Positions 1 through 54,907 of a DNA stretch of 54,907 nucleotides are shown here, one piece after another. The stretch lies in IMG/VR virus record IMGVR_UViG_3300025012_000108, positions 1 to 54,907 of that record; one strand, given 5' to 3'. The position numbers and the translations under genes were made by a program. A model generated the notes under the pieces. The model had not been told where the DNA came from. It worked only from the letters and a program-made list of their open reading frames with translations, and ran no database searches. How positions within the stretch are numbered: the first letter of the stretch is position 1; every line of letters begins with the position of its first letter. The stretch is from a virus. Taxonomy: Duplodnaviria; Caudoviricetes.

Positions 1-11
1 CCTATCATGGT

Positions 12-137
12 GCCATTGGCGGCGGCATTGGCACCATGATAGGCATCATTGAGCACCCCGCAGTTGCCCCCCGTTTGGCAATGGCGCTTTACAAGGCCAG
101 CAAAGGCAAAATGACCATGCCGCAGGCTAGGGCATCG
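12..137. repeat. Terminal direct repeat (126 bp), copy 1; assembly overlap of a circular or permuted genome
   Basis: 12-137 is identical to 54782-54907. Confidence 0.95.
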
Positions 138-743
138 GCTAACGAGCGGCTGGACCAGTTGAAGGCTAAATTGAAAGATCAGCGTGGGCTGGTGGGGAAG
201 GATATAGACGCAGCACAAAAAACCAAGAGGGCCAAGTGGGACAATAGCAAAATAATCTTTGACCCCGATTTGCCAGTATCGCAGGGGGGAGCGTTTGACC
301 CTGCTACCGGCAAAATCCGGGTGAACCCAAAAAACCCCAATCTTGACGTAAACGTATCGCATGAAATATATCACCATTGGGCTAACAAAAACCCTAGCGT
401 TGCAAAAGGGGTGCACAGCCGAATATCTGCAATCATAGACGAATCCGCGTCAACCCACCCAATTTCAAAAGATGCAATAGCCGAAGCCAAGGAAATGCTC
501 AAATCTGGCGACCTCAGCAAAAGGGAATATGACAGGTATATAAAACAGCAGGTTGACGACCACAGGGACGCTCTTGGCGCTGGCGACGGTCTTACAATGG
601 CGTCACTTGAGGAAGAGGTGGCGGCGCGTATTCTCTCTGGCGACTTGGAAAGTTTTGACGGGTGGTTTACCCCAGGACAACTCAAGCGGCTGCAATCGAT
701 AGTCACCCCGGCCAAAGGCCATCTAAGCACGTTTAGAAAATAA
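36..743 (+). CDS. C-terminal part of the large ejection/internal virion protein that starts at 53450; contains an HExxH (HEIYH) zincin-like motif
   Basis: In frame with 53450-54907 across the terminal repeat; HEIYH plus a downstream EEEVAA glutamate helix. Confidence 0.75.
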   Translation: MIGIIEHPAVAPRLAMALYKASKGKMTMPQARASANERLDQLKAKLKDQRGLVGKDIDAAQKTKRAKWDNSKIIFDPDLPVSQGGAFDPATGKIRVNPKNPNLDVNVSHEIYHHWANKNPSVAKGVHSRISAIIDESASTHPISKDAIAEAKEMLKSGDLSKREYDRYIKQQVDDHRDALGAGDGLTMASLEEEVAARILSGDLESFDGWFTPGQLKRLQSIVTPAKGHLSTFRK

Positions 744-762
744 CCCAAAAAAGGAGCAACAC

Positions 763-867
763 ATGCCCAAAGCACCGGTAAAAACATCCATGGCGCCTCG
801 TCCCCCCCGTTTCGGCAACATGAGCGGAGGCAAGAAGGGAACCAAAGGCGGCGGCAAGAAGTGCTAA
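763..867 (+). CDS. Small basic Gly/Lys-rich peptide (34 aa, MPKAPVKT...KGGGKKC)
   Basis: AAGGAG RBS before ATG 763; translated by hand, below the ORF-track cutoff. Confidence 0.6.
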   Translation: MPKAPVKTSMAPRPPRFGNMSGGKKGTKGGGKKC

Positions 868-877
868 CCCATGGGGG

Positions 878-921
878 CATCCTTGCCCCCTACTTCAAAC
901 ACTGACCAGGGGGCAAGGATG
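878..921 (+). promoter_or_regulatory. 14-bp perfect hairpin covering the RBS and ATG of the putative holin
   Basis: CATCCTTGCCCCCT (878-891) is the reverse complement of AGGGGGCAAGGATG (908-921). Confidence 0.7.
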
Positions 922-1170
922 CCAAGCGCCGAGATAATCATCTGGACCGCGATATCCGGACTAATAGTTATGATGATAGCCCTGATTGCCTTCCTCATGA
1001 AGTTCGGGCTTGACCGGATATTGACAGAGATTCAGGGCTTGCGATACGACATAAAAACTGAGAACTCGGAACGGGCCAAACTGGAGTTGCGGCAAGAGCG
1101 CATGGAGACACGGTGCAAAGTAATCCACGGCGAGGACCCCATGCCATGCAAAAGTATTCACCCCTCTTAG
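919..1170 (+). CDS. Putative holin-like membrane protein (one TM segment plus coiled coil)
   Basis: Hydrophobic IIIWTAISGLIVMMIALIAFLM followed by a charged coiled-coil tail. Confidence 0.5.
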   Translation: MPSAEIIIWTAISGLIVMMIALIAFLMKFGLDRILTEIQGLRYDIKTENSERAKLELRQERMETRCKVIHGEDPMPCKSIHPS

Positions 1171-1178
1171 GAGCCATC

Positions 1179-3221
1179 ATGAAACGTTTTCTATCCCTCA
1201 TCCTCATAGCCTTTGCTCTCACAGCTTGCGGGTGTCCTGAACCGGCGCAGGCGGCGACGAACGCGCAGAGCATCACGTTCCTGCTCTCCCAGGTACGCAA
1301 CAGCTCCGGAGCACTGGCAGGGGGGAAAGTCTATTTCTACGCCGCAGGGACTAGCACCCCGAAAACCGTATGGCTCAACAGGGCAAAGACCACTGTTGCG
1401 GCCAACCCTTACACGTTAAGCAGCAACGCCACCGCACAACTTTTTGGTGAAGGGCTGTACCGCGTGGTCATTAAGACGGCGGCGGGGGTTACCATCCCCG
1501 GCGGCGACATGGATAACCTGTCGTTCAAAGACGTGATAGACCCCCTAGAGGCCGACGTTGCCACCTACGGCACCCTTTCCGCAGCGGTTGCGGCTATCGG
1601 CTCGGTTACGCCTACCACGCTGAAGTACGCCACGGACCAGAGCGTTACCACTTTGACCGTCACCGACAACATCCACCTTGTCGGGGTCAACGATGCAGCT
1701 ATCAGTTTTAGCGGCACCCTTACCATCAACGGGCCTGTTACTAGCCTGAAAACGGCGGGGGCTGGCGCTCTGGTTCTCAACGGCGCAGTGAACGGAGAAC
1801 CCAAGTTTCGGCATAGCGGTGGTACCTCGGGGATATCCTACGCGGAGCCTGACTGGTGGGATGTGGACGGCGTGCAGGACCAGGTGCAATGGGAGGCCGC
1901 TATTGCCGCGCTCAACGTGGGTGGTGTGCTGCGTTCCAGACCCAAGACCTACATTATCGATGACGAAATATCCGTTAACCGGGGCATCATCATTGAGCAT
2001 TACGGCACGATCAAAATAAAGGACAACTCAGCGGCGGGGATAGGCACCGCCCATACTATGGTTGAAATCAGCGCCGACGACGTGACCTTTACCGGTGGCA
2101 AGGTTGACGGTAACATGGCTAATCAGTCGTGGGTGTGGTCATCTGTCGCCAACTACGGCATCTCCACCAGCGGCAAAAACACCATTGTCAAAGACGTGGA
2201 AATCTACGGGGTGACCGGTAACGGGTGCGGTGCGGTGACAGGGGGCGACTACAGCACGTGGCAGAATGTTACATCTCACGGCAACGGGAAAAAGGGGCTT
2301 CATTCTGCCGCCGTAGTCGGGACGCGCGTCATTGGTGGCAGGTACTACGACAACGAGCACGACAGCGGTATAGGGTTGCACCAAGGGGCTTACAACACTA
2401 CCGTGACCGGGGCAATCTCTTACAATAACGCCACCTACGGCATCCACACGGGAGAGTCGTTTGACATCCCCGGTGCAGCCATCGGCAACATCACCATTTC
2501 CGGGTGCAAGGTTTACGATAACACCGTCACCAACATCTTCATTGCGCGGTTTTGGGACTCAGGTGGGACCGATGAGGCCGCTGTTGACAACAGAACCATC
2601 ATTACCGGCAACCACCTGTATTACACAACTCAGCCCGCTACGGATGTGGCACGGTACAATATCGAGATTTACAGCGCCAAAGGGACCGTGATAGCCAACA
2701 ACATCCTTGGCCGGGGCGGTGTCAACAACTACAACGGCATCAACACCGACATAAGCACAAACCAGTTTTACGCCGACTACACCAACACCAACCCGTACCA
2801 GATTCGCCTCAGCGGCCTTGCTGTGACCGGCTCCCATGCCAGCCACTTGATTACCTACGGGACCAAGATTCGCAACAACACATTTGAACTGTCCAACGTC
2901 ACCAACGCCATTTACGCTTCCGAAACCTTGGCAACGGAGATCAGAAACAACACCTTCCGCGTCATCACCGGAGGTACTTACGAAATCCGGATAAACGATG
3001 CTACCAGCATCGCCAATACCATCATTGACCAGCCAAGCGGCAGGGTGCGCCTCGGGGCCACCGTCTACACCACCGGTTACATCACCAGCCGGGATGTGGC
3101 TGTAGGTGCGCCTACCTCAACCCCCGCGCAGATCGGTTACGAGTATCTGAACAGTTCCACCGGAAAGTGGTACAAAGCGACATGCACCACGTCTAGCGCC
3201 TGTTGGGCAATCCTGAACTAA
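1179..3221 (+). CDS. Tailspike with head/particle-binding N-domain and right-handed beta-helix (pectin-lyase-like); lipoprotein-like signal at the N-terminus
   Basis: GGKVYFYAAGTSTPKTVW...NPYTL head-binding signature; Asn/Gly/Thr beta-helix repeats; TAGGAG RBS before ATG 1179. Confidence 0.8.
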   Translation: MKRFLSLILIAFALTACGCPEPAQAATNAQSITFLLSQVRNSSGALAGGKVYFYAAGTSTPKTVWLNRAKTTVAANPYTLSSNATAQLFGEGLYRVVIKTAAGVTIPGGDMDNLSFKDVIDPLEADVATYGTLSAAVAAIGSVTPTTLKYATDQSVTTLTVTDNIHLVGVNDAAISFSGTLTINGPVTSLKTAGAGALVLNGAVNGEPKFRHSGGTSGISYAEPDWWDVDGVQDQVQWEAAIAALNVGGVLRSRPKTYIIDDEISVNRGIIIEHYGTIKIKDNSAAGIGTAHTMVEISADDVTFTGGKVDGNMANQSWVWSSVANYGISTSGKNTIVKDVEIYGVTGNGCGAVTGGDYSTWQNVTSHGNGKKGLHSAAVVGTRVIGGRYYDNEHDSGIGLHQGAYNTTVTGAISYNNATYGIHTGESFDIPGAAIGNITISGCKVYDNTVTNIFIARFWDSGGTDEAAVDNRTIITGNHLYYTTQPATDVARYNIEIYSAKGTVIANNILGRGGVNNYNGINTDISTNQFYADYTNTNPYQIRLSGLAVTGSHASHLITYGTKIRNNTFELSNVTNAIYASETLATEIRNNTFRVITGGTYEIRINDATSIANTIIDQPSGRVRLGATVYTTGYITSRDVAVGAPTSTPAQIGYEYLNSSTGKWYKATCTTSSACWAILN

Positions 3222-3263
3222 TCCCTTAACCGTTTGTCGGAGAACACCGGCCACGGAGGACAC

Positions 3264-6200
3264 ATGAAACGTTTCTGTATCTATGCCGCACTTGTCTTGT
3301 TTGTCGCTTTCCTCACCGCCCAAATGATCTACGGAGCGGCGACTCCCATTGTGCCTATCGCCACCGCCACCCGCGCAGGCATCGTCAAAGGTGGAGGAGT
3401 AGGCATCGAGATTGAGGCAGACGGCACTATCAACGCTACAGGGGAAACTACGGCGGGGATATCGCCGGAAGTCTTTGCAGCGTATACCGGAGTAGGCGGG
3501 GGACGCGTTACTCAGGCGCAGCTTTCCAGCGCGGTAGGCCCAGCGGGGCAAGACGGCGCGGCAGCGACTATCGCAATTGGTACCACCACAACGGGCGCGG
3601 CGGGGAGTTCGGCGAACGTTAACAACACCGGAACCACCAATGCTGCGATACTTAACTTCACCATTCCCCGAGGCGCGACCGGTGCCACAGGCGCAACCGG
3701 TCCTCAAGGGCCGACCGGTGCCACAGGGCCACAGGGCACCGCTGGCGGCTCGATGGCATGGCGTGGTGTGTGGGAGGAGTTGGTTGAATACTACGCCAAC
3801 GACGCCGTATCCTACGGCACCCCTGCATCAACCTACATCGCTATTGAAACATCTACCGGTGCCGCTCCGGACTCAAGCCCCACATATTGGAGCCTCAGCG
3901 CGGAGCATGGGGCAACTGGGGCAACTGGTGCAACAGGGTCTGAAGGGCCGCAGGGGCCGCAAGGATTTCAAGGCTACTCCGGGGCGCAGGGACCACAAGG
4001 GCCACAAGGTGAGACCGGCGCGACCGGCGCGGCCGGGCCAGCGGGTTTGGACGGGGGCACTCTCGTGTTCAAGGGGGCGTGGAGCGCATTTGTCAACTAC
4101 TCCACCCTTGACTCCGTGACCTACAACGGGTCTAGCTTTGCGGCTAAGTTGCCATCCCTCAACCTCCCCCCGTGGATACCGCCAGCTAGCCCGACCACGC
4201 CGCAGAATGACACATGGCAGATGCAAGCGCAGCGTGGGTCTGATGGTTCGACCGGGGCGACGGGGGCCACCGGGGCGACGGGACCAGCAGGGACGACAGA
4301 CCATGTTGCTTTATCCAATCTCGATTACGAGGGCAGTGGGCACACGGGGTTTGAACCCGCCGACGCCACCATCATCAAATCTGGCGAGCTCTCTGCCGAG
4401 ACCGACGACCCCGCGACAGACGTGGCGGCTAGCGTTGCCGGGGTCAAAGCGGTGCAGGACGCGGTGGACGGGCTGGCCGTTAGCCCGACAAAATACATGG
4501 ACGGGCAGAGCGGCAGGAACACGCTGGCGGCATGGGTAGCCGACCCTACAATTGATGTGACCGCCGCGCTGCAAGCCGCACTGAACAGCGCTAAAAGGGT
4601 AGTTCTGGACAACTCGAAGAAATACGTGATTGAGTCAGCAGACCTGACTATCCCCAACTATGCCGCGCTGGTCGGCGGCTATGAGCACGTATCCAATTCT
4701 AGTAAGAACTTCACAACAATTGGCTCGGCGCTCTACCTGAAGAACGGCAAGCGCATCATTATGAAAAACGGGGCACAGTTGAAGGGCGTACTGGTGCTGC
4801 GAGGCGACATCGCCGGGCTGATTAACAATGGAGATACTGATTTTGCCGGAACTGCGATTGTGTCAGACCACGCAGACAATTACATAGGATACAACGCAAT
4901 CATAGGGTTTGAGTACGGTATTTGGAACGACGGCTTGCAGGGTGGTGAGCCGTACAACCGGCCCAGAGCCACCATCGAAAACAACATCATCGACTGCAAA
5001 AACGGGATTGTGCTCGCGGACAGCGGCGATACCGCCCGGATCAAAGGGAACCACATCTGGCCGTTTACCAGCAATGTGTCCAACGGATACGCCTACCACA
5101 TGCGGAGCGGGTACGGGATCAGGCTCTCCAATGTTTATGACTGGGCGCAACTCAGCGACAACGTGGTATACGGATTTGCTGTTGGCTACTCCTTTCACAA
5201 CGTAAACTCTGTGTCCTCATTGCGAGATGGATGCGATGCGCCTAGTTACTCGGAGTTGGCCGGAGCCAGAACAACTATAGGCATGGAGATCACCGGGACC
5301 TCGACAGAGGTTATGCTGGTTGCTCCACAAATAGCCTCGCAAGACCGGGCTATTGTTGTGAACACCTCCCCTGCCGGCAAAACTACAATGATTGATATGC
5401 CCGCTCTATGGGCAAACAACACGAACAACATTCACGTGCTGGGCGGCAACACCGATATATCTGGCGGGGTGATTAGAGGGACGACCATTGAAGGCGCTTT
5501 ACCCAACGGTATAGTTGTTGACAATGCAGCATCGATAGTCAGGTACAGCGGGACCCGGTTTATCAGCCTCCTCAATGAGACGGTCCAGACGGCGGGGGTC
5601 ATAGATTCGGTTCTGTCCTCTGAGTTCAAGTCCCGGCTCGTTGGGGGTGAAGGTCAAGCATACCTCACCGGGGGGGACTCTTCTTCTGACAGTGCCAAAC
5701 TATATCTCGGTAACGGCGCGGACGAATCGGCGTCCCACATAATGTATACCGGCAGTTCGGGCACGCTGAAGGCCGTTGTAGGCTCTAAAGAGGGCTGGCG
5801 CGTCAGCACTGCTGGCACTGGCATAGGAACCGCGTCAATACGTGCAAACCTGCACAGTGTAGGCACCACCATCTTAGGGACCGGAACAGCCGCATTAGCT
5901 GACACGCTCATGGACGACAACGCAGGGCCGCAGATCAATCCTTATCTGGACGCGTCAGGCAATAAACTGAAGTTCAAAGTCATTTATGACGGAACCGCTG
6001 GTGACACCGGGCGCACCGTGCAGACCGGCGAAATACCTCTAGGCCAGACATTCGGCACCGCCGCCTTCACCCCCTCCTCGGATTATGCCCCTGCATCGAT
6101 TGTGGCGACAGCAGAGAGCGCGTTGCAGCCGACTGGCAGCGGAGCGGGGCTGACGGGGATCACGGCGGCACAGGTGGGGGCGGTGGCGACCGTTAATGTG

Positions 6201-8732
6201 GTTGCTACCATGGATGGAACAACGGACGCCTCGGCAATAGTCCAAGCAGCGGTGAACTCGCTATCAGCGACGGGTGGTGTGGTGACCATCCCTGTGGGGA
6301 AAATCAAATTCTCCAACGTGACGCTTCCGGCAGGGGTCGTCCTGCAAGGGACTGGTGGAAAAAGTACAACACTTGACAGGGGTACGTGGGTCTATGTCAC
6401 TGATACGACGGACAATGCCATTAAGATGGGATCTAGCACACAGATAAAAGGATTGAACTTCTGGTATCCAAGCCAGACTAAAACATCATCTACGCTCACC
6501 ACATATCCAGCAACAATTAAAGTCAATAACTATTCTGTCAACATGGACGTACGGGATTGCAACTTCGGTAATGCCTACCACGCCATTGACGCTGAAAACA
6601 CGGCAGCGGCAGCTCACGCATCGCTAACCGTGGCTGATGTCACAGGGTTTCCACTGGCACTCGGTATCACTGATGACAACAGCGTGGACGTGGATCGTTT
6701 TACCAACGTTCACTGGAACCCCGCCGCAATGCCGGGATATTACTCAGGGGATTACAACGACACGTTTCTGGCTGGCGTATCATCAACTGCCGTTGGAATG
6801 AGAGTTAAAAAAGTCGATTGGCCCATCATTACCGGCTATTTTGCCTACGGCTACGCCAAGGGGTTGCAATTTACCAATAATGGCGACAGTTTGGGAGTTG
6901 ACACACCAATCGTCACAGGGGGTGGGCTGGACTCTTGCCGAATCGGGGTTGACATATCAGGCGCTGCAAGGGGTGTCCAGCTCCAAAATGTCCCGGTGAC
7001 TGCCTGGGACTGGAAAGATGCCACTTTTAAAACTGGTGTGGCTGTCAATGCCGATACGACCGGAGATATTTCAGTTGATGGTATGAGCGTTTGGGGTCCG
7101 ACAAGCAAAGCGTTCAATATTGTGAACGCTGGGAAGGTAGTGTTTAACGACCTAAAAATCCGAGATTACGGGGCATACGCAACATCGGCCAACCCGTTTG
7201 GTACTGTCGGGACCGTCACCAGCTTCCGGCTCAACGGCGGGTTTGCAGATGGACTCAGCCGAAATTATGCTAGGGGTCTGGATATTTCCAGCACGGCAGA
7301 CAATGTGGAGATTACCGGATTCACATTCAAAGATATTGGGGCAACACCGCAATACCCGATATCGATAGCTGACGGTGCCGATCGCATTAACATTCACGAC
7401 AACAAATATATCAACGTCGCGGCCATCTCGGATAGCTCCACGACCGCTAATAAATCCATCATCCTCGGCACCGTCACAGCCATAGGCGCAACCCCGAGCG
7501 ACAACAGTATCCCCACGGAAAAAGCTGTCGATGACGCTATCACGGCTGCAGTTCTAGGCGGTGGTTCGATGATTTGGCCTTCAGGTGGTGCCGGTGTACC
7601 TAATTACAATGGCTCCTCTGCTTGGGGTGCATCTTATGGCGCCGCATCACCGATCCCCGCTAATTTTGTCGCGGGGAAAATAGACCAGGCGGCTACAGCT
7701 ACCCAGTCCATAACTTACAGCGATGCACTGACTACCGGCGCTCCTGCTGTATTAACGCTGAAACATGCAACATCTGCAACCGCCGCTAACAACATCGGAA
7801 CCCAAATAGGGTTTTTCTCCCAGAATGCGGCAGGGACACAAATTAATTCAGCGGCGATAATCTCCCGATTACTTGATGCTACCGCGAATACAGGAGATTT
7901 CGAGTTTTATGCTAATGATGGTTCGGGTGTTAAGAAAACAATGCAACTGGATGGCGTAGGGAATCTAACCGTGCTTGGCCCTTCACCTACAATAACTGCT
8001 ACCGGTGCAAACTCAGGGTTAACCTTGAACCACACAGGTCAGGGTACTCTTCGCATGTACAACACCAGTTACGGCACAGATCAAAAATATTTAGAATGGT
8101 TACAGAGCGCTGGCAAGATGGAAATGCGCTTTGTCAATGATGCGTATTCTGCGGCATCAAATATCATGGAGGCGAACAGAAATTCAGGGGCGCACACAGT
8201 TAAAAATGTGTCTTTTCCAGTGGGGGCGGTCTGCATTGGCAGTAATACCTGTGATGGCAATGGCAACCTTAGCGTGAGCGGAACGATTTCATCTGGCTCC
8301 ACTGGCACATTCAGCGAGGCGGTGACAGCCGACAGTTTCTTAGCCACTGGTGCCGGTTTTGGACTCAATCAGGGCAACACTACCGGCAGTGCAATACCTG
8401 GCGGCACAATCGTTTCGCAAAGCGGGACAGTAGACTATGAGATAGCAGTTGCCAGCGCAAATGCCGCTGATAGGGTCGGGATTGTCAAAGACAATATCGC
8501 CACATCGACCGTAGGCCCGGTGATAGTCTCTGGAAATGTCGGGGTACTGCTCAAGAACTCCACGGCATGCACTAGAGGTCAGTATGTCTCGGTGTCATCT
8601 GACACGGCTGGTAGGGCAACGTGCAGTAGCTCCGCACCCGCAGACGCTGCCGCAGTGCTGCGGTTTATCGGGGTAGCGCAGCAATCTGTGAGCAGTGGAA
8701 CTGATGTTAGGGTTGTTACCAGACTGAGATAA
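3264..8732 (+). CDS. Large tail fibre/tailspike with collagen-like repeats, W/Y-rich carbohydrate-binding repeats and two beta-helix domains
   Basis: GATGATGPQG repeats; WRGVW..Y..ND.VSYG repeats; DVTAALQAALN and DASAIVQAAVN beta-helix caps; GGAGG RBS before ATG 3264. Confidence 0.85.
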   Translation: MKRFCIYAALVLFVAFLTAQMIYGAATPIVPIATATRAGIVKGGGVGIEIEADGTINATGETTAGISPEVFAAYTGVGGGRVTQAQLSSAVGPAGQDGAAATIAIGTTTTGAAGSSANVNNTGTTNAAILNFTIPRGATGATGATGPQGPTGATGPQGTAGGSMAWRGVWEELVEYYANDAVSYGTPASTYIAIETSTGAAPDSSPTYWSLSAEHGATGATGATGSEGPQGPQGFQGYSGAQGPQGPQGETGATGAAGPAGLDGGTLVFKGAWSAFVNYSTLDSVTYNGSSFAAKLPSLNLPPWIPPASPTTPQNDTWQMQAQRGSDGSTGATGATGATGPAGTTDHVALSNLDYEGSGHTGFEPADATIIKSGELSAETDDPATDVAASVAGVKAVQDAVDGLAVSPTKYMDGQSGRNTLAAWVADPTIDVTAALQAALNSAKRVVLDNSKKYVIESADLTIPNYAALVGGYEHVSNSSKNFTTIGSALYLKNGKRIIMKNGAQLKGVLVLRGDIAGLINNGDTDFAGTAIVSDHADNYIGYNAIIGFEYGIWNDGLQGGEPYNRPRATIENNIIDCKNGIVLADSGDTARIKGNHIWPFTSNVSNGYAYHMRSGYGIRLSNVYDWAQLSDNVVYGFAVGYSFHNVNSVSSLRDGCDAPSYSELAGARTTIGMEITGTSTEVMLVAPQIASQDRAIVVNTSPAGKTTMIDMPALWANNTNNIHVLGGNTDISGGVIRGTTIEGALPNGIVVDNAASIVRYSGTRFISLLNETVQTAGVIDSVLSSEFKSRLVGGEGQAYLTGGDSSSDSAKLYLGNGADESASHIMYTGSSGTLKAVVGSKEGWRVSTAGTGIGTASIRANLHSVGTTILGTGTAALADTLMDDNAGPQINPYLDASGNKLKFKVIYDGTAGDTGRTVQTGEIPLGQTFGTAAFTPSSDYAPASIVATAESALQPTGSGAGLTGITAAQVGAVATVNVVATMDGTTDASAIVQAAVNSLSATGGVVTIPVGKIKFSNVTLPAGVVLQGTGGKSTTLDRGTWVYVTDTTDNAIKMGSSTQIKGLNFWYPSQTKTSSTLTTYPATIKVNNYSVNMDVRDCNFGNAYHAIDAENTAAAAHASLTVADVTGFPLALGITDDNSVDVDRFTNVHWNPAAMPGYYSGDYNDTFLAGVSSTAVGMRVKKVDWPIITGYFAYGYAKGLQFTNNGDSLGVDTPIVTGGGLDSCRIGVDISGAARGVQLQNVPVTAWDWKDATFKTGVAVNADTTGDISVDGMSVWGPTSKAFNIVNAGKVVFNDLKIRDYGAYATSANPFGTVGTVTSFRLNGGFADGLSRNYARGLDISSTADNVEITGFTFKDIGATPQYPISIADGADRINIHDNKYINVAAISDSSTTANKSIILGTVTAIGATPSDNSIPTEKAVDDAITAAVLGGGSMIWPSGGAGVPNYNGSSAWGASYGAASPIPANFVAGKIDQAATATQSITYSDALTTGAPAVLTLKHATSATAANNIGTQIGFFSQNAAGTQINSAAIISRLLDATANTGDFEFYANDGSGVKKTMQLDGVGNLTVLGPSPTITATGANSGLTLNHTGQGTLRMYNTSYGTDQKYLEWLQSAGKMEMRFVNDAYSAASNIMEANRNSGAHTVKNVSFPVGAVCIGSNTCDGNGNLSVSGTISSGSTGTFSEAVTADSFLATGAGFGLNQGNTTGSAIPGGTIVSQSGTVDYEIAVASANAADRVGIVKDNIATSTVGPVIVSGNVGVLLKNSTACTRGQYVSVSSDTAGRATCSSSAPADAAAVLRFIGVAQQSVSSGTDVRVVTRLR

Positions 8733-8741
8733 GGAGCCACC

Positions 8742-9035
8742 ATGACCAGACTGCTAATCATCTTCACCCTGCTGCTCCCCCTCTCCGTTCACGCCGGGGA
8801 GCTCCGCATAGTGAAATGCACTCAGGGGCTGTATGCGGTGCAGGAGCACACAGCCGTCATAGATTGGAGCGATGGATGGGAGACCCGCAAAATGGTTAAC
8901 GCATGGCGCACCCTTCCCGACGCGTCCGGCTGCTACCCTATGGATGCGGCGCGGCGGATCAGGGATGAAGAGCAGGCATGGAGAAACCGCCCGCCCACGC
9001 CACAGGTGATTGAACCGGTGCAGGTGGTGGAATAA
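8742..9035 (+). CDS. Secreted hypothetical protein
   Basis: Signal peptide MTRLLIIFTLLLPLSVHA; AAGGAG RBS. Confidence 0.65.
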   Translation: MTRLLIIFTLLLPLSVHAGELRIVKCTQGLYAVQEHTAVIDWSDGWETRKMVNAWRTLPDASGCYPMDAARRIRDEEQAWRNRPPTPQVIEPVQVVE

Positions 9036-9047
9036 AGGAGGTAAGAA

Positions 9048-9521
9048 ATGAAAATGAGCGCAAACGGGCTGAAGCTGCTGAAGGATTGGGAAGGGTGCGT
9101 GCTCAAGACATACCTTGATGCCGCAGGGCTGAAAACTATCGGTGTCGGCCACCTTCTCACCGAGACGGAGAAGAAAACCGGCTACATTAACATCGCTGGC
9201 AGCAAGGTGGAGTACGCCCACGGCATCACCATGCAGCAAGCCCTTGACCTTTTAGCCCAAGACGTAACTCCGGCAGAGGAAGCGGTCAACAAGGCCGTGA
9301 CGGTCCCTATCTCACAGAATCAGTTTGATACTCTGGTGTCCTTTGCATTCAACGTGGGGTGCGGCGGGTTTCGATCCTCAACTGCCTTGAAGATGGTGAA
9401 CCAGGGGCGTTACGACGATGTGCCGGGGTGGTTGGCAAAGTGGAACCGGGCGGGCGGGAAAGTTTGTGATGGGTTGATTGTCCGGCGCAGGAACGAGATA
9501 AAACTTTGGGAGACGGCATGA
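9048..9521 (+). CDS. Endolysin, GH24 (T4-lysozyme-like) muramidase
   Basis: EG-x7-D-x5-T catalytic triad (WEGCVLKTYLDAAGLKTIGVGH); SFAFNVG; GL..RR..E. Confidence 0.92.
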   Translation: MKMSANGLKLLKDWEGCVLKTYLDAAGLKTIGVGHLLTETEKKTGYINIAGSKVEYAHGITMQQALDLLAQDVTPAEEAVNKAVTVPISQNQFDTLVSFAFNVGCGGFRSSTALKMVNQGRYDDVPGWLAKWNRAGGKVCDGLIVRRRNEIKLWETA

Positions 9522-9742
9522 AATACCTTGCCCTCCTTCTCGCCCTACTCACCCTCCCCGCTTGCGGCCAGCACCTCGCCGGAACCACCTACCGGGCCAA
9601 TGTCGGCAGACAGGTGACGGAGTTCTGGCAGAGTAACGCGGTGACAACGTGGAACGTGGGGGCTGAGATGAGGTTTGAATCCAACAAATGCGGAGGGTGC
9701 CATGCCGTACTGCCAACAGATAACCGGGAAATGCTCATTTGA
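9518..9742 (+). CDS. Small lipoprotein (spanin-like position)
   Basis: MKYLALLLALLTLPAC lipobox; ATGA overlap with the endolysin. Confidence 0.65.
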   Translation: MKYLALLLALLTLPACGQHLAGTTYRANVGRQVTEFWQSNAVTTWNVGAEMRFESNKCGGCHAVLPTDNREMLI

Positions 9743-9881
9743 GGAAGGCTCAGCGCCGTGCGACGAGCGCACATCATCCGGCTGCGCGTGTATTCCACCT
9801 CGGATTCACTGCCCCATTTTGCGGCAGAACGGCCATTGCGGCCAATCAGCAGAGTGCAAGGGGTGCAACCGGCTCAAATAG
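9702..9881 (+). CDS. Small Cys-rich hypothetical protein
   Basis: GGAGGG RBS; 9 Cys in 59 aa. Confidence 0.5.
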   Translation: MPYCQQITGKCSFEEGSAPCDERTSSGCACIPPRIHCPILRQNGHCGQSAECKGCNRLK

Positions 9882-9889
9882 GAGGCGTC

Positions 9890-10063
9890 ATGCGGTCTAT
9901 CGTGGAAGCCATTATCGCCGCTACCAACCTCGTTTGCCTGGTCCGTGAGGAAACAGGCAGTTTGGAACTGAGACGGGCTGCAGAAAACACCCTGCAAAAG
10001 CTGTATACCGCAACGGATAGAATCACTGCAATGAAGGAGGCGCAAGCCAATGGAGAAGGTTAA
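9890..10063 (+). CDS. Hypothetical protein
   Basis: AGGAGG RBS before ATG 9890. Confidence 0.55.
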   Translation: MRSIVEAIIAATNLVCLVREETGSLELRRAAENTLQKLYTATDRITAMKEAQANGEG

Positions 10064-10499
10064 ATACCGCGAAGGATACAAGTACCAGATTGTCGCTGAT
10101 TATTCCATCCAGACAGAGATTTGCCCCCCTGCTGATATTGTCACTTTGTATGCGCGGCTCACGGCAAAAGGTCTGCTCACCCTTCGCGCCGGCTACGCCT
10201 GGGACGGAGCTTCGGGGCCTGCCGTTGACACTCCCGACTTTATCCGGCCCTCATTGGTGCATGACGGATTTTACAACCTCATGCGCGACGGCCTGCTTGA
10301 CCTTGGATGGAGGGAAGAGGCCGACCGGCTGTTGCAACGGCTATTCACCGAAGATGCCAAGAAGGTCAAGCGTCCGTGGGGAACCGGCTGGCTCAAGCAC
10401 CTCGCCCCGATCCGCGCATGGTGGATATACCGCGGGGTGCGGCTGGGCGGGGAAGGGTCGGCGAAGTGGCAAGAACCTGTGATATTGGAGGCACCATGA
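10050..10499 (+). CDS. DUF1353-family protein
   Basis: GYAWDGAS...SLVHD..Y...R.EAD motif. Confidence 0.75.
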   Translation: MEKVKYREGYKYQIVADYSIQTEICPPADIVTLYARLTAKGLLTLRAGYAWDGASGPAVDTPDFIRPSLVHDGFYNLMRDGLLDLGWREEADRLLQRLFTEDAKKVKRPWGTGWLKHLAPIRAWWIYRGVRLGGEGSAKWQEPVILEAP

Positions 10500-10687
10500 A
10501 ACGGCGCATAGGCTCCGCCCTCGGCGGGGCGATAGCCACAGCAGCGATACCGGCAGGGATGGGGGTGCTCAATCCAAAGGTGTTGGCTGGCGCGGCTGTT
10601 TTAGGGGCAGTTGGCGGTCTGTTCGGTGTCAACGTTGCGCAGCGGGTGCGCCGGATGTTGCCGCAAAAGAAAACCCCCAACCTGTGA
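10496..10687 (+). CDS. Small two-helix membrane protein (possible holin)
   Basis: Gly/Ala-rich hydrophobic segments and a basic tail; ATGA overlap. Confidence 0.5.
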   Translation: MKRRIGSALGGAIATAAIPAGMGVLNPKVLAGAAVLGAVGGLFGVNVAQRVRRMLPQKKTPNL

Positions 10688-10871
10688 GGAGGGGGGTTCT
10701 TGCTGCACATTTCGCAGCGGCACTATGGCCGGCAATCTAGGGCGCTTCGCCCCTGTTATCCATGCGCACGCTGATTGCCTTGGCCGGTTCTCCCGCTCTG
10801 CCCTCGTTTTTCGGTCTGTCCATGGTGGTTCTCCTTGTCACCGGTTGGCCTGCCTGTTCAAAGAAAGCTAA

Positions 10872-10899
10872 ATACTACCACAACAATTCCGGCTGTCAA
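10872..10899 (-). promoter_or_regulatory. Sigma70-like promoter firing leftward toward the lysis genes
   Basis: Minus strand TTGACA-16-TAGTAT with TG extension. Confidence 0.55.
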
Positions 10900-10929
10900 G
10901 TGCCTCCTGTGTGAGCGAGGGGCCGTTTG

Positions 10930-11118
10930 CTAAAGTTCCTTGTATCCGATATCAAGGCCGTTATTCCAAGCCCATTGCTCGGCCTCTTTGTACTTATCAT
11001 CGTCGGTCAAGGCTTCCCGTTCTCCATCCTCATACCCAAGATCGGCTTCAGTGTCGACAACCTCTCTCTTTGTGGAGTGGATGTTTGCACCCGACTTGCA
11101 CCAGAACTCTACCTTCAT
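10930..11118 (-). CDS. Small acidic hypothetical protein
   Basis: ORF with GGAGGGAG RBS. Confidence 0.7.
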   Translation of the reverse strand: MKVEFWCKSGANIHSTKREVVDTEADLGYEDGEREALTDDDKYKEAEQWAWNNGLDIGYKEL

Positions 11119-11171
11119 ACTCCCTCCTTCCTGTTGTGCGCCCCTACCGTAGAAGGGGCGCGGGTGAATGG

Positions 11172-11468
11172 TTAGTGGTCCACATCATCCTCGTAAAGAC
11201 AGCGGGGGATTTCATCACCGATGGTATCCGGCACCCTGCCGCCCCCCGCTTCCCGTTGGAACTCCATCACGCGTGCGCGTAGAAGGTGGATGCTCTGGAT
11301 GTGCTCTTTGTTTGCCCCAAGTTTCACGCACTCGTTGGCGTAGGCCAGCAAGGCGGCAGGCACAGCGGCGTCTTTAGCGCAGAACAGAAGCGCGTCGGCT
11401 TCGGTGTACCTCTTGCCGTTTACCGGGTTCACTGCCTGAATCTGAAACTTGCGGTCAATGTTTGTCAT
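11172..11468 (-). CDS. Hypothetical protein with F-x-A-x-D-x-A...AL..YA motif
   Basis: ORF with RBS; motif LLFCAKDAAVPAALLAYA. Confidence 0.7.
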   Translation of the reverse strand: MTNIDRKFQIQAVNPVNGKRYTEADALLFCAKDAAVPAALLAYANECVKLGANKEHIQSIHLLRARVMEFQREAGGGRVPDTIGDEIPRCLYEDDVDH

Positions 11469-11508
11469 TCCCTTTTCTCCCTCTGTAATGGCTTACGCCG
11501 TGATAGTG

Positions 11509-12087
11509 CTACTCCTTGACCTTGAGCCGCTTGCCGCAGCCGTGGCAGAACTTCACCCCGTTTTCTTCGGGGCCACCGCTGATGAACGTCCACGATGTCC
11601 CGCACGAACTGTCCCACCTGTCCTCATGGTCGTAGGTCCACTCGCACACCCGTTCCCCCTCTCCTATGTTGGGAGGGGAGGGAATAAGGGCAAGGATGGC
11701 ATTGGCCGCGCGGATCACGTCCTTGCTCAACTGGTAGCACTCCTCAACATCGCATTCAACGTCATTGTTCTGGTAGGCTTCGCACATCTCTATGATAGCG
11801 TGAATCTTGTCACTCACGCCCGACGCCTCATTTCCCAAAGGCGCAGCACGCAAGGCGCGGATTCTTGCGGTAGATGCGTCCAATTTTTTGACTACGAGGC
11901 TGTCAGGGTGCTGTCCTATGGTCTCCATGTCGTTTTGCTGGATCGCAAGGTTTTTCATACATTCCGCTGCATCATTTGCCACGGATTGAGCAAATAGCAA
12001 TGCGCTGGTATATGTAACGGTCTTGCGCTCTTCACCGGGCCACTCAAAAAACCTCTCTGCCCTTTCCTTGATCTGGTCAAACGTCAT
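11509..12087 (-). CDS. Hypothetical protein with C-terminal Zn ribbon
   Basis: W.SSCG...FCHGCGK. Confidence 0.65.
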   Translation of the reverse strand: MTFDQIKERAERFFEWPGEERKTVTYTSALLFAQSVANDAAECMKNLAIQQNDMETIGQHPDSLVVKKLDASTARIRALRAAPLGNEASGVSDKIHAIIEMCEAYQNNDVECDVEECYQLSKDVIRAANAILALIPSPPNIGEGERVCEWTYDHEDRWDSSCGTSWTFISGGPEENGVKFCHGCGKRLKVKE

Positions 12088-12090
12088 TGT

Positions 12091-12474
12091 CTATTCCTCC
12101 GTAGTGGCTACCTTTCGGCCATCCTTCAGCGCAGTAGCATGACCCCTGTACGTTGCCGCCATGTGCTCGTAGTGGTCTTGTAAAGCCCGTAACGCCTGGG
12201 CCAACGTACTGCGCGTGGCCTCGGACAACCAGGGAGTCTTTTTCCCGAAGCCGGAGCTTTTCACCTCGTACTCAATCTCGGAATCCTTGATGCGCTTCCT
12301 TTTGACGACCTGCAGGGTGGACAGTCTATTAAAGCCGCTGGACTGAATGCCGGTGGCGCGAAAATAGGTCGAGTCCTTGAACAGATTTCTGTGGATTGTC
12401 CACTCATAGCCGGGCATGATTTTCACCAGTTCATCCCTGAAGGCTGTAGGGTCCATCGACGGCTTCATTTTCAT
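12091..12474 (-). CDS. Hypothetical protein
   Basis: GGAGG RBS before MKMKPSM; tightly packed operon. Confidence 0.65.
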   Translation of the reverse strand: MKMKPSMDPTAFRDELVKIMPGYEWTIHRNLFKDSTYFRATGIQSSGFNRLSTLQVVKRKRIKDSEIEYEVKSSGFGKKTPWLSEATRSTLAQALRALQDHYEHMAATYRGHATALKDGRKVATTEE

Positions 12475-12704
12475 TTCGGGGCCTCCGTAGGGGTACAGCG
12501 AACACGATGGATAATCGGGCCTGAGCCATATTTCGACGCCTCCCCGCCGCACACTTGGCAACGAGTGGCAATCTTGTCGGCTGCGGATTTCTCGGGAGGG
12601 CAGCGAGGGCACTTGCCTCTTGGATGCCAGCCGCACCAGCAAAGGTTCACCGCACCAAGCCGTGAAAGAGCGTCCATGTGGTCGCGCTGATCACTGTTGA
12701 ACAT
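12471..12704 (-). CDS. Cys-rich hypothetical protein
   Basis: GGAGG RBS before MFNSDQ; overlaps both neighbours. Confidence 0.55.
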   Translation of the reverse strand: MFNSDQRDHMDALSRLGAVNLCWCGWHPRGKCPRCPPEKSAADKIATRCQVCGGEASKYGSGPIIHRVRCTPTEAPK

Positions 12705-13698
12705 CTGGGGCCTCCGTAGCAGGGTGAAGGGCGTCTTCTTCCAGCGGCCAGTATCCGATCTGGTCCATCTGCCAGTAAGCGGCATGTTCCATGCGACCCT
12801 CGAAGCCGTATTCCGCCGACTCATGGTAGCACTCGTAAAGGTAGGTGCCATCCTCAATATCTGCGGCGTCCTCTTGTAACTGCTCTTCCATTTCCTCAAT
12901 AGCCCCGCTGGTCGCATGGCCGTTGACGCCGTAGATAAACGGCGGGCAGTCCTTGATGAAACATGCCTCTATCAACAACCCTTTGCGTTGCGAAGGTCTG
13001 GGGGTAAGCTCTGGGGGTGTGGGGGTAGCAGGGTGAAGGGCGGCACGGGCGGTTTCCCATCCGTGGGCGTCCCTCTCCGTGCTGTTGAAAAGTAATCGCC
13101 AGTGATCGTCTCTGGTGCTGTGACTCCACTCGTTTTCATCCGCGTATATCTTCAAGGCTTTCCTATGCCGGTCCCTCTCCCCCGTCATCTGGAGAAGTTC
13201 TTTTCCTATGGTAGCCCGGCAGCGTTCGGATGATTCAAGGAGCATCTCGGCTTTCTTCTGGAGCCTGGTTGCTTCGGCTAGCTCGGACTCAAGGGCGGCG
13301 ATCCTCTTACACCCTTCCCGCCAATCGCCCTGTATGGCGTCCCTTGCAGCCTCGGCCATTGTCACATCCTCTTTGGCACCCTGCAACTCCGCATAGATGG
13401 CGTCATGGGCGGATTGCCATGTGTCGCGCTCTGATTCGGCTTTCTCCTTGAGGCCCATTTCTACGCCGACCAGATTGTACAGCGTGTCTCTTGCCCCCTC
13501 TACGATAGAGAGTTGAGAGCGGAGGGCGGTGATCTCGGCGTAAAGAGGGCCACATGCCTCACAAGCGGCCATGTTTGACAAACCAGGGAACCTTGACTTG
13601 CATTGTGTACACCAGTCCTCATCGGCATCAAAGGTTAGCACACTGGTACTTCCACATTTAGGGCATACTCGTCTCATACTCAACCCCCTTAAAATCAT
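12691..13698 (-). CDS. Zn-ribbon plus coiled-coil hypothetical protein
   Basis: CPKCG...CTQC; long heptad region. Confidence 0.7.
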   Translation of the reverse strand: MILRGLSMRRVCPKCGSTSVLTFDADEDWCTQCKSRFPGLSNMAACEACGPLYAEITALRSQLSIVEGARDTLYNLVGVEMGLKEKAESERDTWQSAHDAIYAELQGAKEDVTMAEAARDAIQGDWREGCKRIAALESELAEATRLQKKAEMLLESSERCRATIGKELLQMTGERDRHRKALKIYADENEWSHSTRDDHWRLLFNSTERDAHGWETARAALHPATPTPPELTPRPSQRKGLLIEACFIKDCPPFIYGVNGHATSGAIEEMEEQLQEDAADIEDGTYLYECYHESAEYGFEGRMEHAAYWQMDQIGYWPLEEDALHPATEAPDVQQ

Positions 13699-13800
13699 TC
13701 GTTTCTCCCCTCCCCGCAGTCACCTACTGCACAGGATGGGACACGCTGTGACTGGCTGCACTGCCTCCGTGGTTGTGACAAGGACAATCACTCAGTTTCA

Positions 13801-14166
13801 CTACCGGTAATGCGTGAACGCGCAACGCCGGCATGGGCGGTCAAGGCCAAGTTGGTCAACCATCATCTTGCGCACGGCCTTAGCGGAAGGGTTTTTGCCC
13901 TGGCTTTTGAACTCTCCAATGCGCCCATAATTGCCACTCTTCTGCAGGATATGGCCCACGTACACGTATTCGCCATTCATGCCGTCACAAATGATGCAGA
14001 GGCCGTTGTGGTGCTGGATGCCTTTGAATGCGCTGTCGTGGTAATCGTCCAACAGATCCTCCACCTCTTCCTCTGTCAACCCCTTCGCGGCCATTAGTTC
14101 TTTGTGAAACTCGTTGTAGCCAAACTTCGCCCCGATGATTTCATAGTGATTCTGCTGAACGCTCAT
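13801..14166 (-). CDS. Hypothetical protein
   Basis: GGAGGGGAG RBS before MSVQQ. Confidence 0.65.
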   Translation of the reverse strand: MSVQQNHYEIIGAKFGYNEFHKELMAAKGLTEEEVEDLLDDYHDSAFKGIQHHNGLCIICDGMNGEYVYVGHILQKSGNYGRIGEFKSQGKNPSAKAVRKMMVDQLGLDRPCRRCAFTHYR

Positions 14167-14349
14167 TACTCCCCTCCTTGACATATTCACCAGTATACGG
14201 ATTGAACCCGCGACGGCAGCGGGCACAAGTTACAACCTGAGGAACGGCCTTGGCTGTGACCGTCATGTAAAAGGTATCGCACCCGCAAGGGCAGGGCTTC
14301 AGCCCTTCGGCGGTTAGTGGCTTGTTCATCTCACTTCCCCCTTTTGATT

Positions 14350-14556
14350 TTATGCCCTGCCTTGATATGTGACAGCTACTATCAGCACCACGAACAGAAG
14401 CCAAAGCACCGGCCAAAATATAACCGTTAGTGCCACTTCTCCCGCGGTTGTCGGCTCAAGATGGACTGACGATGGTGGTGTATAGTTGCCCCATGCCGTG
14501 AGAACTCCTAACACCAAATATGCAGCCGCTGCAAACCACAGGAATATCATCACCAC
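14350..14556 (-). CDS. Small membrane protein
   Basis: Two hydrophobic segments. Confidence 0.55.
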   Translation of the reverse strand: MVMIFLWFAAAAYLVLGVLTAWGNYTPPSSVHLEPTTAGEVALTVIFWPVLWLLFVVLIVAVTYQGRA

Positions 14557-15110
14557 TCCTTGAATTTATGCCCACTTTCTAACCACATGCGGTTAAGGTT
14601 GTGAATGGTAGCCTCTACGTCCACCGCATAGTACTTCCAGAACCCCCACCCCGATATTTTACCCTCGCCGTGGTAGCTCCCCATTTTGCCGGAATATCCG
14701 CCTAGCCGATGATGGAAAATGCACAAAGGTGCGGCCCTATAATCGCTTGCAGTAGTGCCCTTTCCCCCGTGCTTGCGCTTGTTCTGGTGGTGGGCTTGAG
14801 CTTCCACGTTGCATCCTGGAACAAGACAGGGAAGGGTGCGAATCCAAGCTAGATACTTTTCGTCGCGCTCCGGCAAATCCTTCTCCTGCGCCACTGTCTC
14901 CACCCTCCCCACGTTGTGAGAAATGAGTTCTAGGGTTTGCTTCCCTCTCTCTGACTTGGAGGGGGTATGCTGTCTTTTGCATTTTGCACGGCAGTAGCCA
15001 GAATTGTACCGTTCAGCAAATTGGTCTGGTGTCTCCGCGCAATGCTGATTTTTAGTTATTTCCTTGCCGCATTTGTCATAGAGGCAGTGTTTAGGGGGAA
15101 GGGCGGTCAT
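14550..15110 (-). CDS. DUF968/HNH-like nuclease-fold protein
   Basis: RDEKYLAWIRTLPCLV..C....AHH...SD....PLC..HH. Confidence 0.75.
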   Translation of the reverse strand: MTALPPKHCLYDKCGKEITKNQHCAETPDQFAERYNSGYCRAKCKRQHTPSKSERGKQTLELISHNVGRVETVAQEKDLPERDEKYLAWIRTLPCLVPGCNVEAQAHHQNKRKHGGKGTTASDYRAAPLCIFHHRLGGYSGKMGSYHGEGKISGWGFWKYYAVDVEATIHNLNRMWLESGHKFKEW

Positions 15111-15111
15111 G

Positions 15112-15363
15112 TCAGTATGACGCCATGCCGAATACATACCTTTTCACCGGTGGCTCACTCACCCTCCACAGGCTGACTTGGTGGGTGTAGTACTTCCTTG
15201 CCTTCATGTGGTTGCTGTGATAGGTGCCGTTCCATACGGTTGAATTCGTCCGTTCATGTTGGGCAATCCTAGATTTAGGGTTTTTCGTCATCCCAACATA
15301 AAACAAGTCGTGTGTGGAGTTCTGGAACAAGCCGTAAATGTATACTGTATTGAGTGTTGTCAA
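15112..15363 (-). CDS. Short GIY-YIG nuclease-domain protein
   Basis: YIYGL...FYVGMT..P..RI.QH. Confidence 0.7.
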   Translation of the reverse strand: MTTLNTVYIYGLFQNSTHDLFYVGMTKNPKSRIAQHERTNSTVWNGTYHSNHMKARKYYTHQVSLWRVSEPPVKRYVFGMASY

Positions 15364-15575
15364 ACCAGTGCCTCCTTCTTTGCAATAATAAGTTCTTCCG
15401 GTTGCACCCCCAGAACCACCGCCGCCTGGTTAATGTGTTTCAACTTCGGCTCAATAGTTCCCTGCTCCCAACCCGCAACGGTGGGGCGGCTGACCTCCAG
15501 CTCTTTAGCCAACTCAAGCTGAGACAGCCCCTTGGTCACCCGCAACCCCGTAAACTTCACCCTGTCAAATTCCAT
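15360..15575 (-). CDS. XRE/Cro-like HTH regulator
   Basis: GLSQLELAKELEVSRPTVAGWEQG..EP. Confidence 0.9.
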   Translation of the reverse strand: MEFDRVKFTGLRVTKGLSQLELAKELEVSRPTVAGWEQGTIEPKLKHINQAAVVLGVQPEELIIAKKEALV

Positions 15576-15662
15576 GCGTCCTCCCTTATAACGATCGATG
15601 GCGCAAATGTATCACACCGATTGCCGCATGTCCAGAAAAATTACATGTTGCGAAAAGAACGC

Positions 15663-15691
15663 TTGACAGCCCCGCGCCGCATATTTATACT
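15663..15691 (+). promoter_or_regulatory. Rightward early promoter; a divergent leftward TGGACA-17-TACATT promoter lies at about 15608-15636
   Basis: TTGACA-17-TATACT. Confidence 0.75.
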
Positions 15692-15730
15692 GAGCCCTAC
15701 TCACAACACAGATACAGGAGGGGGGAGAGG

Positions 15731-15983
15731 ATGGAGACGTACAAATATTGCATTATTCACCATGAGGGGGAAGACGTTGAACCTGTTCCTTTCCGTGTGG
15801 GACGGTGACGACGGGGAGTACCTGGCCGAAGATGCGGCAACGGATTATCACAGCAACCACGACGGATGGGAAGCTTCTTGGCCTGTCCAGTTCGCCATCT
15901 TCACGGATGACGGGAAGCTGATTGGCAAGTACGAAGTTGACCGCGACTATGACCCTGTGTTTTCGGCAGGAGAGATCAAGTAA
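15731..15983 (+). pseudogene. Acidic hypothetical protein, apparently frameshifted
   Basis: RBS-led ATG 15731 ORF stops after 25 aa while the protein-like ...WDGDDGEYLAEDAA... continues in another frame. Confidence 0.45.
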
Positions 15984-15995
15984 GGAGCCTACCCC

Positions 15996-16250
15996 ATGGG
16001 ACGAATGAAAGAACAGACAATCAAGGATGTGCCAAAGTGCCGAACAGAGCCAACGCCTAGCTACTCCCACGTTGGCGAGTTCAAATTAAAACGTGTAAGC
16101 CTGGGGCTCATTGGTATCCAGCACGTTTCCGGGGAGTGGGGACTTTTCAACCGTCCGGTGTTTGAGCGGGATGTGTGCCCTTGGGACTCTTTGCCTGACA
16201 CTGAAAACGTGGAAGAGAAAGTGAGGGAGTTTTACGGGCGGAATTTCTAA
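15996..16250 (+). CDS. Hypothetical protein
   Basis: AAGGAG RBS. Confidence 0.6.
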   Translation: MGRMKEQTIKDVPKCRTEPTPSYSHVGEFKLKRVSLGLIGIQHVSGEWGLFNRPVFERDVCPWDSLPDTENVEEKVREFYGRNF

Positions 16251-16270
16251 ACCTTTAGGGGAGACGCCGC

Positions 16271-16352
16271 ACCCGCCGCGCCACTACCTAGCACGTTTCA
16301 CGCTGCATCACCTTCACCCGCTTTACTCACTAACGTAGCACGGACAGGCACT
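16271..16352 (+). repeat. Dispersed intergenic repeat family, copy R1
   Basis: Aligns by eye with 32451-32530 and 19961-20041 (gcgccac...tcacgc...tttac...ggcact). Confidence 0.7.
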
Positions 16353-16376
16353 ATAAAACCACAGGAGGGACCACAG

Positions 16377-16787
16377 ATGAAAACACTGGAAGAGATCAAG
16401 GCCGGTTACAAAAGCAACACGCTGGACGGGCGCGACCTTCACCGGTTGGCGCAGTTCATACCGGAAGCGGAACTGGCAGACTTCGGCTTGGAACTCAAAG
16501 AGGGAGCCACTCACAGCCACATTCCCCTCACCCGCGACGCGGTACTGGCCCAACTCAAGCATGACGTTGAATTCGGCTTTAAAAAGGCGCTTGACCAGCG
16601 CGGCATCTCGGCGGGGCTGATGTACGAGGTTGTCAAGATGTGGAACTGGGTTTTGGATGAGGGGATGGAAACCTTTGACTCCTACCCCATGTATGGCCTC
16701 CCTCTCTTTAAGGCCACGGCGGTCAAATACGGCTTTCTTAACCCCATCGGAGAAGACACCGGAGCAGAGAGCAAGTACGACAGTTAA
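16377..16787 (+). CDS. Hypothetical protein
   Basis: AGGAGG RBS; KALDQRGISAGLMYEVV and YGLPLFKATAVKYG. Confidence 0.75.
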   Translation: MKTLEEIKAGYKSNTLDGRDLHRLAQFIPEAELADFGLELKEGATHSHIPLTRDAVLAQLKHDVEFGFKKALDQRGISAGLMYEVVKMWNWVLDEGMETFDSYPMYGLPLFKATAVKYGFLNPIGEDTGAESKYDS

Positions 16788-17096
16788 ACCGGCTTGTAGA
16801 CACTCAACACCAATAAACAGGAGGGAAAGATGCATAACACGATGGAACTGGCCGCACCGTCTACTAGATCATGGGGTTACAGTCAAAAGCTTATGGTGAG
16901 AACCTTCACCGTAGATTGTTCTTCACCAGATGGGGTGCTCCGATAGGGACGGCAACGTTTCCTTGCCTGTAGAACTGACAATCACCCAACACCCTTCAAG
17001 GCTGTTCTTGACTGTCGGCTGAAGCTTCACCATTACAAGTATAAGATAGATTAGAAGCAATCCGCCCCCTTCCCCGCTAAAACGGGTACTTAGGGG

Positions 17097-17152
17097 GCAA
17101 CATTTTATCACCCATGCGTAATAGCTTTATCAGCGGTGATAAAATGTGTTGC
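17097..17152. promoter_or_regulatory. Inverted repeat with TATCA/TGATA boxes upstream of the RepL-like gene
   Basis: ACATTTTATCACC...GGTGATAAAATGT with an internal TTTATCAGC. Confidence 0.6.
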
Positions 17153-17183
17153 ATCCGTGATATGGAATGTGATATCTTTCTAC

Positions 17184-17624
17184 ATGCAAAATTCACGGCG
17201 CGTTTACCGTTATTCAGGCTCCAAAGAGATAGCAGACACCAATACTGGCGAAGTCGAACGCGCCGTTGTGGTGAAACAGAAAATTCAAGATATTAACTTT
17301 GTCAAAATATTTCTACCGGAAGGGGGATATCGAATGTACCCGAAAGAGATGAGCCAATCAGCAAGGGATTTGCTGGACTACCTGAAAGTGGTCATGGACA
17401 AGCAGAACGTAGCCATTGCACCCGTTGCCGAGATCCAGGAGCGGATAGACCTTTCAACCGCTTCCATTGCCCGCGCAAAGGTGCAGCTGATGGAACTGGA
17501 TTACATCAGGCAGCGCACCGCTAACGTCTACATTGTCAACCCTGGACACGCTTGTAAGGCGGCTGGGGATGATAGACAGAGCGTGTATGAGGCTTATTCC
17601 CTGCTACAACGCAAGGTGAAGTGA
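17184..17624 (+). CDS. RepL-like winged-helix replication/maintenance protein
   Basis: DTNTGEV, NFVKIF, wHTH region ending Y.VNP; possibly leaderless. Confidence 0.65.
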   Translation: MQNSRRVYRYSGSKEIADTNTGEVERAVVVKQKIQDINFVKIFLPEGGYRMYPKEMSQSARDLLDYLKVVMDKQNVAIAPVAEIQERIDLSTASIARAKVQLMELDYIRQRTANVYIVNPGHACKAAGDDRQSVYEAYSLLQRKVK

Positions 17625-17628
17625 GGAG

Positions 17629-18393
17629 GTGAATGTGGTCAACCTAGTTTGCTACGGCGGCGGGACAAACAGCACCGCGCTATTGGTGGAAAAGGTCAAG
17701 CGGGGCGAACCTGTTGACATTATCCTGTTTGCCGATACTGGCGCGGAGAAGCCGCACACCTACGCCTACGTAGAGATGTTTTCTGCTTGGCTGGTAGAGA
17801 GGGGCTACCCCGCTATCCAGACTGTGAAAGCGGTAAACATGGCAGGAGAGGTTTACACCCTCACCCAAGATTGCATAGACCGCAGGGCGCTTCCTTCGCT
17901 GGCCTATGGCTTTAAGACGTGTTCCCTGCGCTGGAAGTTGGCACCCCAAGAAAAGTTTCTCAACAACTTCGACCTGTGCAAAGTGGAATGGAAAGCGGGT
18001 CGGATGATTACTAAGCATGTTGGCTTTGATTGGGGTGAGTCTCACCGCGTCAAGGCTTACAGCGAAGATACCAAGTATGAAGTGACCTATCCCCTTGTTG
18101 ATTGGAGATGGGACCGCAAGCGCTGCGTAGAGGCGATCTTAGCCGCAGGGCTACCCCTCCCCGGCAAATCATCCTGTTTCTTCTGCCCATCCATGAAACC
18201 CCATGAGATAAAGGAACTTGAGCGGGATTACCCCGAACTTCTTCAACTCGCCCTTGAGATAGAGGCAAACGCCGAACTTCATAGCGTGGTTGGCTTGGGA
18301 CGGTCGTTCAGTTGGCGGGAGTTTCTAAAGCAAGGCAGCTTTGACTTTTGTGGCAACTCTATTGAGGCAGACTGTGGCTGCTATGACGGGTAG
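17629..18393 (+). CDS. PAPS-reductase-like adenine-nucleotide alpha-hydrolase
   Basis: YGGGTNS PP-loop; FADTGAE; YPL..W; KSSCFFCP. Confidence 0.8.
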   Translation: MNVVNLVCYGGGTNSTALLVEKVKRGEPVDIILFADTGAEKPHTYAYVEMFSAWLVERGYPAIQTVKAVNMAGEVYTLTQDCIDRRALPSLAYGFKTCSLRWKLAPQEKFLNNFDLCKVEWKAGRMITKHVGFDWGESHRVKAYSEDTKYEVTYPLVDWRWDRKRCVEAILAAGLPLPGKSSCFFCPSMKPHEIKELERDYPELLQLALEIEANAELHSVVGLGRSFSWREFLKQGSFDFCGNSIEADCGCYDG

Positions 18394-18408
18394 ATAGAGG
18401 GTATTGGA

Positions 18409-18579
18409 ATGGCTACAGTATTCGGGTGCCTCAACAAGTGGTGCAAACACATGATGCACTTTCGCTGTACGGCGAATGAGATTGAGATTGATGACAACGG
18501 GAGATGCTGCACTTTCGAGCCAAAAGTTGCTGAAAAGAAGCCGCCTTTCAGTGCCTATCTCCTACCACGTAGCGAGTAA
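18409..18579 (+). CDS. Small Cys-rich protein (DUF1540-like)
   Basis: C...WCKH....C.A..I.I....C.TF, translated by hand. Confidence 0.5.
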   Translation: MATVFGCLNKWCKHMMHFRCTANEIEIDDNGRCCTFEPKVAEKKPPFSAYLLPRSE

Positions 18580-18669
18580 GACACTGAAAGAGCTTCCAGC
18601 GCGACCCATGCAACGCGGTCGGCGGCTGCGCAGAAGGTAAAAGCGAAACGATTTTAAGCAGTTAATCAC
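18550..18669 (-). repeat. Dispersed repeat family, copy R2 (inverted) with conserved tail
   Basis: Similar to the reverse complement of 32414-32530; 18595-18614 is nearly complementary to 19979-19998. Confidence 0.75.
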
Positions 18670-18688
18670 AGAGAGAGGGGGAGGGGAG

Positions 18689-19327
18689 ATGAACGTCACG
18701 GAGGACCGCAAAGAGCTTTTCAAGGCCATAGCCGCAGCACAGGGGGAATTCACCACGGTGGAGAAGAACGCCAAGAATCCCCACTTCAACAGCAAGTTTG
18801 CCCCGCTGGATTCTATCATTGAGATGATCCGGCCCATTCTTCCCAAGCATGGCCTTGCGGTTGTCCAGTTCACCGACATACCGGAGAGCGGCAACGGGGT
18901 AATCATCGAAACCATCATCACCCACGAATCCGGCCAGTACATCAGCGGCAGGCTCGGGATGCCTACGGTGAAGCAAGACCCCCAGGGGTACGGCAGCAGC
19001 ATCACTTACGGTAGGCGCTATGCTTTGGGCGCGGCTCTCGGCATCGTGAGTGACGAGGATGTGGACGGCAACCAGCCGGAAGGCGCAGAGAAACAGACCA
19101 GGGCGCAGCAAAGGCCACAGCAAGGGGCCAAAACGGGTGTAGAGGGGCAGACCGCCACCGACCTGATATCCGAGGCTCAACAGAAGATGATCTTCGCCAA
19201 AATGAAGGCCAAGGGGCTGGCACCGGAGCGGCTGAAAGAAGCGTTTAAGGTGGAGAGTTCCAAGGTGCTAAAGAAGGATCAGATGAACGACATTCTGGCC
19301 TGGATCGACGGCGAAGCGGCACAGTAG
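18689..19327 (+). CDS. erf: ERF-family single-strand annealing protein
   Basis: KNPHFNSKFA.L; THESGQ; PQGYGSSITYGRRYAL...GI..D.D.DGN. Confidence 0.9.
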   Translation: MNVTEDRKELFKAIAAAQGEFTTVEKNAKNPHFNSKFAPLDSIIEMIRPILPKHGLAVVQFTDIPESGNGVIIETIITHESGQYISGRLGMPTVKQDPQGYGSSITYGRRYALGAALGIVSDEDVDGNQPEGAEKQTRAQQRPQQGAKTGVEGQTATDLISEAQQKMIFAKMKAKGLAPERLKEAFKVESSKVLKKDQMNDILAWIDGEAAQ

Positions 19328-19365
19328 CACTACTCGCCCTACTAGGGGCCACGGAGGGAAGGGGG

Positions 19366-19671
19366 ATGACCGTCATTCACATTTTACCAGCGCCAAAAGT
19401 CTCCCCCGCCCCCCGTATCACCGACGATGGCCGGGATACTCCTTGCACCATGTGCGGAGCCCCCCGCCTTTTCCCTGTAACCGGCCTACGTGGCGCGGAG
19501 TTGGAGAAGTGGCAAGCAGGGATGGACGCACAGCAGGAGAACTGGTTAGAGTGCCGCATCTGCTACGGACTCACTGAAGAAGAATGGGCAGAGAGATCCA
19601 GGTTGGCAGCGAAACGGCGGGAGCAGGAAGAGGCATGGGAAGAAGGACGCAAAATGACGCAGAGGACATAG
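19366..19671 (+). CDS. Hypothetical protein
   Basis: GGAGG RBS; two CxxC motifs. Confidence 0.6.
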   Translation: MTVIHILPAPKVSPAPRITDDGRDTPCTMCGAPRLFPVTGLRGAELEKWQAGMDAQQENWLECRICYGLTEEEWAERSRLAAKRREQEEAWEEGRKMTQRT

Positions 19672-19680
19672 GGGGAGCAG

Positions 19681-19935
19681 ATGATAAAGCACAGCACCAT
19701 ACAGACCAAGGTTTGCGGCTACAGAATGGAGATCAGTTTTGACTACACCCCCGCCTGCAAGGGCGAGAGGGAGCGCGGCAGCGGGGTTAAACTCTCCCCC
19801 GATGAGCCGGCAGATATAGATATAACCGGCGTCAAGCTTCTCGACCCCGGCGACATTTGGGAGATCATTACCGAGGAAGTCACTATCAGCACCAGGGATG
19901 TGATGGAGGCGGTTAACAAGTACCATGGCGAATAA
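19681..19935 (+). CDS. Hypothetical protein
   Basis: RBS; RERGSGVKLSPDEP motif. Confidence 0.65.
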   Translation: MIKHSTIQTKVCGYRMEISFDYTPACKGERERGSGVKLSPDEPADIDITGVKLLDPGDIWEIITEEVTISTRDVMEAVNKYHGE

Positions 19936-19960
19936 TCAAAGGCGTTTGGGGTGAAAGAGC

Positions 19961-20041
19961 ACCCCTGCGCCACTAGCTTGCATGGGTCACGCCGGAACGG
20001 GGCGCGGTGTTTACGTCGCGTTGTGGAAAGGACGGGCACTC
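19961..20041 (+). repeat. Dispersed repeat family, copy R3
   Basis: Begins ACCCCTGCGCCAC, as does 32451. Confidence 0.75.
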
Positions 20042-20081
20042 AAAAAGCGGTACTCAAATAAAATTGGGTGCCGCTTTTTTT
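20042..20081 (+). terminator. Intrinsic terminator (possibly bidirectional)
   Basis: AAAAAGCGGTACTCAA...TTGGGTGCCGCTTTTTTT. Confidence 0.85.
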
Positions 20082-20084
20082 ATG

Positions 20085-20123
20085 TTGACACGGCGACAGA
20101 TCGGCGTATATTGGGCGACAGAT
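20085..20123 (+). promoter_or_regulatory. Promoter with GGCGACAGAT direct-repeat operator
   Basis: TTGACA-16-TATATT; repeats at 20092-20101 and 20114-20123. Confidence 0.7.
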
Positions 20124-20154
20124 TATCACACTGACCAGCGGGGAGGATAAACAC

Positions 20155-20313
20155 ATGGCAAGGCGAACAGTCGATCTTAGCACCCGACACGACACGATAC
20201 TTGGCAAACTCATGATAGTGCTTGGCACTTCGATGGTGGAAACCATGCAGAGAGCACTGGAAGCCCTGGAAGAGAAGCAGGCGGCGAGGGACAAAGAGGT
20301 TGGAAAGTCGTGA
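20155..20313 (+). CDS. Ribbon-helix-helix protein (52 aa), paralog 1
   Basis: MARRTVDLSTRHDTILGKL...SMVETMQRALEALEEK; GGAGG RBS; translated by hand. Confidence 0.8.
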   Translation: MARRTVDLSTRHDTILGKLMIVLGTSMVETMQRALEALEEKQAARDKEVGKS

Positions 20314-20702
20314 ACTCTACCTACGGGCTCATAGACCCGCGCAACTCAGAGATCAAGTACATTGGCTGTACAAGCGACCCCAAGGCCAGGCTTTATGGCC
20401 ACATCGCTAGCCACAAAGGAAAAACCAAAGTGGCGCAATGGGTGAAAGAGCTTAAACAGCAGGGCTTGAAGCCTGAAATGGTAGTACTGGAGTACGGGCT
20501 GAACCATGACAAGGGCAGAGAGTCAGAATCGTTTTGGGCAGAGTATTTCCGGGCATTAGGGGCCAACCTTCTCAACACGAAAACTCCCGGCGACAGGGGT
20601 ATCAGTTTAGTAGGGGCCCCTTCGGCGTGGTATTGGCATTACGGGAGCCGTGATTCCTTCCACATTTACAACAAGTTTCTGGCGAACTCACAGCCGTTTT
20701 GA
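20310..20702 (+). CDS. GIY-YIG nuclease-domain protein
   Basis: YGLIDPR...KYIG.T..P..RL..H...E..W...LLN. Confidence 0.8.
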   Translation: MNSTYGLIDPRNSEIKYIGCTSDPKARLYGHIASHKGKTKVAQWVKELKQQGLKPEMVVLEYGLNHDKGRESESFWAEYFRALGANLLNTKTPGDRGISLVGAPSAWYWHYGSRDSFHIYNKFLANSQPF

Positions 20703-20825
20703 AGAAGGGGAGACACTACCCTTGCCACTTGCACCCCATCCGAGGTCCTGGCAACTCCGCTGAAGGGAAAAGCGAAAAAGTTTTAGGCAGTTAACCACCC
20801 GCACTGCGGGACATGGAGGGGAGAG

Positions 20826-21952
20826 ATGGTAAAGCCGGAAGATTTCACCAAGGTGCCGGTAAGCGAAGCAACCAATATACCGCCCAGTTGCCAGTTTGTA
20901 GAGGTATTCCGTGACAGGTATTGGGCTGTCACAATTGACGGCTGTTTGCTGTGGTACAAAGGGAACTCCCCCCAGTGTAACAGCAACAGGGCGGTAACGG
21001 AACATCTCACCAAGGGGTTAGGCCACCCCGGCGCTGACGTTCTCTTTCTCCCGCTGGTCTACAGGAAACACGACTGCCGCGACTACATCTAAGGGGGCCG
21101 CAAGTGACCGATCAAGAAAAGAAATCCCTCCGCTCCTTCCTCAAGGAGATGGAGAGGGAATACTACCTTGCTAGCATCGACCATAAAAACGCTCCCTGCG
21201 GTGCTATGGCCCTGTATCACACCGGCGCAGAGAAGATGGTGGAGCGGCTCTTGGAGAGCTACAAAGCGCAGTTTAGCGAAGACCTCTACCCCACCTGCGA
21301 AGTCTGCAACCTCCCCGTATCCGACGAGGACAGTGCCGGGCCTGGGAGCAACCTGCACATGTCCTGCGTCAAGCCGCCGTGTGACCACGCCGACGATTGC
21401 CCGTTGGATTACTGTGAACCGCTCTGCCCTGATAGAGCGAAGGTGGGAAAATGAAACGCTACATCAACGCCGTCCTTTACTGGCTCTTCCCTCAGTCGGG
21501 GGAGATTGCTTGTCTCAAGGCAAAACTGAAACTAAAGGAGGACCTGATCCAGACCATCCGCGCCAACCGTCAAACTATCCTCTACGAGAACTGCAAACTT
21601 GAGGCGGCGTATCATCGAGCGACAGCCGAGAGAGACGAAGCGCGGCATCAGGTGGCGGTGTATGAGGCAAAAGATGATATGTATCGCTACGATAAGCAGT
21701 TGGATGAGGGGGAATAGAGCTATGGGTGTCACTTATGCCATAGGCGACAAAGTAAGGCTGACCAAGGATATTTGGGAGGATCAGTGTGATGGGCTGATTC
21801 CCGGTCATTACCTTGGTTCACAGGGTGAAGAACTAGTAGTCAAGAAGGGAATGGACAAGTTCAGCGAGTGCGACAGGGTAGGTGTCGCCCACCAAAACCG
21901 CACGGATGACGCCTACTTTGTTGTGACGCTGGATGAAATAGAGTCCGTTTAG
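20826..21952 (+). other. Cluster of four small hypothetical CDSs (20826-21092, 21104-21454, 21451-21717, about 21722-21952)
   Basis: Contiguous RBS-led ORFs. Confidence 0.65.
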
Positions 21953-21980
21953 CCTGCAATTCAATCCAAGGAGGGAAGCA

Positions 21981-22427
21981 ATGGTCAAGCCTCATGTGCA
22001 GTTCAAAGTTCCCCACGATCTCCATACCCAAATCCGCGCCTACGGCGACCGCCACGGCCTCAAGGGTGACACGGCAGTGATGCTGCATCTGGTGACGGCG
22101 TTCTTCTCTGTCGGCAACCATGCGGAGTTCAGCAATCCCGAGCGCCTACCCAAGACCCCCAAAAAAAAGGCTGAATGGAAGCCGCTATCGACGCATACCA
22201 AGGCGAGGATAGCGGTGTATTCGTGGTTCGGGCGCACCCCTGATGCAACATCATCCTACATTGCCACCTTGTCGGGCCAGAGCGTCAACAATGCGGCTAA
22301 GCGCATCCAGGAACTTGCCGCCGAGGGGTATCTGGCGGCAACAGGCGAATACCGCAAATCATGCCACTCCTCAAAGCGCCTCACGGTTTGGAAACGCACG
22401 GATAAGCCGCTACCGGAGGGGCTGTAA
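21981..22427 (+). CDS. DNA-binding protein (RHH-like N-terminus plus winged HTH)
   Basis: HVQFKVPHDLH...; TSSYIATLSGQSVNNAAKRIQELAAEG. Confidence 0.6.
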   Translation: MVKPHVQFKVPHDLHTQIRAYGDRHGLKGDTAVMLHLVTAFFSVGNHAEFSNPERLPKTPKKKAEWKPLSTHTKARIAVYSWFGRTPDATSSYIATLSGQSVNNAAKRIQELAAEGYLAATGEYRKSCHSSKRLTVWKRTDKPLPEGL

Positions 22428-24016
22428 TGAGCACCAAGAAATGGACGCCCCGACTCTGCCCCGAGTGCGAAAAAGAATGGCTCCCCAAGGGCCACCGCAC
22501 CTGTGACCCCTGCAAGGAGAAGAAGCGCGTTGCCAACAACAAGAAACACTGTGACCTTGCCAAGCAGGAACGCAAGAAGAAGCGCGAAGGTGTGCGCTGC
22601 CTGTGCGGCTGTGGTCGCCCGGTGGCACGGCTCAACCGGTACGCCGATGAGTGCAAGGCGGCAGGGAAGAAAGCGATATACGCCCGGCAGCTCCAGCGGC
22701 AGAAGGACCAGCGCACGAAAAAGATTGCCGACAGCGCAGCGTCGGCAACGAAACTGCCCGTAATGACCGACGAGGAACAGGCCTCTATCAACAGGGCGGA
22801 GACTGAGCGCACCGCCGCCGCTTTTGCGGAGTGGATACGCGAGACCATGGGGCTGATTACCGGCAAGGGCAAGCCGCTGGCCTCCCCGGTGCGGCACCTT
22901 TCCCCGGAAGAGATAGCGGAGCTGTCGCAGAAGTACCAGCCCCCGAAGGGGAGGAGCGTCAACCCTTACTCGCCGATGTGCTGCTAACTGAAATTGCCTA
23001 GGAGGGCAAATGTCTAAAAAAGAGAAAGAGCACCCCATCCTCAACTATCCCCGCACCGCTGGCAAGTGTCCGAAGTGCGCTCACTGGACCGTCAAGGCCC
23101 AGCAGTGGGGCTCCATGCCTCCCGGCGAGCACTGCCTGATATGCGGCTGGCACGATTTCGACATGGCGGCGATGGTTCAACCAGATTGGGAGACGATGCC
23201 GGATACAAGGAGGCCGATGTGATAGACCACGGAGCAGCAGCGAAGAAACTGGCAAGAGAGCATTGGGGGTACATTGAAGCTACCCTCACCGTCCATGGTG
23301 TCCAGCCGGAAGAGTTGGCCGTCATCGGACACCACTACACTACCGCTATGATCCACGGCATAGGTCACGGCATAGAGATGGAGCGCCGGGGAGACTTCCG
23401 CCCCCGCATCGGTGCACCCCTGTCCGCCCAGGAGGTAGACGATATCACCGCCTCCATCCCCTCCGGTTGCCAGAACTGGGAGTGTGCCCACCACGCCCCC
23501 GCATGTCCCTGCAACTGCCAGCTTTACGGCATGGCAGGGCCGGGATTCTGCCAGTTCTACCTGAACCCGGACGACGCTGAGGAATCCGGCGAAACACTCG
23601 CCCCTCCTTCCGCCACCATTGAAGAGGTATGCGGTATACTGGCTGACCGCGCAGCGGGGGAGGTGCTTAACCTTTCCCTCCCCTCTATCGCTTTGGAGTG
23701 TACGCCATCACAGGCATGGTTCAAGTACGTAGACGAGTGCAGGGAGTTCATGGCCGAACCTACGGATTCTTGGCCTCAAATCATCGAGGCATGGGATTGT
23801 TGCCAGTCAATGCAGACCTACCGGGAAAGGGAAAGCGGTTGCAACATCCGTCTCCCCGAAAAGAAGCTTTCGGAAATGTACGACAGGGGCTTACCGGTAA
23901 TGGAGGCCAAGGCGGTTATGCTGGTCAAAAATGCGGCTAGGGAATACTACGCCCCTGAAGTCAACGCCGCCATCCTCTCCTCTAACGGCCACTCTTGGAC
24001 AGTGAAAGGGGCTTGA
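22427..24016 (+). other. Three Cys-rich hypothetical CDSs (22427-22987, 23010-23222, about 23219-24016)
   Basis: Coupled ORFs with multiple CxxC motifs. Confidence 0.65.
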
Positions 24017-24170
24017 CTTCCCCGCTCACTCCGGTATACTGCGCAAACAATTTGACGCTATCCACATCGGGCATGGTGTGAGACGGCCATGATAGTCCCG
24101 GTGTCGCAATTCATTGCCACGCTGGCACGCGACCGCTGATTCAGGATGCCCCCTGTTTCAGCGGTTTTTT
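24013..24170 (+). promoter_or_regulatory. Promoter plus structured leader ending in an intrinsic terminator before the ibrB-like gene
   Basis: TTGACT-16-TATACT; ACCGCTGA...TCAGCGGT hairpin followed by a T run. Confidence 0.7.
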
Positions 24171-24184
24171 ATTTGGAGGATGGT

Positions 24185-24910
24185 ATGCACCAATGTTCTT
24201 TGTTTGACTTTGGAGGGGAGAAGCAGCACGAGGCACCAAATACAGACGATGCCTTGCAGCTTCTGGTTGGGGAGATATCCGGGCTCCCTGTTGAGGCGAA
24301 GGTAGAGGCTATCAACAAGGTGAAGTTGGCACTGCACGCCGTTTCCCCTTTCAACCATGAGCCTGTCGATTGCGTCCTGTGGGTGAGAAATAACGCAGTA
24401 AAAGCAAACACATGGAATCCAAATGCGGTTGCTCCGGTCGAGATGGAGTTACTTAAAGTATCCATTCTGCAAGACGGCTACACTCAGCCCATCGTCACCT
24501 TCCAGACCCCCGAATACAGGGAAGTGGTTGACGGCTTCCACCGTAACAGGGTAGGCAAGGAATGTCCCGAAGTGGCGGCACGGGTACATGGCTACTTGCC
24601 CGTTGTGACCATCAACGAGGGTAGGACCGACAAGAGCGACCGCATTGCTTCAACTATTCGCCACAATAGGGCGAGAGGGAAGCACAAGGTCGAGTCAATG
24701 TCTGATATCGTCATAGAACTGAAAAAACGCAACTGGTCCGACGCCAAAATCTGCAAAGAGCTTGGCATGGATGAGGATGAAGTCTTGCGCCTGTGCCAAG
24801 TCTCGGGACTGGTAGAGGTTTTTGCGGATGCCAACTTCAGCCAAGCATGGGATGCCGCCATTTTTTCTGATGATGAACTAGCGGTGCTTGACGAAGAGGA
24901 CATAGCCTAA
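24185..24910 (+). CDS. IbrB/YbdM-like ParB/Srx-domain protein
   Basis: AN.WNPN.VAP.EM.LL..SI..DGYTQPIV; VVDGFHR; STIRHNRARGKH. Confidence 0.88.
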   Translation: MHQCSLFDFGGEKQHEAPNTDDALQLLVGEISGLPVEAKVEAINKVKLALHAVSPFNHEPVDCVLWVRNNAVKANTWNPNAVAPVEMELLKVSILQDGYTQPIVTFQTPEYREVVDGFHRNRVGKECPEVAARVHGYLPVVTINEGRTDKSDRIASTIRHNRARGKHKVESMSDIVIELKKRNWSDAKICKELGMDEDEVLRLCQVSGLVEVFADANFSQAWDAAIFSDDELAVLDEEDIA

Positions 24911-25332
24911 TGGAGCGCATATACCACACATGGGACAAGTGGGAGTGCTACCCGGCTGGGTTCTACGACAACAACCCGCCCAAGGGGATGACCAGGGACG
25001 ACGCGGAGGCTTTTTACCGCAGTTTCCTTGCCGATATCCCCCTCTTTGAATCCTGCATGGAGCGGGTGATAACCGAGTGGAAAAACTCTTGTGAACACTA
25101 TCTGACCAACGAGCGCATGAACCGGATAGCGTGGATGGGGCAGACTGCCGTTTGCATCCACGCTGGCATCCCTTCCAAGTTTCGGGGCGGCTACAACCTG
25201 CTGACAGAGAATCAACAAAAGGCGGCAGACGAAGCGGCATTGCGTTACATGAACAGGTGGTTTATTGCCAACGGGCATCCTGAAATGACAATGGAGCAAG
25301 CGCAATCACGGTCGGAGGTCAACCTTTACTGA
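24910..25332 (+). CDS. Hypothetical protein between the IbrB-like and IbrA-like genes
   Basis: Translationally coupled; WE....GFY, W..SCEH.LTN..NRIAW.GQ. Confidence 0.8.
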   Translation: MERIYHTWDKWECYPAGFYDNNPPKGMTRDDAEAFYRSFLADIPLFESCMERVITEWKNSCEHYLTNERMNRIAWMGQTAVCIHAGIPSKFRGGYNLLTENQQKAADEAALRYMNRWFIANGHPEMTMEQAQSRSEVNLY

Positions 25333-26573
25333 TGAAAACTAAAAACTACCTCGACATTGACGTTTTGACAGCGGCCAAGGCCCGAATAGCTTTTACCTTT
25401 GACAACTTTCAGCGGATTTTCGTTTCCTTTTCCGGGGGCAAAGACAGCACCGTAATGCTTCACCTTGTGGCCGAAGAGGCTATCAAACGAGGCCGCAAGT
25501 TTGCTGTGATGCTGATCGACTTTGAGGCTCAGTACAAGTACACATCGGATAACGCGCTTGCTTTGTTTGAACAGTACAGGGACCACATAGAACTGTACTG
25601 GATATGCCTACCGATGGCTCTCCGCAACGCAGTCAGTAACTTTGAACCCTCGTGGACCTGTTGGGAGCCTGGAAAGGAAAAGGATTGGGTGCGACCTTTG
25701 CCTGACTTCCCCGGTGTTATCTCCGATCCGGACTATTTCCCTTTTTTCTCCCCGCGCATGGAGTTTGAAGAGTTTATCATCCTCTTTGCGGAGTGGTACA
25801 GCCAAGGAGAGCCAACAGCGGCCTTTGTTGGCATCCGCGCCGACGAAAGCCTTAATCGCTTCCGTACCATTGCCATCCACGACAAAGAAACATTTCAAGG
25901 CAAGCGGTGGACAACCAAAGTCGTTGATGAGGCCTACAACATCTATCCGATTTACGACTGGAAAACTAGCGACATTTGGGCATACCATGCCAAGACCGGC
26001 AAGATCCATAACCGTATCTACGACCTGATGCACCAAGCTGGCGTCCCTCTTTCTCAACAGCGCCTTTGTCAACCTTACGGAGACGACCAACGGCGGGGCT
26101 TGTGGCTCTATCATATCCTTGAGCCGGAGACGTGGTACAAGGTTGTTTGTCGCGTCAATGGGGCCAATAGCGGTTCACTTTACATCAACGAAACCGGCAA
26201 CGTGAACGGCTACAACAAGATAAACAAGCCAGAGGGCCACACGTGGAAGAGCTTTTGCAACCTGCTTTTATCCACTATGCCCGAAGTCACCCGTAACCAT
26301 TACCTGAAACGCTTCAAGGTTTTTATTGCGGGCTGGAAGGGGAGAGGCTACATTGACGGCATCCCTGATGAAGCGCCAAAGGTGTTAGAGGACGCGCATT
26401 GGGCTCCTTCCTGGCGGCGGCTATGCAAGGTGCTGTTGCGGAACGATTGGTGGTGTAAAGGGCTCGGATTAACTCAGCCGAAAAGCGAAGCTTACGGAAA
26501 GTACCTGAAGATTAAGAAGGCCAAGAAGGGGGGCGCAGATGAAGCTGGTTCCGGTGTGCTATGTGACGATTGA
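25332..26573 (+). CDS. IbrA/YbdN-like PAPS-reductase domain plus DUF3440
   Basis: SFSGGKDS; GIRADESLNR; PIYDW...DIW; QRLCQPYG; PSWRR.CK.LLRND. Confidence 0.9.
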   Translation: MKTKNYLDIDVLTAAKARIAFTFDNFQRIFVSFSGGKDSTVMLHLVAEEAIKRGRKFAVMLIDFEAQYKYTSDNALALFEQYRDHIELYWICLPMALRNAVSNFEPSWTCWEPGKEKDWVRPLPDFPGVISDPDYFPFFSPRMEFEEFIILFAEWYSQGEPTAAFVGIRADESLNRFRTIAIHDKETFQGKRWTTKVVDEAYNIYPIYDWKTSDIWAYHAKTGKIHNRIYDLMHQAGVPLSQQRLCQPYGDDQRRGLWLYHILEPETWYKVVCRVNGANSGSLYINETGNVNGYNKINKPEGHTWKSFCNLLLSTMPEVTRNHYLKRFKVFIAGWKGRGYIDGIPDEAPKVLEDAHWAPSWRRLCKVLLRNDWWCKGLGLTQPKSEAYGKYLKIKKAKKGGADEAGSGVLCDD

Positions 26574-26733
26574 CGGCAAGGAGTATGGCCCTTTCACCAG
26601 CGAGCAAGAGGACGAAGTGCGGAAGCTTCTGCGGGTAAATGGCGCATTTTCAAGGCGCTGCGCCATTGACGGCAAACATATACCGGCCAAGCCAGACAAA
26701 AAGCCCAAGGTCCACCATGATCTGCTGTTTTGA
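26539..26733 (+). CDS. Hypothetical protein
   Basis: RBS-led ORF overlapping the end of the ibrA-like gene. Confidence 0.5.
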   Translation: MKLVPVCYVTIDGKEYGPFTSEQEDEVRKLLRVNGAFSRRCAIDGKHIPAKPDKKPKVHHDLLF

Positions 26734-26751
26734 CATCCCTATGGAGGAATA

Positions 26752-27291
26752 ATGAAAAAGCCGACCGTGACACAACTGCTTGACCTGCTAGCCAAGCCAG
26801 CCCTTATCAACTGGGCCAACAAGCAAGGATTGGCGGGAATCGACATTCAAGAGCAGCGCCGGATAGCCAAGGCTAACGGCAACTCGCTACACCAGCAGGT
26901 TGAAAATGTCTGCAAAGGCACCGGGACTTTTGAGAGCGACGAAGATTTCCGCAACTTTCAAGACTTCATGCGGGATAAGCAAATTGTTTCGGTGGAAACG
27001 AAGATCGAAACGGAGTGGTTTACGGGACGGTACGATTGCAAACTGAAATACAAGGGGATGGATTTTCTCGTTGACTACAAGAGCGGGTTTTCCGGCAAGC
27101 TGTACTTAGAAAACAAGCTTCAGTTGGTGGCTTACGGCATGGCAGAACCGGTCAACGGCTTGGCTATAGTCTCACTTCCCATGTTCAGTTTTGTGCCGGT
27201 TAAAATCCTCAACAGGGCCAAGTACGAGGATATGCTGATTTGCCTGTCGAAATTATACACGCTGCAAAAGGAAACCGGCGACATAAGATAG
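26752..27291 (+). CDS. PD-(D/E)XK exonuclease (Cas4/RecB-like)
   Basis: P.VT..L; G..LH; GRYD; VDYKSG; LQLVAY. Confidence 0.8.
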   Translation: MKKPTVTQLLDLLAKPALINWANKQGLAGIDIQEQRRIAKANGNSLHQQVENVCKGTGTFESDEDFRNFQDFMRDKQIVSVETKIETEWFTGRYDCKLKYKGMDFLVDYKSGFSGKLYLENKLQLVAYGMAEPVNGLAIVSLPMFSFVPVKILNRAKYEDMLICLSKLYTLQKETGDIR

Positions 27292-27313
27292 CCCCCCACT
27301 CATGAGGAAAGGC

Positions 27314-27472
27314 TTGACACTCTGCCGGGGGTTTGGTAGGATGCGGGCACAATTGAATAGACGCTCTATTGGCAGATAGAGTATCACCATAAGGATTTGG
27401 TTCCCATCTGGGGAGCCAGTCTAGCTAAAGCCCCCCTTACACTGCCATGTGAGGGGGGCTTTAGCGCTTTTT
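27314..27472 (+). promoter_or_regulatory. Promoter plus three-hairpin leader and terminator before the replication initiator
   Basis: TTGACA-17-TAGGAT; hairpins at 27364-27381, 27398-27418 and 27424-27465, then a T run. Confidence 0.75.
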
Positions 27473-27487
27473 GAAGGAGTGGCAAGG

Positions 27488-28351
27488 ATGGACCATCCTA
27501 ACCCCCAAGCCGAAGAGGGCCACGTAGACATAGCCAATGGAATTGTTGAGGCGCTTTGTCGTGTCCAGCTTTCCGGCTATGAGTCAAGAGTTCTATGGGC
27601 CTTATTCCGCAAAACCTACGGTTGGCACAAGAAGGAAGACCGGATATCCCTCACCCAATTTCAGGTGCTCACTGGCCTACCTATTCCCAAAATCAGCAAT
27701 ACCCTAAATCGGCTAGTCTTGCGGAAAATGGTAAGGGTTACCGAAAATGGTAACGGTAAAGTCAAAACCTATGGATTCCAAAAGGTATTTTCGCTTTGGT
27801 GTGACTTGCCGGAAAAGGTAATACCTAAATCGGCAATACCCGAAAAAGGCATTACCGAAAATGGGTTGCAGGGGTTGCCTATTTCGGCAAGTACAAAAGA
27901 AACTATTACAAAAGAAAAAGAATCTATTATTACCATAGAGCCGGAAGTTGAGAATTTGCTGTCTCCTTCAGATCAGGTCATGATGGCCTACAACAAATTT
28001 GCCCCGTCCTTCAACCGGGTCATGGACATGGGCACATCAACAAGGTGGGTCAACGCAAGGTGTATTTTTGAAAAGTACAAAAACCACCCTGAAGGGCCAC
28101 GCGGTTTTCTGGACTGTCTTTTTAAAAAAGCAGAGGCATCCGATAGGTTGACTAACCGGGACGGGGGGTGGAAGGGATACCCTCCGGACCTCGATTGGTT
28201 TCTCAAAGAGGAAAATTATATCAAGGTCATAGAGGGCAAGTTTGATAATGGCAATTGCCCCCCCGTTCAACGGGTGGATCAGCGCAAAAAACAAGGGTTT
28301 AAGGGGGTGTCAAGTGGTCTCGAAGCAGCATTTTCTGAAGCAAATGACTAA
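27488..28351 (+). CDS. Lambda O-like replication initiator
   Basis: PQ.E.GH..IAN.I.EAL...LS..E.RV.....RKTYGW.KK.DRIS..Q; C-terminal DWF.K..N..KV.EG. Confidence 0.88.
   Translation: MDHPNPQAEEGHVDIANGIVEALCRVQLSGYESRVLWALFRKTYGWHKKEDRISLTQFQVLTGLPIPKISNTLNRLVLRKMVRVTENGNGKVKTYGFQKVFSLWCDLPEKVIPKSAIPEKGITENGLQGLPISASTKETITKEKESIITIEPEVENLLSPSDQVMMAYNKFAPSFNRVMDMGTSTRWVNARCIFEKYKNHPEGPRGFLDCLFKKAEASDRLTNRDGGWKGYPPDLDWFLKEENYIKVIEGKFDNGNCPPVQRVDQRKKQGFKGVSSGLEAAFSEAND
27719..27935. repeat. Replication-origin iterons plus A-rich tract inside the O-like gene
   Basis: Imperfect palindromic 16-mers (TTACCGAAAATGGTAA, TTGCCGGAAAAGGTAA, ATACCTAAATCGGCAA, TTGCCTATTTCGGCAA) followed by ACAAAAGAAA repeats. 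Confidence 0.75.
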
Positions 28352-28607
28352 GTTGATGATAATCTGTGATGAACAGGTTTCAGACGAAAGGATTAAGGCG
28401 TATTACGAGGTTCTTTCCCCCGACTTCACCAATGAGCAGTTTGACAAGGCTCTCAACTTGGCCTTGAAGAACAGCTTCAAGTTCCCCCCCATCGCCGCCT
28501 TTTACAAGGCTGACCCTTCCCAACCCGCCCCGCTCATGGTCAACGAGCCGGTAACGCCCGAAGAGTCCAGAGCCATCAGGGAGGTACTGAACCGCTATGG
28601 ACTGTGA
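28314..28607 (+). CDS. Putative helicase loader/accessory protein
   Basis: Between the initiator and DnaB; FPP.A motif. Confidence 0.55.
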   Translation: MVSKQHFLKQMTKLMIICDEQVSDERIKAYYEVLSPDFTNEQFDKALNLALKNSFKFPPIAAFYKADPSQPAPLMVNEPVTPEESRAIREVLNRYGL

Positions 28608-29946
28608 CCGCAAGTTACCCCCTCAGAGTATCGAAAGTGAAATGTCCCTGTTGGGCGCTGTGTTTGTCAGCCGGGATGCCCTCGATACCATCCACTCCGT
28701 CATGCAGGTAAACGACCTGTACCGGGAGAGCCACCGCAAGATACTTCTGGCAATGACCACCTTGGCAGACAAGGGCGAGCCGGTTGACATTATCACCATG
28801 ACCAACATTCTGAAGGGCCGGGGGGAATTGGAAGAGTGCGGCGGCGGGGCTTACCTCTACACCCTGTCGGATTACGTGCCTATGGCTGAGAACGTCGCGC
28901 ACTACTGCCGGATAGTGGCAGACAAGGCGGCAGACCGTAGCTTAATTTTTCACGCCACCGATGCCGTCAACCTTGCCTACCAGGGGGGCAAAACGGATGA
29001 GGCGATAGCGAAGCTTGAATCAGCCATACAGCCATCCATCGACAAGCAAGGCAATCAGCCAGTGCAGATGAGCGTTTCGCTTCAACAGGCCGTGAGCCGG
29101 ATAGAATTTCGGCACGAGCACAAGGGGCAGATTACTGGCCTCACCTATGGAGTAGACGCTTTGGACCAAGTGACCCTTGGCCTACACCCCGGAGACTTGG
29201 TGATAGTGGCGGGTCGGCCTAGCATGGGTAAGACCGCTTTCCTTCTCAACATCCTAAAAAGTGCTTGCGGGGAAGGTGAGCCGGGGATGTTGTTCAGCCT
29301 AGAGATGAGCAGGCTTGACAACGTAGACCGAATGGCCGCAAGTTACAGCGTCCCTTACCAGCGGATCAGGAGCGGCAGGCTAGAAAATGACGATTGGCCG
29401 AAACTGACTAAGGCTATGGGGAATATGCACGGATGGACTTTTCCAATTGACGACACACCGGCAATCTCATTGCGAGAACTCCGGGCCAAGGCGCGTCGGC
29501 AGAAACGGCAAGGGCTCCGGGTGCTCGGTATCGATTACATGCAGCTTATGGCACTTTCAGATCCAAGGATGAGCCGAGTCCAGGGGTTAGGGGAAATCAG
29601 CCGGGGGCTAAAGCAATTGGCGAAGGAGTTAGATATCACCGTCATTGCCCTTTCCCAACTCAACCGCTCCGTTGACAGTCGGCAGGACAAGCGGCCCGTA
29701 ATGAGCGACCTGAGAGAGTCGGGGGAGATAGAGCAGGATGCAGACGTTATTCTCTTTCCCTACCGCCCCGCTGCATACTGTGACAAATGCCGGGACAAGG
29801 TGGACGATGGCGACCACAACCTGAAAGAGCATCAGGCTAAGGCCGAAATCATCATAGAGAAGCAACGGGCCGGGGAACGCAACCTGAGCATACCGGTGGT
29901 ATGGCTTGGAGAATATCAGAGGTTTGAGTCGCTATGTCCATATTGA
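28597..29946 (+). CDS. dnaB: Replicative DNA helicase
   Basis: PPQSIE.E..LLG; AGRPSMGKT; FSLEM; IDYMQL; LSQLNR; SDLRESG.IEQDAD. Confidence 0.97.
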   Translation: MDCDRKLPPQSIESEMSLLGAVFVSRDALDTIHSVMQVNDLYRESHRKILLAMTTLADKGEPVDIITMTNILKGRGELEECGGGAYLYTLSDYVPMAENVAHYCRIVADKAADRSLIFHATDAVNLAYQGGKTDEAIAKLESAIQPSIDKQGNQPVQMSVSLQQAVSRIEFRHEHKGQITGLTYGVDALDQVTLGLHPGDLVIVAGRPSMGKTAFLLNILKSACGEGEPGMLFSLEMSRLDNVDRMAASYSVPYQRIRSGRLENDDWPKLTKAMGNMHGWTFPIDDTPAISLRELRAKARRQKRQGLRVLGIDYMQLMALSDPRMSRVQGLGEISRGLKQLAKELDITVIALSQLNRSVDSRQDKRPVMSDLRESGEIEQDADVILFPYRPAAYCDKCRDKVDDGDHNLKEHQAKAEIIIEKQRAGERNLSIPVVWLGEYQRFESLCPY

Positions 29947-29995
29947 AAGACGAAGTAACCGCCCACCTCCTAGACACCCCTGAGCAGTTGCAGGA

Positions 29996-30529
29996 GTGCA
30001 TCGAGGCCAAGAGAGCGAAACCGGGGAGGCTCCCGTGAAGCGTACCATCCCGACACCGCCAAACGCATGTGTCATGGGAAAAGAAAAATACTCCCCGGCG
30101 AACGTGACGTGCATTTCCTGCCGCAAACAGGGCGTGGCGTGCCCCTTCCCCTGCGCCGTTCCAGAAAGTCCCGTTAAAAACAATCCTCCGCGTGCGGGCA
30201 AGAAAGAGGGACCGGGCAAGCAGCCCAATAAAACGGAATCAGCCTACGGTCGCCGCCTGGAAATGGAATATCCCGGCTCCCGCGTCCGGTACGAGGCTAT
30301 CACCTTCACCCTAGACAACGGTCACCGGTACACCCCTGACTGGATCGTATTTCATCCAGACGGGAAGATCCTTTGCGTCGAGGTGAAGGCCAAGGGGAAG
30401 AACGGCTTCCGGCATCCGAGCTACCAGCGGGCGCGGTGCATGTTCGACCAGTGCCGGGTAGAGTTGCCGATGTTCGCATGGAGATGGGCTGATAGGTGCG
30501 GGGCTAATTGGGATGTGGCGGATTACTAG
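29996..30529 (+). CDS. PD-(D/E)XK endonuclease (resolvase/DUF1064-like)
   Basis: NKTE..Y; YE...F; YTPDW; VEVK. Confidence 0.7.
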   Translation: MHRGQESETGEAPVKRTIPTPPNACVMGKEKYSPANVTCISCRKQGVACPFPCAVPESPVKNNPPRAGKKEGPGKQPNKTESAYGRRLEMEYPGSRVRYEAITFTLDNGHRYTPDWIVFHPDGKILCVEVKAKGKNGFRHPSYQRARCMFDQCRVELPMFAWRWADRCGANWDVADY

Positions 30530-30585
30530 GCTGTATACCGGGGGGCAAAGCAAAGGCCCCTTTCCTTTCGGATCGGGGCCGGGGG

Positions 30586-32393
30586 CTACTCGGTTTTCTC
30601 CTGCCAAAAGGTATACCCTTCCGGGTCCACGCCAAGCCAGCGGCAATGCTGATAGCAAGAAGTTGACCCGCCTTTGCTGGTATGTTGAAGCAGGTAATCT
30701 TCCACCAGTCGCCAGTTCTGTGTAGCCTTTCTTTTCCTGTGTGAAATCTCGCGCTCCACGTTGCGCATAATCCCAAGCTGGAATTTTGGCGACAACACCT
30801 CTTCAACGTAGAGTGCACTGACCAACTCCGTCATACTCCCTCCTTGTAATGGGCTATTTGCCCTCATAATACCTATTGTTCTGCTGCCACTGTAACACGG
30901 TCAATAGCAAACCCATTTGGTGGATCAGGGATTTCTATTTCGATTTGGTGGAACACTGTCCGCGTAGGATAGTTAACCCCGGTATGTTCCAGTGTTGTTA
31001 TGATATTGCTTTCTGCGTCTGATAGCACGACATGTAATTTGATTTTCACCTTTTATCTCCCCTCGTGATACCTACGCTGCGCCTCTTTCCTCATCCCCGC
31101 CACCTGTTCATCAGTCACCCCTGCCGCTCCGTCTATCTGGCCGCTGAGATGGTAGAGGGTGAAGGTGCCGAGGACGATGAAGGCCAGGGTGAACCAGCCC
31201 ATAAAGCGGGCGCTACGGGGTCTGGTCATCATGGGTGGCCTCCCTTGCAGCGAGTTCAGATCTGATGAAGGCCGCCCAACGGTCAATGCGAGCAAAAGCC
31301 TCTTCATACCCTTCGTCTAGATACCCGCCCTCATCGCAGGGCTTACCCTCTATCCACACCCAAGGACACGTACACCCAAGGCACGGATATTGGGTATCTC
31401 TGCCGTGTGCCTTTTTGAACTGGCACAAGGGGCAAGCTTCCTGCCCGTCATCAAAGGGGTCTGCTGCGTACGCCGTTATCTGATTTTCGCCTGTGTACTT
31501 CCGCCGCAAGTCAGCCAACGCAAGCAACGACTCACGCAGCGTTTCCGTTGAAACATCCTCAAAACGTTTATCCTTGTTCATTCCCCCTCCCTCCTATCCC
31601 TACCTGGTTTACATCCCATCGTAATCCTCCTTAGTCCCCGATAGAGCCATAAGGCACATCATCAAAACCCCCAGGAAAGCGCCGGTAACCAGACCAGCGA
31701 AGAAATACAGCGCGTGGCTGATGGTCATGCAGATACCCCCTGTCGTATGGTCGCCGCTTCTGCCGGGAAATGAAGCGTCATGCAAGGTGGGCAGATAGTC
31801 GCCGTCTCCCCCGTGGCTCCATTCCCCTCTTTCGTTCCCTGGCCCTCCCCGCAGCACATGCACTTGCGCGGCATCGATGTGAGCCGGTGTTCCACGCCAA
31901 CCAAGTCCCGCACAATGGCGAGGGTGTCCGCAAAGAGTTTATCCCGCGCTGCGCGCCCATCGTACCGGGACTGCTGAGAGTTGCAAAGGGCTTCGACAGT
32001 CACGGTCAACGCTGCTGCTAGTTTGTCCTGCATTACTCCCTCCTTGTGGCATTGAAATGGAATGGTCAGGCTACCACTTGTTGCAAGCGGTTATGCCCGC
32101 TATGATGGCAATCAATGTTGCTGCTATAGGGTGGTGGTGCGCTATGGCGACCCCCGCTGATATCGCTAACCCGAGTCCGGTCAGTTCTTGGGCTGTCATG
32201 GCTGTGACGCCGCTCTGAATTGCTGGTGAAAAATGCTGCCGTGGGCAATGTTGGTCAGTCGGTTGGTGTCCAGATAGTCAGCCGCCTCTTTGACTAAGCG
32301 CCTTAACTGCCGCAGTTCGTCTTGAAGTTCCTTTTTGCTGGTCCTCAGATTAGATACCCGCTTTCCAGCGGATTCGCAAACATTATCGCACAT
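30586..32393 (-). other. Block of small leftward early hypothetical CDSs (30586-30867, 31053-31307, 31213-31581, 31609-31728, 31725-32033, 32066-32199, 32196-32393)
   Basis: Closely packed ORFs, most with GGAGG RBS. Confidence 0.6.
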
Positions 32394-32413
32394 CTTTTTT
32401 CCCTCCTTTGGGG

Positions 32414-32530
32414 GTAGTTAAACATCTAAAACCGTTTCGTTTTTCCCTCCACCCCTGCGCCACCATCTCGCCCGGTCACGCTGAAACTCCTTCACCGTTT
32501 ACCCGCTACGTGGCAGGGGATAGGCGCTCA
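32414..32530 (+). repeat. Dispersed repeat family, copy R5, with conserved tail on the minus strand
   Basis: Homologous to R1 and R3 (direct) and R2 (inverted). Confidence 0.75.
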
Positions 32531-32899
32531 AGGGCTGCAATCCCCGCCGCAATGGGTGCAACTGGTGTGGTAATCTGCACAGGATATGAACTTGCCGCAG
32601 TGGGGGCAGTTGAACTTCCGGGTGCGGCGTTTTTCGGGCGGCGTAAGCTTTTCGCCCACATCCTTCAACGCCTCGTCGATGTTAACATACTGGTGGTCAA
32701 CGGCGGGGCGCGTCTTGCTGTCTATGTAGTCTTTGGGCCAAGGTACATCAGTGGGGCGCGACCTGTGTTGGTTAAAAGCGCGTTCCTGAGTGAAGACTTC
32801 GGCCTTGCTTACGTCTGTTGTATACCCGCCGCCGTTGGCCCAAAAGAGCATGTCGTTGCCAACATAACCCCGCTTGTCCTGCAAATAAAAATCCATCAC
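32528..32899 (-). CDS. Hypothetical protein
   Basis: FYLQD.R.YVGND.LFWA..G.GYTTD..KA; C-terminal Zn ribbon. Confidence 0.75.
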   Translation of the reverse strand: MMDFYLQDKRGYVGNDMLFWANGGGYTTDVSKAEVFTQERAFNQHRSRPTDVPWPKDYIDSKTRPAVDHQYVNIDEALKDVGEKLTPPEKRRTRKFNCPHCGKFISCADYHTSCTHCGGDCSP

Positions 32900-33132
32900 T
32901 CCCTCCCCTTTAGCTGTGCGTCACGCTGTGCCTCTTTCCCGCTGAGCGTGCAAATTTTGATAAACTCCGACAGAGAAACTCCTTCCCTTGCCGCCCTCGC
33001 CTTCATCGTATCCCGCTCATGCGCTGTCACCCTTAGGCTGACGATGAACAGCTTGGGACCGTTGGATCCGGGAGGACGGCCAGCGCCGGGACGCTTGCCG
33101 CCTGAACCGTGGCCGCTGCCGTGGCCGCCCAT
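32896..33132 (-). CDS. RHH (MobC-like) DNA-binding protein with GGKRPGAGRP hook
   Basis: VSLRVT..E......A...GVSLSEFI. Confidence 0.65.
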   Translation of the reverse strand: MGGHGSGHGSGGKRPGAGRPPGSNGPKLFIVSLRVTAHERDTMKARAAREGVSLSEFIKICTLSGKEAQRDAQLKGRE

Positions 33133-33897
33133 TATCGATTCACCTTGGGGCGGAGGATGGCACCAGTGAGTTTGGCCACTTCGTATCCGTACCATTTTCC
33201 GTTGGGGTCGCTGACTATACCCTTGGCTACGGCTTCGCCGGATACCGTGTGTTCAATGTAACCGGACGGGGCTACTATGGCCCAATGAGTGAGCGGCACC
33301 ATTCCCTCAGGACAAAGGGTCGCGTCTATCAGTTTCAACGCTTTTTCCGCCCCTGCATCGTTGTTGTATGTTACCCTGTTGCGGAATACGCTGGTTGCGA
33401 CATCAAGGGCCGCTTTGTAACGATCTAACTCCGTGCTCATGTACCCTCCTTATTGCCGAGGTATCCGCCCCGGCTCGGTGTTTTTGGTCTTAGTTGAAGT
33501 TTTTGATTGCAGTCAGTGGAAGGGCAATCTCGCCTCGGCTAGTTGCGCCAGTAGCAGGGTTGTAAGGTTTGAGCTGTGCGGAGTCTTCGCCGCCGATAAC
33601 TCTGAAGCCAAGGATTACAAAGCATCCTGTAACTGCGCCCTTTACTATCTGGTTCACATTGAATCCGTTCATTTTATCCCCCGTTGAAGTTGTTGTGTGA
33701 TGTGCCGTTCTTGGACGGGTTGGTGAGGGTTAGGGCACGTCATCGAATGTGGCGTTAAACCCGATTTTGTCGCAGTAAGCAGCCGCTTGGTTAAAAATCT
33801 GTTCCAGCGTTTCGCCAGTGAATTCTTTGACCTCTGCCGGTTTTTTACCCGCGTCGGCGTCAGCGCAGCTTAACCAGAATTTAAAAGTGCGTTTCAT
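33132..33897 (-). other. Small early hypothetical CDSs (33132-33440, 33490-33672, 33730-33897)
   Basis: RBS-led ORFs downstream of the promoter at 33939-33967. Confidence 0.6.
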
Positions 33898-33938
33898 ATC
33901 ATCCCCTCCTGAGTTGTTTTGTCCTTCACTGTGAATAT

Positions 33939-33967
33939 AGCTTACCACTGCCATTTGATTGCGTCAA
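33939..33967 (-). promoter_or_regulatory. Leftward early promoter with AT-rich UP element
   Basis: TTGACG-17-TAAGCT on the minus strand. Confidence 0.65.
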
Positions 33968-34012
33968 GCGGAATAATCAAAATAATGTAAAATATTTTGC
34001 TGAGGGTTTTTA

Positions 34013-34083
34013 AGTGCCTGCCAGCGACAGGTGCAGGGAGACGGTGGAGCCGTTGCAACGAGACCCTACCTTGATAGCGCCCC
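34013..34083. repeat. Repeat R6, near-duplicate of 35869-35940
   Basis: Shared GCAGGGAGACGGTG.AGCCG and CCCTACCTTGATAGCGCCCC. Confidence 0.85.
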
Positions 34084-34187
34084 GGATTATCTACCTTCAC
34101 GCCCCCACCCCCTGCCGTATGATAGCCGACTCTGCCGGGAAATGCCGCTCCATGCAGGGGGGGCCGCTTTCTCTTCTGCTGTTTTCA

Positions 34188-34439
34188 TCACTCCCTCCCC
34201 TTTAGCTGTGCGTCACATGGCTTGAACCCTGTACCTTCTGTAGGCATCGGCCACCACTCGGTAACTTCATGGTAGCCGCTGAAATGGTCAATCTGCCACT
34301 CACCAAGCTCATGAAAATACCGGCCTACAGCAAGATGTTTCACCCCTTTGGCCTTGACGATGACGTCCACGGATACCCCGGAGGCTGTCTCGTGCGGGTG
34401 AGTCGGTGTTTTGCGCGGCGGGAATCCTTCACCTTTCAT
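34188..34439 (-). CDS. DUF551-like hypothetical protein
   Basis: EVTEWWPMP motif. Confidence 0.6.
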   Translation of the reverse strand: MKGEGFPPRKTPTHPHETASGVSVDVIVKAKGVKHLAVGRYFHELGEWQIDHFSGYHEVTEWWPMPTEGTGFKPCDAQLKGRE

Positions 34440-34451
34440 CTTTTCTCCTCC

Positions 34452-34613
34452 TTACTTGTCGTTACGGAGCTGTGCGTCACGCTGTGCCTCTTTTTCTTCC
34501 AACACCGCTAACGCCTTAGCTACCACCTGTGGCTGTGTAAGTTCCAGTTTAGCGCAGAGCCGGTTAAGCCGGTCTACATGGTGTTGTTTCAGGTTGATGT
34601 GTCGTATTGGCAT
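34452..34613 (-). CDS. Ribbon-helix-helix protein (53 aa), paralog 3
   Basis: MPIRHINLKQHHVDRLNRL...VVAKALAVLEEKEAQRD; translated by hand; AGGAG RBS. Confidence 0.7.
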   Translation of the reverse strand: MPIRHINLKQHHVDRLNRLCAKLELTQPQVVAKALAVLEEKEAQRDAQLRNDK

Positions 34614-34615
34614 GT

Positions 34616-34837
34616 CTACTCCTTTCTGGCAAGTTTCAGATATCCGGTGAGGGGTGGTTCGGTGGGCCGCATATCTGCCACGTTGATGTTGCAGAGACTA
34701 AGCCGGTCTGTCAGCCGGGGGAGGTTGGCATGACTGTACAAAATCAACTTTTGGGACTCTTTGAAGTCATGAGCAAAGTTCCATCCGGTGAATGAATCCA
34801 AAGCTTCTCTCACTGCTTTCTTTGTGACTCGCTTCAT
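34616..34837 (-). CDS. Hypothetical protein
   Basis: ORF within the operon. Confidence 0.55.
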   Translation of the reverse strand: MKRVTKKAVREALDSFTGWNFAHDFKESQKLILYSHANLPRLTDRLSLCNINVADMRPTEPPLTGYLKLARKE

Positions 34838-34840
34838 GTT

Positions 34841-35428
34841 TTACCCCCATTGTTGCGCCATAGCGTCGGCTATCCCCTGAAATGTCCTGCTCCGCTCCTT
34901 CCACCTGTTTGGTCCCGGTGGCATTTTCCACACCCGTTGTTCTCTTTCTTCTGGAGCGGCAGGGGTGAACAAATCTCCGCCGTTGCAATGCGTGGGGATG
35001 AGGGGGCGCAGGTTGTGCAGCCATAGACATGTGGCTTTTGTCTCGCCATGGCCGAACTGCCACGGCTGTATGATCTGGTCCGGCCTGCGTATCCTACTAC
35101 TGATGATGCTGATTGGATTCTCCAGCGCCCAACGAAGAATGTTACAGGCCATCAGTTGCGAGACGAAATCAAGCGCGGCCTGTTGCCGGCCATCGGCTAT
35201 CTTCTCGGGGAAGTGGCGCGAACCACTCACGGCGAGATGGGTGCATGGCGGGTGGAATATGCCTAAGTCCCAATGCCCCCCACGGAGAACGTCAAGTATG
35301 TCGCCTTGGATGTGAAAGGGGCTATCGTCCTCACTCTCCAGCAAGTCGCAGCTCCATGCGTCATGGCCGCGCTTGCGGAAAGCTTCGCGCACCCGCCCGG
35401 AATATTCACAGCCGACAATCACCCTCAT
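34841..35428 (-). CDS. Short phage-type DNA cytosine-C5 methyltransferase
   Basis: V.VGCE.SG; SCDL; HPPCT.L; LENP; QPWQFGH; RSRTFQGIADAMA.QW. Confidence 0.8.
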   Translation of the reverse strand: MRVIVGCEYSGRVREAFRKRGHDAWSCDLLESEDDSPFHIQGDILDVLRGGHWDLGIFHPPCTHLAVSGSRHFPEKIADGRQQAALDFVSQLMACNILRWALENPISIISSRIRRPDQIIQPWQFGHGETKATCLWLHNLRPLIPTHCNGGDLFTPAAPEEREQRVWKMPPGPNRWKERSRTFQGIADAMAQQWG

Positions 35429-35588
35429 AACGGATATCCTTGGACTTTAGCCTTCTCTATCACGTGTTCTACCCCGCATTTTTTGTGCATCTGATGTGGG
35501 ACCCCGTCAATAAATATAGTGTATTTGTGGCCTCCGCGCAGAGGTTTCATACACCTAAAGCAAAGATTTGGAGTGTGAGATTTAGTAA

Positions 35589-35774
35589 TCATTTCAACTC
35601 CATAGACTGTAAGTTAAGGCCAGTCAAGGCATTGTAGGTGCGAACCTTCAGCGCCATGTTGTCGCGCTCATCAAACACCAAAGCTTTCGCCGGTGACTCT
35701 TCAAAAGTGATCTGGCAGTTTTCGCGGCCTATGTAGACATCCGCCGAAGCGTCATGCAGGACAAACCGTTTCAT
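35589..35774 (-). CDS. Small early hypothetical protein
   Basis: GGGGGATGATATG start context shared with 33897. Confidence 0.6.
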   Translation of the reverse strand: MKRFVLHDASADVYIGRENCQITFEESPAKALVFDERDNMALKVRTYNALTGLNLQSMELK

Positions 35775-35803
35775 ATCATCCCCCCTTTGCAATTGTTGAT
35801 ACA

Positions 35804-35832
35804 TTTATAATGCAAAGGTGTTACATTGTCAA
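35804..35832 (-). promoter_or_regulatory. Leftward early promoter
   Basis: TTGACA-17-TATAAA on the minus strand, with an A/T-rich upstream tract. Confidence 0.75.
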
Positions 35833-35868
35833 GAGAGAAATACAAAATTTCTGCGGATGTTTTTTACG

Positions 35869-35940
35869 AGTGTCTGTCAGTGACAGAGGCAGGGAGACGG
35901 TGAAGCCGGTTGCAGCGATTCCCTACCTTGATAGCGCCCC
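35869..35940. repeat. Repeat R7, near-duplicate of 34013-34083
   Basis: See R6. Confidence 0.85.
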
Positions 35941-35970
35941 AAGGGTGCTCTTTCTCCCCATAAGTTTTTG

Positions 35971-36000
35971 TTGACACTCCCCTAATGAAACGAGTATGAT
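35971..36000 (+). promoter_or_regulatory. Rightward promoter at the head of the late operon
   Basis: TTGACA-18-TATGAT. Confidence 0.65.
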
Positions 36001-36009
36001 TACGCGCAA

Positions 36010-36175
36010 CGAGCTGTTAGCGTTCGGGTCATCTGGGGCTAGTGCCCGTTAATGGCCTCATCCGTCAACCCCCAGTGTCGGCATGGACCCTCCACCAGTA
36101 GCCGACCGTCAAGCTTGGATGTGCGTCAGATTCAGGCTGGCACTCGGGAAAGACCGGGAAGAAGTTAACAGCGTT
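36010..36175 (+). ncRNA. Putative structured RNA in the late leader
   Basis: Closing stem GCTGTTAGC/GTTAACAGC; internal CTGGGG/CCCCAG and GTCGGC/GCCGAC; CGG-GAAAGA-CCG loop. Confidence 0.5.
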
Positions 36176-36205
36176 CCCGCTCTGCTTAGGCACCGGGCTT
36201 GTAAG

Positions 36206-36269
36206 ACCCCCTTAGCTCAAAGAGAGCCCCAACGCGTTGGGAGGTGCCGGAGAGTTACCGGTAGGGGCA
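36206..36269 (+). ncRNA. Degenerate tRNA-like cloverleaf (not a functional tRNA)
   Basis: CCCCT-TA-GCTC AAAGA GAGC-CCCAA CGCG TTGGG-AGGT-GCCGG AGAGTTA CCGGT-AGGGG. Confidence 0.6.
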
Positions 36270-36293
36270 GGACATCACACCATAGGAGGGAGT

Positions 36294-36590
36294 ATGAACG
36301 GAAACCAGTTGAACGCTGGATCATGCGTGGAAACGAAGCGGCAAAGAGGGCAGGTTGAGGACCAGATAGAGTCGCTGGACAAGGCACTATACCTGCTGGA
36401 AGAACAGATGACCCGGTTGGAAGGGCGGCTTGCTTGCGTGACAAGGAACACTGACTGTTGCCCCGGCGCTGAGTGCGAGCCCCCTGAGCAGATTCTTGTC
36501 CCGGTGGCTCATCGGGTGAGGGATGCCAATAAGCGTGTGTACTCCGTCAACAACAGGATGGATGAACTGTTCAGCCGCATTGAACTGTAG
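36294..36590 (+). CDS. Coiled-coil hypothetical protein
   Basis: AGGAGGG RBS before MNGNQ. Confidence 0.65.
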   Translation: MNGNQLNAGSCVETKRQRGQVEDQIESLDKALYLLEEQMTRLEGRLACVTRNTDCCPGAECEPPEQILVPVAHRVRDANKRVYSVNNRMDELFSRIEL

Positions 36591-36733
36591 CCTACACCCC
36601 GGACGCCTTTGATACAAGCGCACCAACCGGGGTATAAATCACAGGAGGGGAGAGAAGAGATGACAGACATTCAAAGCATAGCAATGGCAATAGGGGTTAT
36701 TGGTTGCGCGTGGGCCTACGCGTGGATGATGAA

Positions 36734-37060
36734 ATGAACCTATCAGACCGCACCATTAACCCCCTCACCACCCGCCGTGCTGTTTTCCAGCAGCAGGAGA
36801 ACGCGGCGCTCGCCTACTCCATCGACTACACCGCCATGCTCAACGGGGATGCTATCACGGCGTCAACGTGGACATGCAGGGATGCTATCACCATCACCCC
36901 CTCGCTTAACGGCCAGGTAGCAAGCTCCAAGATCAGCGGCAAGGTGGGGAACTACACCATCGTCAACAAAATCACCACCGCATCGGGGCAGACGGATGAA
37001 CGGCTGATAGTGCTGACCATCCGCGCTAACGATGAAGGGGCGCAGAGGGATTATATCTGA
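36734..37060 (+). CDS. Small Ig-like virion-associated protein
   Basis: YSIDY..L.GD.I..S.W...T.SG..DER motif. Confidence 0.6.
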   Translation: MNLSDRTINPLTTRRAVFQQQENAALAYSIDYTAMLNGDAITASTWTCRDAITITPSLNGQVASSKISGKVGNYTIVNKITTASGQTDERLIVLTIRANDEGAQRDYI

Positions 37061-37302
37061 TGGGAGAAGGTGAAGTTCTCAATATCCCTTGTACGCTACA
37101 GAAGGTGGCAACGTTGGCAGCGGGAGGACACCGCCTGACTTTTGATGCGCCAGAGACCGCAGCCCCTCACATCAAGGAACTGATAGGCAGAGAGAATAAC
37201 ACTGTCTTTCTGCTCTGCCTCGTAGAAGCCGACAAGGTGGAGAAACCGGAGAAGCCCGAAAAGTGCCAACCTTTGAAGAAGCACCTGACCTTCAAGAAAT
37301 AG
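37060..37302 (+). CDS. Hypothetical protein
   Basis: Coupled ORF; KVATLAAGG.RLTFD. Confidence 0.6.
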   Translation: MGEGEVLNIPCTLQKVATLAAGGHRLTFDAPETAAPHIKELIGRENNTVFLLCLVEADKVEKPEKPEKCQPLKKHLTFKK

Positions 37303-37655
37303 CGCGGCAACTCGTTGACAAGGTGGACAACGTTGCGCATGTAGATGTTGATGAAGTACTGTTTCTTAGGGAGCATGAAGCAACGGGAAAGTTTCTGGCA
37401 AAGTGTTACAAGTTTGGCGACCACCCGATAGGCTTTTTCACAGACAAACACTATGCCATTGTGGTCTATTGGGCCAAGTGCGATTACATGACCAGGGAGC
37501 AGTTAACCCTGTTGCTTTGCCACGAAATGATGCACATCCCGCAGTACGGAGACAAACTGGTTGACCACGACGTGAAGGACTTCCGCGCCATCCTTGGGGT
37601 AAGCTTGGATTGGCACGAACCGGGGGCAGAAATCCCTGATATATTGGCGGTTTAG
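37263..37655 (+). CDS. Putative phage metallopeptidase
   Basis: HEMMH plus HDV.DF motif. Confidence 0.75.
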   Translation: MPTFEEAPDLQEIARQLVDKVDNVAHVDVDEVLFLREHEATGKFLAKCYKFGDHPIGFFTDKHYAIVVYWAKCDYMTREQLTLLLCHEMMHIPQYGDKLVDHDVKDFRAILGVSLDWHEPGAEIPDILAV

Positions 37656-38105
37656 ATGGCTGAAATATTGACAGAATATAATCCGACCAAATCCGAGCAG
37701 AAATTGCTTGAGGTCTTGATGAACCCGGCTAACCGGATGAAGTCGGCTACCGATGTTTGTCAGATAGCCGGGATCAGCCGAGAAACCTACTACGCCGCAT
37801 TCGCTAAGGTGGGCTTTAACGCCGTCTATAAGGATATGTCTCTCAAGGTGGTAAAGGCCGCAGTCGCCCCCGTTATCAATGCTTTTGTGCGAGAGGCGCA
37901 GCGTGGCAGTTTCCAGCACGGCAAGATACTACTTGAGATGGCCGACATGTACGCGGAGAAGACCAAGCGTGAAGTGACCGGGGCAGATGGTGGGCCTATC
38001 CAGGCTGAAGTCGTGAACGTGGAGCGCCCACAATTAAGTCGCGAGGAATGGGAAAAACGCCATGGCTTGGACGCCGCAAGCAGGGCCGCAACTAGCGGCG
38101 ATTGA
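37656..38105 (+). CDS. terS: Terminase small subunit
   Basis: HTH (AGISRETYY); EVTGADGGPIQ tail; overlaps TerL. Confidence 0.8.
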   Translation: MAEILTEYNPTKSEQKLLEVLMNPANRMKSATDVCQIAGISRETYYAAFAKVGFNAVYKDMSLKVVKAAVAPVINAFVREAQRGSFQHGKILLEMADMYAEKTKREVTGADGGPIQAEVVNVERPQLSREEWEKRHGLDAASRAATSGD

Positions 38106-39453
38106 CGCCGATTGGTGTGATGAGCTTTTCTATGGTGGGGAACGCGGAGGCGGTAAATCCGACTTTCAGCTAGGATATCAAGAAGATGCCGCGCTGAGAT
38201 ACGAGGGCAAATCGGCCGGTATCATGTTCCGCAAGACCTACACCGAATTAGAAGAACTGCAGATGCGAGCTATGCAGATTTTTCCCGCCTCCGGTGCAGA
38301 CTTCAAGGCCGCGGCCTCTAAGCAATTCCCCTTCTCCAACTGCTGGTACTGGCCCAATGGCGCAACGGTCAAAATGCGCTACATTGAGCGTGAGGCCGAC
38401 TATGGCCGATACCATGGGCATCAATATTCTCACCAAAGTTTCGATGAGATCACGGAGTATCCGAGCCCCGCCGGTTTGCTTAAAATGCTTTCGTGTCTGC
38501 GCAACGCCCACGGTGTGCCATGCAGCGTGAGAAGCACCGGCAACCCTGGAGGCGTCGGTCACGCATGGGTTAAAGCCAGGTATATTGACCCCTCCCCGCC
38601 GTTCACTCCTTACACCGATCCAGATACCGGCTTTGTACGGATGTTCGTACCATCCAAACTTTCAGACAACCAAGCCCTGCTTTCCAAAGACCCGAAATAC
38701 GCCAACAGGATACTAGCGGCCACGGCAGGCAACGAGGTTTTGCGCAAGGCGTGGCTTGAAGGTGCATGGGATATTGTGGCCGGTGCGTTCTTCTCTTCGT
38801 GGAACGGCAAACTGCATGTTGTGCAGCCGTGCGAACTCCCGGCACACTGGACCCGCTTTCGCTCTTTTGACTGGGGCAGCGCAAAGCCCTTTTCTGTTGG
38901 ATGGTGGGCTGTTTCTGATGGAGAGTTGCGCCAGTTCCCACGGGGCGCGATTATCCGTTACCGGGAATGGTACGGAATGGAGACGCCAAACGTCGGCCTA
39001 AAAATGAGCGCCGAGGCCGTAGCCGCTGGTATTAAGCGCAGGGAAGAGAACGACAAGATAGCTTATGGCGTTGCCGATCCTGCCATATTTACCGCTGATG
39101 GTGGGCCATCGATAGCGCAGTCAATGACGCCACTTGTCTACTGGAAACCAGCCGACAACAAGAGGCAACCTGGATGGGCGCAGTTGAATAGCCGTCTGAT
39201 CGGGATAGACGGCAAGCCCATGATTTACTTCTTCAACACCTGTATTGACACCATTCGCACCCTGCCCGTACAGCAGCATGACAAGCACAAATTGGAAGAC
39301 ATTGACACCGATGGCGAAGATCACGCGGTCGATGAGGTTCGGTATGCCTGCATGTCCCGCCCATGGATAGCGCCCAAAGACCTGACCAGTACGAAGCTCA
39401 AGGACTACTCCCCCGTTGATGACGATGATGAGGAGGGGTGGAAGACGGCGTGA
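38062..39453 (+). CDS. terL: Terminase large subunit
   Basis: W.PQ.GPQ; YGG.RGGGKS; FDE; TGNPGGVGH.WVK; DWG..KPF; EDH..D..RY. Confidence 0.95.
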   Translation: MAWTPQAGPQLAAIDADWCDELFYGGERGGGKSDFQLGYQEDAALRYEGKSAGIMFRKTYTELEELQMRAMQIFPASGADFKAAASKQFPFSNCWYWPNGATVKMRYIEREADYGRYHGHQYSHQSFDEITEYPSPAGLLKMLSCLRNAHGVPCSVRSTGNPGGVGHAWVKARYIDPSPPFTPYTDPDTGFVRMFVPSKLSDNQALLSKDPKYANRILAATAGNEVLRKAWLEGAWDIVAGAFFSSWNGKLHVVQPCELPAHWTRFRSFDWGSAKPFSVGWWAVSDGELRQFPRGAIIRYREWYGMETPNVGLKMSAEAVAAGIKRREENDKIAYGVADPAIFTADGGPSIAQSMTPLVYWKPADNKRQPGWAQLNSRLIGIDGKPMIYFFNTCIDTIRTLPVQQHDKHKLEDIDTDGEDHAVDEVRYACMSRPWIAPKDLTSTKLKDYSPVDDDDEEGWKTA

Positions 39454-39464
39454 CCAAATAAGTG

Positions 39465-39521
39465 TTTACTATGCACGGCTTTTGGTGTATAATTGCCTCA
39501 TAATTTACGCCTTGCCTCATA
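39465..39521 (+). promoter_or_regulatory. Moron promoter with TTGCCTCATA direct-repeat operator
   Basis: TTTACT-17-TATAAT; repeats at 39493-39502 and 39512-39521. Confidence 0.75.
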
Positions 39522-39531
39522 GGAGAACACC

Positions 39532-39687
39532 ATGCCACGCAGAAATATCACCCTCAGTTCCCGCCACGACAAGATTCTAACATCCCTTTCCTCAAAGCTC
39601 GACATTTCCATGACTGAAACGATGCAACGGGCGCTGGAACTCCTTGAAGAAAAGGATGCGCAGCGGGACAAGGAGGTTGGGAAATGA
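39532..39687 (+). CDS. Ribbon-helix-helix protein (51 aa), paralog 2
   Basis: MPRRNITLSSRHDKIL...SMTETMQRALELLEEKDAQRDKEVGK; translated by hand. Confidence 0.8.
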   Translation: MPRRNITLSSRHDKILTSLSSKLDISMTETMQRALELLEEKDAQRDKEVGK

Positions 39688-40274
39688 TCAGACCTAGGTT
39701 TAGCCACTTGGCAGACATTATCTACAGGAAATACCCCATAGAGAAGATGGCAGGAATCGCGGTGGAAATAGAAAAAAATCTGCCTGACTTTGCGGAAGCT
39801 TTTAATCTTTACTTTGCGCTTGAAAGTGCGTCAATGTCTGCGCCCAATCAGAGCAAAAAAGGCACCGTCTACTTTATGAGGGATACCCTTAGTGGCGAAG
39901 TCAAAATCGGTTTCTCTGATGGCAGAGTGTGGGGCAGAGCTAAATACCACGCCAACCACGGCGAACGCGGCATTGAAACGCTTCTGCAGATCGGCGGGAC
40001 TTATGCGGATGAAACCAAGTTCCATGAGATGTTCAAACCTCACAACATCAAAGGTGAGTGGTACAAAGGGACTGACGAAGTCCTTGATGCTATCAAGGCG
40101 ATGGGTTCCGCCGTCCAAGAAAACCCTGGGATGGGGATGGCAGATATCATGATAGCCGCAGGGTGGAAACTGTTCTTTTGGAAAAGAGAGGCCGAGTGTT
40201 ACAGGGAACTCTTTGCGCGGCACTCAGCACAACCCCGCCCCGAGCTAAAGATACTAGCAGGCGGGAAATCCTAA
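39684..40274 (+). CDS. T5orf172/GIY-YIG-superfamily domain protein
   Basis: GTVYF.......VKIGFS...R; E..FH..F......GEW. Confidence 0.75.
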   Translation: MIRPRFSHLADIIYRKYPIEKMAGIAVEIEKNLPDFAEAFNLYFALESASMSAPNQSKKGTVYFMRDTLSGEVKIGFSDGRVWGRAKYHANHGERGIETLLQIGGTYADETKFHEMFKPHNIKGEWYKGTDEVLDAIKAMGSAVQENPGMGMADIMIAAGWKLFFWKREAECYRELFARHSAQPRPELKILAGGKS

Positions 40275-40314
40275 TGATAGAGCGGCCTAAACTGGACCAC
40301 ACAAAGGGGGAGAG

Positions 40315-41291
40315 ATGAGCGAGATTAGGCAAGCCATCACTGCTGATCTTTCTTGCGCCATGGGCAAAGGCCGCGACGAAATCATTCTTACCGCCATCAG
40401 AAATGTGAGCGCGACGGATCACTTGATTCAGAAAGCAATTGCCAAAGATGGCAGAGTATTCTCGCCTGAACTCTTAGAGTCTATAGCACAAAGAGGACGG
40501 TTTGAGATATATCCCGACAAAACCGAAACATTCTTTTGGGACAACAAGCCGCTTATCCAGTTCATGCCGATGGAAATCAAGTATGAGGGGAACAACATCA
40601 GTGCAAGTCAACCCTACCGTTTGATTGTGGCCGACAGCATAAAGGAGGGGTGCGAGAAATGATAATTGCTTTTGTGCTGGAAACGGCGGTCGGCCTGTGT
40701 GTCGCTGTTGCTACATCGGTGGTTATTGCCCCCGTCATGTTCAAATATCTTCATAGGATAACTTGGCGCGAACTTTGGGACGTGGTGAAAGCTACAGATT
40801 TGCGGGGATAACACAGGGAGGGTGCGAGAAATGAGCTTTAACTGGAAACTGATGAACGTGAGAAGGGCCAAACTGGCTTCGCACTCATTCGTAGCTTTTC
40901 GGCCTGGAGAAAACCCGTTCATCATCGGGGCTGCAATGGTGGTCCCGTCGCCAGGGATGGCTGAGCGGCTGTGCTTCCACGTTATATATGATGACGGCAA
41001 AACTGATTACATCCCACTGGAGAGCTTGACGGATGGCACGTACACAGCGGAGGGCGAATGAGAAAGCCTAGATACCTGAGAGCAGAGGTGAAAAAGCGAA
41101 GGGACCGGGAGAAAGTCCGCGCCTTTTACGGCGGCTTGCAATGGACGCCAAATCAAGTAGGGAAGATAAAGGAGCGCATCAAGGTTAACGGAGGGTTTGA
41201 CCTTTACCGGATAGAAGACCCGTTTAGGATGGGGAGAGATTGCGCACCGCCACCAGAAGGTATCGAACGACTCAACACTTGCCGCAGATAA
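40315..41291 (+). other. Small hypothetical CDSs between terL and portal (40315-40662, about 40831-41061, 41058-41291)
   Basis: RBS-led ORFs. Confidence 0.6.
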
Positions 41292-41513
41292 AAACCCTTG
41301 ACTAATTAGAATCATCGTGGTACTTCCACATTAACTCCCTCCCCTTTAAACATGGTGACAGCCCTTCATCGGGCATTTCGGGCGCGAATAGGATTTGTAC
41401 AGTCTGCGCTTCCATTGCCGGTATGAATGGGTGCATGGCTCACCGGCACAGTTTCAAACAAGGCACCTTGCCACTAGCATCAACGGCGTGACCGCACAAG
41501 CGGGAGTAAAAAA

Positions 41514-43385
41514 TTGGCTGAAACTCTCACCCTCACTCAAGCCGTGGAGTTCTTCGAGCAAGCCGAGGAACTGTCCTACGACTCCCGCACGACGGCCGAA
41601 CGCTGCCGCGACTACTACGACCACAAGCAATGGACGGCCAAAGAGAAAGCCATCCTTGCCGAGCGTAACCAACCCCCCGTAACCCGTAACCGCATCAAGC
41701 CCAAGGTTGATTTTCTCAAGGGGATGGAAACCCAGACCCGCACCGACCCCAAGGCATTCCCCCGCACCCCTGGCGACGATGATGCAGCATCCGCTGCGAC
41801 CGACGCCATCCGTTTTGTTTGTGACTCCAACAAATTCACCGATACCAAATCCGGGTGCTTTGATAACTTGACCGTGGAGGGGGTTTGCGGCGTTGAGGTC
41901 TACGCCAAGCCTGGCCGGGGCAAGGATATTGACGTTTGTATCCGGCGCTTCCAGTGGGACCGTCTGTTCTGGGACGCTCACAGCAGGGAGAAAGATTTCA
42001 GCGATACCCGCTATCGTGGTGCTGTCATTTGGATGGACTTTGAGGAAGCCGTTGACCGCTACCCCGGAAAGCGTGAAGCATTAGCGTCCACCCTTGCCAA
42101 CGAAGGGACCATCTCCAGCACCTATGATGACACTCCCCGGCTCAGATGGGCCGATGACAAGCGCAAGCGGGTCCGTGTGGTCAAATTGGAGTTCAAGCGC
42201 GGGGAGCAGGTTTACACCTGTGAGTTCACCAAGGGCGGCTTTCTCGTTGATCCCGAGCCGTCGCCCTACGTGGATGAGAACGGCATCCCCGAATGGTCGA
42301 TCCTGCTCCAGTCGGCGCACGTTGACCGTGAGGGGAACCGTTATGGGTGGGTCCAGGCGTGGCTTGACCTTCAGGACGAGATCAACAAGAGGGCCAGTAA
42401 AGGGCTGCACCTTGCGTCTGTGCGCCAGACATTTGGGACCAAGGGTGCCGTTCAGGACGTGAACAAAGCTAAAAAGGAACTGGCAAAGCCTAACGGCCAC
42501 CTTGAAGTGGAAATGGGGGAGTTTGGGAAAGACTTTGGCATTCTCCCCACTGGCGACCTTGCCGCCGCTCAGTTCAGCATGCTTCAGGAGGCGAAGCAGG
42601 AGATTGACAGCGTAGGGGTCAACGCCGCGCTTGCTGGCTCCGACCAGCGGGGATTGAGCGGCAAGGCCATCGGCAGGTTGCAGCAGGGCGGCAGCACCGA
42701 GATAAAGCCCCTTCTTGACTGCCTTGCCTCCTTCAACAACCAAGTATACCGCGCCGTCTGGAACCGCATCAAACAGTTCTGGACTGCCGAGAAGTGGGTC
42801 CGCGTCACGGATGATGAAAATAACCTGAAATGGGTAGGGCTGAATCAGCCGATTACCTTGGGCCAGCAGCTTCAGGAGGAAATGGGCGAGTTGCCCCCTG
42901 AGTTCGCCAATGACCCACGTCTCAATCAGGTTGTTGAGGTCAAGAACGAAGTCGCCAAGATCGACGTTGATATCATCATCGATGAGGTGCCGGACACCAT
43001 CACCGTCATGCAAGAGCAGTTTGACGCTCTCACCGCCATATTCCCCGCTATTCCCGACATGCAGAAACCGGCCATGCTGGAAATGCTCATCGAGTCGTCC
43101 TCTCTCCGCAACAAGTCAAAAATACTTGAGCGGCTGAAAGGTGGCGACCAGCAAGACCCCGCAGCGCAGCAACAGGCGCAGGCCGCGCAGGAAGCCCAAA
43201 TGCAGCAGATGCAAGCGCAGATGGAGCAGATGAGCGCCAACCTTGAGAAAACGCAGAGTGAGACGGAGAAGAACCGCGCGGCCTCGCTGAAGAGCATGGC
43301 GGAAGCGGAGAGCCTAGTCAATCAACCGCAGATGACCGAGCAACAGATGATGTTAGCCGGTCAGACGGATGGAATGCAAATCTGA
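41514..43385 (+). CDS. Portal protein (P22-like)
   Basis: DYYD..QWT....L..R.QP....NRIKPK; RYG.V....D.QDEINKR.SK; SG.A; Gln-rich barrel tail; TTG start. Confidence 0.93.
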   Translation: MAETLTLTQAVEFFEQAEELSYDSRTTAERCRDYYDHKQWTAKEKAILAERNQPPVTRNRIKPKVDFLKGMETQTRTDPKAFPRTPGDDDAASAATDAIRFVCDSNKFTDTKSGCFDNLTVEGVCGVEVYAKPGRGKDIDVCIRRFQWDRLFWDAHSREKDFSDTRYRGAVIWMDFEEAVDRYPGKREALASTLANEGTISSTYDDTPRLRWADDKRKRVRVVKLEFKRGEQVYTCEFTKGGFLVDPEPSPYVDENGIPEWSILLQSAHVDREGNRYGWVQAWLDLQDEINKRASKGLHLASVRQTFGTKGAVQDVNKAKKELAKPNGHLEVEMGEFGKDFGILPTGDLAAAQFSMLQEAKQEIDSVGVNAALAGSDQRGLSGKAIGRLQQGGSTEIKPLLDCLASFNNQVYRAVWNRIKQFWTAEKWVRVTDDENNLKWVGLNQPITLGQQLQEEMGELPPEFANDPRLNQVVEVKNEVAKIDVDIIIDEVPDTITVMQEQFDALTAIFPAIPDMQKPAMLEMLIESSSLRNKSKILERLKGGDQQDPAAQQQAQAAQEAQMQQMQAQMEQMSANLEKTQSETEKNRAASLKSMAEAESLVNQPQMTEQQMMLAGQTDGMQI

Positions 43386-43422
43386 AGTAACACCTTCACC
43401 GACCATAAAAGGAGCAACTAAA

Positions 43423-43815
43423 ATGAAAAAGATTACCTCCCTGCTGATGCTGTTCGCATTGGTCCTGACCGCCGCATTGGTCTACGCTGGCAACGTTCAC
43501 CGTGACGGCGACGGGGTAGCGATGCCCGACACCTTCGCCCCGGTCAAGACCCGCAGTCTGACCCACACCAAGGCTGACAAGACCTACACCCCGACCGCTG
43601 GCACCAAAAAGGTACGCATCAACCCGACCGGTGCAGTGTTCGCCAAACTTTCCAGCGCGGTCAACAATAAGGACACTGTCGGCTTCCCCCTGGCCGCGAA
43701 TGCTACCGCTGAGATGGGCGTTGCGACCCGCACCGGAGCTGGCGCGGCTGTTTCGGCCATTGTCTTCAGCGGCCTGAGCTCCGCGACCAAGACCATTTAC
43801 ATCCAGGAGCAGTAA
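43423..43815 (+). CDS. Secreted/virion-type beta-rich protein with signal peptide
   Basis: MKKITSLLMLFALVLTAALVYA; AAGGAG RBS. Confidence 0.7.
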   Translation: MKKITSLLMLFALVLTAALVYAGNVHRDGDGVAMPDTFAPVKTRSLTHTKADKTYTPTAGTKKVRINPTGAVFAKLSSAVNNKDTVGFPLAANATAEMGVATRTGAGAAVSAIVFSGLSSATKTIYIQEQ

Positions 43816-44024
43816 TGACCCGGCACGAGATAGACAACAACTTCCGCTACCACGCGCCGAAGGATGACCAGCCCAAACGCTACGAGGCGCTACGCGGCAA
43901 GGCGAAGGAGCTAGCAGAACTCATCAACGAGCTGTGCCCCGACAGCCGGGAAAAGTCCATCGCCATCACCAACCTTGAGCAGTGCAGCATGTGGTCCAAT
44001 GCTTCCATTGCTCGTAACGAGTAG
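43815..44024 (+). CDS. Acb2/Tad1-like helical hairpin (candidate cyclic-nucleotide sponge)
   Basis: NFRYHAP...Q..RY...R...ELA..I...CPDSREKSIAIT.LE...MW.NASIAR. Confidence 0.7.
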   Translation: MTRHEIDNNFRYHAPKDDQPKRYEALRGKAKELAELINELCPDSREKSIAITNLEQCSMWSNASIARNE

Positions 44025-44036
44025 AAAGGAACCAGC

Positions 44037-44213
44037 ATGGGCAAGGAATCACGGCAAGCGCGGATTTTGGAAGAGACGCAAGACGCGGCACTCGCTGAAA
44101 TCCGCGAAGCCTTCCGCCAGGACTTCGACCACTTCAAGCAATCGGCATGCAAGCTGCCGTTTCTGAAGCGGCTGGAGTTCTGCTGGAAGATCATGAACCG
44201 CAACCCCAAGTAA
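44037..44213 (+). CDS. Hypothetical protein (58 aa)
   Basis: AAAGGA RBS; translated by hand. Confidence 0.55.
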   Translation: MGKESRQARILEETQDAALAEIREAFRQDFDHFKQSACKLPFLKRLEFCWKIMNRNPK

Positions 44214-44290
44214 GGGGAGCCGTCGCCGGGTAATCGGGCGTGTACTAAAGAGGGTCGCCGCCAACGATCGGGCGCTGAAGGGAGAAGCAA

Positions 44291-45079
44291 ATGGAAGACA
44301 TGGACAGTATTCTTAACCCGCCGCAGGAGCAGGAAACCACCCAAGAGGTGGAAACCGAGCGGGAAGAAACCCACGAAGAGCAAGAGCAGGAAACGGGCGA
44401 GAAAGAGACTCAGGTCGCCGCTGAGACGAAGGAAGAGAAGCAGGAAGAAGCCAAGCCCGACGCCACCGCCGAAGCCGTCCGCGCAGAACTCGCCGCACTG
44501 ACCAAGGAACGCGAACGGCTGCGCACGAAAGAGGCCGCGCTGGAAGCCGAAAGGGAACGCCTCAAACAGCCCGTTCAGGAAGAGGAGAAGCCCGACTTTT
44601 GGGACAACCCCGAGGCGCAACTGACCGCCCTTGAGCAGCGCATGGAGCAAAAGCTGCTCAACGAGCGCCTGAATATCTCCGAAACCTACGCACGCGGGAA
44701 ATACACCGACTTTCAGGAAAAGCTCGATGTGTTCGCCGGGATGATCCAAGAAGCGCCGGAACTACACCAACGGATGCTGCGCGACCCCAACCCCGCAGAG
44801 TTCGCTTACAAGACCGCCGCCGACAAGTTGAAGGTGGCGAAACTGCAAGAACTTGGCGACCCTGACGAGTTCCGCGCCAAAATCACCGCCGAGCTCGAAA
44901 CCAGCATCCGCACCAAGATCATGGCGGAAATCGAAGCCGAGAAAGCGGCAGAGGTCGAAGCCAAAATCAGGGAAAAGCTCGGCAAGGGCGGCTTCAGCGA
45001 ACAGCGCAGCGTCGGCACCGAACGAACGACAACCAAGACCTTTAGCGGGCCTACGTCTCTGAACAAGATCCTAGCGTAG
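44291..45079 (+). CDS. Capsid scaffolding protein
   Basis: Acidic N-terminus, coiled coil and NPAEFAY; immediately upstream of the capsid gene. Confidence 0.85.
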   Translation: MEDMDSILNPPQEQETTQEVETEREETHEEQEQETGEKETQVAAETKEEKQEEAKPDATAEAVRAELAALTKERERLRTKEAALEAERERLKQPVQEEEKPDFWDNPEAQLTALEQRMEQKLLNERLNISETYARGKYTDFQEKLDVFAGMIQEAPELHQRMLRDPNPAEFAYKTAADKLKVAKLQELGDPDEFRAKITAELETSIRTKIMAEIEAEKAAEVEAKIREKLGKGGFSEQRSVGTERTTTKTFSGPTSLNKILA

Positions 45080-45129
45080 CCCGAGAAGGCCGCAACCTTT
45101 GCCCGAGAACACGGGCCGGGAGATACGAA

Positions 45130-46299
45130 ATGAAACGTCTGCAAGCATTCGTGAGAGGTTTTCTCAACTTTCACGCCATCGTAAGGTCTCCGCTCTGTCT
45201 GCTGTTCGGGACTGAGACCACCGCCGCCGAGCGTGTCACCCAATGGGAAGATACGTTTTTTAAGGAGTATGTCCGCGCCAACCGATACAAGCGGTACATG
45301 GGCACCGACGAAAACGCCATCATCCAGCTCAAGGAGAACCTGACCAAGACGCAGGGTGACGCCATCACCATCAACCTCGTGGGTGCCCTCGACGCCAGTT
45401 CCGGCCCGAACACCGGATCCTCGGCCCTGGTTGGCAATGAAAAGGCACTCCCCAACGACGGGCACAAGATCACTGTTGGCGTGGTCCGCGACGCTGTGAC
45501 CGTTAACGGCATGGAAGAGCAAGCTTCCCCCATCGACATTCGCAACGCCGGCAAGGTGGCACTGAAAGACCTGTCCATGCGCTACATGCGCAACGGCATC
45601 AACGATGCTCTCCACAGCATCAACGGCGTGGTCTACGGCTCCGCGACCGAGACTCAGAAAGACGCATGGCTGGTGGACAACTCCGACCGCGTTCTCTTCG
45701 GGGCATCCAAGGGTAACAACGCCGCCGACGACCACAGCGCAGCCCTCGCCATGATTAACAACACCGACGACAAACTGACTGGCAATGTTGTCTCGCTCAT
45801 CAAGCGCATGGCTCAGACCGCAACCACCGCCAACGGCGACGGCATCCGCCCCCACACCTACGGCGAAGATCAGGAAACCTTCGTCATGTTCGCGCCGGCC
45901 TTTGCCTACCGCGACCTGCGCAACTGGATGGTTGCGAACGGGCACTGGGACACCGCCCTGGAGCGCAGCAAGGACAACCCGCTGTACTCCGGGCCGACTT
46001 CCATCGAATGGGACGGTGTAATCGTCAGGGAGATGCCGGAACTGCCGATCCTGACCGGCGTAGGCGCGGACGGCATCAACGTTGCCCCTTGCTTCCTGTG
46101 CGGGGCGCAAGCACTCGGCATCGCATGGGCCAAGAGGACCAAGACCACCGTCAAGAAAGAGGACGACTACGAGTTCTCGCACGGTGTGGGTTTCATGGAA
46201 ATCCGGGGCACCAACAAGATCCAGTGGGGCCAGGGTGGCGCTAACGCCATCGACTGGGCCGTAGCGACCTGCTACGTGGCTGGCGTGGCTGACGCGTAA
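45130..46299 (+). CDS. Major capsid protein (N4-gp56/DUF4043-like)
   Basis: YMG..EN.IIQ....L.K..GD.I...L; L.GNE.AL; NPL..G....DGVIV.E; LCGAQALG.AW. Confidence 0.9.
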   Translation: MKRLQAFVRGFLNFHAIVRSPLCLLFGTETTAAERVTQWEDTFFKEYVRANRYKRYMGTDENAIIQLKENLTKTQGDAITINLVGALDASSGPNTGSSALVGNEKALPNDGHKITVGVVRDAVTVNGMEEQASPIDIRNAGKVALKDLSMRYMRNGINDALHSINGVVYGSATETQKDAWLVDNSDRVLFGASKGNNAADDHSAALAMINNTDDKLTGNVVSLIKRMAQTATTANGDGIRPHTYGEDQETFVMFAPAFAYRDLRNWMVANGHWDTALERSKDNPLYSGPTSIEWDGVIVREMPELPILTGVGADGINVAPCFLCGAQALGIAWAKRTKTTVKKEDDYEFSHGVGFMEIRGTNKIQWGQGGANAIDWAVATCYVAGVADA

Positions 46300-46308
46300 C
46301 CAACAACG

Positions 46309-46336
46309 GCGGGGTAGGGGCGACTCTACCCCGCTT
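46309..46336 (+). terminator. Strong hairpin after the capsid gene (terminator or mRNA stabiliser)
   Basis: GCGGGGTAGGG GCGA CTCTACCCCGC with a weak T tail. Confidence 0.55.
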
Positions 46337-46351
46337 CACTAAGGAGCAGCC

Positions 46352-46567
46352 ATGAAGTTTAGATACCTTGGCGAGAAAGACAACATGCAGGTTTTCGGCT
46401 ACGACTTCCGCGACGGGGCCACCCCGGAAGTGACCGACGAAAACGCCGTTAAGCGTCTCAGCGGCAACAGGTTCTTTGAAGTGGTTGAGGAAGAGGACCA
46501 GGGCGAAGAAACCCCGACCGAGAAGAAGAAACCCGGCAGGAAGCCCAAAGCCGACCAGTCAGAGTAA
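46352..46567 (+). CDS. Small hypothetical protein
   Basis: AAGGAG RBS. Confidence 0.7.
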   Translation: MKFRYLGEKDNMQVFGYDFRDGATPEVTDENAVKRLSGNRFFEVVEEEDQGEETPTEKKKPGRKPKADQSE

Positions 46568-46576
46568 GGAGCGCCC

Positions 46577-47254
46577 GTGTTCCCAATTTCGATACGGTGG
46601 GATAAAGGTTTAGGCAGTCTCGCGATATCCGCACGGATGCTGTACGGTCTCGGGTATTGGGACTTTGCCAATCAGGTTGAATCGGCAGAGGACACGGCTA
46701 ACTGCCGGGTCTATCTTACCGAACTCCCCACATCATCCCTCACCCTATCGTGGTACACGGTAGATGTTGCCCTCCCGTCTGCTCCCGGCCCCTTCCCTAT
46801 CGAGATCTTCGACGGCAACGGGGATTTGATAGGCGACGACCTCGCCCCCGGCACGGCGGCAGGTTCAACGGGCGGCACTGGATCCGCTGGCGTCGGCATC
46901 ACTCGCGAACAGTTGGCTATCAAGGTGCTCAGCAACCTTAAAGTGTATGACCGCAGCGGCCTTGACGCAGAGGACCAGCAGAACGTGCTGGACGCCTACG
47001 ACGCTGTTTACCAGGAGTTGAAAGACGATGGACTGGTAACGTGGACACAGGGCGAGGGTGAAACCATCCCCGTTCGTTTCATGAACAGCATCATCGCTCT
47101 TGTCTCGGCGGCAGATGTGCTGCTAGGCACCTACGCGCAGGAGCCCGTTGACGTCCAGCGGATCATGGCGGGGAAGGTGGCAGCGGAGCGGAGAATCAGG
47201 CGGCAGTTGGCAAGCGCACATGATACCGAAACGACCACCGTGGAGTATTTCTGA
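46577..47254 (+). CDS. Head-tail adaptor (P22 gp4-like C-domain) with an extra N-domain
   Basis: TREQLA..VL..L...D; ends VEYF; position after the capsid gene. Confidence 0.6.
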   Translation: MFPISIRWDKGLGSLAISARMLYGLGYWDFANQVESAEDTANCRVYLTELPTSSLTLSWYTVDVALPSAPGPFPIEIFDGNGDLIGDDLAPGTAAGSTGGTGSAGVGITREQLAIKVLSNLKVYDRSGLDAEDQQNVLDAYDAVYQELKDDGLVTWTQGEGETIPVRFMNSIIALVSAADVLLGTYAQEPVDVQRIMAGKVAAERRIRRQLASAHDTETTTVEYF

Positions 47255-47556
47255 TGGGCGCGACTATTCACAAATTGCCTACGTCGTTGGAGCGTGGCCC
47301 GCACAACACAGGAGAGGCCAAATGCGCAGCGTGTAAACACGAATGGGTAGCTGTGGCTCCCACTGGCACGGTATGGCTTGATTGTCCCAAATGCGAAACG
47401 TGCCACGGGCTGATGAAGGGTCCAGTTTACCCTGAAAATGCGCAATGGACCTGTAACTGTGGCTGCTATGTTTTCGTGATCAGCGACACCACCAACATTC
47501 TGTGCGCTGTGTGCGGAACTGTTCACGGCCAACAGTTTTTCCCGGAAGGCGACTAA
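47254..47556 (+). CDS. Zn-ribbon hypothetical protein inserted in the tail module
   Basis: CAACKHEWVAVAP.G...L.CPKC; W.CNCG; CAVCG. Confidence 0.7.
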   Translation: MGATIHKLPTSLERGPHNTGEAKCAACKHEWVAVAPTGTVWLDCPKCETCHGLMKGPVYPENAQWTCNCGCYVFVISDTTNILCAVCGTVHGQQFFPEGD

Positions 47557-48995
47557 TGCCTAGAATCCCCCTCGTATTCGGCCAGATGGACCTAGAGAGC
47601 GACCAGACTAGCCGCCGAGATCAGGTGTTAGCTCACTTGATTAACGGCTTCCGTGTCGGCTCTTCCATCCACATGTGGCCCGACCGCGCCGAATACTGTG
47701 ACCTAGGGGAGAATGGCAACGTCTACGTGTGGCAGTCTACCTTGCATGGCGTCAAATACGCCGTGTGCGCCGGGAAACTGTTCAGGGTCGATGGTGAAGG
47801 GCAAAAAACAGAGATAGCAGGGCCGGTGCTCTCCCTGAACACCCCGCCGGCCTTCGCAGAGGACGCATACAACGTCTTTGTCGCCGCAGCCTCCCCCATC
47901 TACAAGATAACCGGAGACACGGGGGCAGCTATCGCAGGGGGGCAGGCACCGGTTATCGTTACCTCTCTGGCGTTCCTCTCAGGCTTCCTTGTTGCCAACG
48001 GTCAAGACCCCGCAGGGGGAGGGCTGGCCGGTGATTTTGCCTACTCTGACACGCAGGGGGAGGACGGCCCGACCTATGCCGTGTGGAGCTACGAGAACAA
48101 CGCCACCAAGCCCGACGCGCTGCAAGGGCTAATTGCCACGCCTGATGATTACCTGTTCGCCATTGGCACCGAGTCCGTTGACGTGTCCTATGTCTCGGGC
48201 AACGTGGAATCCCCCTTCAGCAGCAACAAGGCGCTTGCACAGCCCTTTGGCACCCCTGAGCGGCACACCATCGCCTACGACTCGCAATCCATCTTCTTCA
48301 TGGCTGTAATCCAGGGAAACCGGCAGATTGTACGCCTCGTTGGCGGCAGGACGCCGCAGATAATTGGCTTCCCGCTTGGCGTGCCGGTGCAGGATGCCGA
48401 CATTACCGGGGCGCGGGGCCACATGGTGGGCTACCGGGGCCAGACGTTTTACGTGCTGACCCTGCCCCAAGCCAACGTTACCATTGATGACCTGTTCTTC
48501 CCTTCCCTCACCCTTGCATTTAACGTGAGAGCAGAGGAATGGGCCATTTTGGGAGAATGGGACGCGGACCAGGGGCGGTATACGGCGGCAGTGGCGCAAT
48601 CCTTTGCCTATGACGGGGCAACGCGCTACATCGGCGGCAACGATGGCAAGGTGTACACGCTGAGCGACGGAGTAAGGGCAGATGAACCGCTGATGCTGCA
48701 TCGTTGGCGCAACGACGGACGGCTGGAATGGGGTGCTGCGCGGTCCCTCTCCCTAGGCGCTATTGGCGACAGGCGCACGCCGCTGAAATCCCGGCAGTGT
48801 GGCAGGTACTACAAGCGGCAGGATGAGTTCATTCTTGTGCAAGGCAACATGAGAACGGTGATCCGTCCCGGTTGGCGCACATGGGGCAAGCCGATAGATC
48901 AAAAGATCAGCAATGAGTATGGTTATGACGTGAAGCGCGGGGACAGCGGAGTGGTGTTCAACGAGGTGACGGAAGATATTAAGGTGGTGCGATGA
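47556..48995 (+). CDS. Tail hub/nozzle (P22 gp10-like)
   Basis: Beta-propeller-like; PD.L.G; G.TFYVLT.P; LM..W.NDG..W...R..SLGAIG. Confidence 0.75.
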   Translation: MPRIPLVFGQMDLESDQTSRRDQVLAHLINGFRVGSSIHMWPDRAEYCDLGENGNVYVWQSTLHGVKYAVCAGKLFRVDGEGQKTEIAGPVLSLNTPPAFAEDAYNVFVAAASPIYKITGDTGAAIAGGQAPVIVTSLAFLSGFLVANGQDPAGGGLAGDFAYSDTQGEDGPTYAVWSYENNATKPDALQGLIATPDDYLFAIGTESVDVSYVSGNVESPFSSNKALAQPFGTPERHTIAYDSQSIFFMAVIQGNRQIVRLVGGRTPQIIGFPLGVPVQDADITGARGHMVGYRGQTFYVLTLPQANVTIDDLFFPSLTLAFNVRAEEWAILGEWDADQGRYTAAVAQSFAYDGATRYIGGNDGKVYTLSDGVRADEPLMLHRWRNDGRLEWGAARSLSLGAIGDRRTPLKSRQCGRYYKRQDEFILVQGNMRTVIRPGWRTWGKPIDQKISNEYGYDVKRGDSGVVFNEVTEDIKVVR

Positions 48996-50095
48996 CCCTC
49001 TCTTCTAGCCAAACGCCGAAATCGCCCCGTGAGCTGGAGCAGTTCTACCGGGATGTGGCTAAGATGCTCGGCAACCTTGCAGGCATCCCTTGGAACCTCA
49101 TCAGCAAGGCCGGGAGCCGTCTAGATGAAATCACCGTCCGCACTCACGACCTGTTGCAAGAGGTCAAGGGGTGGGCGACAGGTGCCGACACCGTTCAAGA
49201 CCGGCATATCAGCGATGCAGACGGCAAGGTGTGGCAAGACCACGTTGAGGTAACGGACGGTAACCCCCACGGCACCGACCACAGCCAGCTTGAAGCCATT
49301 GGCGAGCTCGACCCAACCAGCGCGGACGCGACCAAGGACAAGCACCTTTCCAACGCGCAGAGCAAGGTGTGGCAAGACCATACCGACGCAACGCAGAATG
49401 TCCACGGCATCGGCACAGGCAACAGCGTGGTAGGCACCGGGACGGCGCAGACCCTTACAAGCAAGAAGTTTGGCGACAGCATCACGCTACCAAAAACGGC
49501 TGGAACTGGCATCAAGATTGACACGGCATCGCCTGACTTCCCTTGGCGCGACCTGATAGGGCTGATTATTTACAAGGATGTGGGCGTAGGCTCCCCGGTA
49601 CTGACCACCTACCGAGGCAATGTGAGGGATGTTAACTTTGCCGCAGGCGACGATTACGACCTGAAATTCCACGTTGACCATGATTGGGTGCCGGGGAAGG
49701 ACTGTTTTATCCACATGCACTGGTCACATAACGGGACCGACGTAAGTGGTAGCCTGGTCATTAACTACTACGTCACTTATGCTAAGGGGCACAACCAAGC
49801 GCCGTTCCACGCAGAAAAGAACATTACGCAGACCATCGCCAGCCTGAGTATCGCGAACACCCCGCAGTATCAGGCGCGAATAGACGAAATTCAGCTTTCT
49901 TCCTCAGGCGGCAGCTCTACCACGATTGACACCGACCTGATAGAGCCGGACGGTTTAATCCTTATCCACTTTGATGTGACCACCATCCCAACTATCACGG
50001 GCGGTTCCGGCAAGCCGTTCATCCATTTCGTGGACGTCCATTGCCAGTCAACAGGCGTAGGGACCAAGCAGAAAGCACCGGACTTTTACACATAA
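48992..50095 (+). CDS. Tail needle/fibre-like protein with an internal KVWQDH repeat
   Basis: Repeats QDRHISDADGKVWQDH and KDKHLSNAQSKVWQDH; NVHG.G....VVGT...QTLT.K. Confidence 0.6.
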   Translation: MTLSSSQTPKSPRELEQFYRDVAKMLGNLAGIPWNLISKAGSRLDEITVRTHDLLQEVKGWATGADTVQDRHISDADGKVWQDHVEVTDGNPHGTDHSQLEAIGELDPTSADATKDKHLSNAQSKVWQDHTDATQNVHGIGTGNSVVGTGTAQTLTSKKFGDSITLPKTAGTGIKIDTASPDFPWRDLIGLIIYKDVGVGSPVLTTYRGNVRDVNFAAGDDYDLKFHVDHDWVPGKDCFIHMHWSHNGTDVSGSLVINYYVTYAKGHNQAPFHAEKNITQTIASLSIANTPQYQARIDEIQLSSSGGSSTTIDTDLIEPDGLILIHFDVTTIPTITGGSGKPFIHFVDVHCQSTGVGTKQKAPDFYT

Positions 50096-50104
50096 GGACA
50101 ACCC

Positions 50105-51151
50105 ATGATACACACGCTTTCACTCTGTAGTGTTTGCTACAAGAAGATCCCGGCTAGGATCCACTTCGCGGACGGCATGGCAATCATGACCAAGGAGTGT
50201 GACGTTCACGGGCCGTTCACGGCGGTAGTGGAGAAGGACATCCAGCACGTTTCCAACTTCTATCACCGTGGCACGCTCGGCAACAATAACACCATCATCA
50301 TACACACGCACAACGATTGCAACATGGAGTGCCCCTGGTGTTACTACCCAATGGGCAAAGAGAAGATGCAGCCGTTTTCCTACTATCAAAGTCTGCTCGG
50401 CTTTCCCTACAATGGTTTCCGTCTGCTGTTTTCCGGGGGGGAACCTACGCTAAGGCCCGATTTCTTTGAGTTCCACCACGAAGCATATATCAGAGGGTGG
50501 GGGCCGTCCAGCATCACCAACATGATAAGGCTCGGGGATGATGACTTCTTTAAAGCGACCATGAATGAGGAGCACGTCACCGGGAACCTGTACCGCTTTG
50601 CTATGTCCATGCAGCACCCGAAGAACTACCCCGAAGCGGTGTTGCGGCAGAAGATCAGGGCCATAGAGAACATCGAAAGCAAAGGACTCAAGGCAATGTG
50701 CGCCATGTTTTCCATCCAGTCGCTTGACGAACTGGACTACATCCGCGAATTCTACGACCGCACCAAGCACACGTATACCATGCTCCGCATCCGCACCATG
50801 TTTGGCAATTGGGAGAACAAGGGGGCTGAGAAGCTGTTCCTTTCCGACTTGCACAAGGCGTTCATAGAGAAGTTTTCCGACCTCATGCCAACCCTTTCCG
50901 AGACGGTGGAAAAGTCCAACATGTACTGCCTGTATTTGGCAATGAAAGACGGGATGCAGGTTTCGCTGAGCAGCGCCCCTACGGTGGAAAACGTTGACTA
51001 CCATGTTTGCTCCCGGCCTGTTTTCATGCTGGCAATGGACGGCAGATGCTATTCTGTCCCGCTAGCTCAAATAGCCAACGAAGGGTTTATGAAAGGATGG
51101 CATTCGGGTTTCAGGCTCCAAGGAGGTGCAACATGTGGGCAGCCGCAGTAG
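50105..51151 (+). CDS. Radical SAM enzyme with MJ0619/Tes-like N-terminal CxxC...CxxH domain
   Basis: TLSLCSVCYKKIPA...KECDVHGPF; CNMECPWC (CxxxCxxC); FSGGEPTL. Confidence 0.88.
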   Translation: MIHTLSLCSVCYKKIPARIHFADGMAIMTKECDVHGPFTAVVEKDIQHVSNFYHRGTLGNNNTIIIHTHNDCNMECPWCYYPMGKEKMQPFSYYQSLLGFPYNGFRLLFSGGEPTLRPDFFEFHHEAYIRGWGPSSITNMIRLGDDDFFKATMNEEHVTGNLYRFAMSMQHPKNYPEAVLRQKIRAIENIESKGLKAMCAMFSIQSLDELDYIREFYDRTKHTYTMLRIRTMFGNWENKGAEKLFLSDLHKAFIEKFSDLMPTLSETVEKSNMYCLYLAMKDGMQVSLSSAPTVENVDYHVCSRPVFMLAMDGRCYSVPLAQIANEGFMKGWHSGFRLQGGATCGQPQ

Positions 51152-51291
51152 TAGCAGGGCCAGCAGTAATAGGCGCGGCAGCATCCAACATCCAAGTTTC
51201 TCTTTCACCCGCGCCAACAGTTGAAAGCAAAAGCATAGAAAAAGGCTGGAAGGACGGCGTTGAACTGGCAGGAGGTGCAACATGTGGGTAG
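51133..51291 (+). CDS. Chimeric 52-aa mini-ORF (ejection-protein-like leader plus radical-SAM-like C-terminus)
   Basis: AGGAGG RBS; MWAAAVVAGPAVIGAAASN + IQVSLSPAPTVE...KGW.DG..L.GGATCG. Confidence 0.6.
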   Translation: MWAAAVVAGPAVIGAAASNIQVSLSPAPTVESKSIEKGWKDGVELAGGATCG

Positions 51292-52148
51292 CAGTCGGGA
51301 CGGTAGCAGCAGCAGCCATCGGGGCCGGGGCAAGTGCGGCAGCATCCAACAGTGCAGCGAAGAAACAAGCGGCAGGGATTAAGGGTGCTCAAACAGATGC
51401 AAATCAATTGCAGTGGGATATGTATGATGACACGAAAAACCGGTTTCAGAAGTTTGAAGACCCGGCAGAAAGGGCATTAGCCACTCTCCAAAACGCTCTT
51501 TACGGCAGCAAATCCGAATACGTTGACCCGCGCTTTACTAAACTGGACGCAGGGGATTTGCAAAACCTTAACGCCGACTTGTTACGACAGAGCGGCAACG
51601 AGTATTTTGCCGGTAAAGACAATAATTTCCTGTTGCAGCACTTGGCAAACAACCCTTGGGACGCCAAATACAGCGCGGACAAGCCCTTTTACCGTGGGCC
51701 GGACGGGCAGATTACCGACAAACCCTCCATGCTCTCGGCGCAGTGGAAGCCGCAGGAGTCGGAAGGATTCAAGTATACCAAGAGCCGCACCCTTGAGGAT
51801 TTGGGCCGATCTCTCCGCATGATGGGGAGAGGGTCCGGCACCGTTGCAGCCAACGCCACCGGGCGCACCCTTGGCGACCTCAACGTACAGAACGAGGCCA
51901 CGCAGCGCAACGAGCTGTGGAACATGGTCAAAACCGGCCAGGGCGCAGCGGGTAGCATCGCCGGGGCGGGGCAGAACGCCGCGAACAACGTGGGCGGCAA
52001 CATCATGAACACCGGCAACAACCTCGCCAACATTGCGCAGAACAACGGGCAGACTCAGGCCAGCCTGTGGGCGGGCTTGGGCGGCACGGCAGCAAACGCC
52101 TACGGCACCTACCAGATGGGCAAGTACCTGAACGGCAAAACGGTATAA
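51282..52148 (+). CDS. DNA ejection/internal virion protein (P22 gp7-like)
   Basis: Hydrophobic A/G-rich N-terminus; G/A/N/Q-rich C-terminus; position in the operon. Confidence 0.75.
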   Translation: MWVAVGTVAAAAIGAGASAAASNSAAKKQAAGIKGAQTDANQLQWDMYDDTKNRFQKFEDPAERALATLQNALYGSKSEYVDPRFTKLDAGDLQNLNADLLRQSGNEYFAGKDNNFLLQHLANNPWDAKYSADKPFYRGPDGQITDKPSMLSAQWKPQESEGFKYTKSRTLEDLGRSLRMMGRGSGTVAANATGRTLGDLNVQNEATQRNELWNMVKTGQGAAGSIAGAGQNAANNVGGNIMNTGNNLANIAQNNGQTQASLWAGLGGTAANAYGTYQMGKYLNGKTV

Positions 52149-52157
52149 GGAGGTAGC

Positions 52158-53450
52158 ATGGCTTTCGATCCGTGGGCATCCACAAACCAGGGGCTATCCA
52201 ACCTCACCAACACGCTCGGCACTCTGGCGCAACTGAAGCGGCAAGACCAGCAGTATGCCGATGAAGCGCCGTTGCGCTCCCTTCAGATGCAGCAGGCACA
52301 GCAGGGCGTGGAGCAGCAGGGGCTTACCCTCGCCAACCTCAAGGGGCAGCAGGGGGCACTGACCGACCAATACGGCACCACAGGCCAGCCGGATGCACTG
52401 CCCCGCGCTATGTCATTTCAGGCCCAAGAAGAGCAGATGCAGAAGGAACAGGCCACAAAGCAGAAGGGTTTTGAAGTGTACCTCAACACCATCAAGGCGC
52501 TTGACGGCATGACCAACCTTGACGCGACCACCAAGACGGAGATTGGCAAGCACTTTCTGTCTCAGAACCCCGACTATGCCCCCTTTGCCAACAATCTGAA
52601 GTATGTTGACTCCAAGGGTGTCAAGGCCGCTCGGCAGTTCGGGGAAGGTGAACTAAAAGACCCCGCAACAGGCAAACCCCTCCCCGCAGGTTACTACGAG
52701 ACAGAGGGCGTATGGACCGGTGACGCCGCTAACCCCGTGAAACTGACCGCATACAAGCTTGTTCCCGAGAAGAAGGATGAGCATGAAACATGGGGCGACC
52801 CCTACCAAGACAACGTGGGTGGCAAAAAGGCCATGATGCAGAAGAGCAGCCGGGGGCAGGTCCGGTCTGTACTGGCGGACAACAGCACTACGGTAAAAGT
52901 GAGTGCGGGTGGCGGTCACGACACCATGCAGGGCGGCAAACCACAGGGCGGTAAGATCCTCCCCGCTGGACAGCTTGAGTCGATAGCCGACATGAAGCGC
53001 GTTAAGGATGTGCTTGCAGAGGCATCTGACCTGCTCAAAAGCGGCAAGATTGATACCGGCCCTGTGTCTGGCCGTTTGCAATCTCTCGGCTCCAAGGTGG
53101 GTCTTGCTTCTGACAACTTCGTGAACCTTCAACAGAAGATGCAGACCGCCGAGAACATCATGCTCAAACTCCGCTCCGGGGCCGCTGTTACAGAGAGCGA
53201 GTATCAGAGGTTCAAGAAGGAATTCCCTCGTACCAGCGACACCCCGGAAGTGCGGGATAGGAAGATGGCAAACGCCATTGGCTACGCCTCTACCCTTATG
53301 GACAGCAAAATGGACATCTACGAGGAAGGGGGTTACAGGGTGCCACAGAGCGTTAAGAGCGGTGGCAAGCCAGCAGGTAAGCCCGCGCAGAAGCAAGCCC
53401 AAGGCCAGACCAAGAAAGGCGGCAGGTTCACCATTATCGAGGTGAAGTAA
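52158..53450 (+). CDS. DNA ejection/internal virion protein (gp20-like position)
   Basis: Gln-rich N-terminus; LRSGAAVTESE..R...FP motif. Confidence 0.7.
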   Translation: MAFDPWASTNQGLSNLTNTLGTLAQLKRQDQQYADEAPLRSLQMQQAQQGVEQQGLTLANLKGQQGALTDQYGTTGQPDALPRAMSFQAQEEQMQKEQATKQKGFEVYLNTIKALDGMTNLDATTKTEIGKHFLSQNPDYAPFANNLKYVDSKGVKAARQFGEGELKDPATGKPLPAGYYETEGVWTGDAANPVKLTAYKLVPEKKDEHETWGDPYQDNVGGKKAMMQKSSRGQVRSVLADNSTTVKVSAGGGHDTMQGGKPQGGKILPAGQLESIADMKRVKDVLAEASDLLKSGKIDTGPVSGRLQSLGSKVGLASDNFVNLQQKMQTAENIMLKLRSGAAVTESEYQRFKKEFPRTSDTPEVRDRKMANAIGYASTLMDSKMDIYEEGGYRVPQSVKSGGKPAGKPAQKQAQGQTKKGGRFTIIEVK

Positions 53451-54907
53451 TGGCGCAGTATACCGTAAAGGACAACGCGACCAAAAAAACCATCACTTTT
53501 GATTGGGACGGTGACGGCCCCCCCACCGATGCCGACATGGTGGAGGTGTTTGCAGCAGCGAAGCAGACCCGCAGCGCCGACATTGTCAAGGGCGCGAAAA
53601 TGGACCTCGCCGAAGCCAGCGACTACGCCGCCAACCGCGCAGCTTTCGCGCAAGAGGGGGGCGTTAGCACCTTTGGCGGCAAGCAGGGGGGTGATACCCG
53701 CAAGATCAGTTACACCGATAGCGGCTACCGCCCCAACCAGCCAGCCAAGACGCTGAAGGAGTTGGCGCGTAACACTGTTCAAGACGTGGTGGAACTTCCC
53801 CTCATGCCGGTGCGGATGCTCAAGGATGTTGCCGACTCCCCCGACACAGGCCGCACGTTGGCGGAACTCGGCAAGGGGATAGTGCGGGGGCCGCTGGAGT
53901 ACATCCCCGGCGTAGGCAAAGCCTTGGGCGGTAGATCGGCAACGGAGGCATGGTCCACTAACCCCGGCTACGGGGCGATGACCTTGGCGGGTGTAGCGGC
54001 GGCAGGTAAGGCCATGAAAGGCAAGCCGTCAACATCCCCCGCTCCGGCCAAGTCCGGTGGCTTGGCTGAGAAGGCGGCTACCAAGCTTTACGACATGACA
54101 TTGAAGCAGGGCACCACGCTGAGGCCCGATATCCGTAGGCAGAACGTCAAGACCGGCCTTGAAGGTGGATACCTTCCAAACAGCAAGGGCGTTGATAAGC
54201 TGGCCGCTGATGTGTCCAAGGCAGAGGGGGCTATTGCATCAGGGATAGACGCGGGTGATGCTGCCGCCGTTCGTGGCACCCTTGACCGCGCCATTGCCAA
54301 CGTGGAGGCGTTGCGCGACCAAGCCAAGCGTTCTGCCAACCCCGAACAGAACTTGGCAAAGATTGATGCTGAACTTGAAAGACTCCGCGCCAACCCGATG
54401 CTTGAGGGTGACTATGTCAACCCCACCACCGGCGAAGTGGCTAAAACAATCCCTATCAGCGAAGTTCAGAAGATGAAGGTTGAGCAGGGCCGCGCTGTCA
54501 AGTACCAGCAGAAAACGGGTCAGGCCGTTGACCCCTTCCAAGCGTCTATTGACAAGGCCCGTATCAGGGGGCTTAAGGAAGAACTGGAAACGCAGCTTTT
54601 CGACGTGTTCCCCGAGTTGAAGCAGACCAACCAGAAGCTAGGGCAGATGTACCAGCTTCAGGACGTGCTGGAACGCGCAGCAAGCCGCATAGAGAACAAC
54701 CAAGGGATAGGCATTGGCTTACCAATCAAGGGCGGCGCAGGGGCCACTATTGGCGGCATGATTGGCGGGGCTCCCGGTGCGGCCATTGGCGGCGGCATTG
54801 GCACCATGATAGGCATCATTGAGCACCCCGCAGTTGCCCCCCGTTTGGCAATGGCGCTTTACAAGGCCAGCAAAGGCAAAATGACCATGCCGCAGGCTAG
54901 GGCATCG
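53450..54907 (+). CDS. N-terminal part of the large ejection protein (about 687 aa once joined to 138-743)
   Basis: TAATG coupling; open frame running to the window end, in frame with 36-743; not in the ORF track because it has no stop codon. Confidence 0.8.
   Translation, partial: MAQYTVKDNATKKTITFDWDGDGPPTDADMVEVFAAAKQTRSADIVKGAKMDLAEASDYAANRAAFAQEGGVSTFGGKQGGDTRKISYTDSGYRPNQPAKTLKELARNTVQDVVELPLMPVRMLKDVADSPDTGRTLAELGKGIVRGPLEYIPGVGKALGGRSATEAWSTNPGYGAMTLAGVAAAGKAMKGKPSTSPAPAKSGGLAEKAATKLYDMTLKQGTTLRPDIRRQNVKTGLEGGYLPNSKGVDKLAADVSKAEGAIASGIDAGDAAAVRGTLDRAIANVEALRDQAKRSANPEQNLAKIDAELERLRANPMLEGDYVNPTTGEVAKTIPISEVQKMKVEQGRAVKYQQKTGQAVDPFQASIDKARIRGLKEELETQLFDVFPELKQTNQKLGQMYQLQDVLERAASRIENNQGIGIGLPIKGGAGATIGGMIGGAPGAAIGGGIGTMIGIIEHPAVAPRLAMALYKASKGKMTMPQARAS
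54782..54907. repeat. Terminal direct repeat (126 bp), copy 2
   Basis: Identical to 12-137. Confidence 0.95.

Follow-up and report, generated by a model that had tools for sequence, protein, structure and literature searches.

A dispersed family of intergenic repeats at cassette junctions in the early region of an uncultured phage

The window analysed here, 54,907 nucleotides long, is the complete 54.9-kb genome of a phage from an uncultured lineage, with a best cultured TerL match of 48% identity. It carries eight full copies and one truncated copy of a repeat element in nine early-gene gaps, all at 13.7-36.0 kb. They are confined to the two early arms, and the structural half is free of them. 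The phage encodes an Erf annealing protein (PHROGs and Pfam scans), and other encoded proteins are RepL-like winged-helix, NikA-like RHH, ParB-like and HNH/DUF968 proteins. No integrase, transposase or reverse transcriptase was found in the 92 ORFs scanned with PHROGs, nor any transposase in the 63 ORFs scanned with Pfam. The copies and their associated features are as follows, with full copies located by nhmmer profiles.

13690..13795, plus strand: element copy, antisense to the local minus-strand genes (E 2.9e-15 with the full profile that it helped to build); it occupies the entire gap between genes 13801-14166 (minus) and 12691-13698 (minus)
16248..16358, plus strand: element copy R1, sense; it runs from the stop codon of 15996-16250 to a point 18 nt 5' of the ATG of 16377-16787
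16884..16991, plus strand: degenerate element copy, sense (E 1.1e-7); a TTGACT hexamer lies 13 nt downstream
18545..18656, minus strand: element copy R2, antisense; its 5' flank, as reverse complement, is the leader of the Erf gene 18689-19327
19937..20046, plus strand: element copy R3 in sense orientation, beginning 1 nt past the stop of 19681-19935 and followed 3' by a terminator-like hairpin (20042-20079) and a promoter-like site (20085-20112, TTGACA-16-TATATT)
20042..20707, plus strand: GIY-YIG cassette with terminator, promoter, 52-aa protein and GIY-YIG nuclease (20310-20702)
20708..20798, minus strand: truncated copy, antisense, with a clear flank and a degenerate core
32427..32533, plus strand: element copy R5, antisense, with a 6-nt overlap at the stop of 32528-32896 (minus); its flank is the leader of 32196-32393 (minus)
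34006..34092, minus strand: sense copy of the element without the 5' flank; a promoter-like TTGACG-17-TAAGCT (33967-33939) lies downstream
34093..35863, minus strand: cassette between two direct copies, with seven small genes including a DNA methyltransferase (34841-35428)
35804..35832, minus strand: leftward promoter-like site read by eye (TTGACA-17-TATAAA), 31 nt past the 3' end of the 35.9-kb copy; the promoter scan omits it because its last -10 base is A
35864..35970, minus strand: element copy between back-to-back promoters, sense; orthologues occur in relatives G2, G3, L140, L141 and L155
35971..36000, plus strand: rightward sigma-70-like promoter from the scan (TTGACA-18-TATGAT), abutting the 5' end of the 35.9-kb copy

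The family is real and larger than the preliminary description, which had listed six elements of about 80 nt and one partial copy. An nhmmer profile built from four core copies recovered all six, namely 16260-16359(+) (E 1.7e-21), 18541-18641(-) (E 4.8e-22), 19955-20048(+) (E 1e-20) and 32447-32537(+) (E 4.1e-20), together with the distant copies at 34006-34077(-) (E 0.011) and 35868-35936(-) (E 0.034), and it added 13715-13793(+) (E 0.037). The distant copies also stand out against shuffled controls: any match of at least 9.7 bits occurred in only one of 100 dinucleotide-shuffled windows, whereas the real window has three besides the seed copies. A reciprocal profile, made from the 34.0- and 35.9-kb type and its orthologues, matched 13733-13794 (E 0.0016) and 19947-20046 (E 0.003), and because it reaches the 13.7- and 20.0-kb copies, the two subtypes are related, with R3 as the bridge. 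With a wider profile of 15 copies including flanks, seven window copies matched at E 1.7e-27 to 2.9e-15, which are self-matches, and 16884-16991(+) was found although it was absent from the building set; this copy and 13690-13795 are the two beyond those originally listed. The element thus exists, but its length is about 107-112 nt rather than 80. The proposed partial copy at 20712-20798 is borne out only in part, by its 49-nt flank, which is 80% identical to 18621-18669, the flank of the 18.6-kb copy (family D15), but its core is undetected by the 15-copy profile.

Paralogous copies in the window share a mean column identity of 49% (about half of the columns align). In the core of about 85 nt, three short blocks are kept in all subtypes and both orientations; inspection of the alignment by eye revealed neither a dyad nor an evenly phased sub-repeat. 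Nine further copies were found in five distinct mosaic relatives, all of them metagenomic fragments from a few related samples. The family is restricted to one small phage clade. All 17 pattern matches in genomes of bacterial species lack the element, and of the 30 in metagenome contigs, 24 were false.

The copies are strictly intergenic: none in the window reaches more than 9 nt into a firmer gene call, in a region that is only 18% non-coding, and two run into doubtful small ORFs (35 and 87 nt). Five copies (16.3, 16.9, 20.0, 34.0 and 35.9 kb) are sense with respect to the surrounding genes and four (13.7, 18.6, 20.7 and 32.5 kb) antisense, so that four of nine are inverted; the orientations assigned earlier (R1, R3, R6 and R7 sense; R2, R5 and the partial copy antisense) agree with the local gene blocks. 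R1 and the 16.9-kb copy form a direct pair around gene 16377-16787 (phrog_5706), which matches Klebsiella, Serratia and Erwinia phages at 66-73% nucleotide identity. A sigma-70-like -35 lies within 13-44 nt 3' of four of the five sense window copies, and likewise for the G2 and L155 copies; across window and relatives, the distance from element end to -35 varies from 12 to 44 nt. No promoter-like site was found inside any copy; only some sense copies have one, beyond the 3' end, and none adjoins the antisense copies, the 16.3-kb copy or the copy in relative L154. The only terminator-like hairpin is that at the 20.0-kb copy, outside the repeat, and no strong promoter/terminator pair frames any copy as a separate gene. 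The 35.9-kb copy, the most conserved, lies between divergent promoters in all six genomes and is probably untranscribed.

The repeat element is not a structured RNA. RNAalifold predicted no consensus pair on either strand of 15 copies, subfamily folds are weak (-4 to -14 kcal/mol), and single-copy MFE z-scores range from -3.2 to +1.6, mostly near 0. A candidate helix had 60.9% of its cells paired, compared with 57.6% when slid by three columns, and Rfam gave no match to the repeat at the gathering score or at E<=5. The sequencing runs listed for this stretch included no RNA run. The search for covariation or conserved structure was thus negative, and the antisense-RNA circuit suggested earlier, on the model of P1 c4 or P4 CI, is not borne out by these folds, by the lack of a framing promoter and terminator, or by a copy lying between divergent promoters. 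The RNAs of P1 c4 and P4 CI are small, structured and processed, and their targets are short boxes within the same operon. The present repeats share with them repeated complementary sequences in a phage early region, but they have no such fold or framing, and one copy lies outside any operon.

Comparison with relatives places copies at the junctions of cassettes. In L140 and L141, a single hybrid copy stands in place of the two direct copies that flank a 1.86-kb methyltransferase cassette in the window: its 5' part corresponds to the 35.9-kb copy, and its 3' part, with the downstream promoter, to the 34.0-kb copy. Because this copy is hybrid, the cassette is an indel with its crossover within a shared 20-nt stretch. 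Beyond the orthologous 35.9-kb copy, at least four unrelated continuations were seen in six genomes, starting no more than about 10 nt from the element end. G3, L140 and G2 carry the 32.5-kb copy at 85-93% identity, while the gene upstream is different in all four genomes. L154 has a clean 112-nt element (627-738) where the window, between the same flanks, has 6 nt (11502-11507); neither terminal inverted repeats nor a target-site duplication was found at these junctions. Some copies show a weak end similarity that is not common to all. Finally, a minor-strain contig of run X4 (depth 13.6, compared with about 600) contains the joint 20043->20708, from the 3' end of one copy to the edge of the truncated inverted copy, and skips the GIY-YIG cassette, which may be replaced rather than deleted, because the joint is labelled 'between: not known'.

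Breakpoint enrichment at the copies is modest. Three of 33 homology-block ends with G3 at 21.6-36.3 kb fall within 10 nt of a copy, with about 0.8 expected, and among the joints listed (15 of 46) the same is true of four of 30 joint ends, with about 1.5 expected. Most mosaic joints in the clade lie at other, shorter boundary repeats, such as a 12-nt direct repeat (30860/31060) and exact repeats of 26-31 nt where genes meet. The earlier idea of recombination handles has support from several concrete junction events; overall, the preliminary interpretation is partly supported.

We favor, at about even odds (roughly 0.5), the reading that the repeats are DNA-level boundary or linker modules between genes, which serve as homology patches for cassette exchange and are not RNA genes. 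Each module takes up the space between an early gene's stop codon and the promoter or ribosome-binding site that serves the following gene, and stays as a conserved island as its flanking genes change. Exchange between copies, inside one genome or between relatives that co-infect a cell, would then add, delete or swap cassettes and leave genes uncut. The recombinase would be the phage Erf annealing protein or host machinery, and Erf or RecA presumably carried out the exchanges. Homology at the copies would be the cause of the exchanges, and the element may be kept for exchange rather than for a separate sequence-specific role of its three core blocks. Inverted copies cannot yield simple deletions, which speaks against an exchange function, and no inversion between inverted copies was found in the relatives compared.

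Among known systems, the closest in kind are the PeSLs (promoter-early stem-loops), mobile cassettes with a regulatory role that are described for T4-type phages (Arbiol et al. 2010, PMC2839356; Comeau et al. 2014, PMC4122927). Both systems have repeated conserved modules of about 100 bp that start from the upstream stop codon in gaps between small accessory early genes, both have cassettes flanked by repeats, present or absent between close relatives, with the crossover inside the repeat, and neither has a dedicated recombinase. Deletion or insertion of cassettes by recombination between copies is seen here in the L140/L141 hybrid and the joint that skips the GIY-YIG cassette. However, a PeSL itself combines a sigma-70 promoter, a G/C stem-loop terminator and a Shine-Dalgarno sequence, and all are oriented with the gene (PMC2839356), whereas the core of the present repeats has no internal sigma-70 promoter or terminator stem-loop, the promoters lie outside at variable distance, and copies also occur inverted. 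There is no sequence relation between the two, and the phage lineages are unrelated. The best reading is that these repeats resemble PeSLs in their working and are not PeSLs.

In the modular-evolution model, lambdoid phages have boundary or linker sequences that are short and are not known to form a multi-copy family dispersed through one genome. Like them, the present repeats are conserved intergenic sequences joining unrelated modules; unlike them, they form a multi-copy family of about 110 nt, besides junction repeats of 12-31 nt. Palindromic hairpins or terminal inverted repeats are the defining features of REP/BIME, ERIC and Correia elements. The present family shares with such bacterial repeats and MITEs an intergenic location, both orientations, a length of about 100 nt and presence/absence polymorphism, but no hairpins or terminal inverted repeats were found, and the bacterial species genomes scanned lack it. 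The marks of a MITE or other non-autonomous transposon were missing, both at the L154 junctions and, as regards a transposase, in the ORFs scanned. Nor do the copies qualify as integron attC sites, given the absence of an integrase in the ORFs scanned, the mixed orientations and the lack of a palindromic fold.

It is possible, though we hold it as a tentative alternative, that a protein, be it a regulator of the phage or a nucleoid protein of the host, reads the core as a cis-regulatory DNA signal that sets or insulates early transcription units, with recombination as a by-product of the conservation of the copies. Because the three core blocks are kept across divergent paralogues, a sequence-specific reader is indicated that homology recombination alone would not require, and RNA folding is not the reason for their conservation. 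The -35 sites beyond most sense copies and the copy held between divergent promoters in every genome compared point the same way, as do orthologous copies conserved at 85-93% next to promoter DNA that is about 70% identical or unalignable. The RepL-like, NikA-like and ParB-like proteins are candidate readers, judged from sequence. However, the variable spacing to the -35 is unlike the fixed geometry of an activator, several copies have no adjoining promoter, and the core offers no dyad or phased sub-repeat.

Less probable is that a small non-autonomous mobile element spread through the early region in the past and left the copies as its decayed, now functionless remnants. The 112-nt/6-nt difference between identical flanks would fit such an element, as would the strictly intergenic location in both orientations and the restriction to one clade. 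Nevertheless, the L154 junctions carry no hallmark of transposition, no transposase was found, the paralogues are old, and orthologues are better kept than the neighboring intergenic DNA, which is unexpected under neutral decay.

We regard an action at the RNA level as improbable, whether sense and antisense copies would pair over a long range in a polycistronic transcript, perhaps making a substrate for RNase III around the Erf cassette, or a copy would give rise to an antisense regulator. The two 20-mers quoted earlier from the 20.0- and 18.6-kb copies are reverse complements at 18 of 20 positions. Long-range pairing, one of the readings proposed earlier, is physically possible for this pair of copies, with a duplex of -89 kcal/mol compared with -59 for shuffles (z -5.5) and 11 nt of exact complement. 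The 16.3/18.6-kb pair has a z-score of -4.2, but the 16.9/18.6-kb pair has +0.7, and such pairing is expected from any inverted repeat. In addition to the missing covariation, consensus fold and Rfam match, the antisense copy of L140 has no partner in its transcript, because L140 has just one sense copy and transcription of the operon starts from a promoter downstream of it.

The GIY-YIG protein matches Pfam GIY-YIG (E 3.3e-6) and TIGR01453 (E 1.5e-4, below its cut-off), and the 52-aa protein beside it is RHH-like by eye. That the copies are recognition or cleavage sites of a free-standing phage nuclease (the RHH-like and GIY-YIG pair, or HNH/DUF968), whose double-strand breaks drive the exchanges, is very unlikely, since this idea draws on a single association, that of a cassette inserted between the 3' end of one copy and a truncated inverted one and skipped by the minor-strain contig, and the catalytic domain covers only the first ~80 of the 130 aa of the nuclease, in which domain scans recognised no DNA-binding domain.

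To one further reading we give little credence: the core blocks could be the signal for a phage DNA reader, with the RHH-like and GIY-YIG pair, HNH/DUF968 or the ParB-like protein as candidates, and the copies together would be a dedicated system for exchanging cassettes with no integrase. If so, breaks or protein bridges at every copy would steer Erf-mediated recombination into the gaps between genes, and the system would be a phage counterpart of the integron, made of a nuclease and an annealing protein.

The dispersed intergenic repeat of the preliminary description is a genuine family. A profile built from its four core copies recovers those four at E-values of 1e-20 to 5e-22 and also matches the two copies that had been listed as distant (34.0 and 35.9 kb; E 0.011 and 0.034, respectively), as well as a copy at 13.7 kb that was missing from the earlier list (E 0.037). 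For the weak copies, an equally strong match was obtained in only 1 of 100 dinucleotide-shuffled windows. The reciprocal profile, made from copies of the 34.0/35.9-kb type together with their orthologues, matches the 13.7-kb copy (E 0.0016) and the 20.0-kb copy (E 0.003), and a 15-copy profile including the flanks identified an additional degenerate copy outside that profile at 16884-16991 (E 1.1e-7). The window thus holds eight full copies; a ninth, at 20708-20798, is truncated, with a clear flank and a core that the profile does not detect. The element is ~107-112 nt long, with a ~85-nt core common to all copies, in which three blocks are best conserved: GGGTCNCGCTG, TTCACCGT and GACAGGCACTCAA. 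A ~25-nt 5' flank exists in two forms, purine-rich in copies that are sense relative to the local genes and pyrimidine-rich in antisense copies, where its reverse complement is the leader of the next gene. Every copy lies in a gene gap, several fill all of the space between a stop codon and the next ribosome-binding site, and four of the nine are inverted relative to the genes. No copy was found in the structural half of the window.

The record is a complete virus of 54,907 bp with overlapping ends (12-137 = 54782-54907). AT skew and ORFs divide it into five blocks, listed here together with one cassette that carries its own signals:

36.0-54.9 kb, then 0-10.5 kb, plus strand: structural block (terminase, portal, major head, collagen-like tail fibre)
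10.6-15.1 kb: leftward early arm
15.0-30.5 kb: rightward early and replication arm (Erf, ParB-like and PAPS-reductase-like proteins, O-like initiator, DnaB)
20155-20702: GIY-YIG cassette (terminator-like hairpin at 20042-20079 and promoter at 20085-20112, downstream of the 20.0-kb copy)
30.5-35.8 kb: leftward early arm (small ORFs, DNA methyltransferase)

Among cultured phages, the best match to the large terminase reaches 48% identity, which marks the lineage as new; it is podophage-like, uncultured and unrelated to T4-type phages. The scanned ORFs of the window include no recognisable integrase, transposase, reverse transcriptase or phage RNA polymerase, and a tRNA/tmRNA search gave no match. 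The 1822-aa tail fibre gene has collagen-like Gly-X-Y repeats at 3660-4290. Inside the O-like replication initiator gene lie three ~16-nt iteron-like direct repeats (27682-27866), likely the origin by analogy with lambda. Just upstream of this gene, 27314-27465 contains a strong promoter-like site (TTGACA-17-TAGGAT with TG) followed by a hairpin with an 18-bp perfect stem and a T-run, which may be an attenuator or a terminator in the leader. A ParB-like protein adjoins a PAPS-reductase/DUF3440 protein, and a second PAPS-reductase-like gene is present (24146-26573 and 17635-18393); we take the pairing to resemble IbrB/IbrA, and these genes may form a DNA-modification module.

The family is rare. 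A loose DNA pattern returned at least 119 stretches from IMG/VR, and true copies were present in two of 123 loci (those stretches and four obtained earlier); two subtype-specific patterns led only to the same two fragments, G2 and G3. Of 30 stretches from a scan of metagenomes, six were true, two of these duplicating G2 and G3; none of 17 pattern stretches in bacterial species genomes was true. A pattern for the 20.8-kb leader had no match, an Erf protein search of IMG/VR found three loci, none carrying the element, and a DnaB protein search yielded no relatives. The usable relatives are six metagenomic fragments, namely G2 (24.5 kb, also L127), G3 (18.5 kb), L140, L141, L155 and L154. Against the window, each is a strong mosaic in which short blocks of 80-100% identity alternate with unrelated DNA, and they jointly carry nine copies, one of them truncated. 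In G2 (3860-3908), the antisense copy is cut off after the first core block, and a GC-rich hairpin with a T-run, pointing against the local genes, stands in place of its 3' half.

Specific events in these relatives, and in minor strains of a public sequencing run, support the earlier suggestion that the copies serve as recombination handles for cassette exchange. In the window, the direct pair formed by the 35.9- and 34.0-kb copies encloses 1.86 kb of DNA, which has a promoter of its own and seven small genes including a methyltransferase. At this site only one copy is present in L140 and L141. Its 5' part and upstream DNA are of the 35.9-kb type, and its 3' part is of the 34.0-kb type, as are the promoter downstream and the gene that follows; the switch falls within a stretch identical in the two window copies. 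Such a hybrid is the expected product of recombination between the 35.9- and 34.0-kb copies, or of the reverse insertion. Past the 3' end of the orthologous 35.9-kb copy, six genomes show at least four unrelated continuations, beginning within ~10 nt. The 32.5-kb copy forms an island, being 85-93% identical in G3, L140 and G2 while the upstream gene is a different one in each of the four genomes; the 65-aa gene downstream of it is absent from G3, and minor-strain contigs of run X4 have matching joints near this copy (32053->32428 and 32067->32411). In L154, a 112-nt element (627-738) occupies a position where the window has 6 nt, the flanks being the same.

Two further sites bear cassettes next to copies. 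A contig of run X4 (depth 13.6 vs ~600) connects 20043, the 3' end of the 20.0-kb copy, to 20708, the edge of the truncated inverted copy; as the intervening sequence is not given, this joint may reflect replacement rather than deletion of the GIY-YIG cassette. The genes of this cassette encode a 52-aa protein, ribbon-helix-helix-like by eye and with no family match, and a 130-aa GIY-YIG nuclease in which no DNA-binding domain was recognised, and they overlap by 4 nt. Together they might make up a two-part homing endonuclease, or else a pair of the toxin-antitoxin kind. The 16.3- and 16.9-kb copies form a direct pair around one gene, 16377-16787 (phrog_5706, function unknown), with 66-73% DNA identity to genes from unrelated phages of Klebsiella, Serratia and Erwinia that have genomes of ~155-164 kb. 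Near and distant INPHARED searches with 16-21 kb returned this cassette gene as their sole match (at 16.5-16.8 kb, 66-73%), and it is the only part of that region with any phage-collection match; it is a typical travelling cassette.

The recombination-handle reading has its limits, however. Breakpoints are only slightly enriched at copies, which account for 3 of 33 homology-block ends in G3 (~0.8 expected) and for 4 of the 30 ends of the 15 joints listed (~1.5 expected; 31 further joints lay beyond the listing). Simple indels cannot arise from inverted copies, and the relatives show no inversion. Most clade joints, among those listed, use other, shorter junction repeats. A 12-nt direct repeat bounds a 199-nt deletion (30860-31060) that removes gene 30873-31049; this deletion is present in runs X2 and X4, in the latter at a depth of 276 vs ~960, roughly a quarter, and is fixed in L140. 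Exact repeats of 31 nt (32894-32924 = 34186-34216) and 26 nt (32912-32937 = 34468-34493) cover the last codons, the ribosome-binding site and the next ATG, are common to three gene pairs, and are the exact ends of metagenome unitigs in run X1. A 33-aa mini-ORF at 34087-34188 (minus strand) looks like a recombination scar: it has the same start region as gene 32528-32896, and 58 nt of its 3' part match the 3' end of gene 31725-32033 at 81% identity.

At the RNA level, inverted copies could pair if co-transcribed, and the 18.6/20.0-kb inverted pair gives a duplex of -89 kcal/mol (z -5.5). However, any inverted repeat would pair likewise, and L140 has an antisense copy without a transcribed partner. 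The copy at 35864-35970, kept in all six genomes, sits between a rightward promoter found by scan (TTGACA-18-TATGAT) and a leftward one read from the sequence (TTGACA-17-TATAAA), and is probably transcribed by neither. An antisense-RNA circuit of the P1 c4 or P4 CI type, as had also been proposed, is not supported, with no consensus fold, no Rfam match and no strong framing promoter and terminator. RNAalifold predicted zero pairs on either strand for 15 copies, subfamily alignments gave only weak and invariant helices, and the folding energies of single copies are no different from those of shuffles. Rfam had no match at gathering score on the whole window and, at E<=5 over 13.0-36.5 kb, two chance matches, neither on a copy; no strong promoter/terminator pair framing any copy as a gene was found. 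A closing helix proposed from two copies (CCCCTGC/GCAGGGG) was rejected, as its 60.9% of paired cells compares with 54.5% for shuffles and 57.6% for a control shifted by 3 columns. In the 34.0/35.9-kb subtype, a 5-bp hairpin precedes the last block, but G2, G3, L141 and L155 do not preserve it. The element is not a structured RNA.

Other functional ideas were rejected as well: for a Rho-utilisation site, the element strand shows no consistent bias, with C minus G values between -0.11 and +0.17, small ORFs within copies are broken by 1-nt indels between orthologues, and by-eye inspection found no sigma-54 promoter, DnaA box, Chi, boxA, CRISPR-repeat or parS likeness common to all copies. The repeat, which occurs in both orientations, is not a promoter and not a terminator. 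That the three blocks stay conserved in old paralogues and in both orientations suggests that a sequence-specific factor reads them.

The closest working resemblance is to the promoter-early stem-loop (PeSL) cassettes of T4-type phages, which are reported to be conserved modules of ~100 bp in the gaps between genes; when they recombine, the flanked genes are deleted, inserted and circularised (PMC2839356, PMC4122927). PeSLs are defined by a promoter and a stem-loop, and the core of our element has neither, so it is not a PeSL; in addition, PeSLs are co-oriented with genes, whereas the element is inverted in 4/9 copies. MITEs, REPs, attC sites and antisense RNAs each have defining features that it misses.

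How phages swap accessory genes without damaging the neighbours is a long-standing question, and repeated boundary cassettes have been worked out by experiment mainly in T4-type phages. Since a similar arrangement occurs here in an unrelated lineage, conserved linkers may be a more general solution than the PeSL promoter-terminator design, and the three conserved blocks offer a concrete handle for asking whether a protein reads them. Finally, these repeats break metagenome assemblies, with unitig ends clustering at copies, and they show where to expect cassettes that vary at the strain level.
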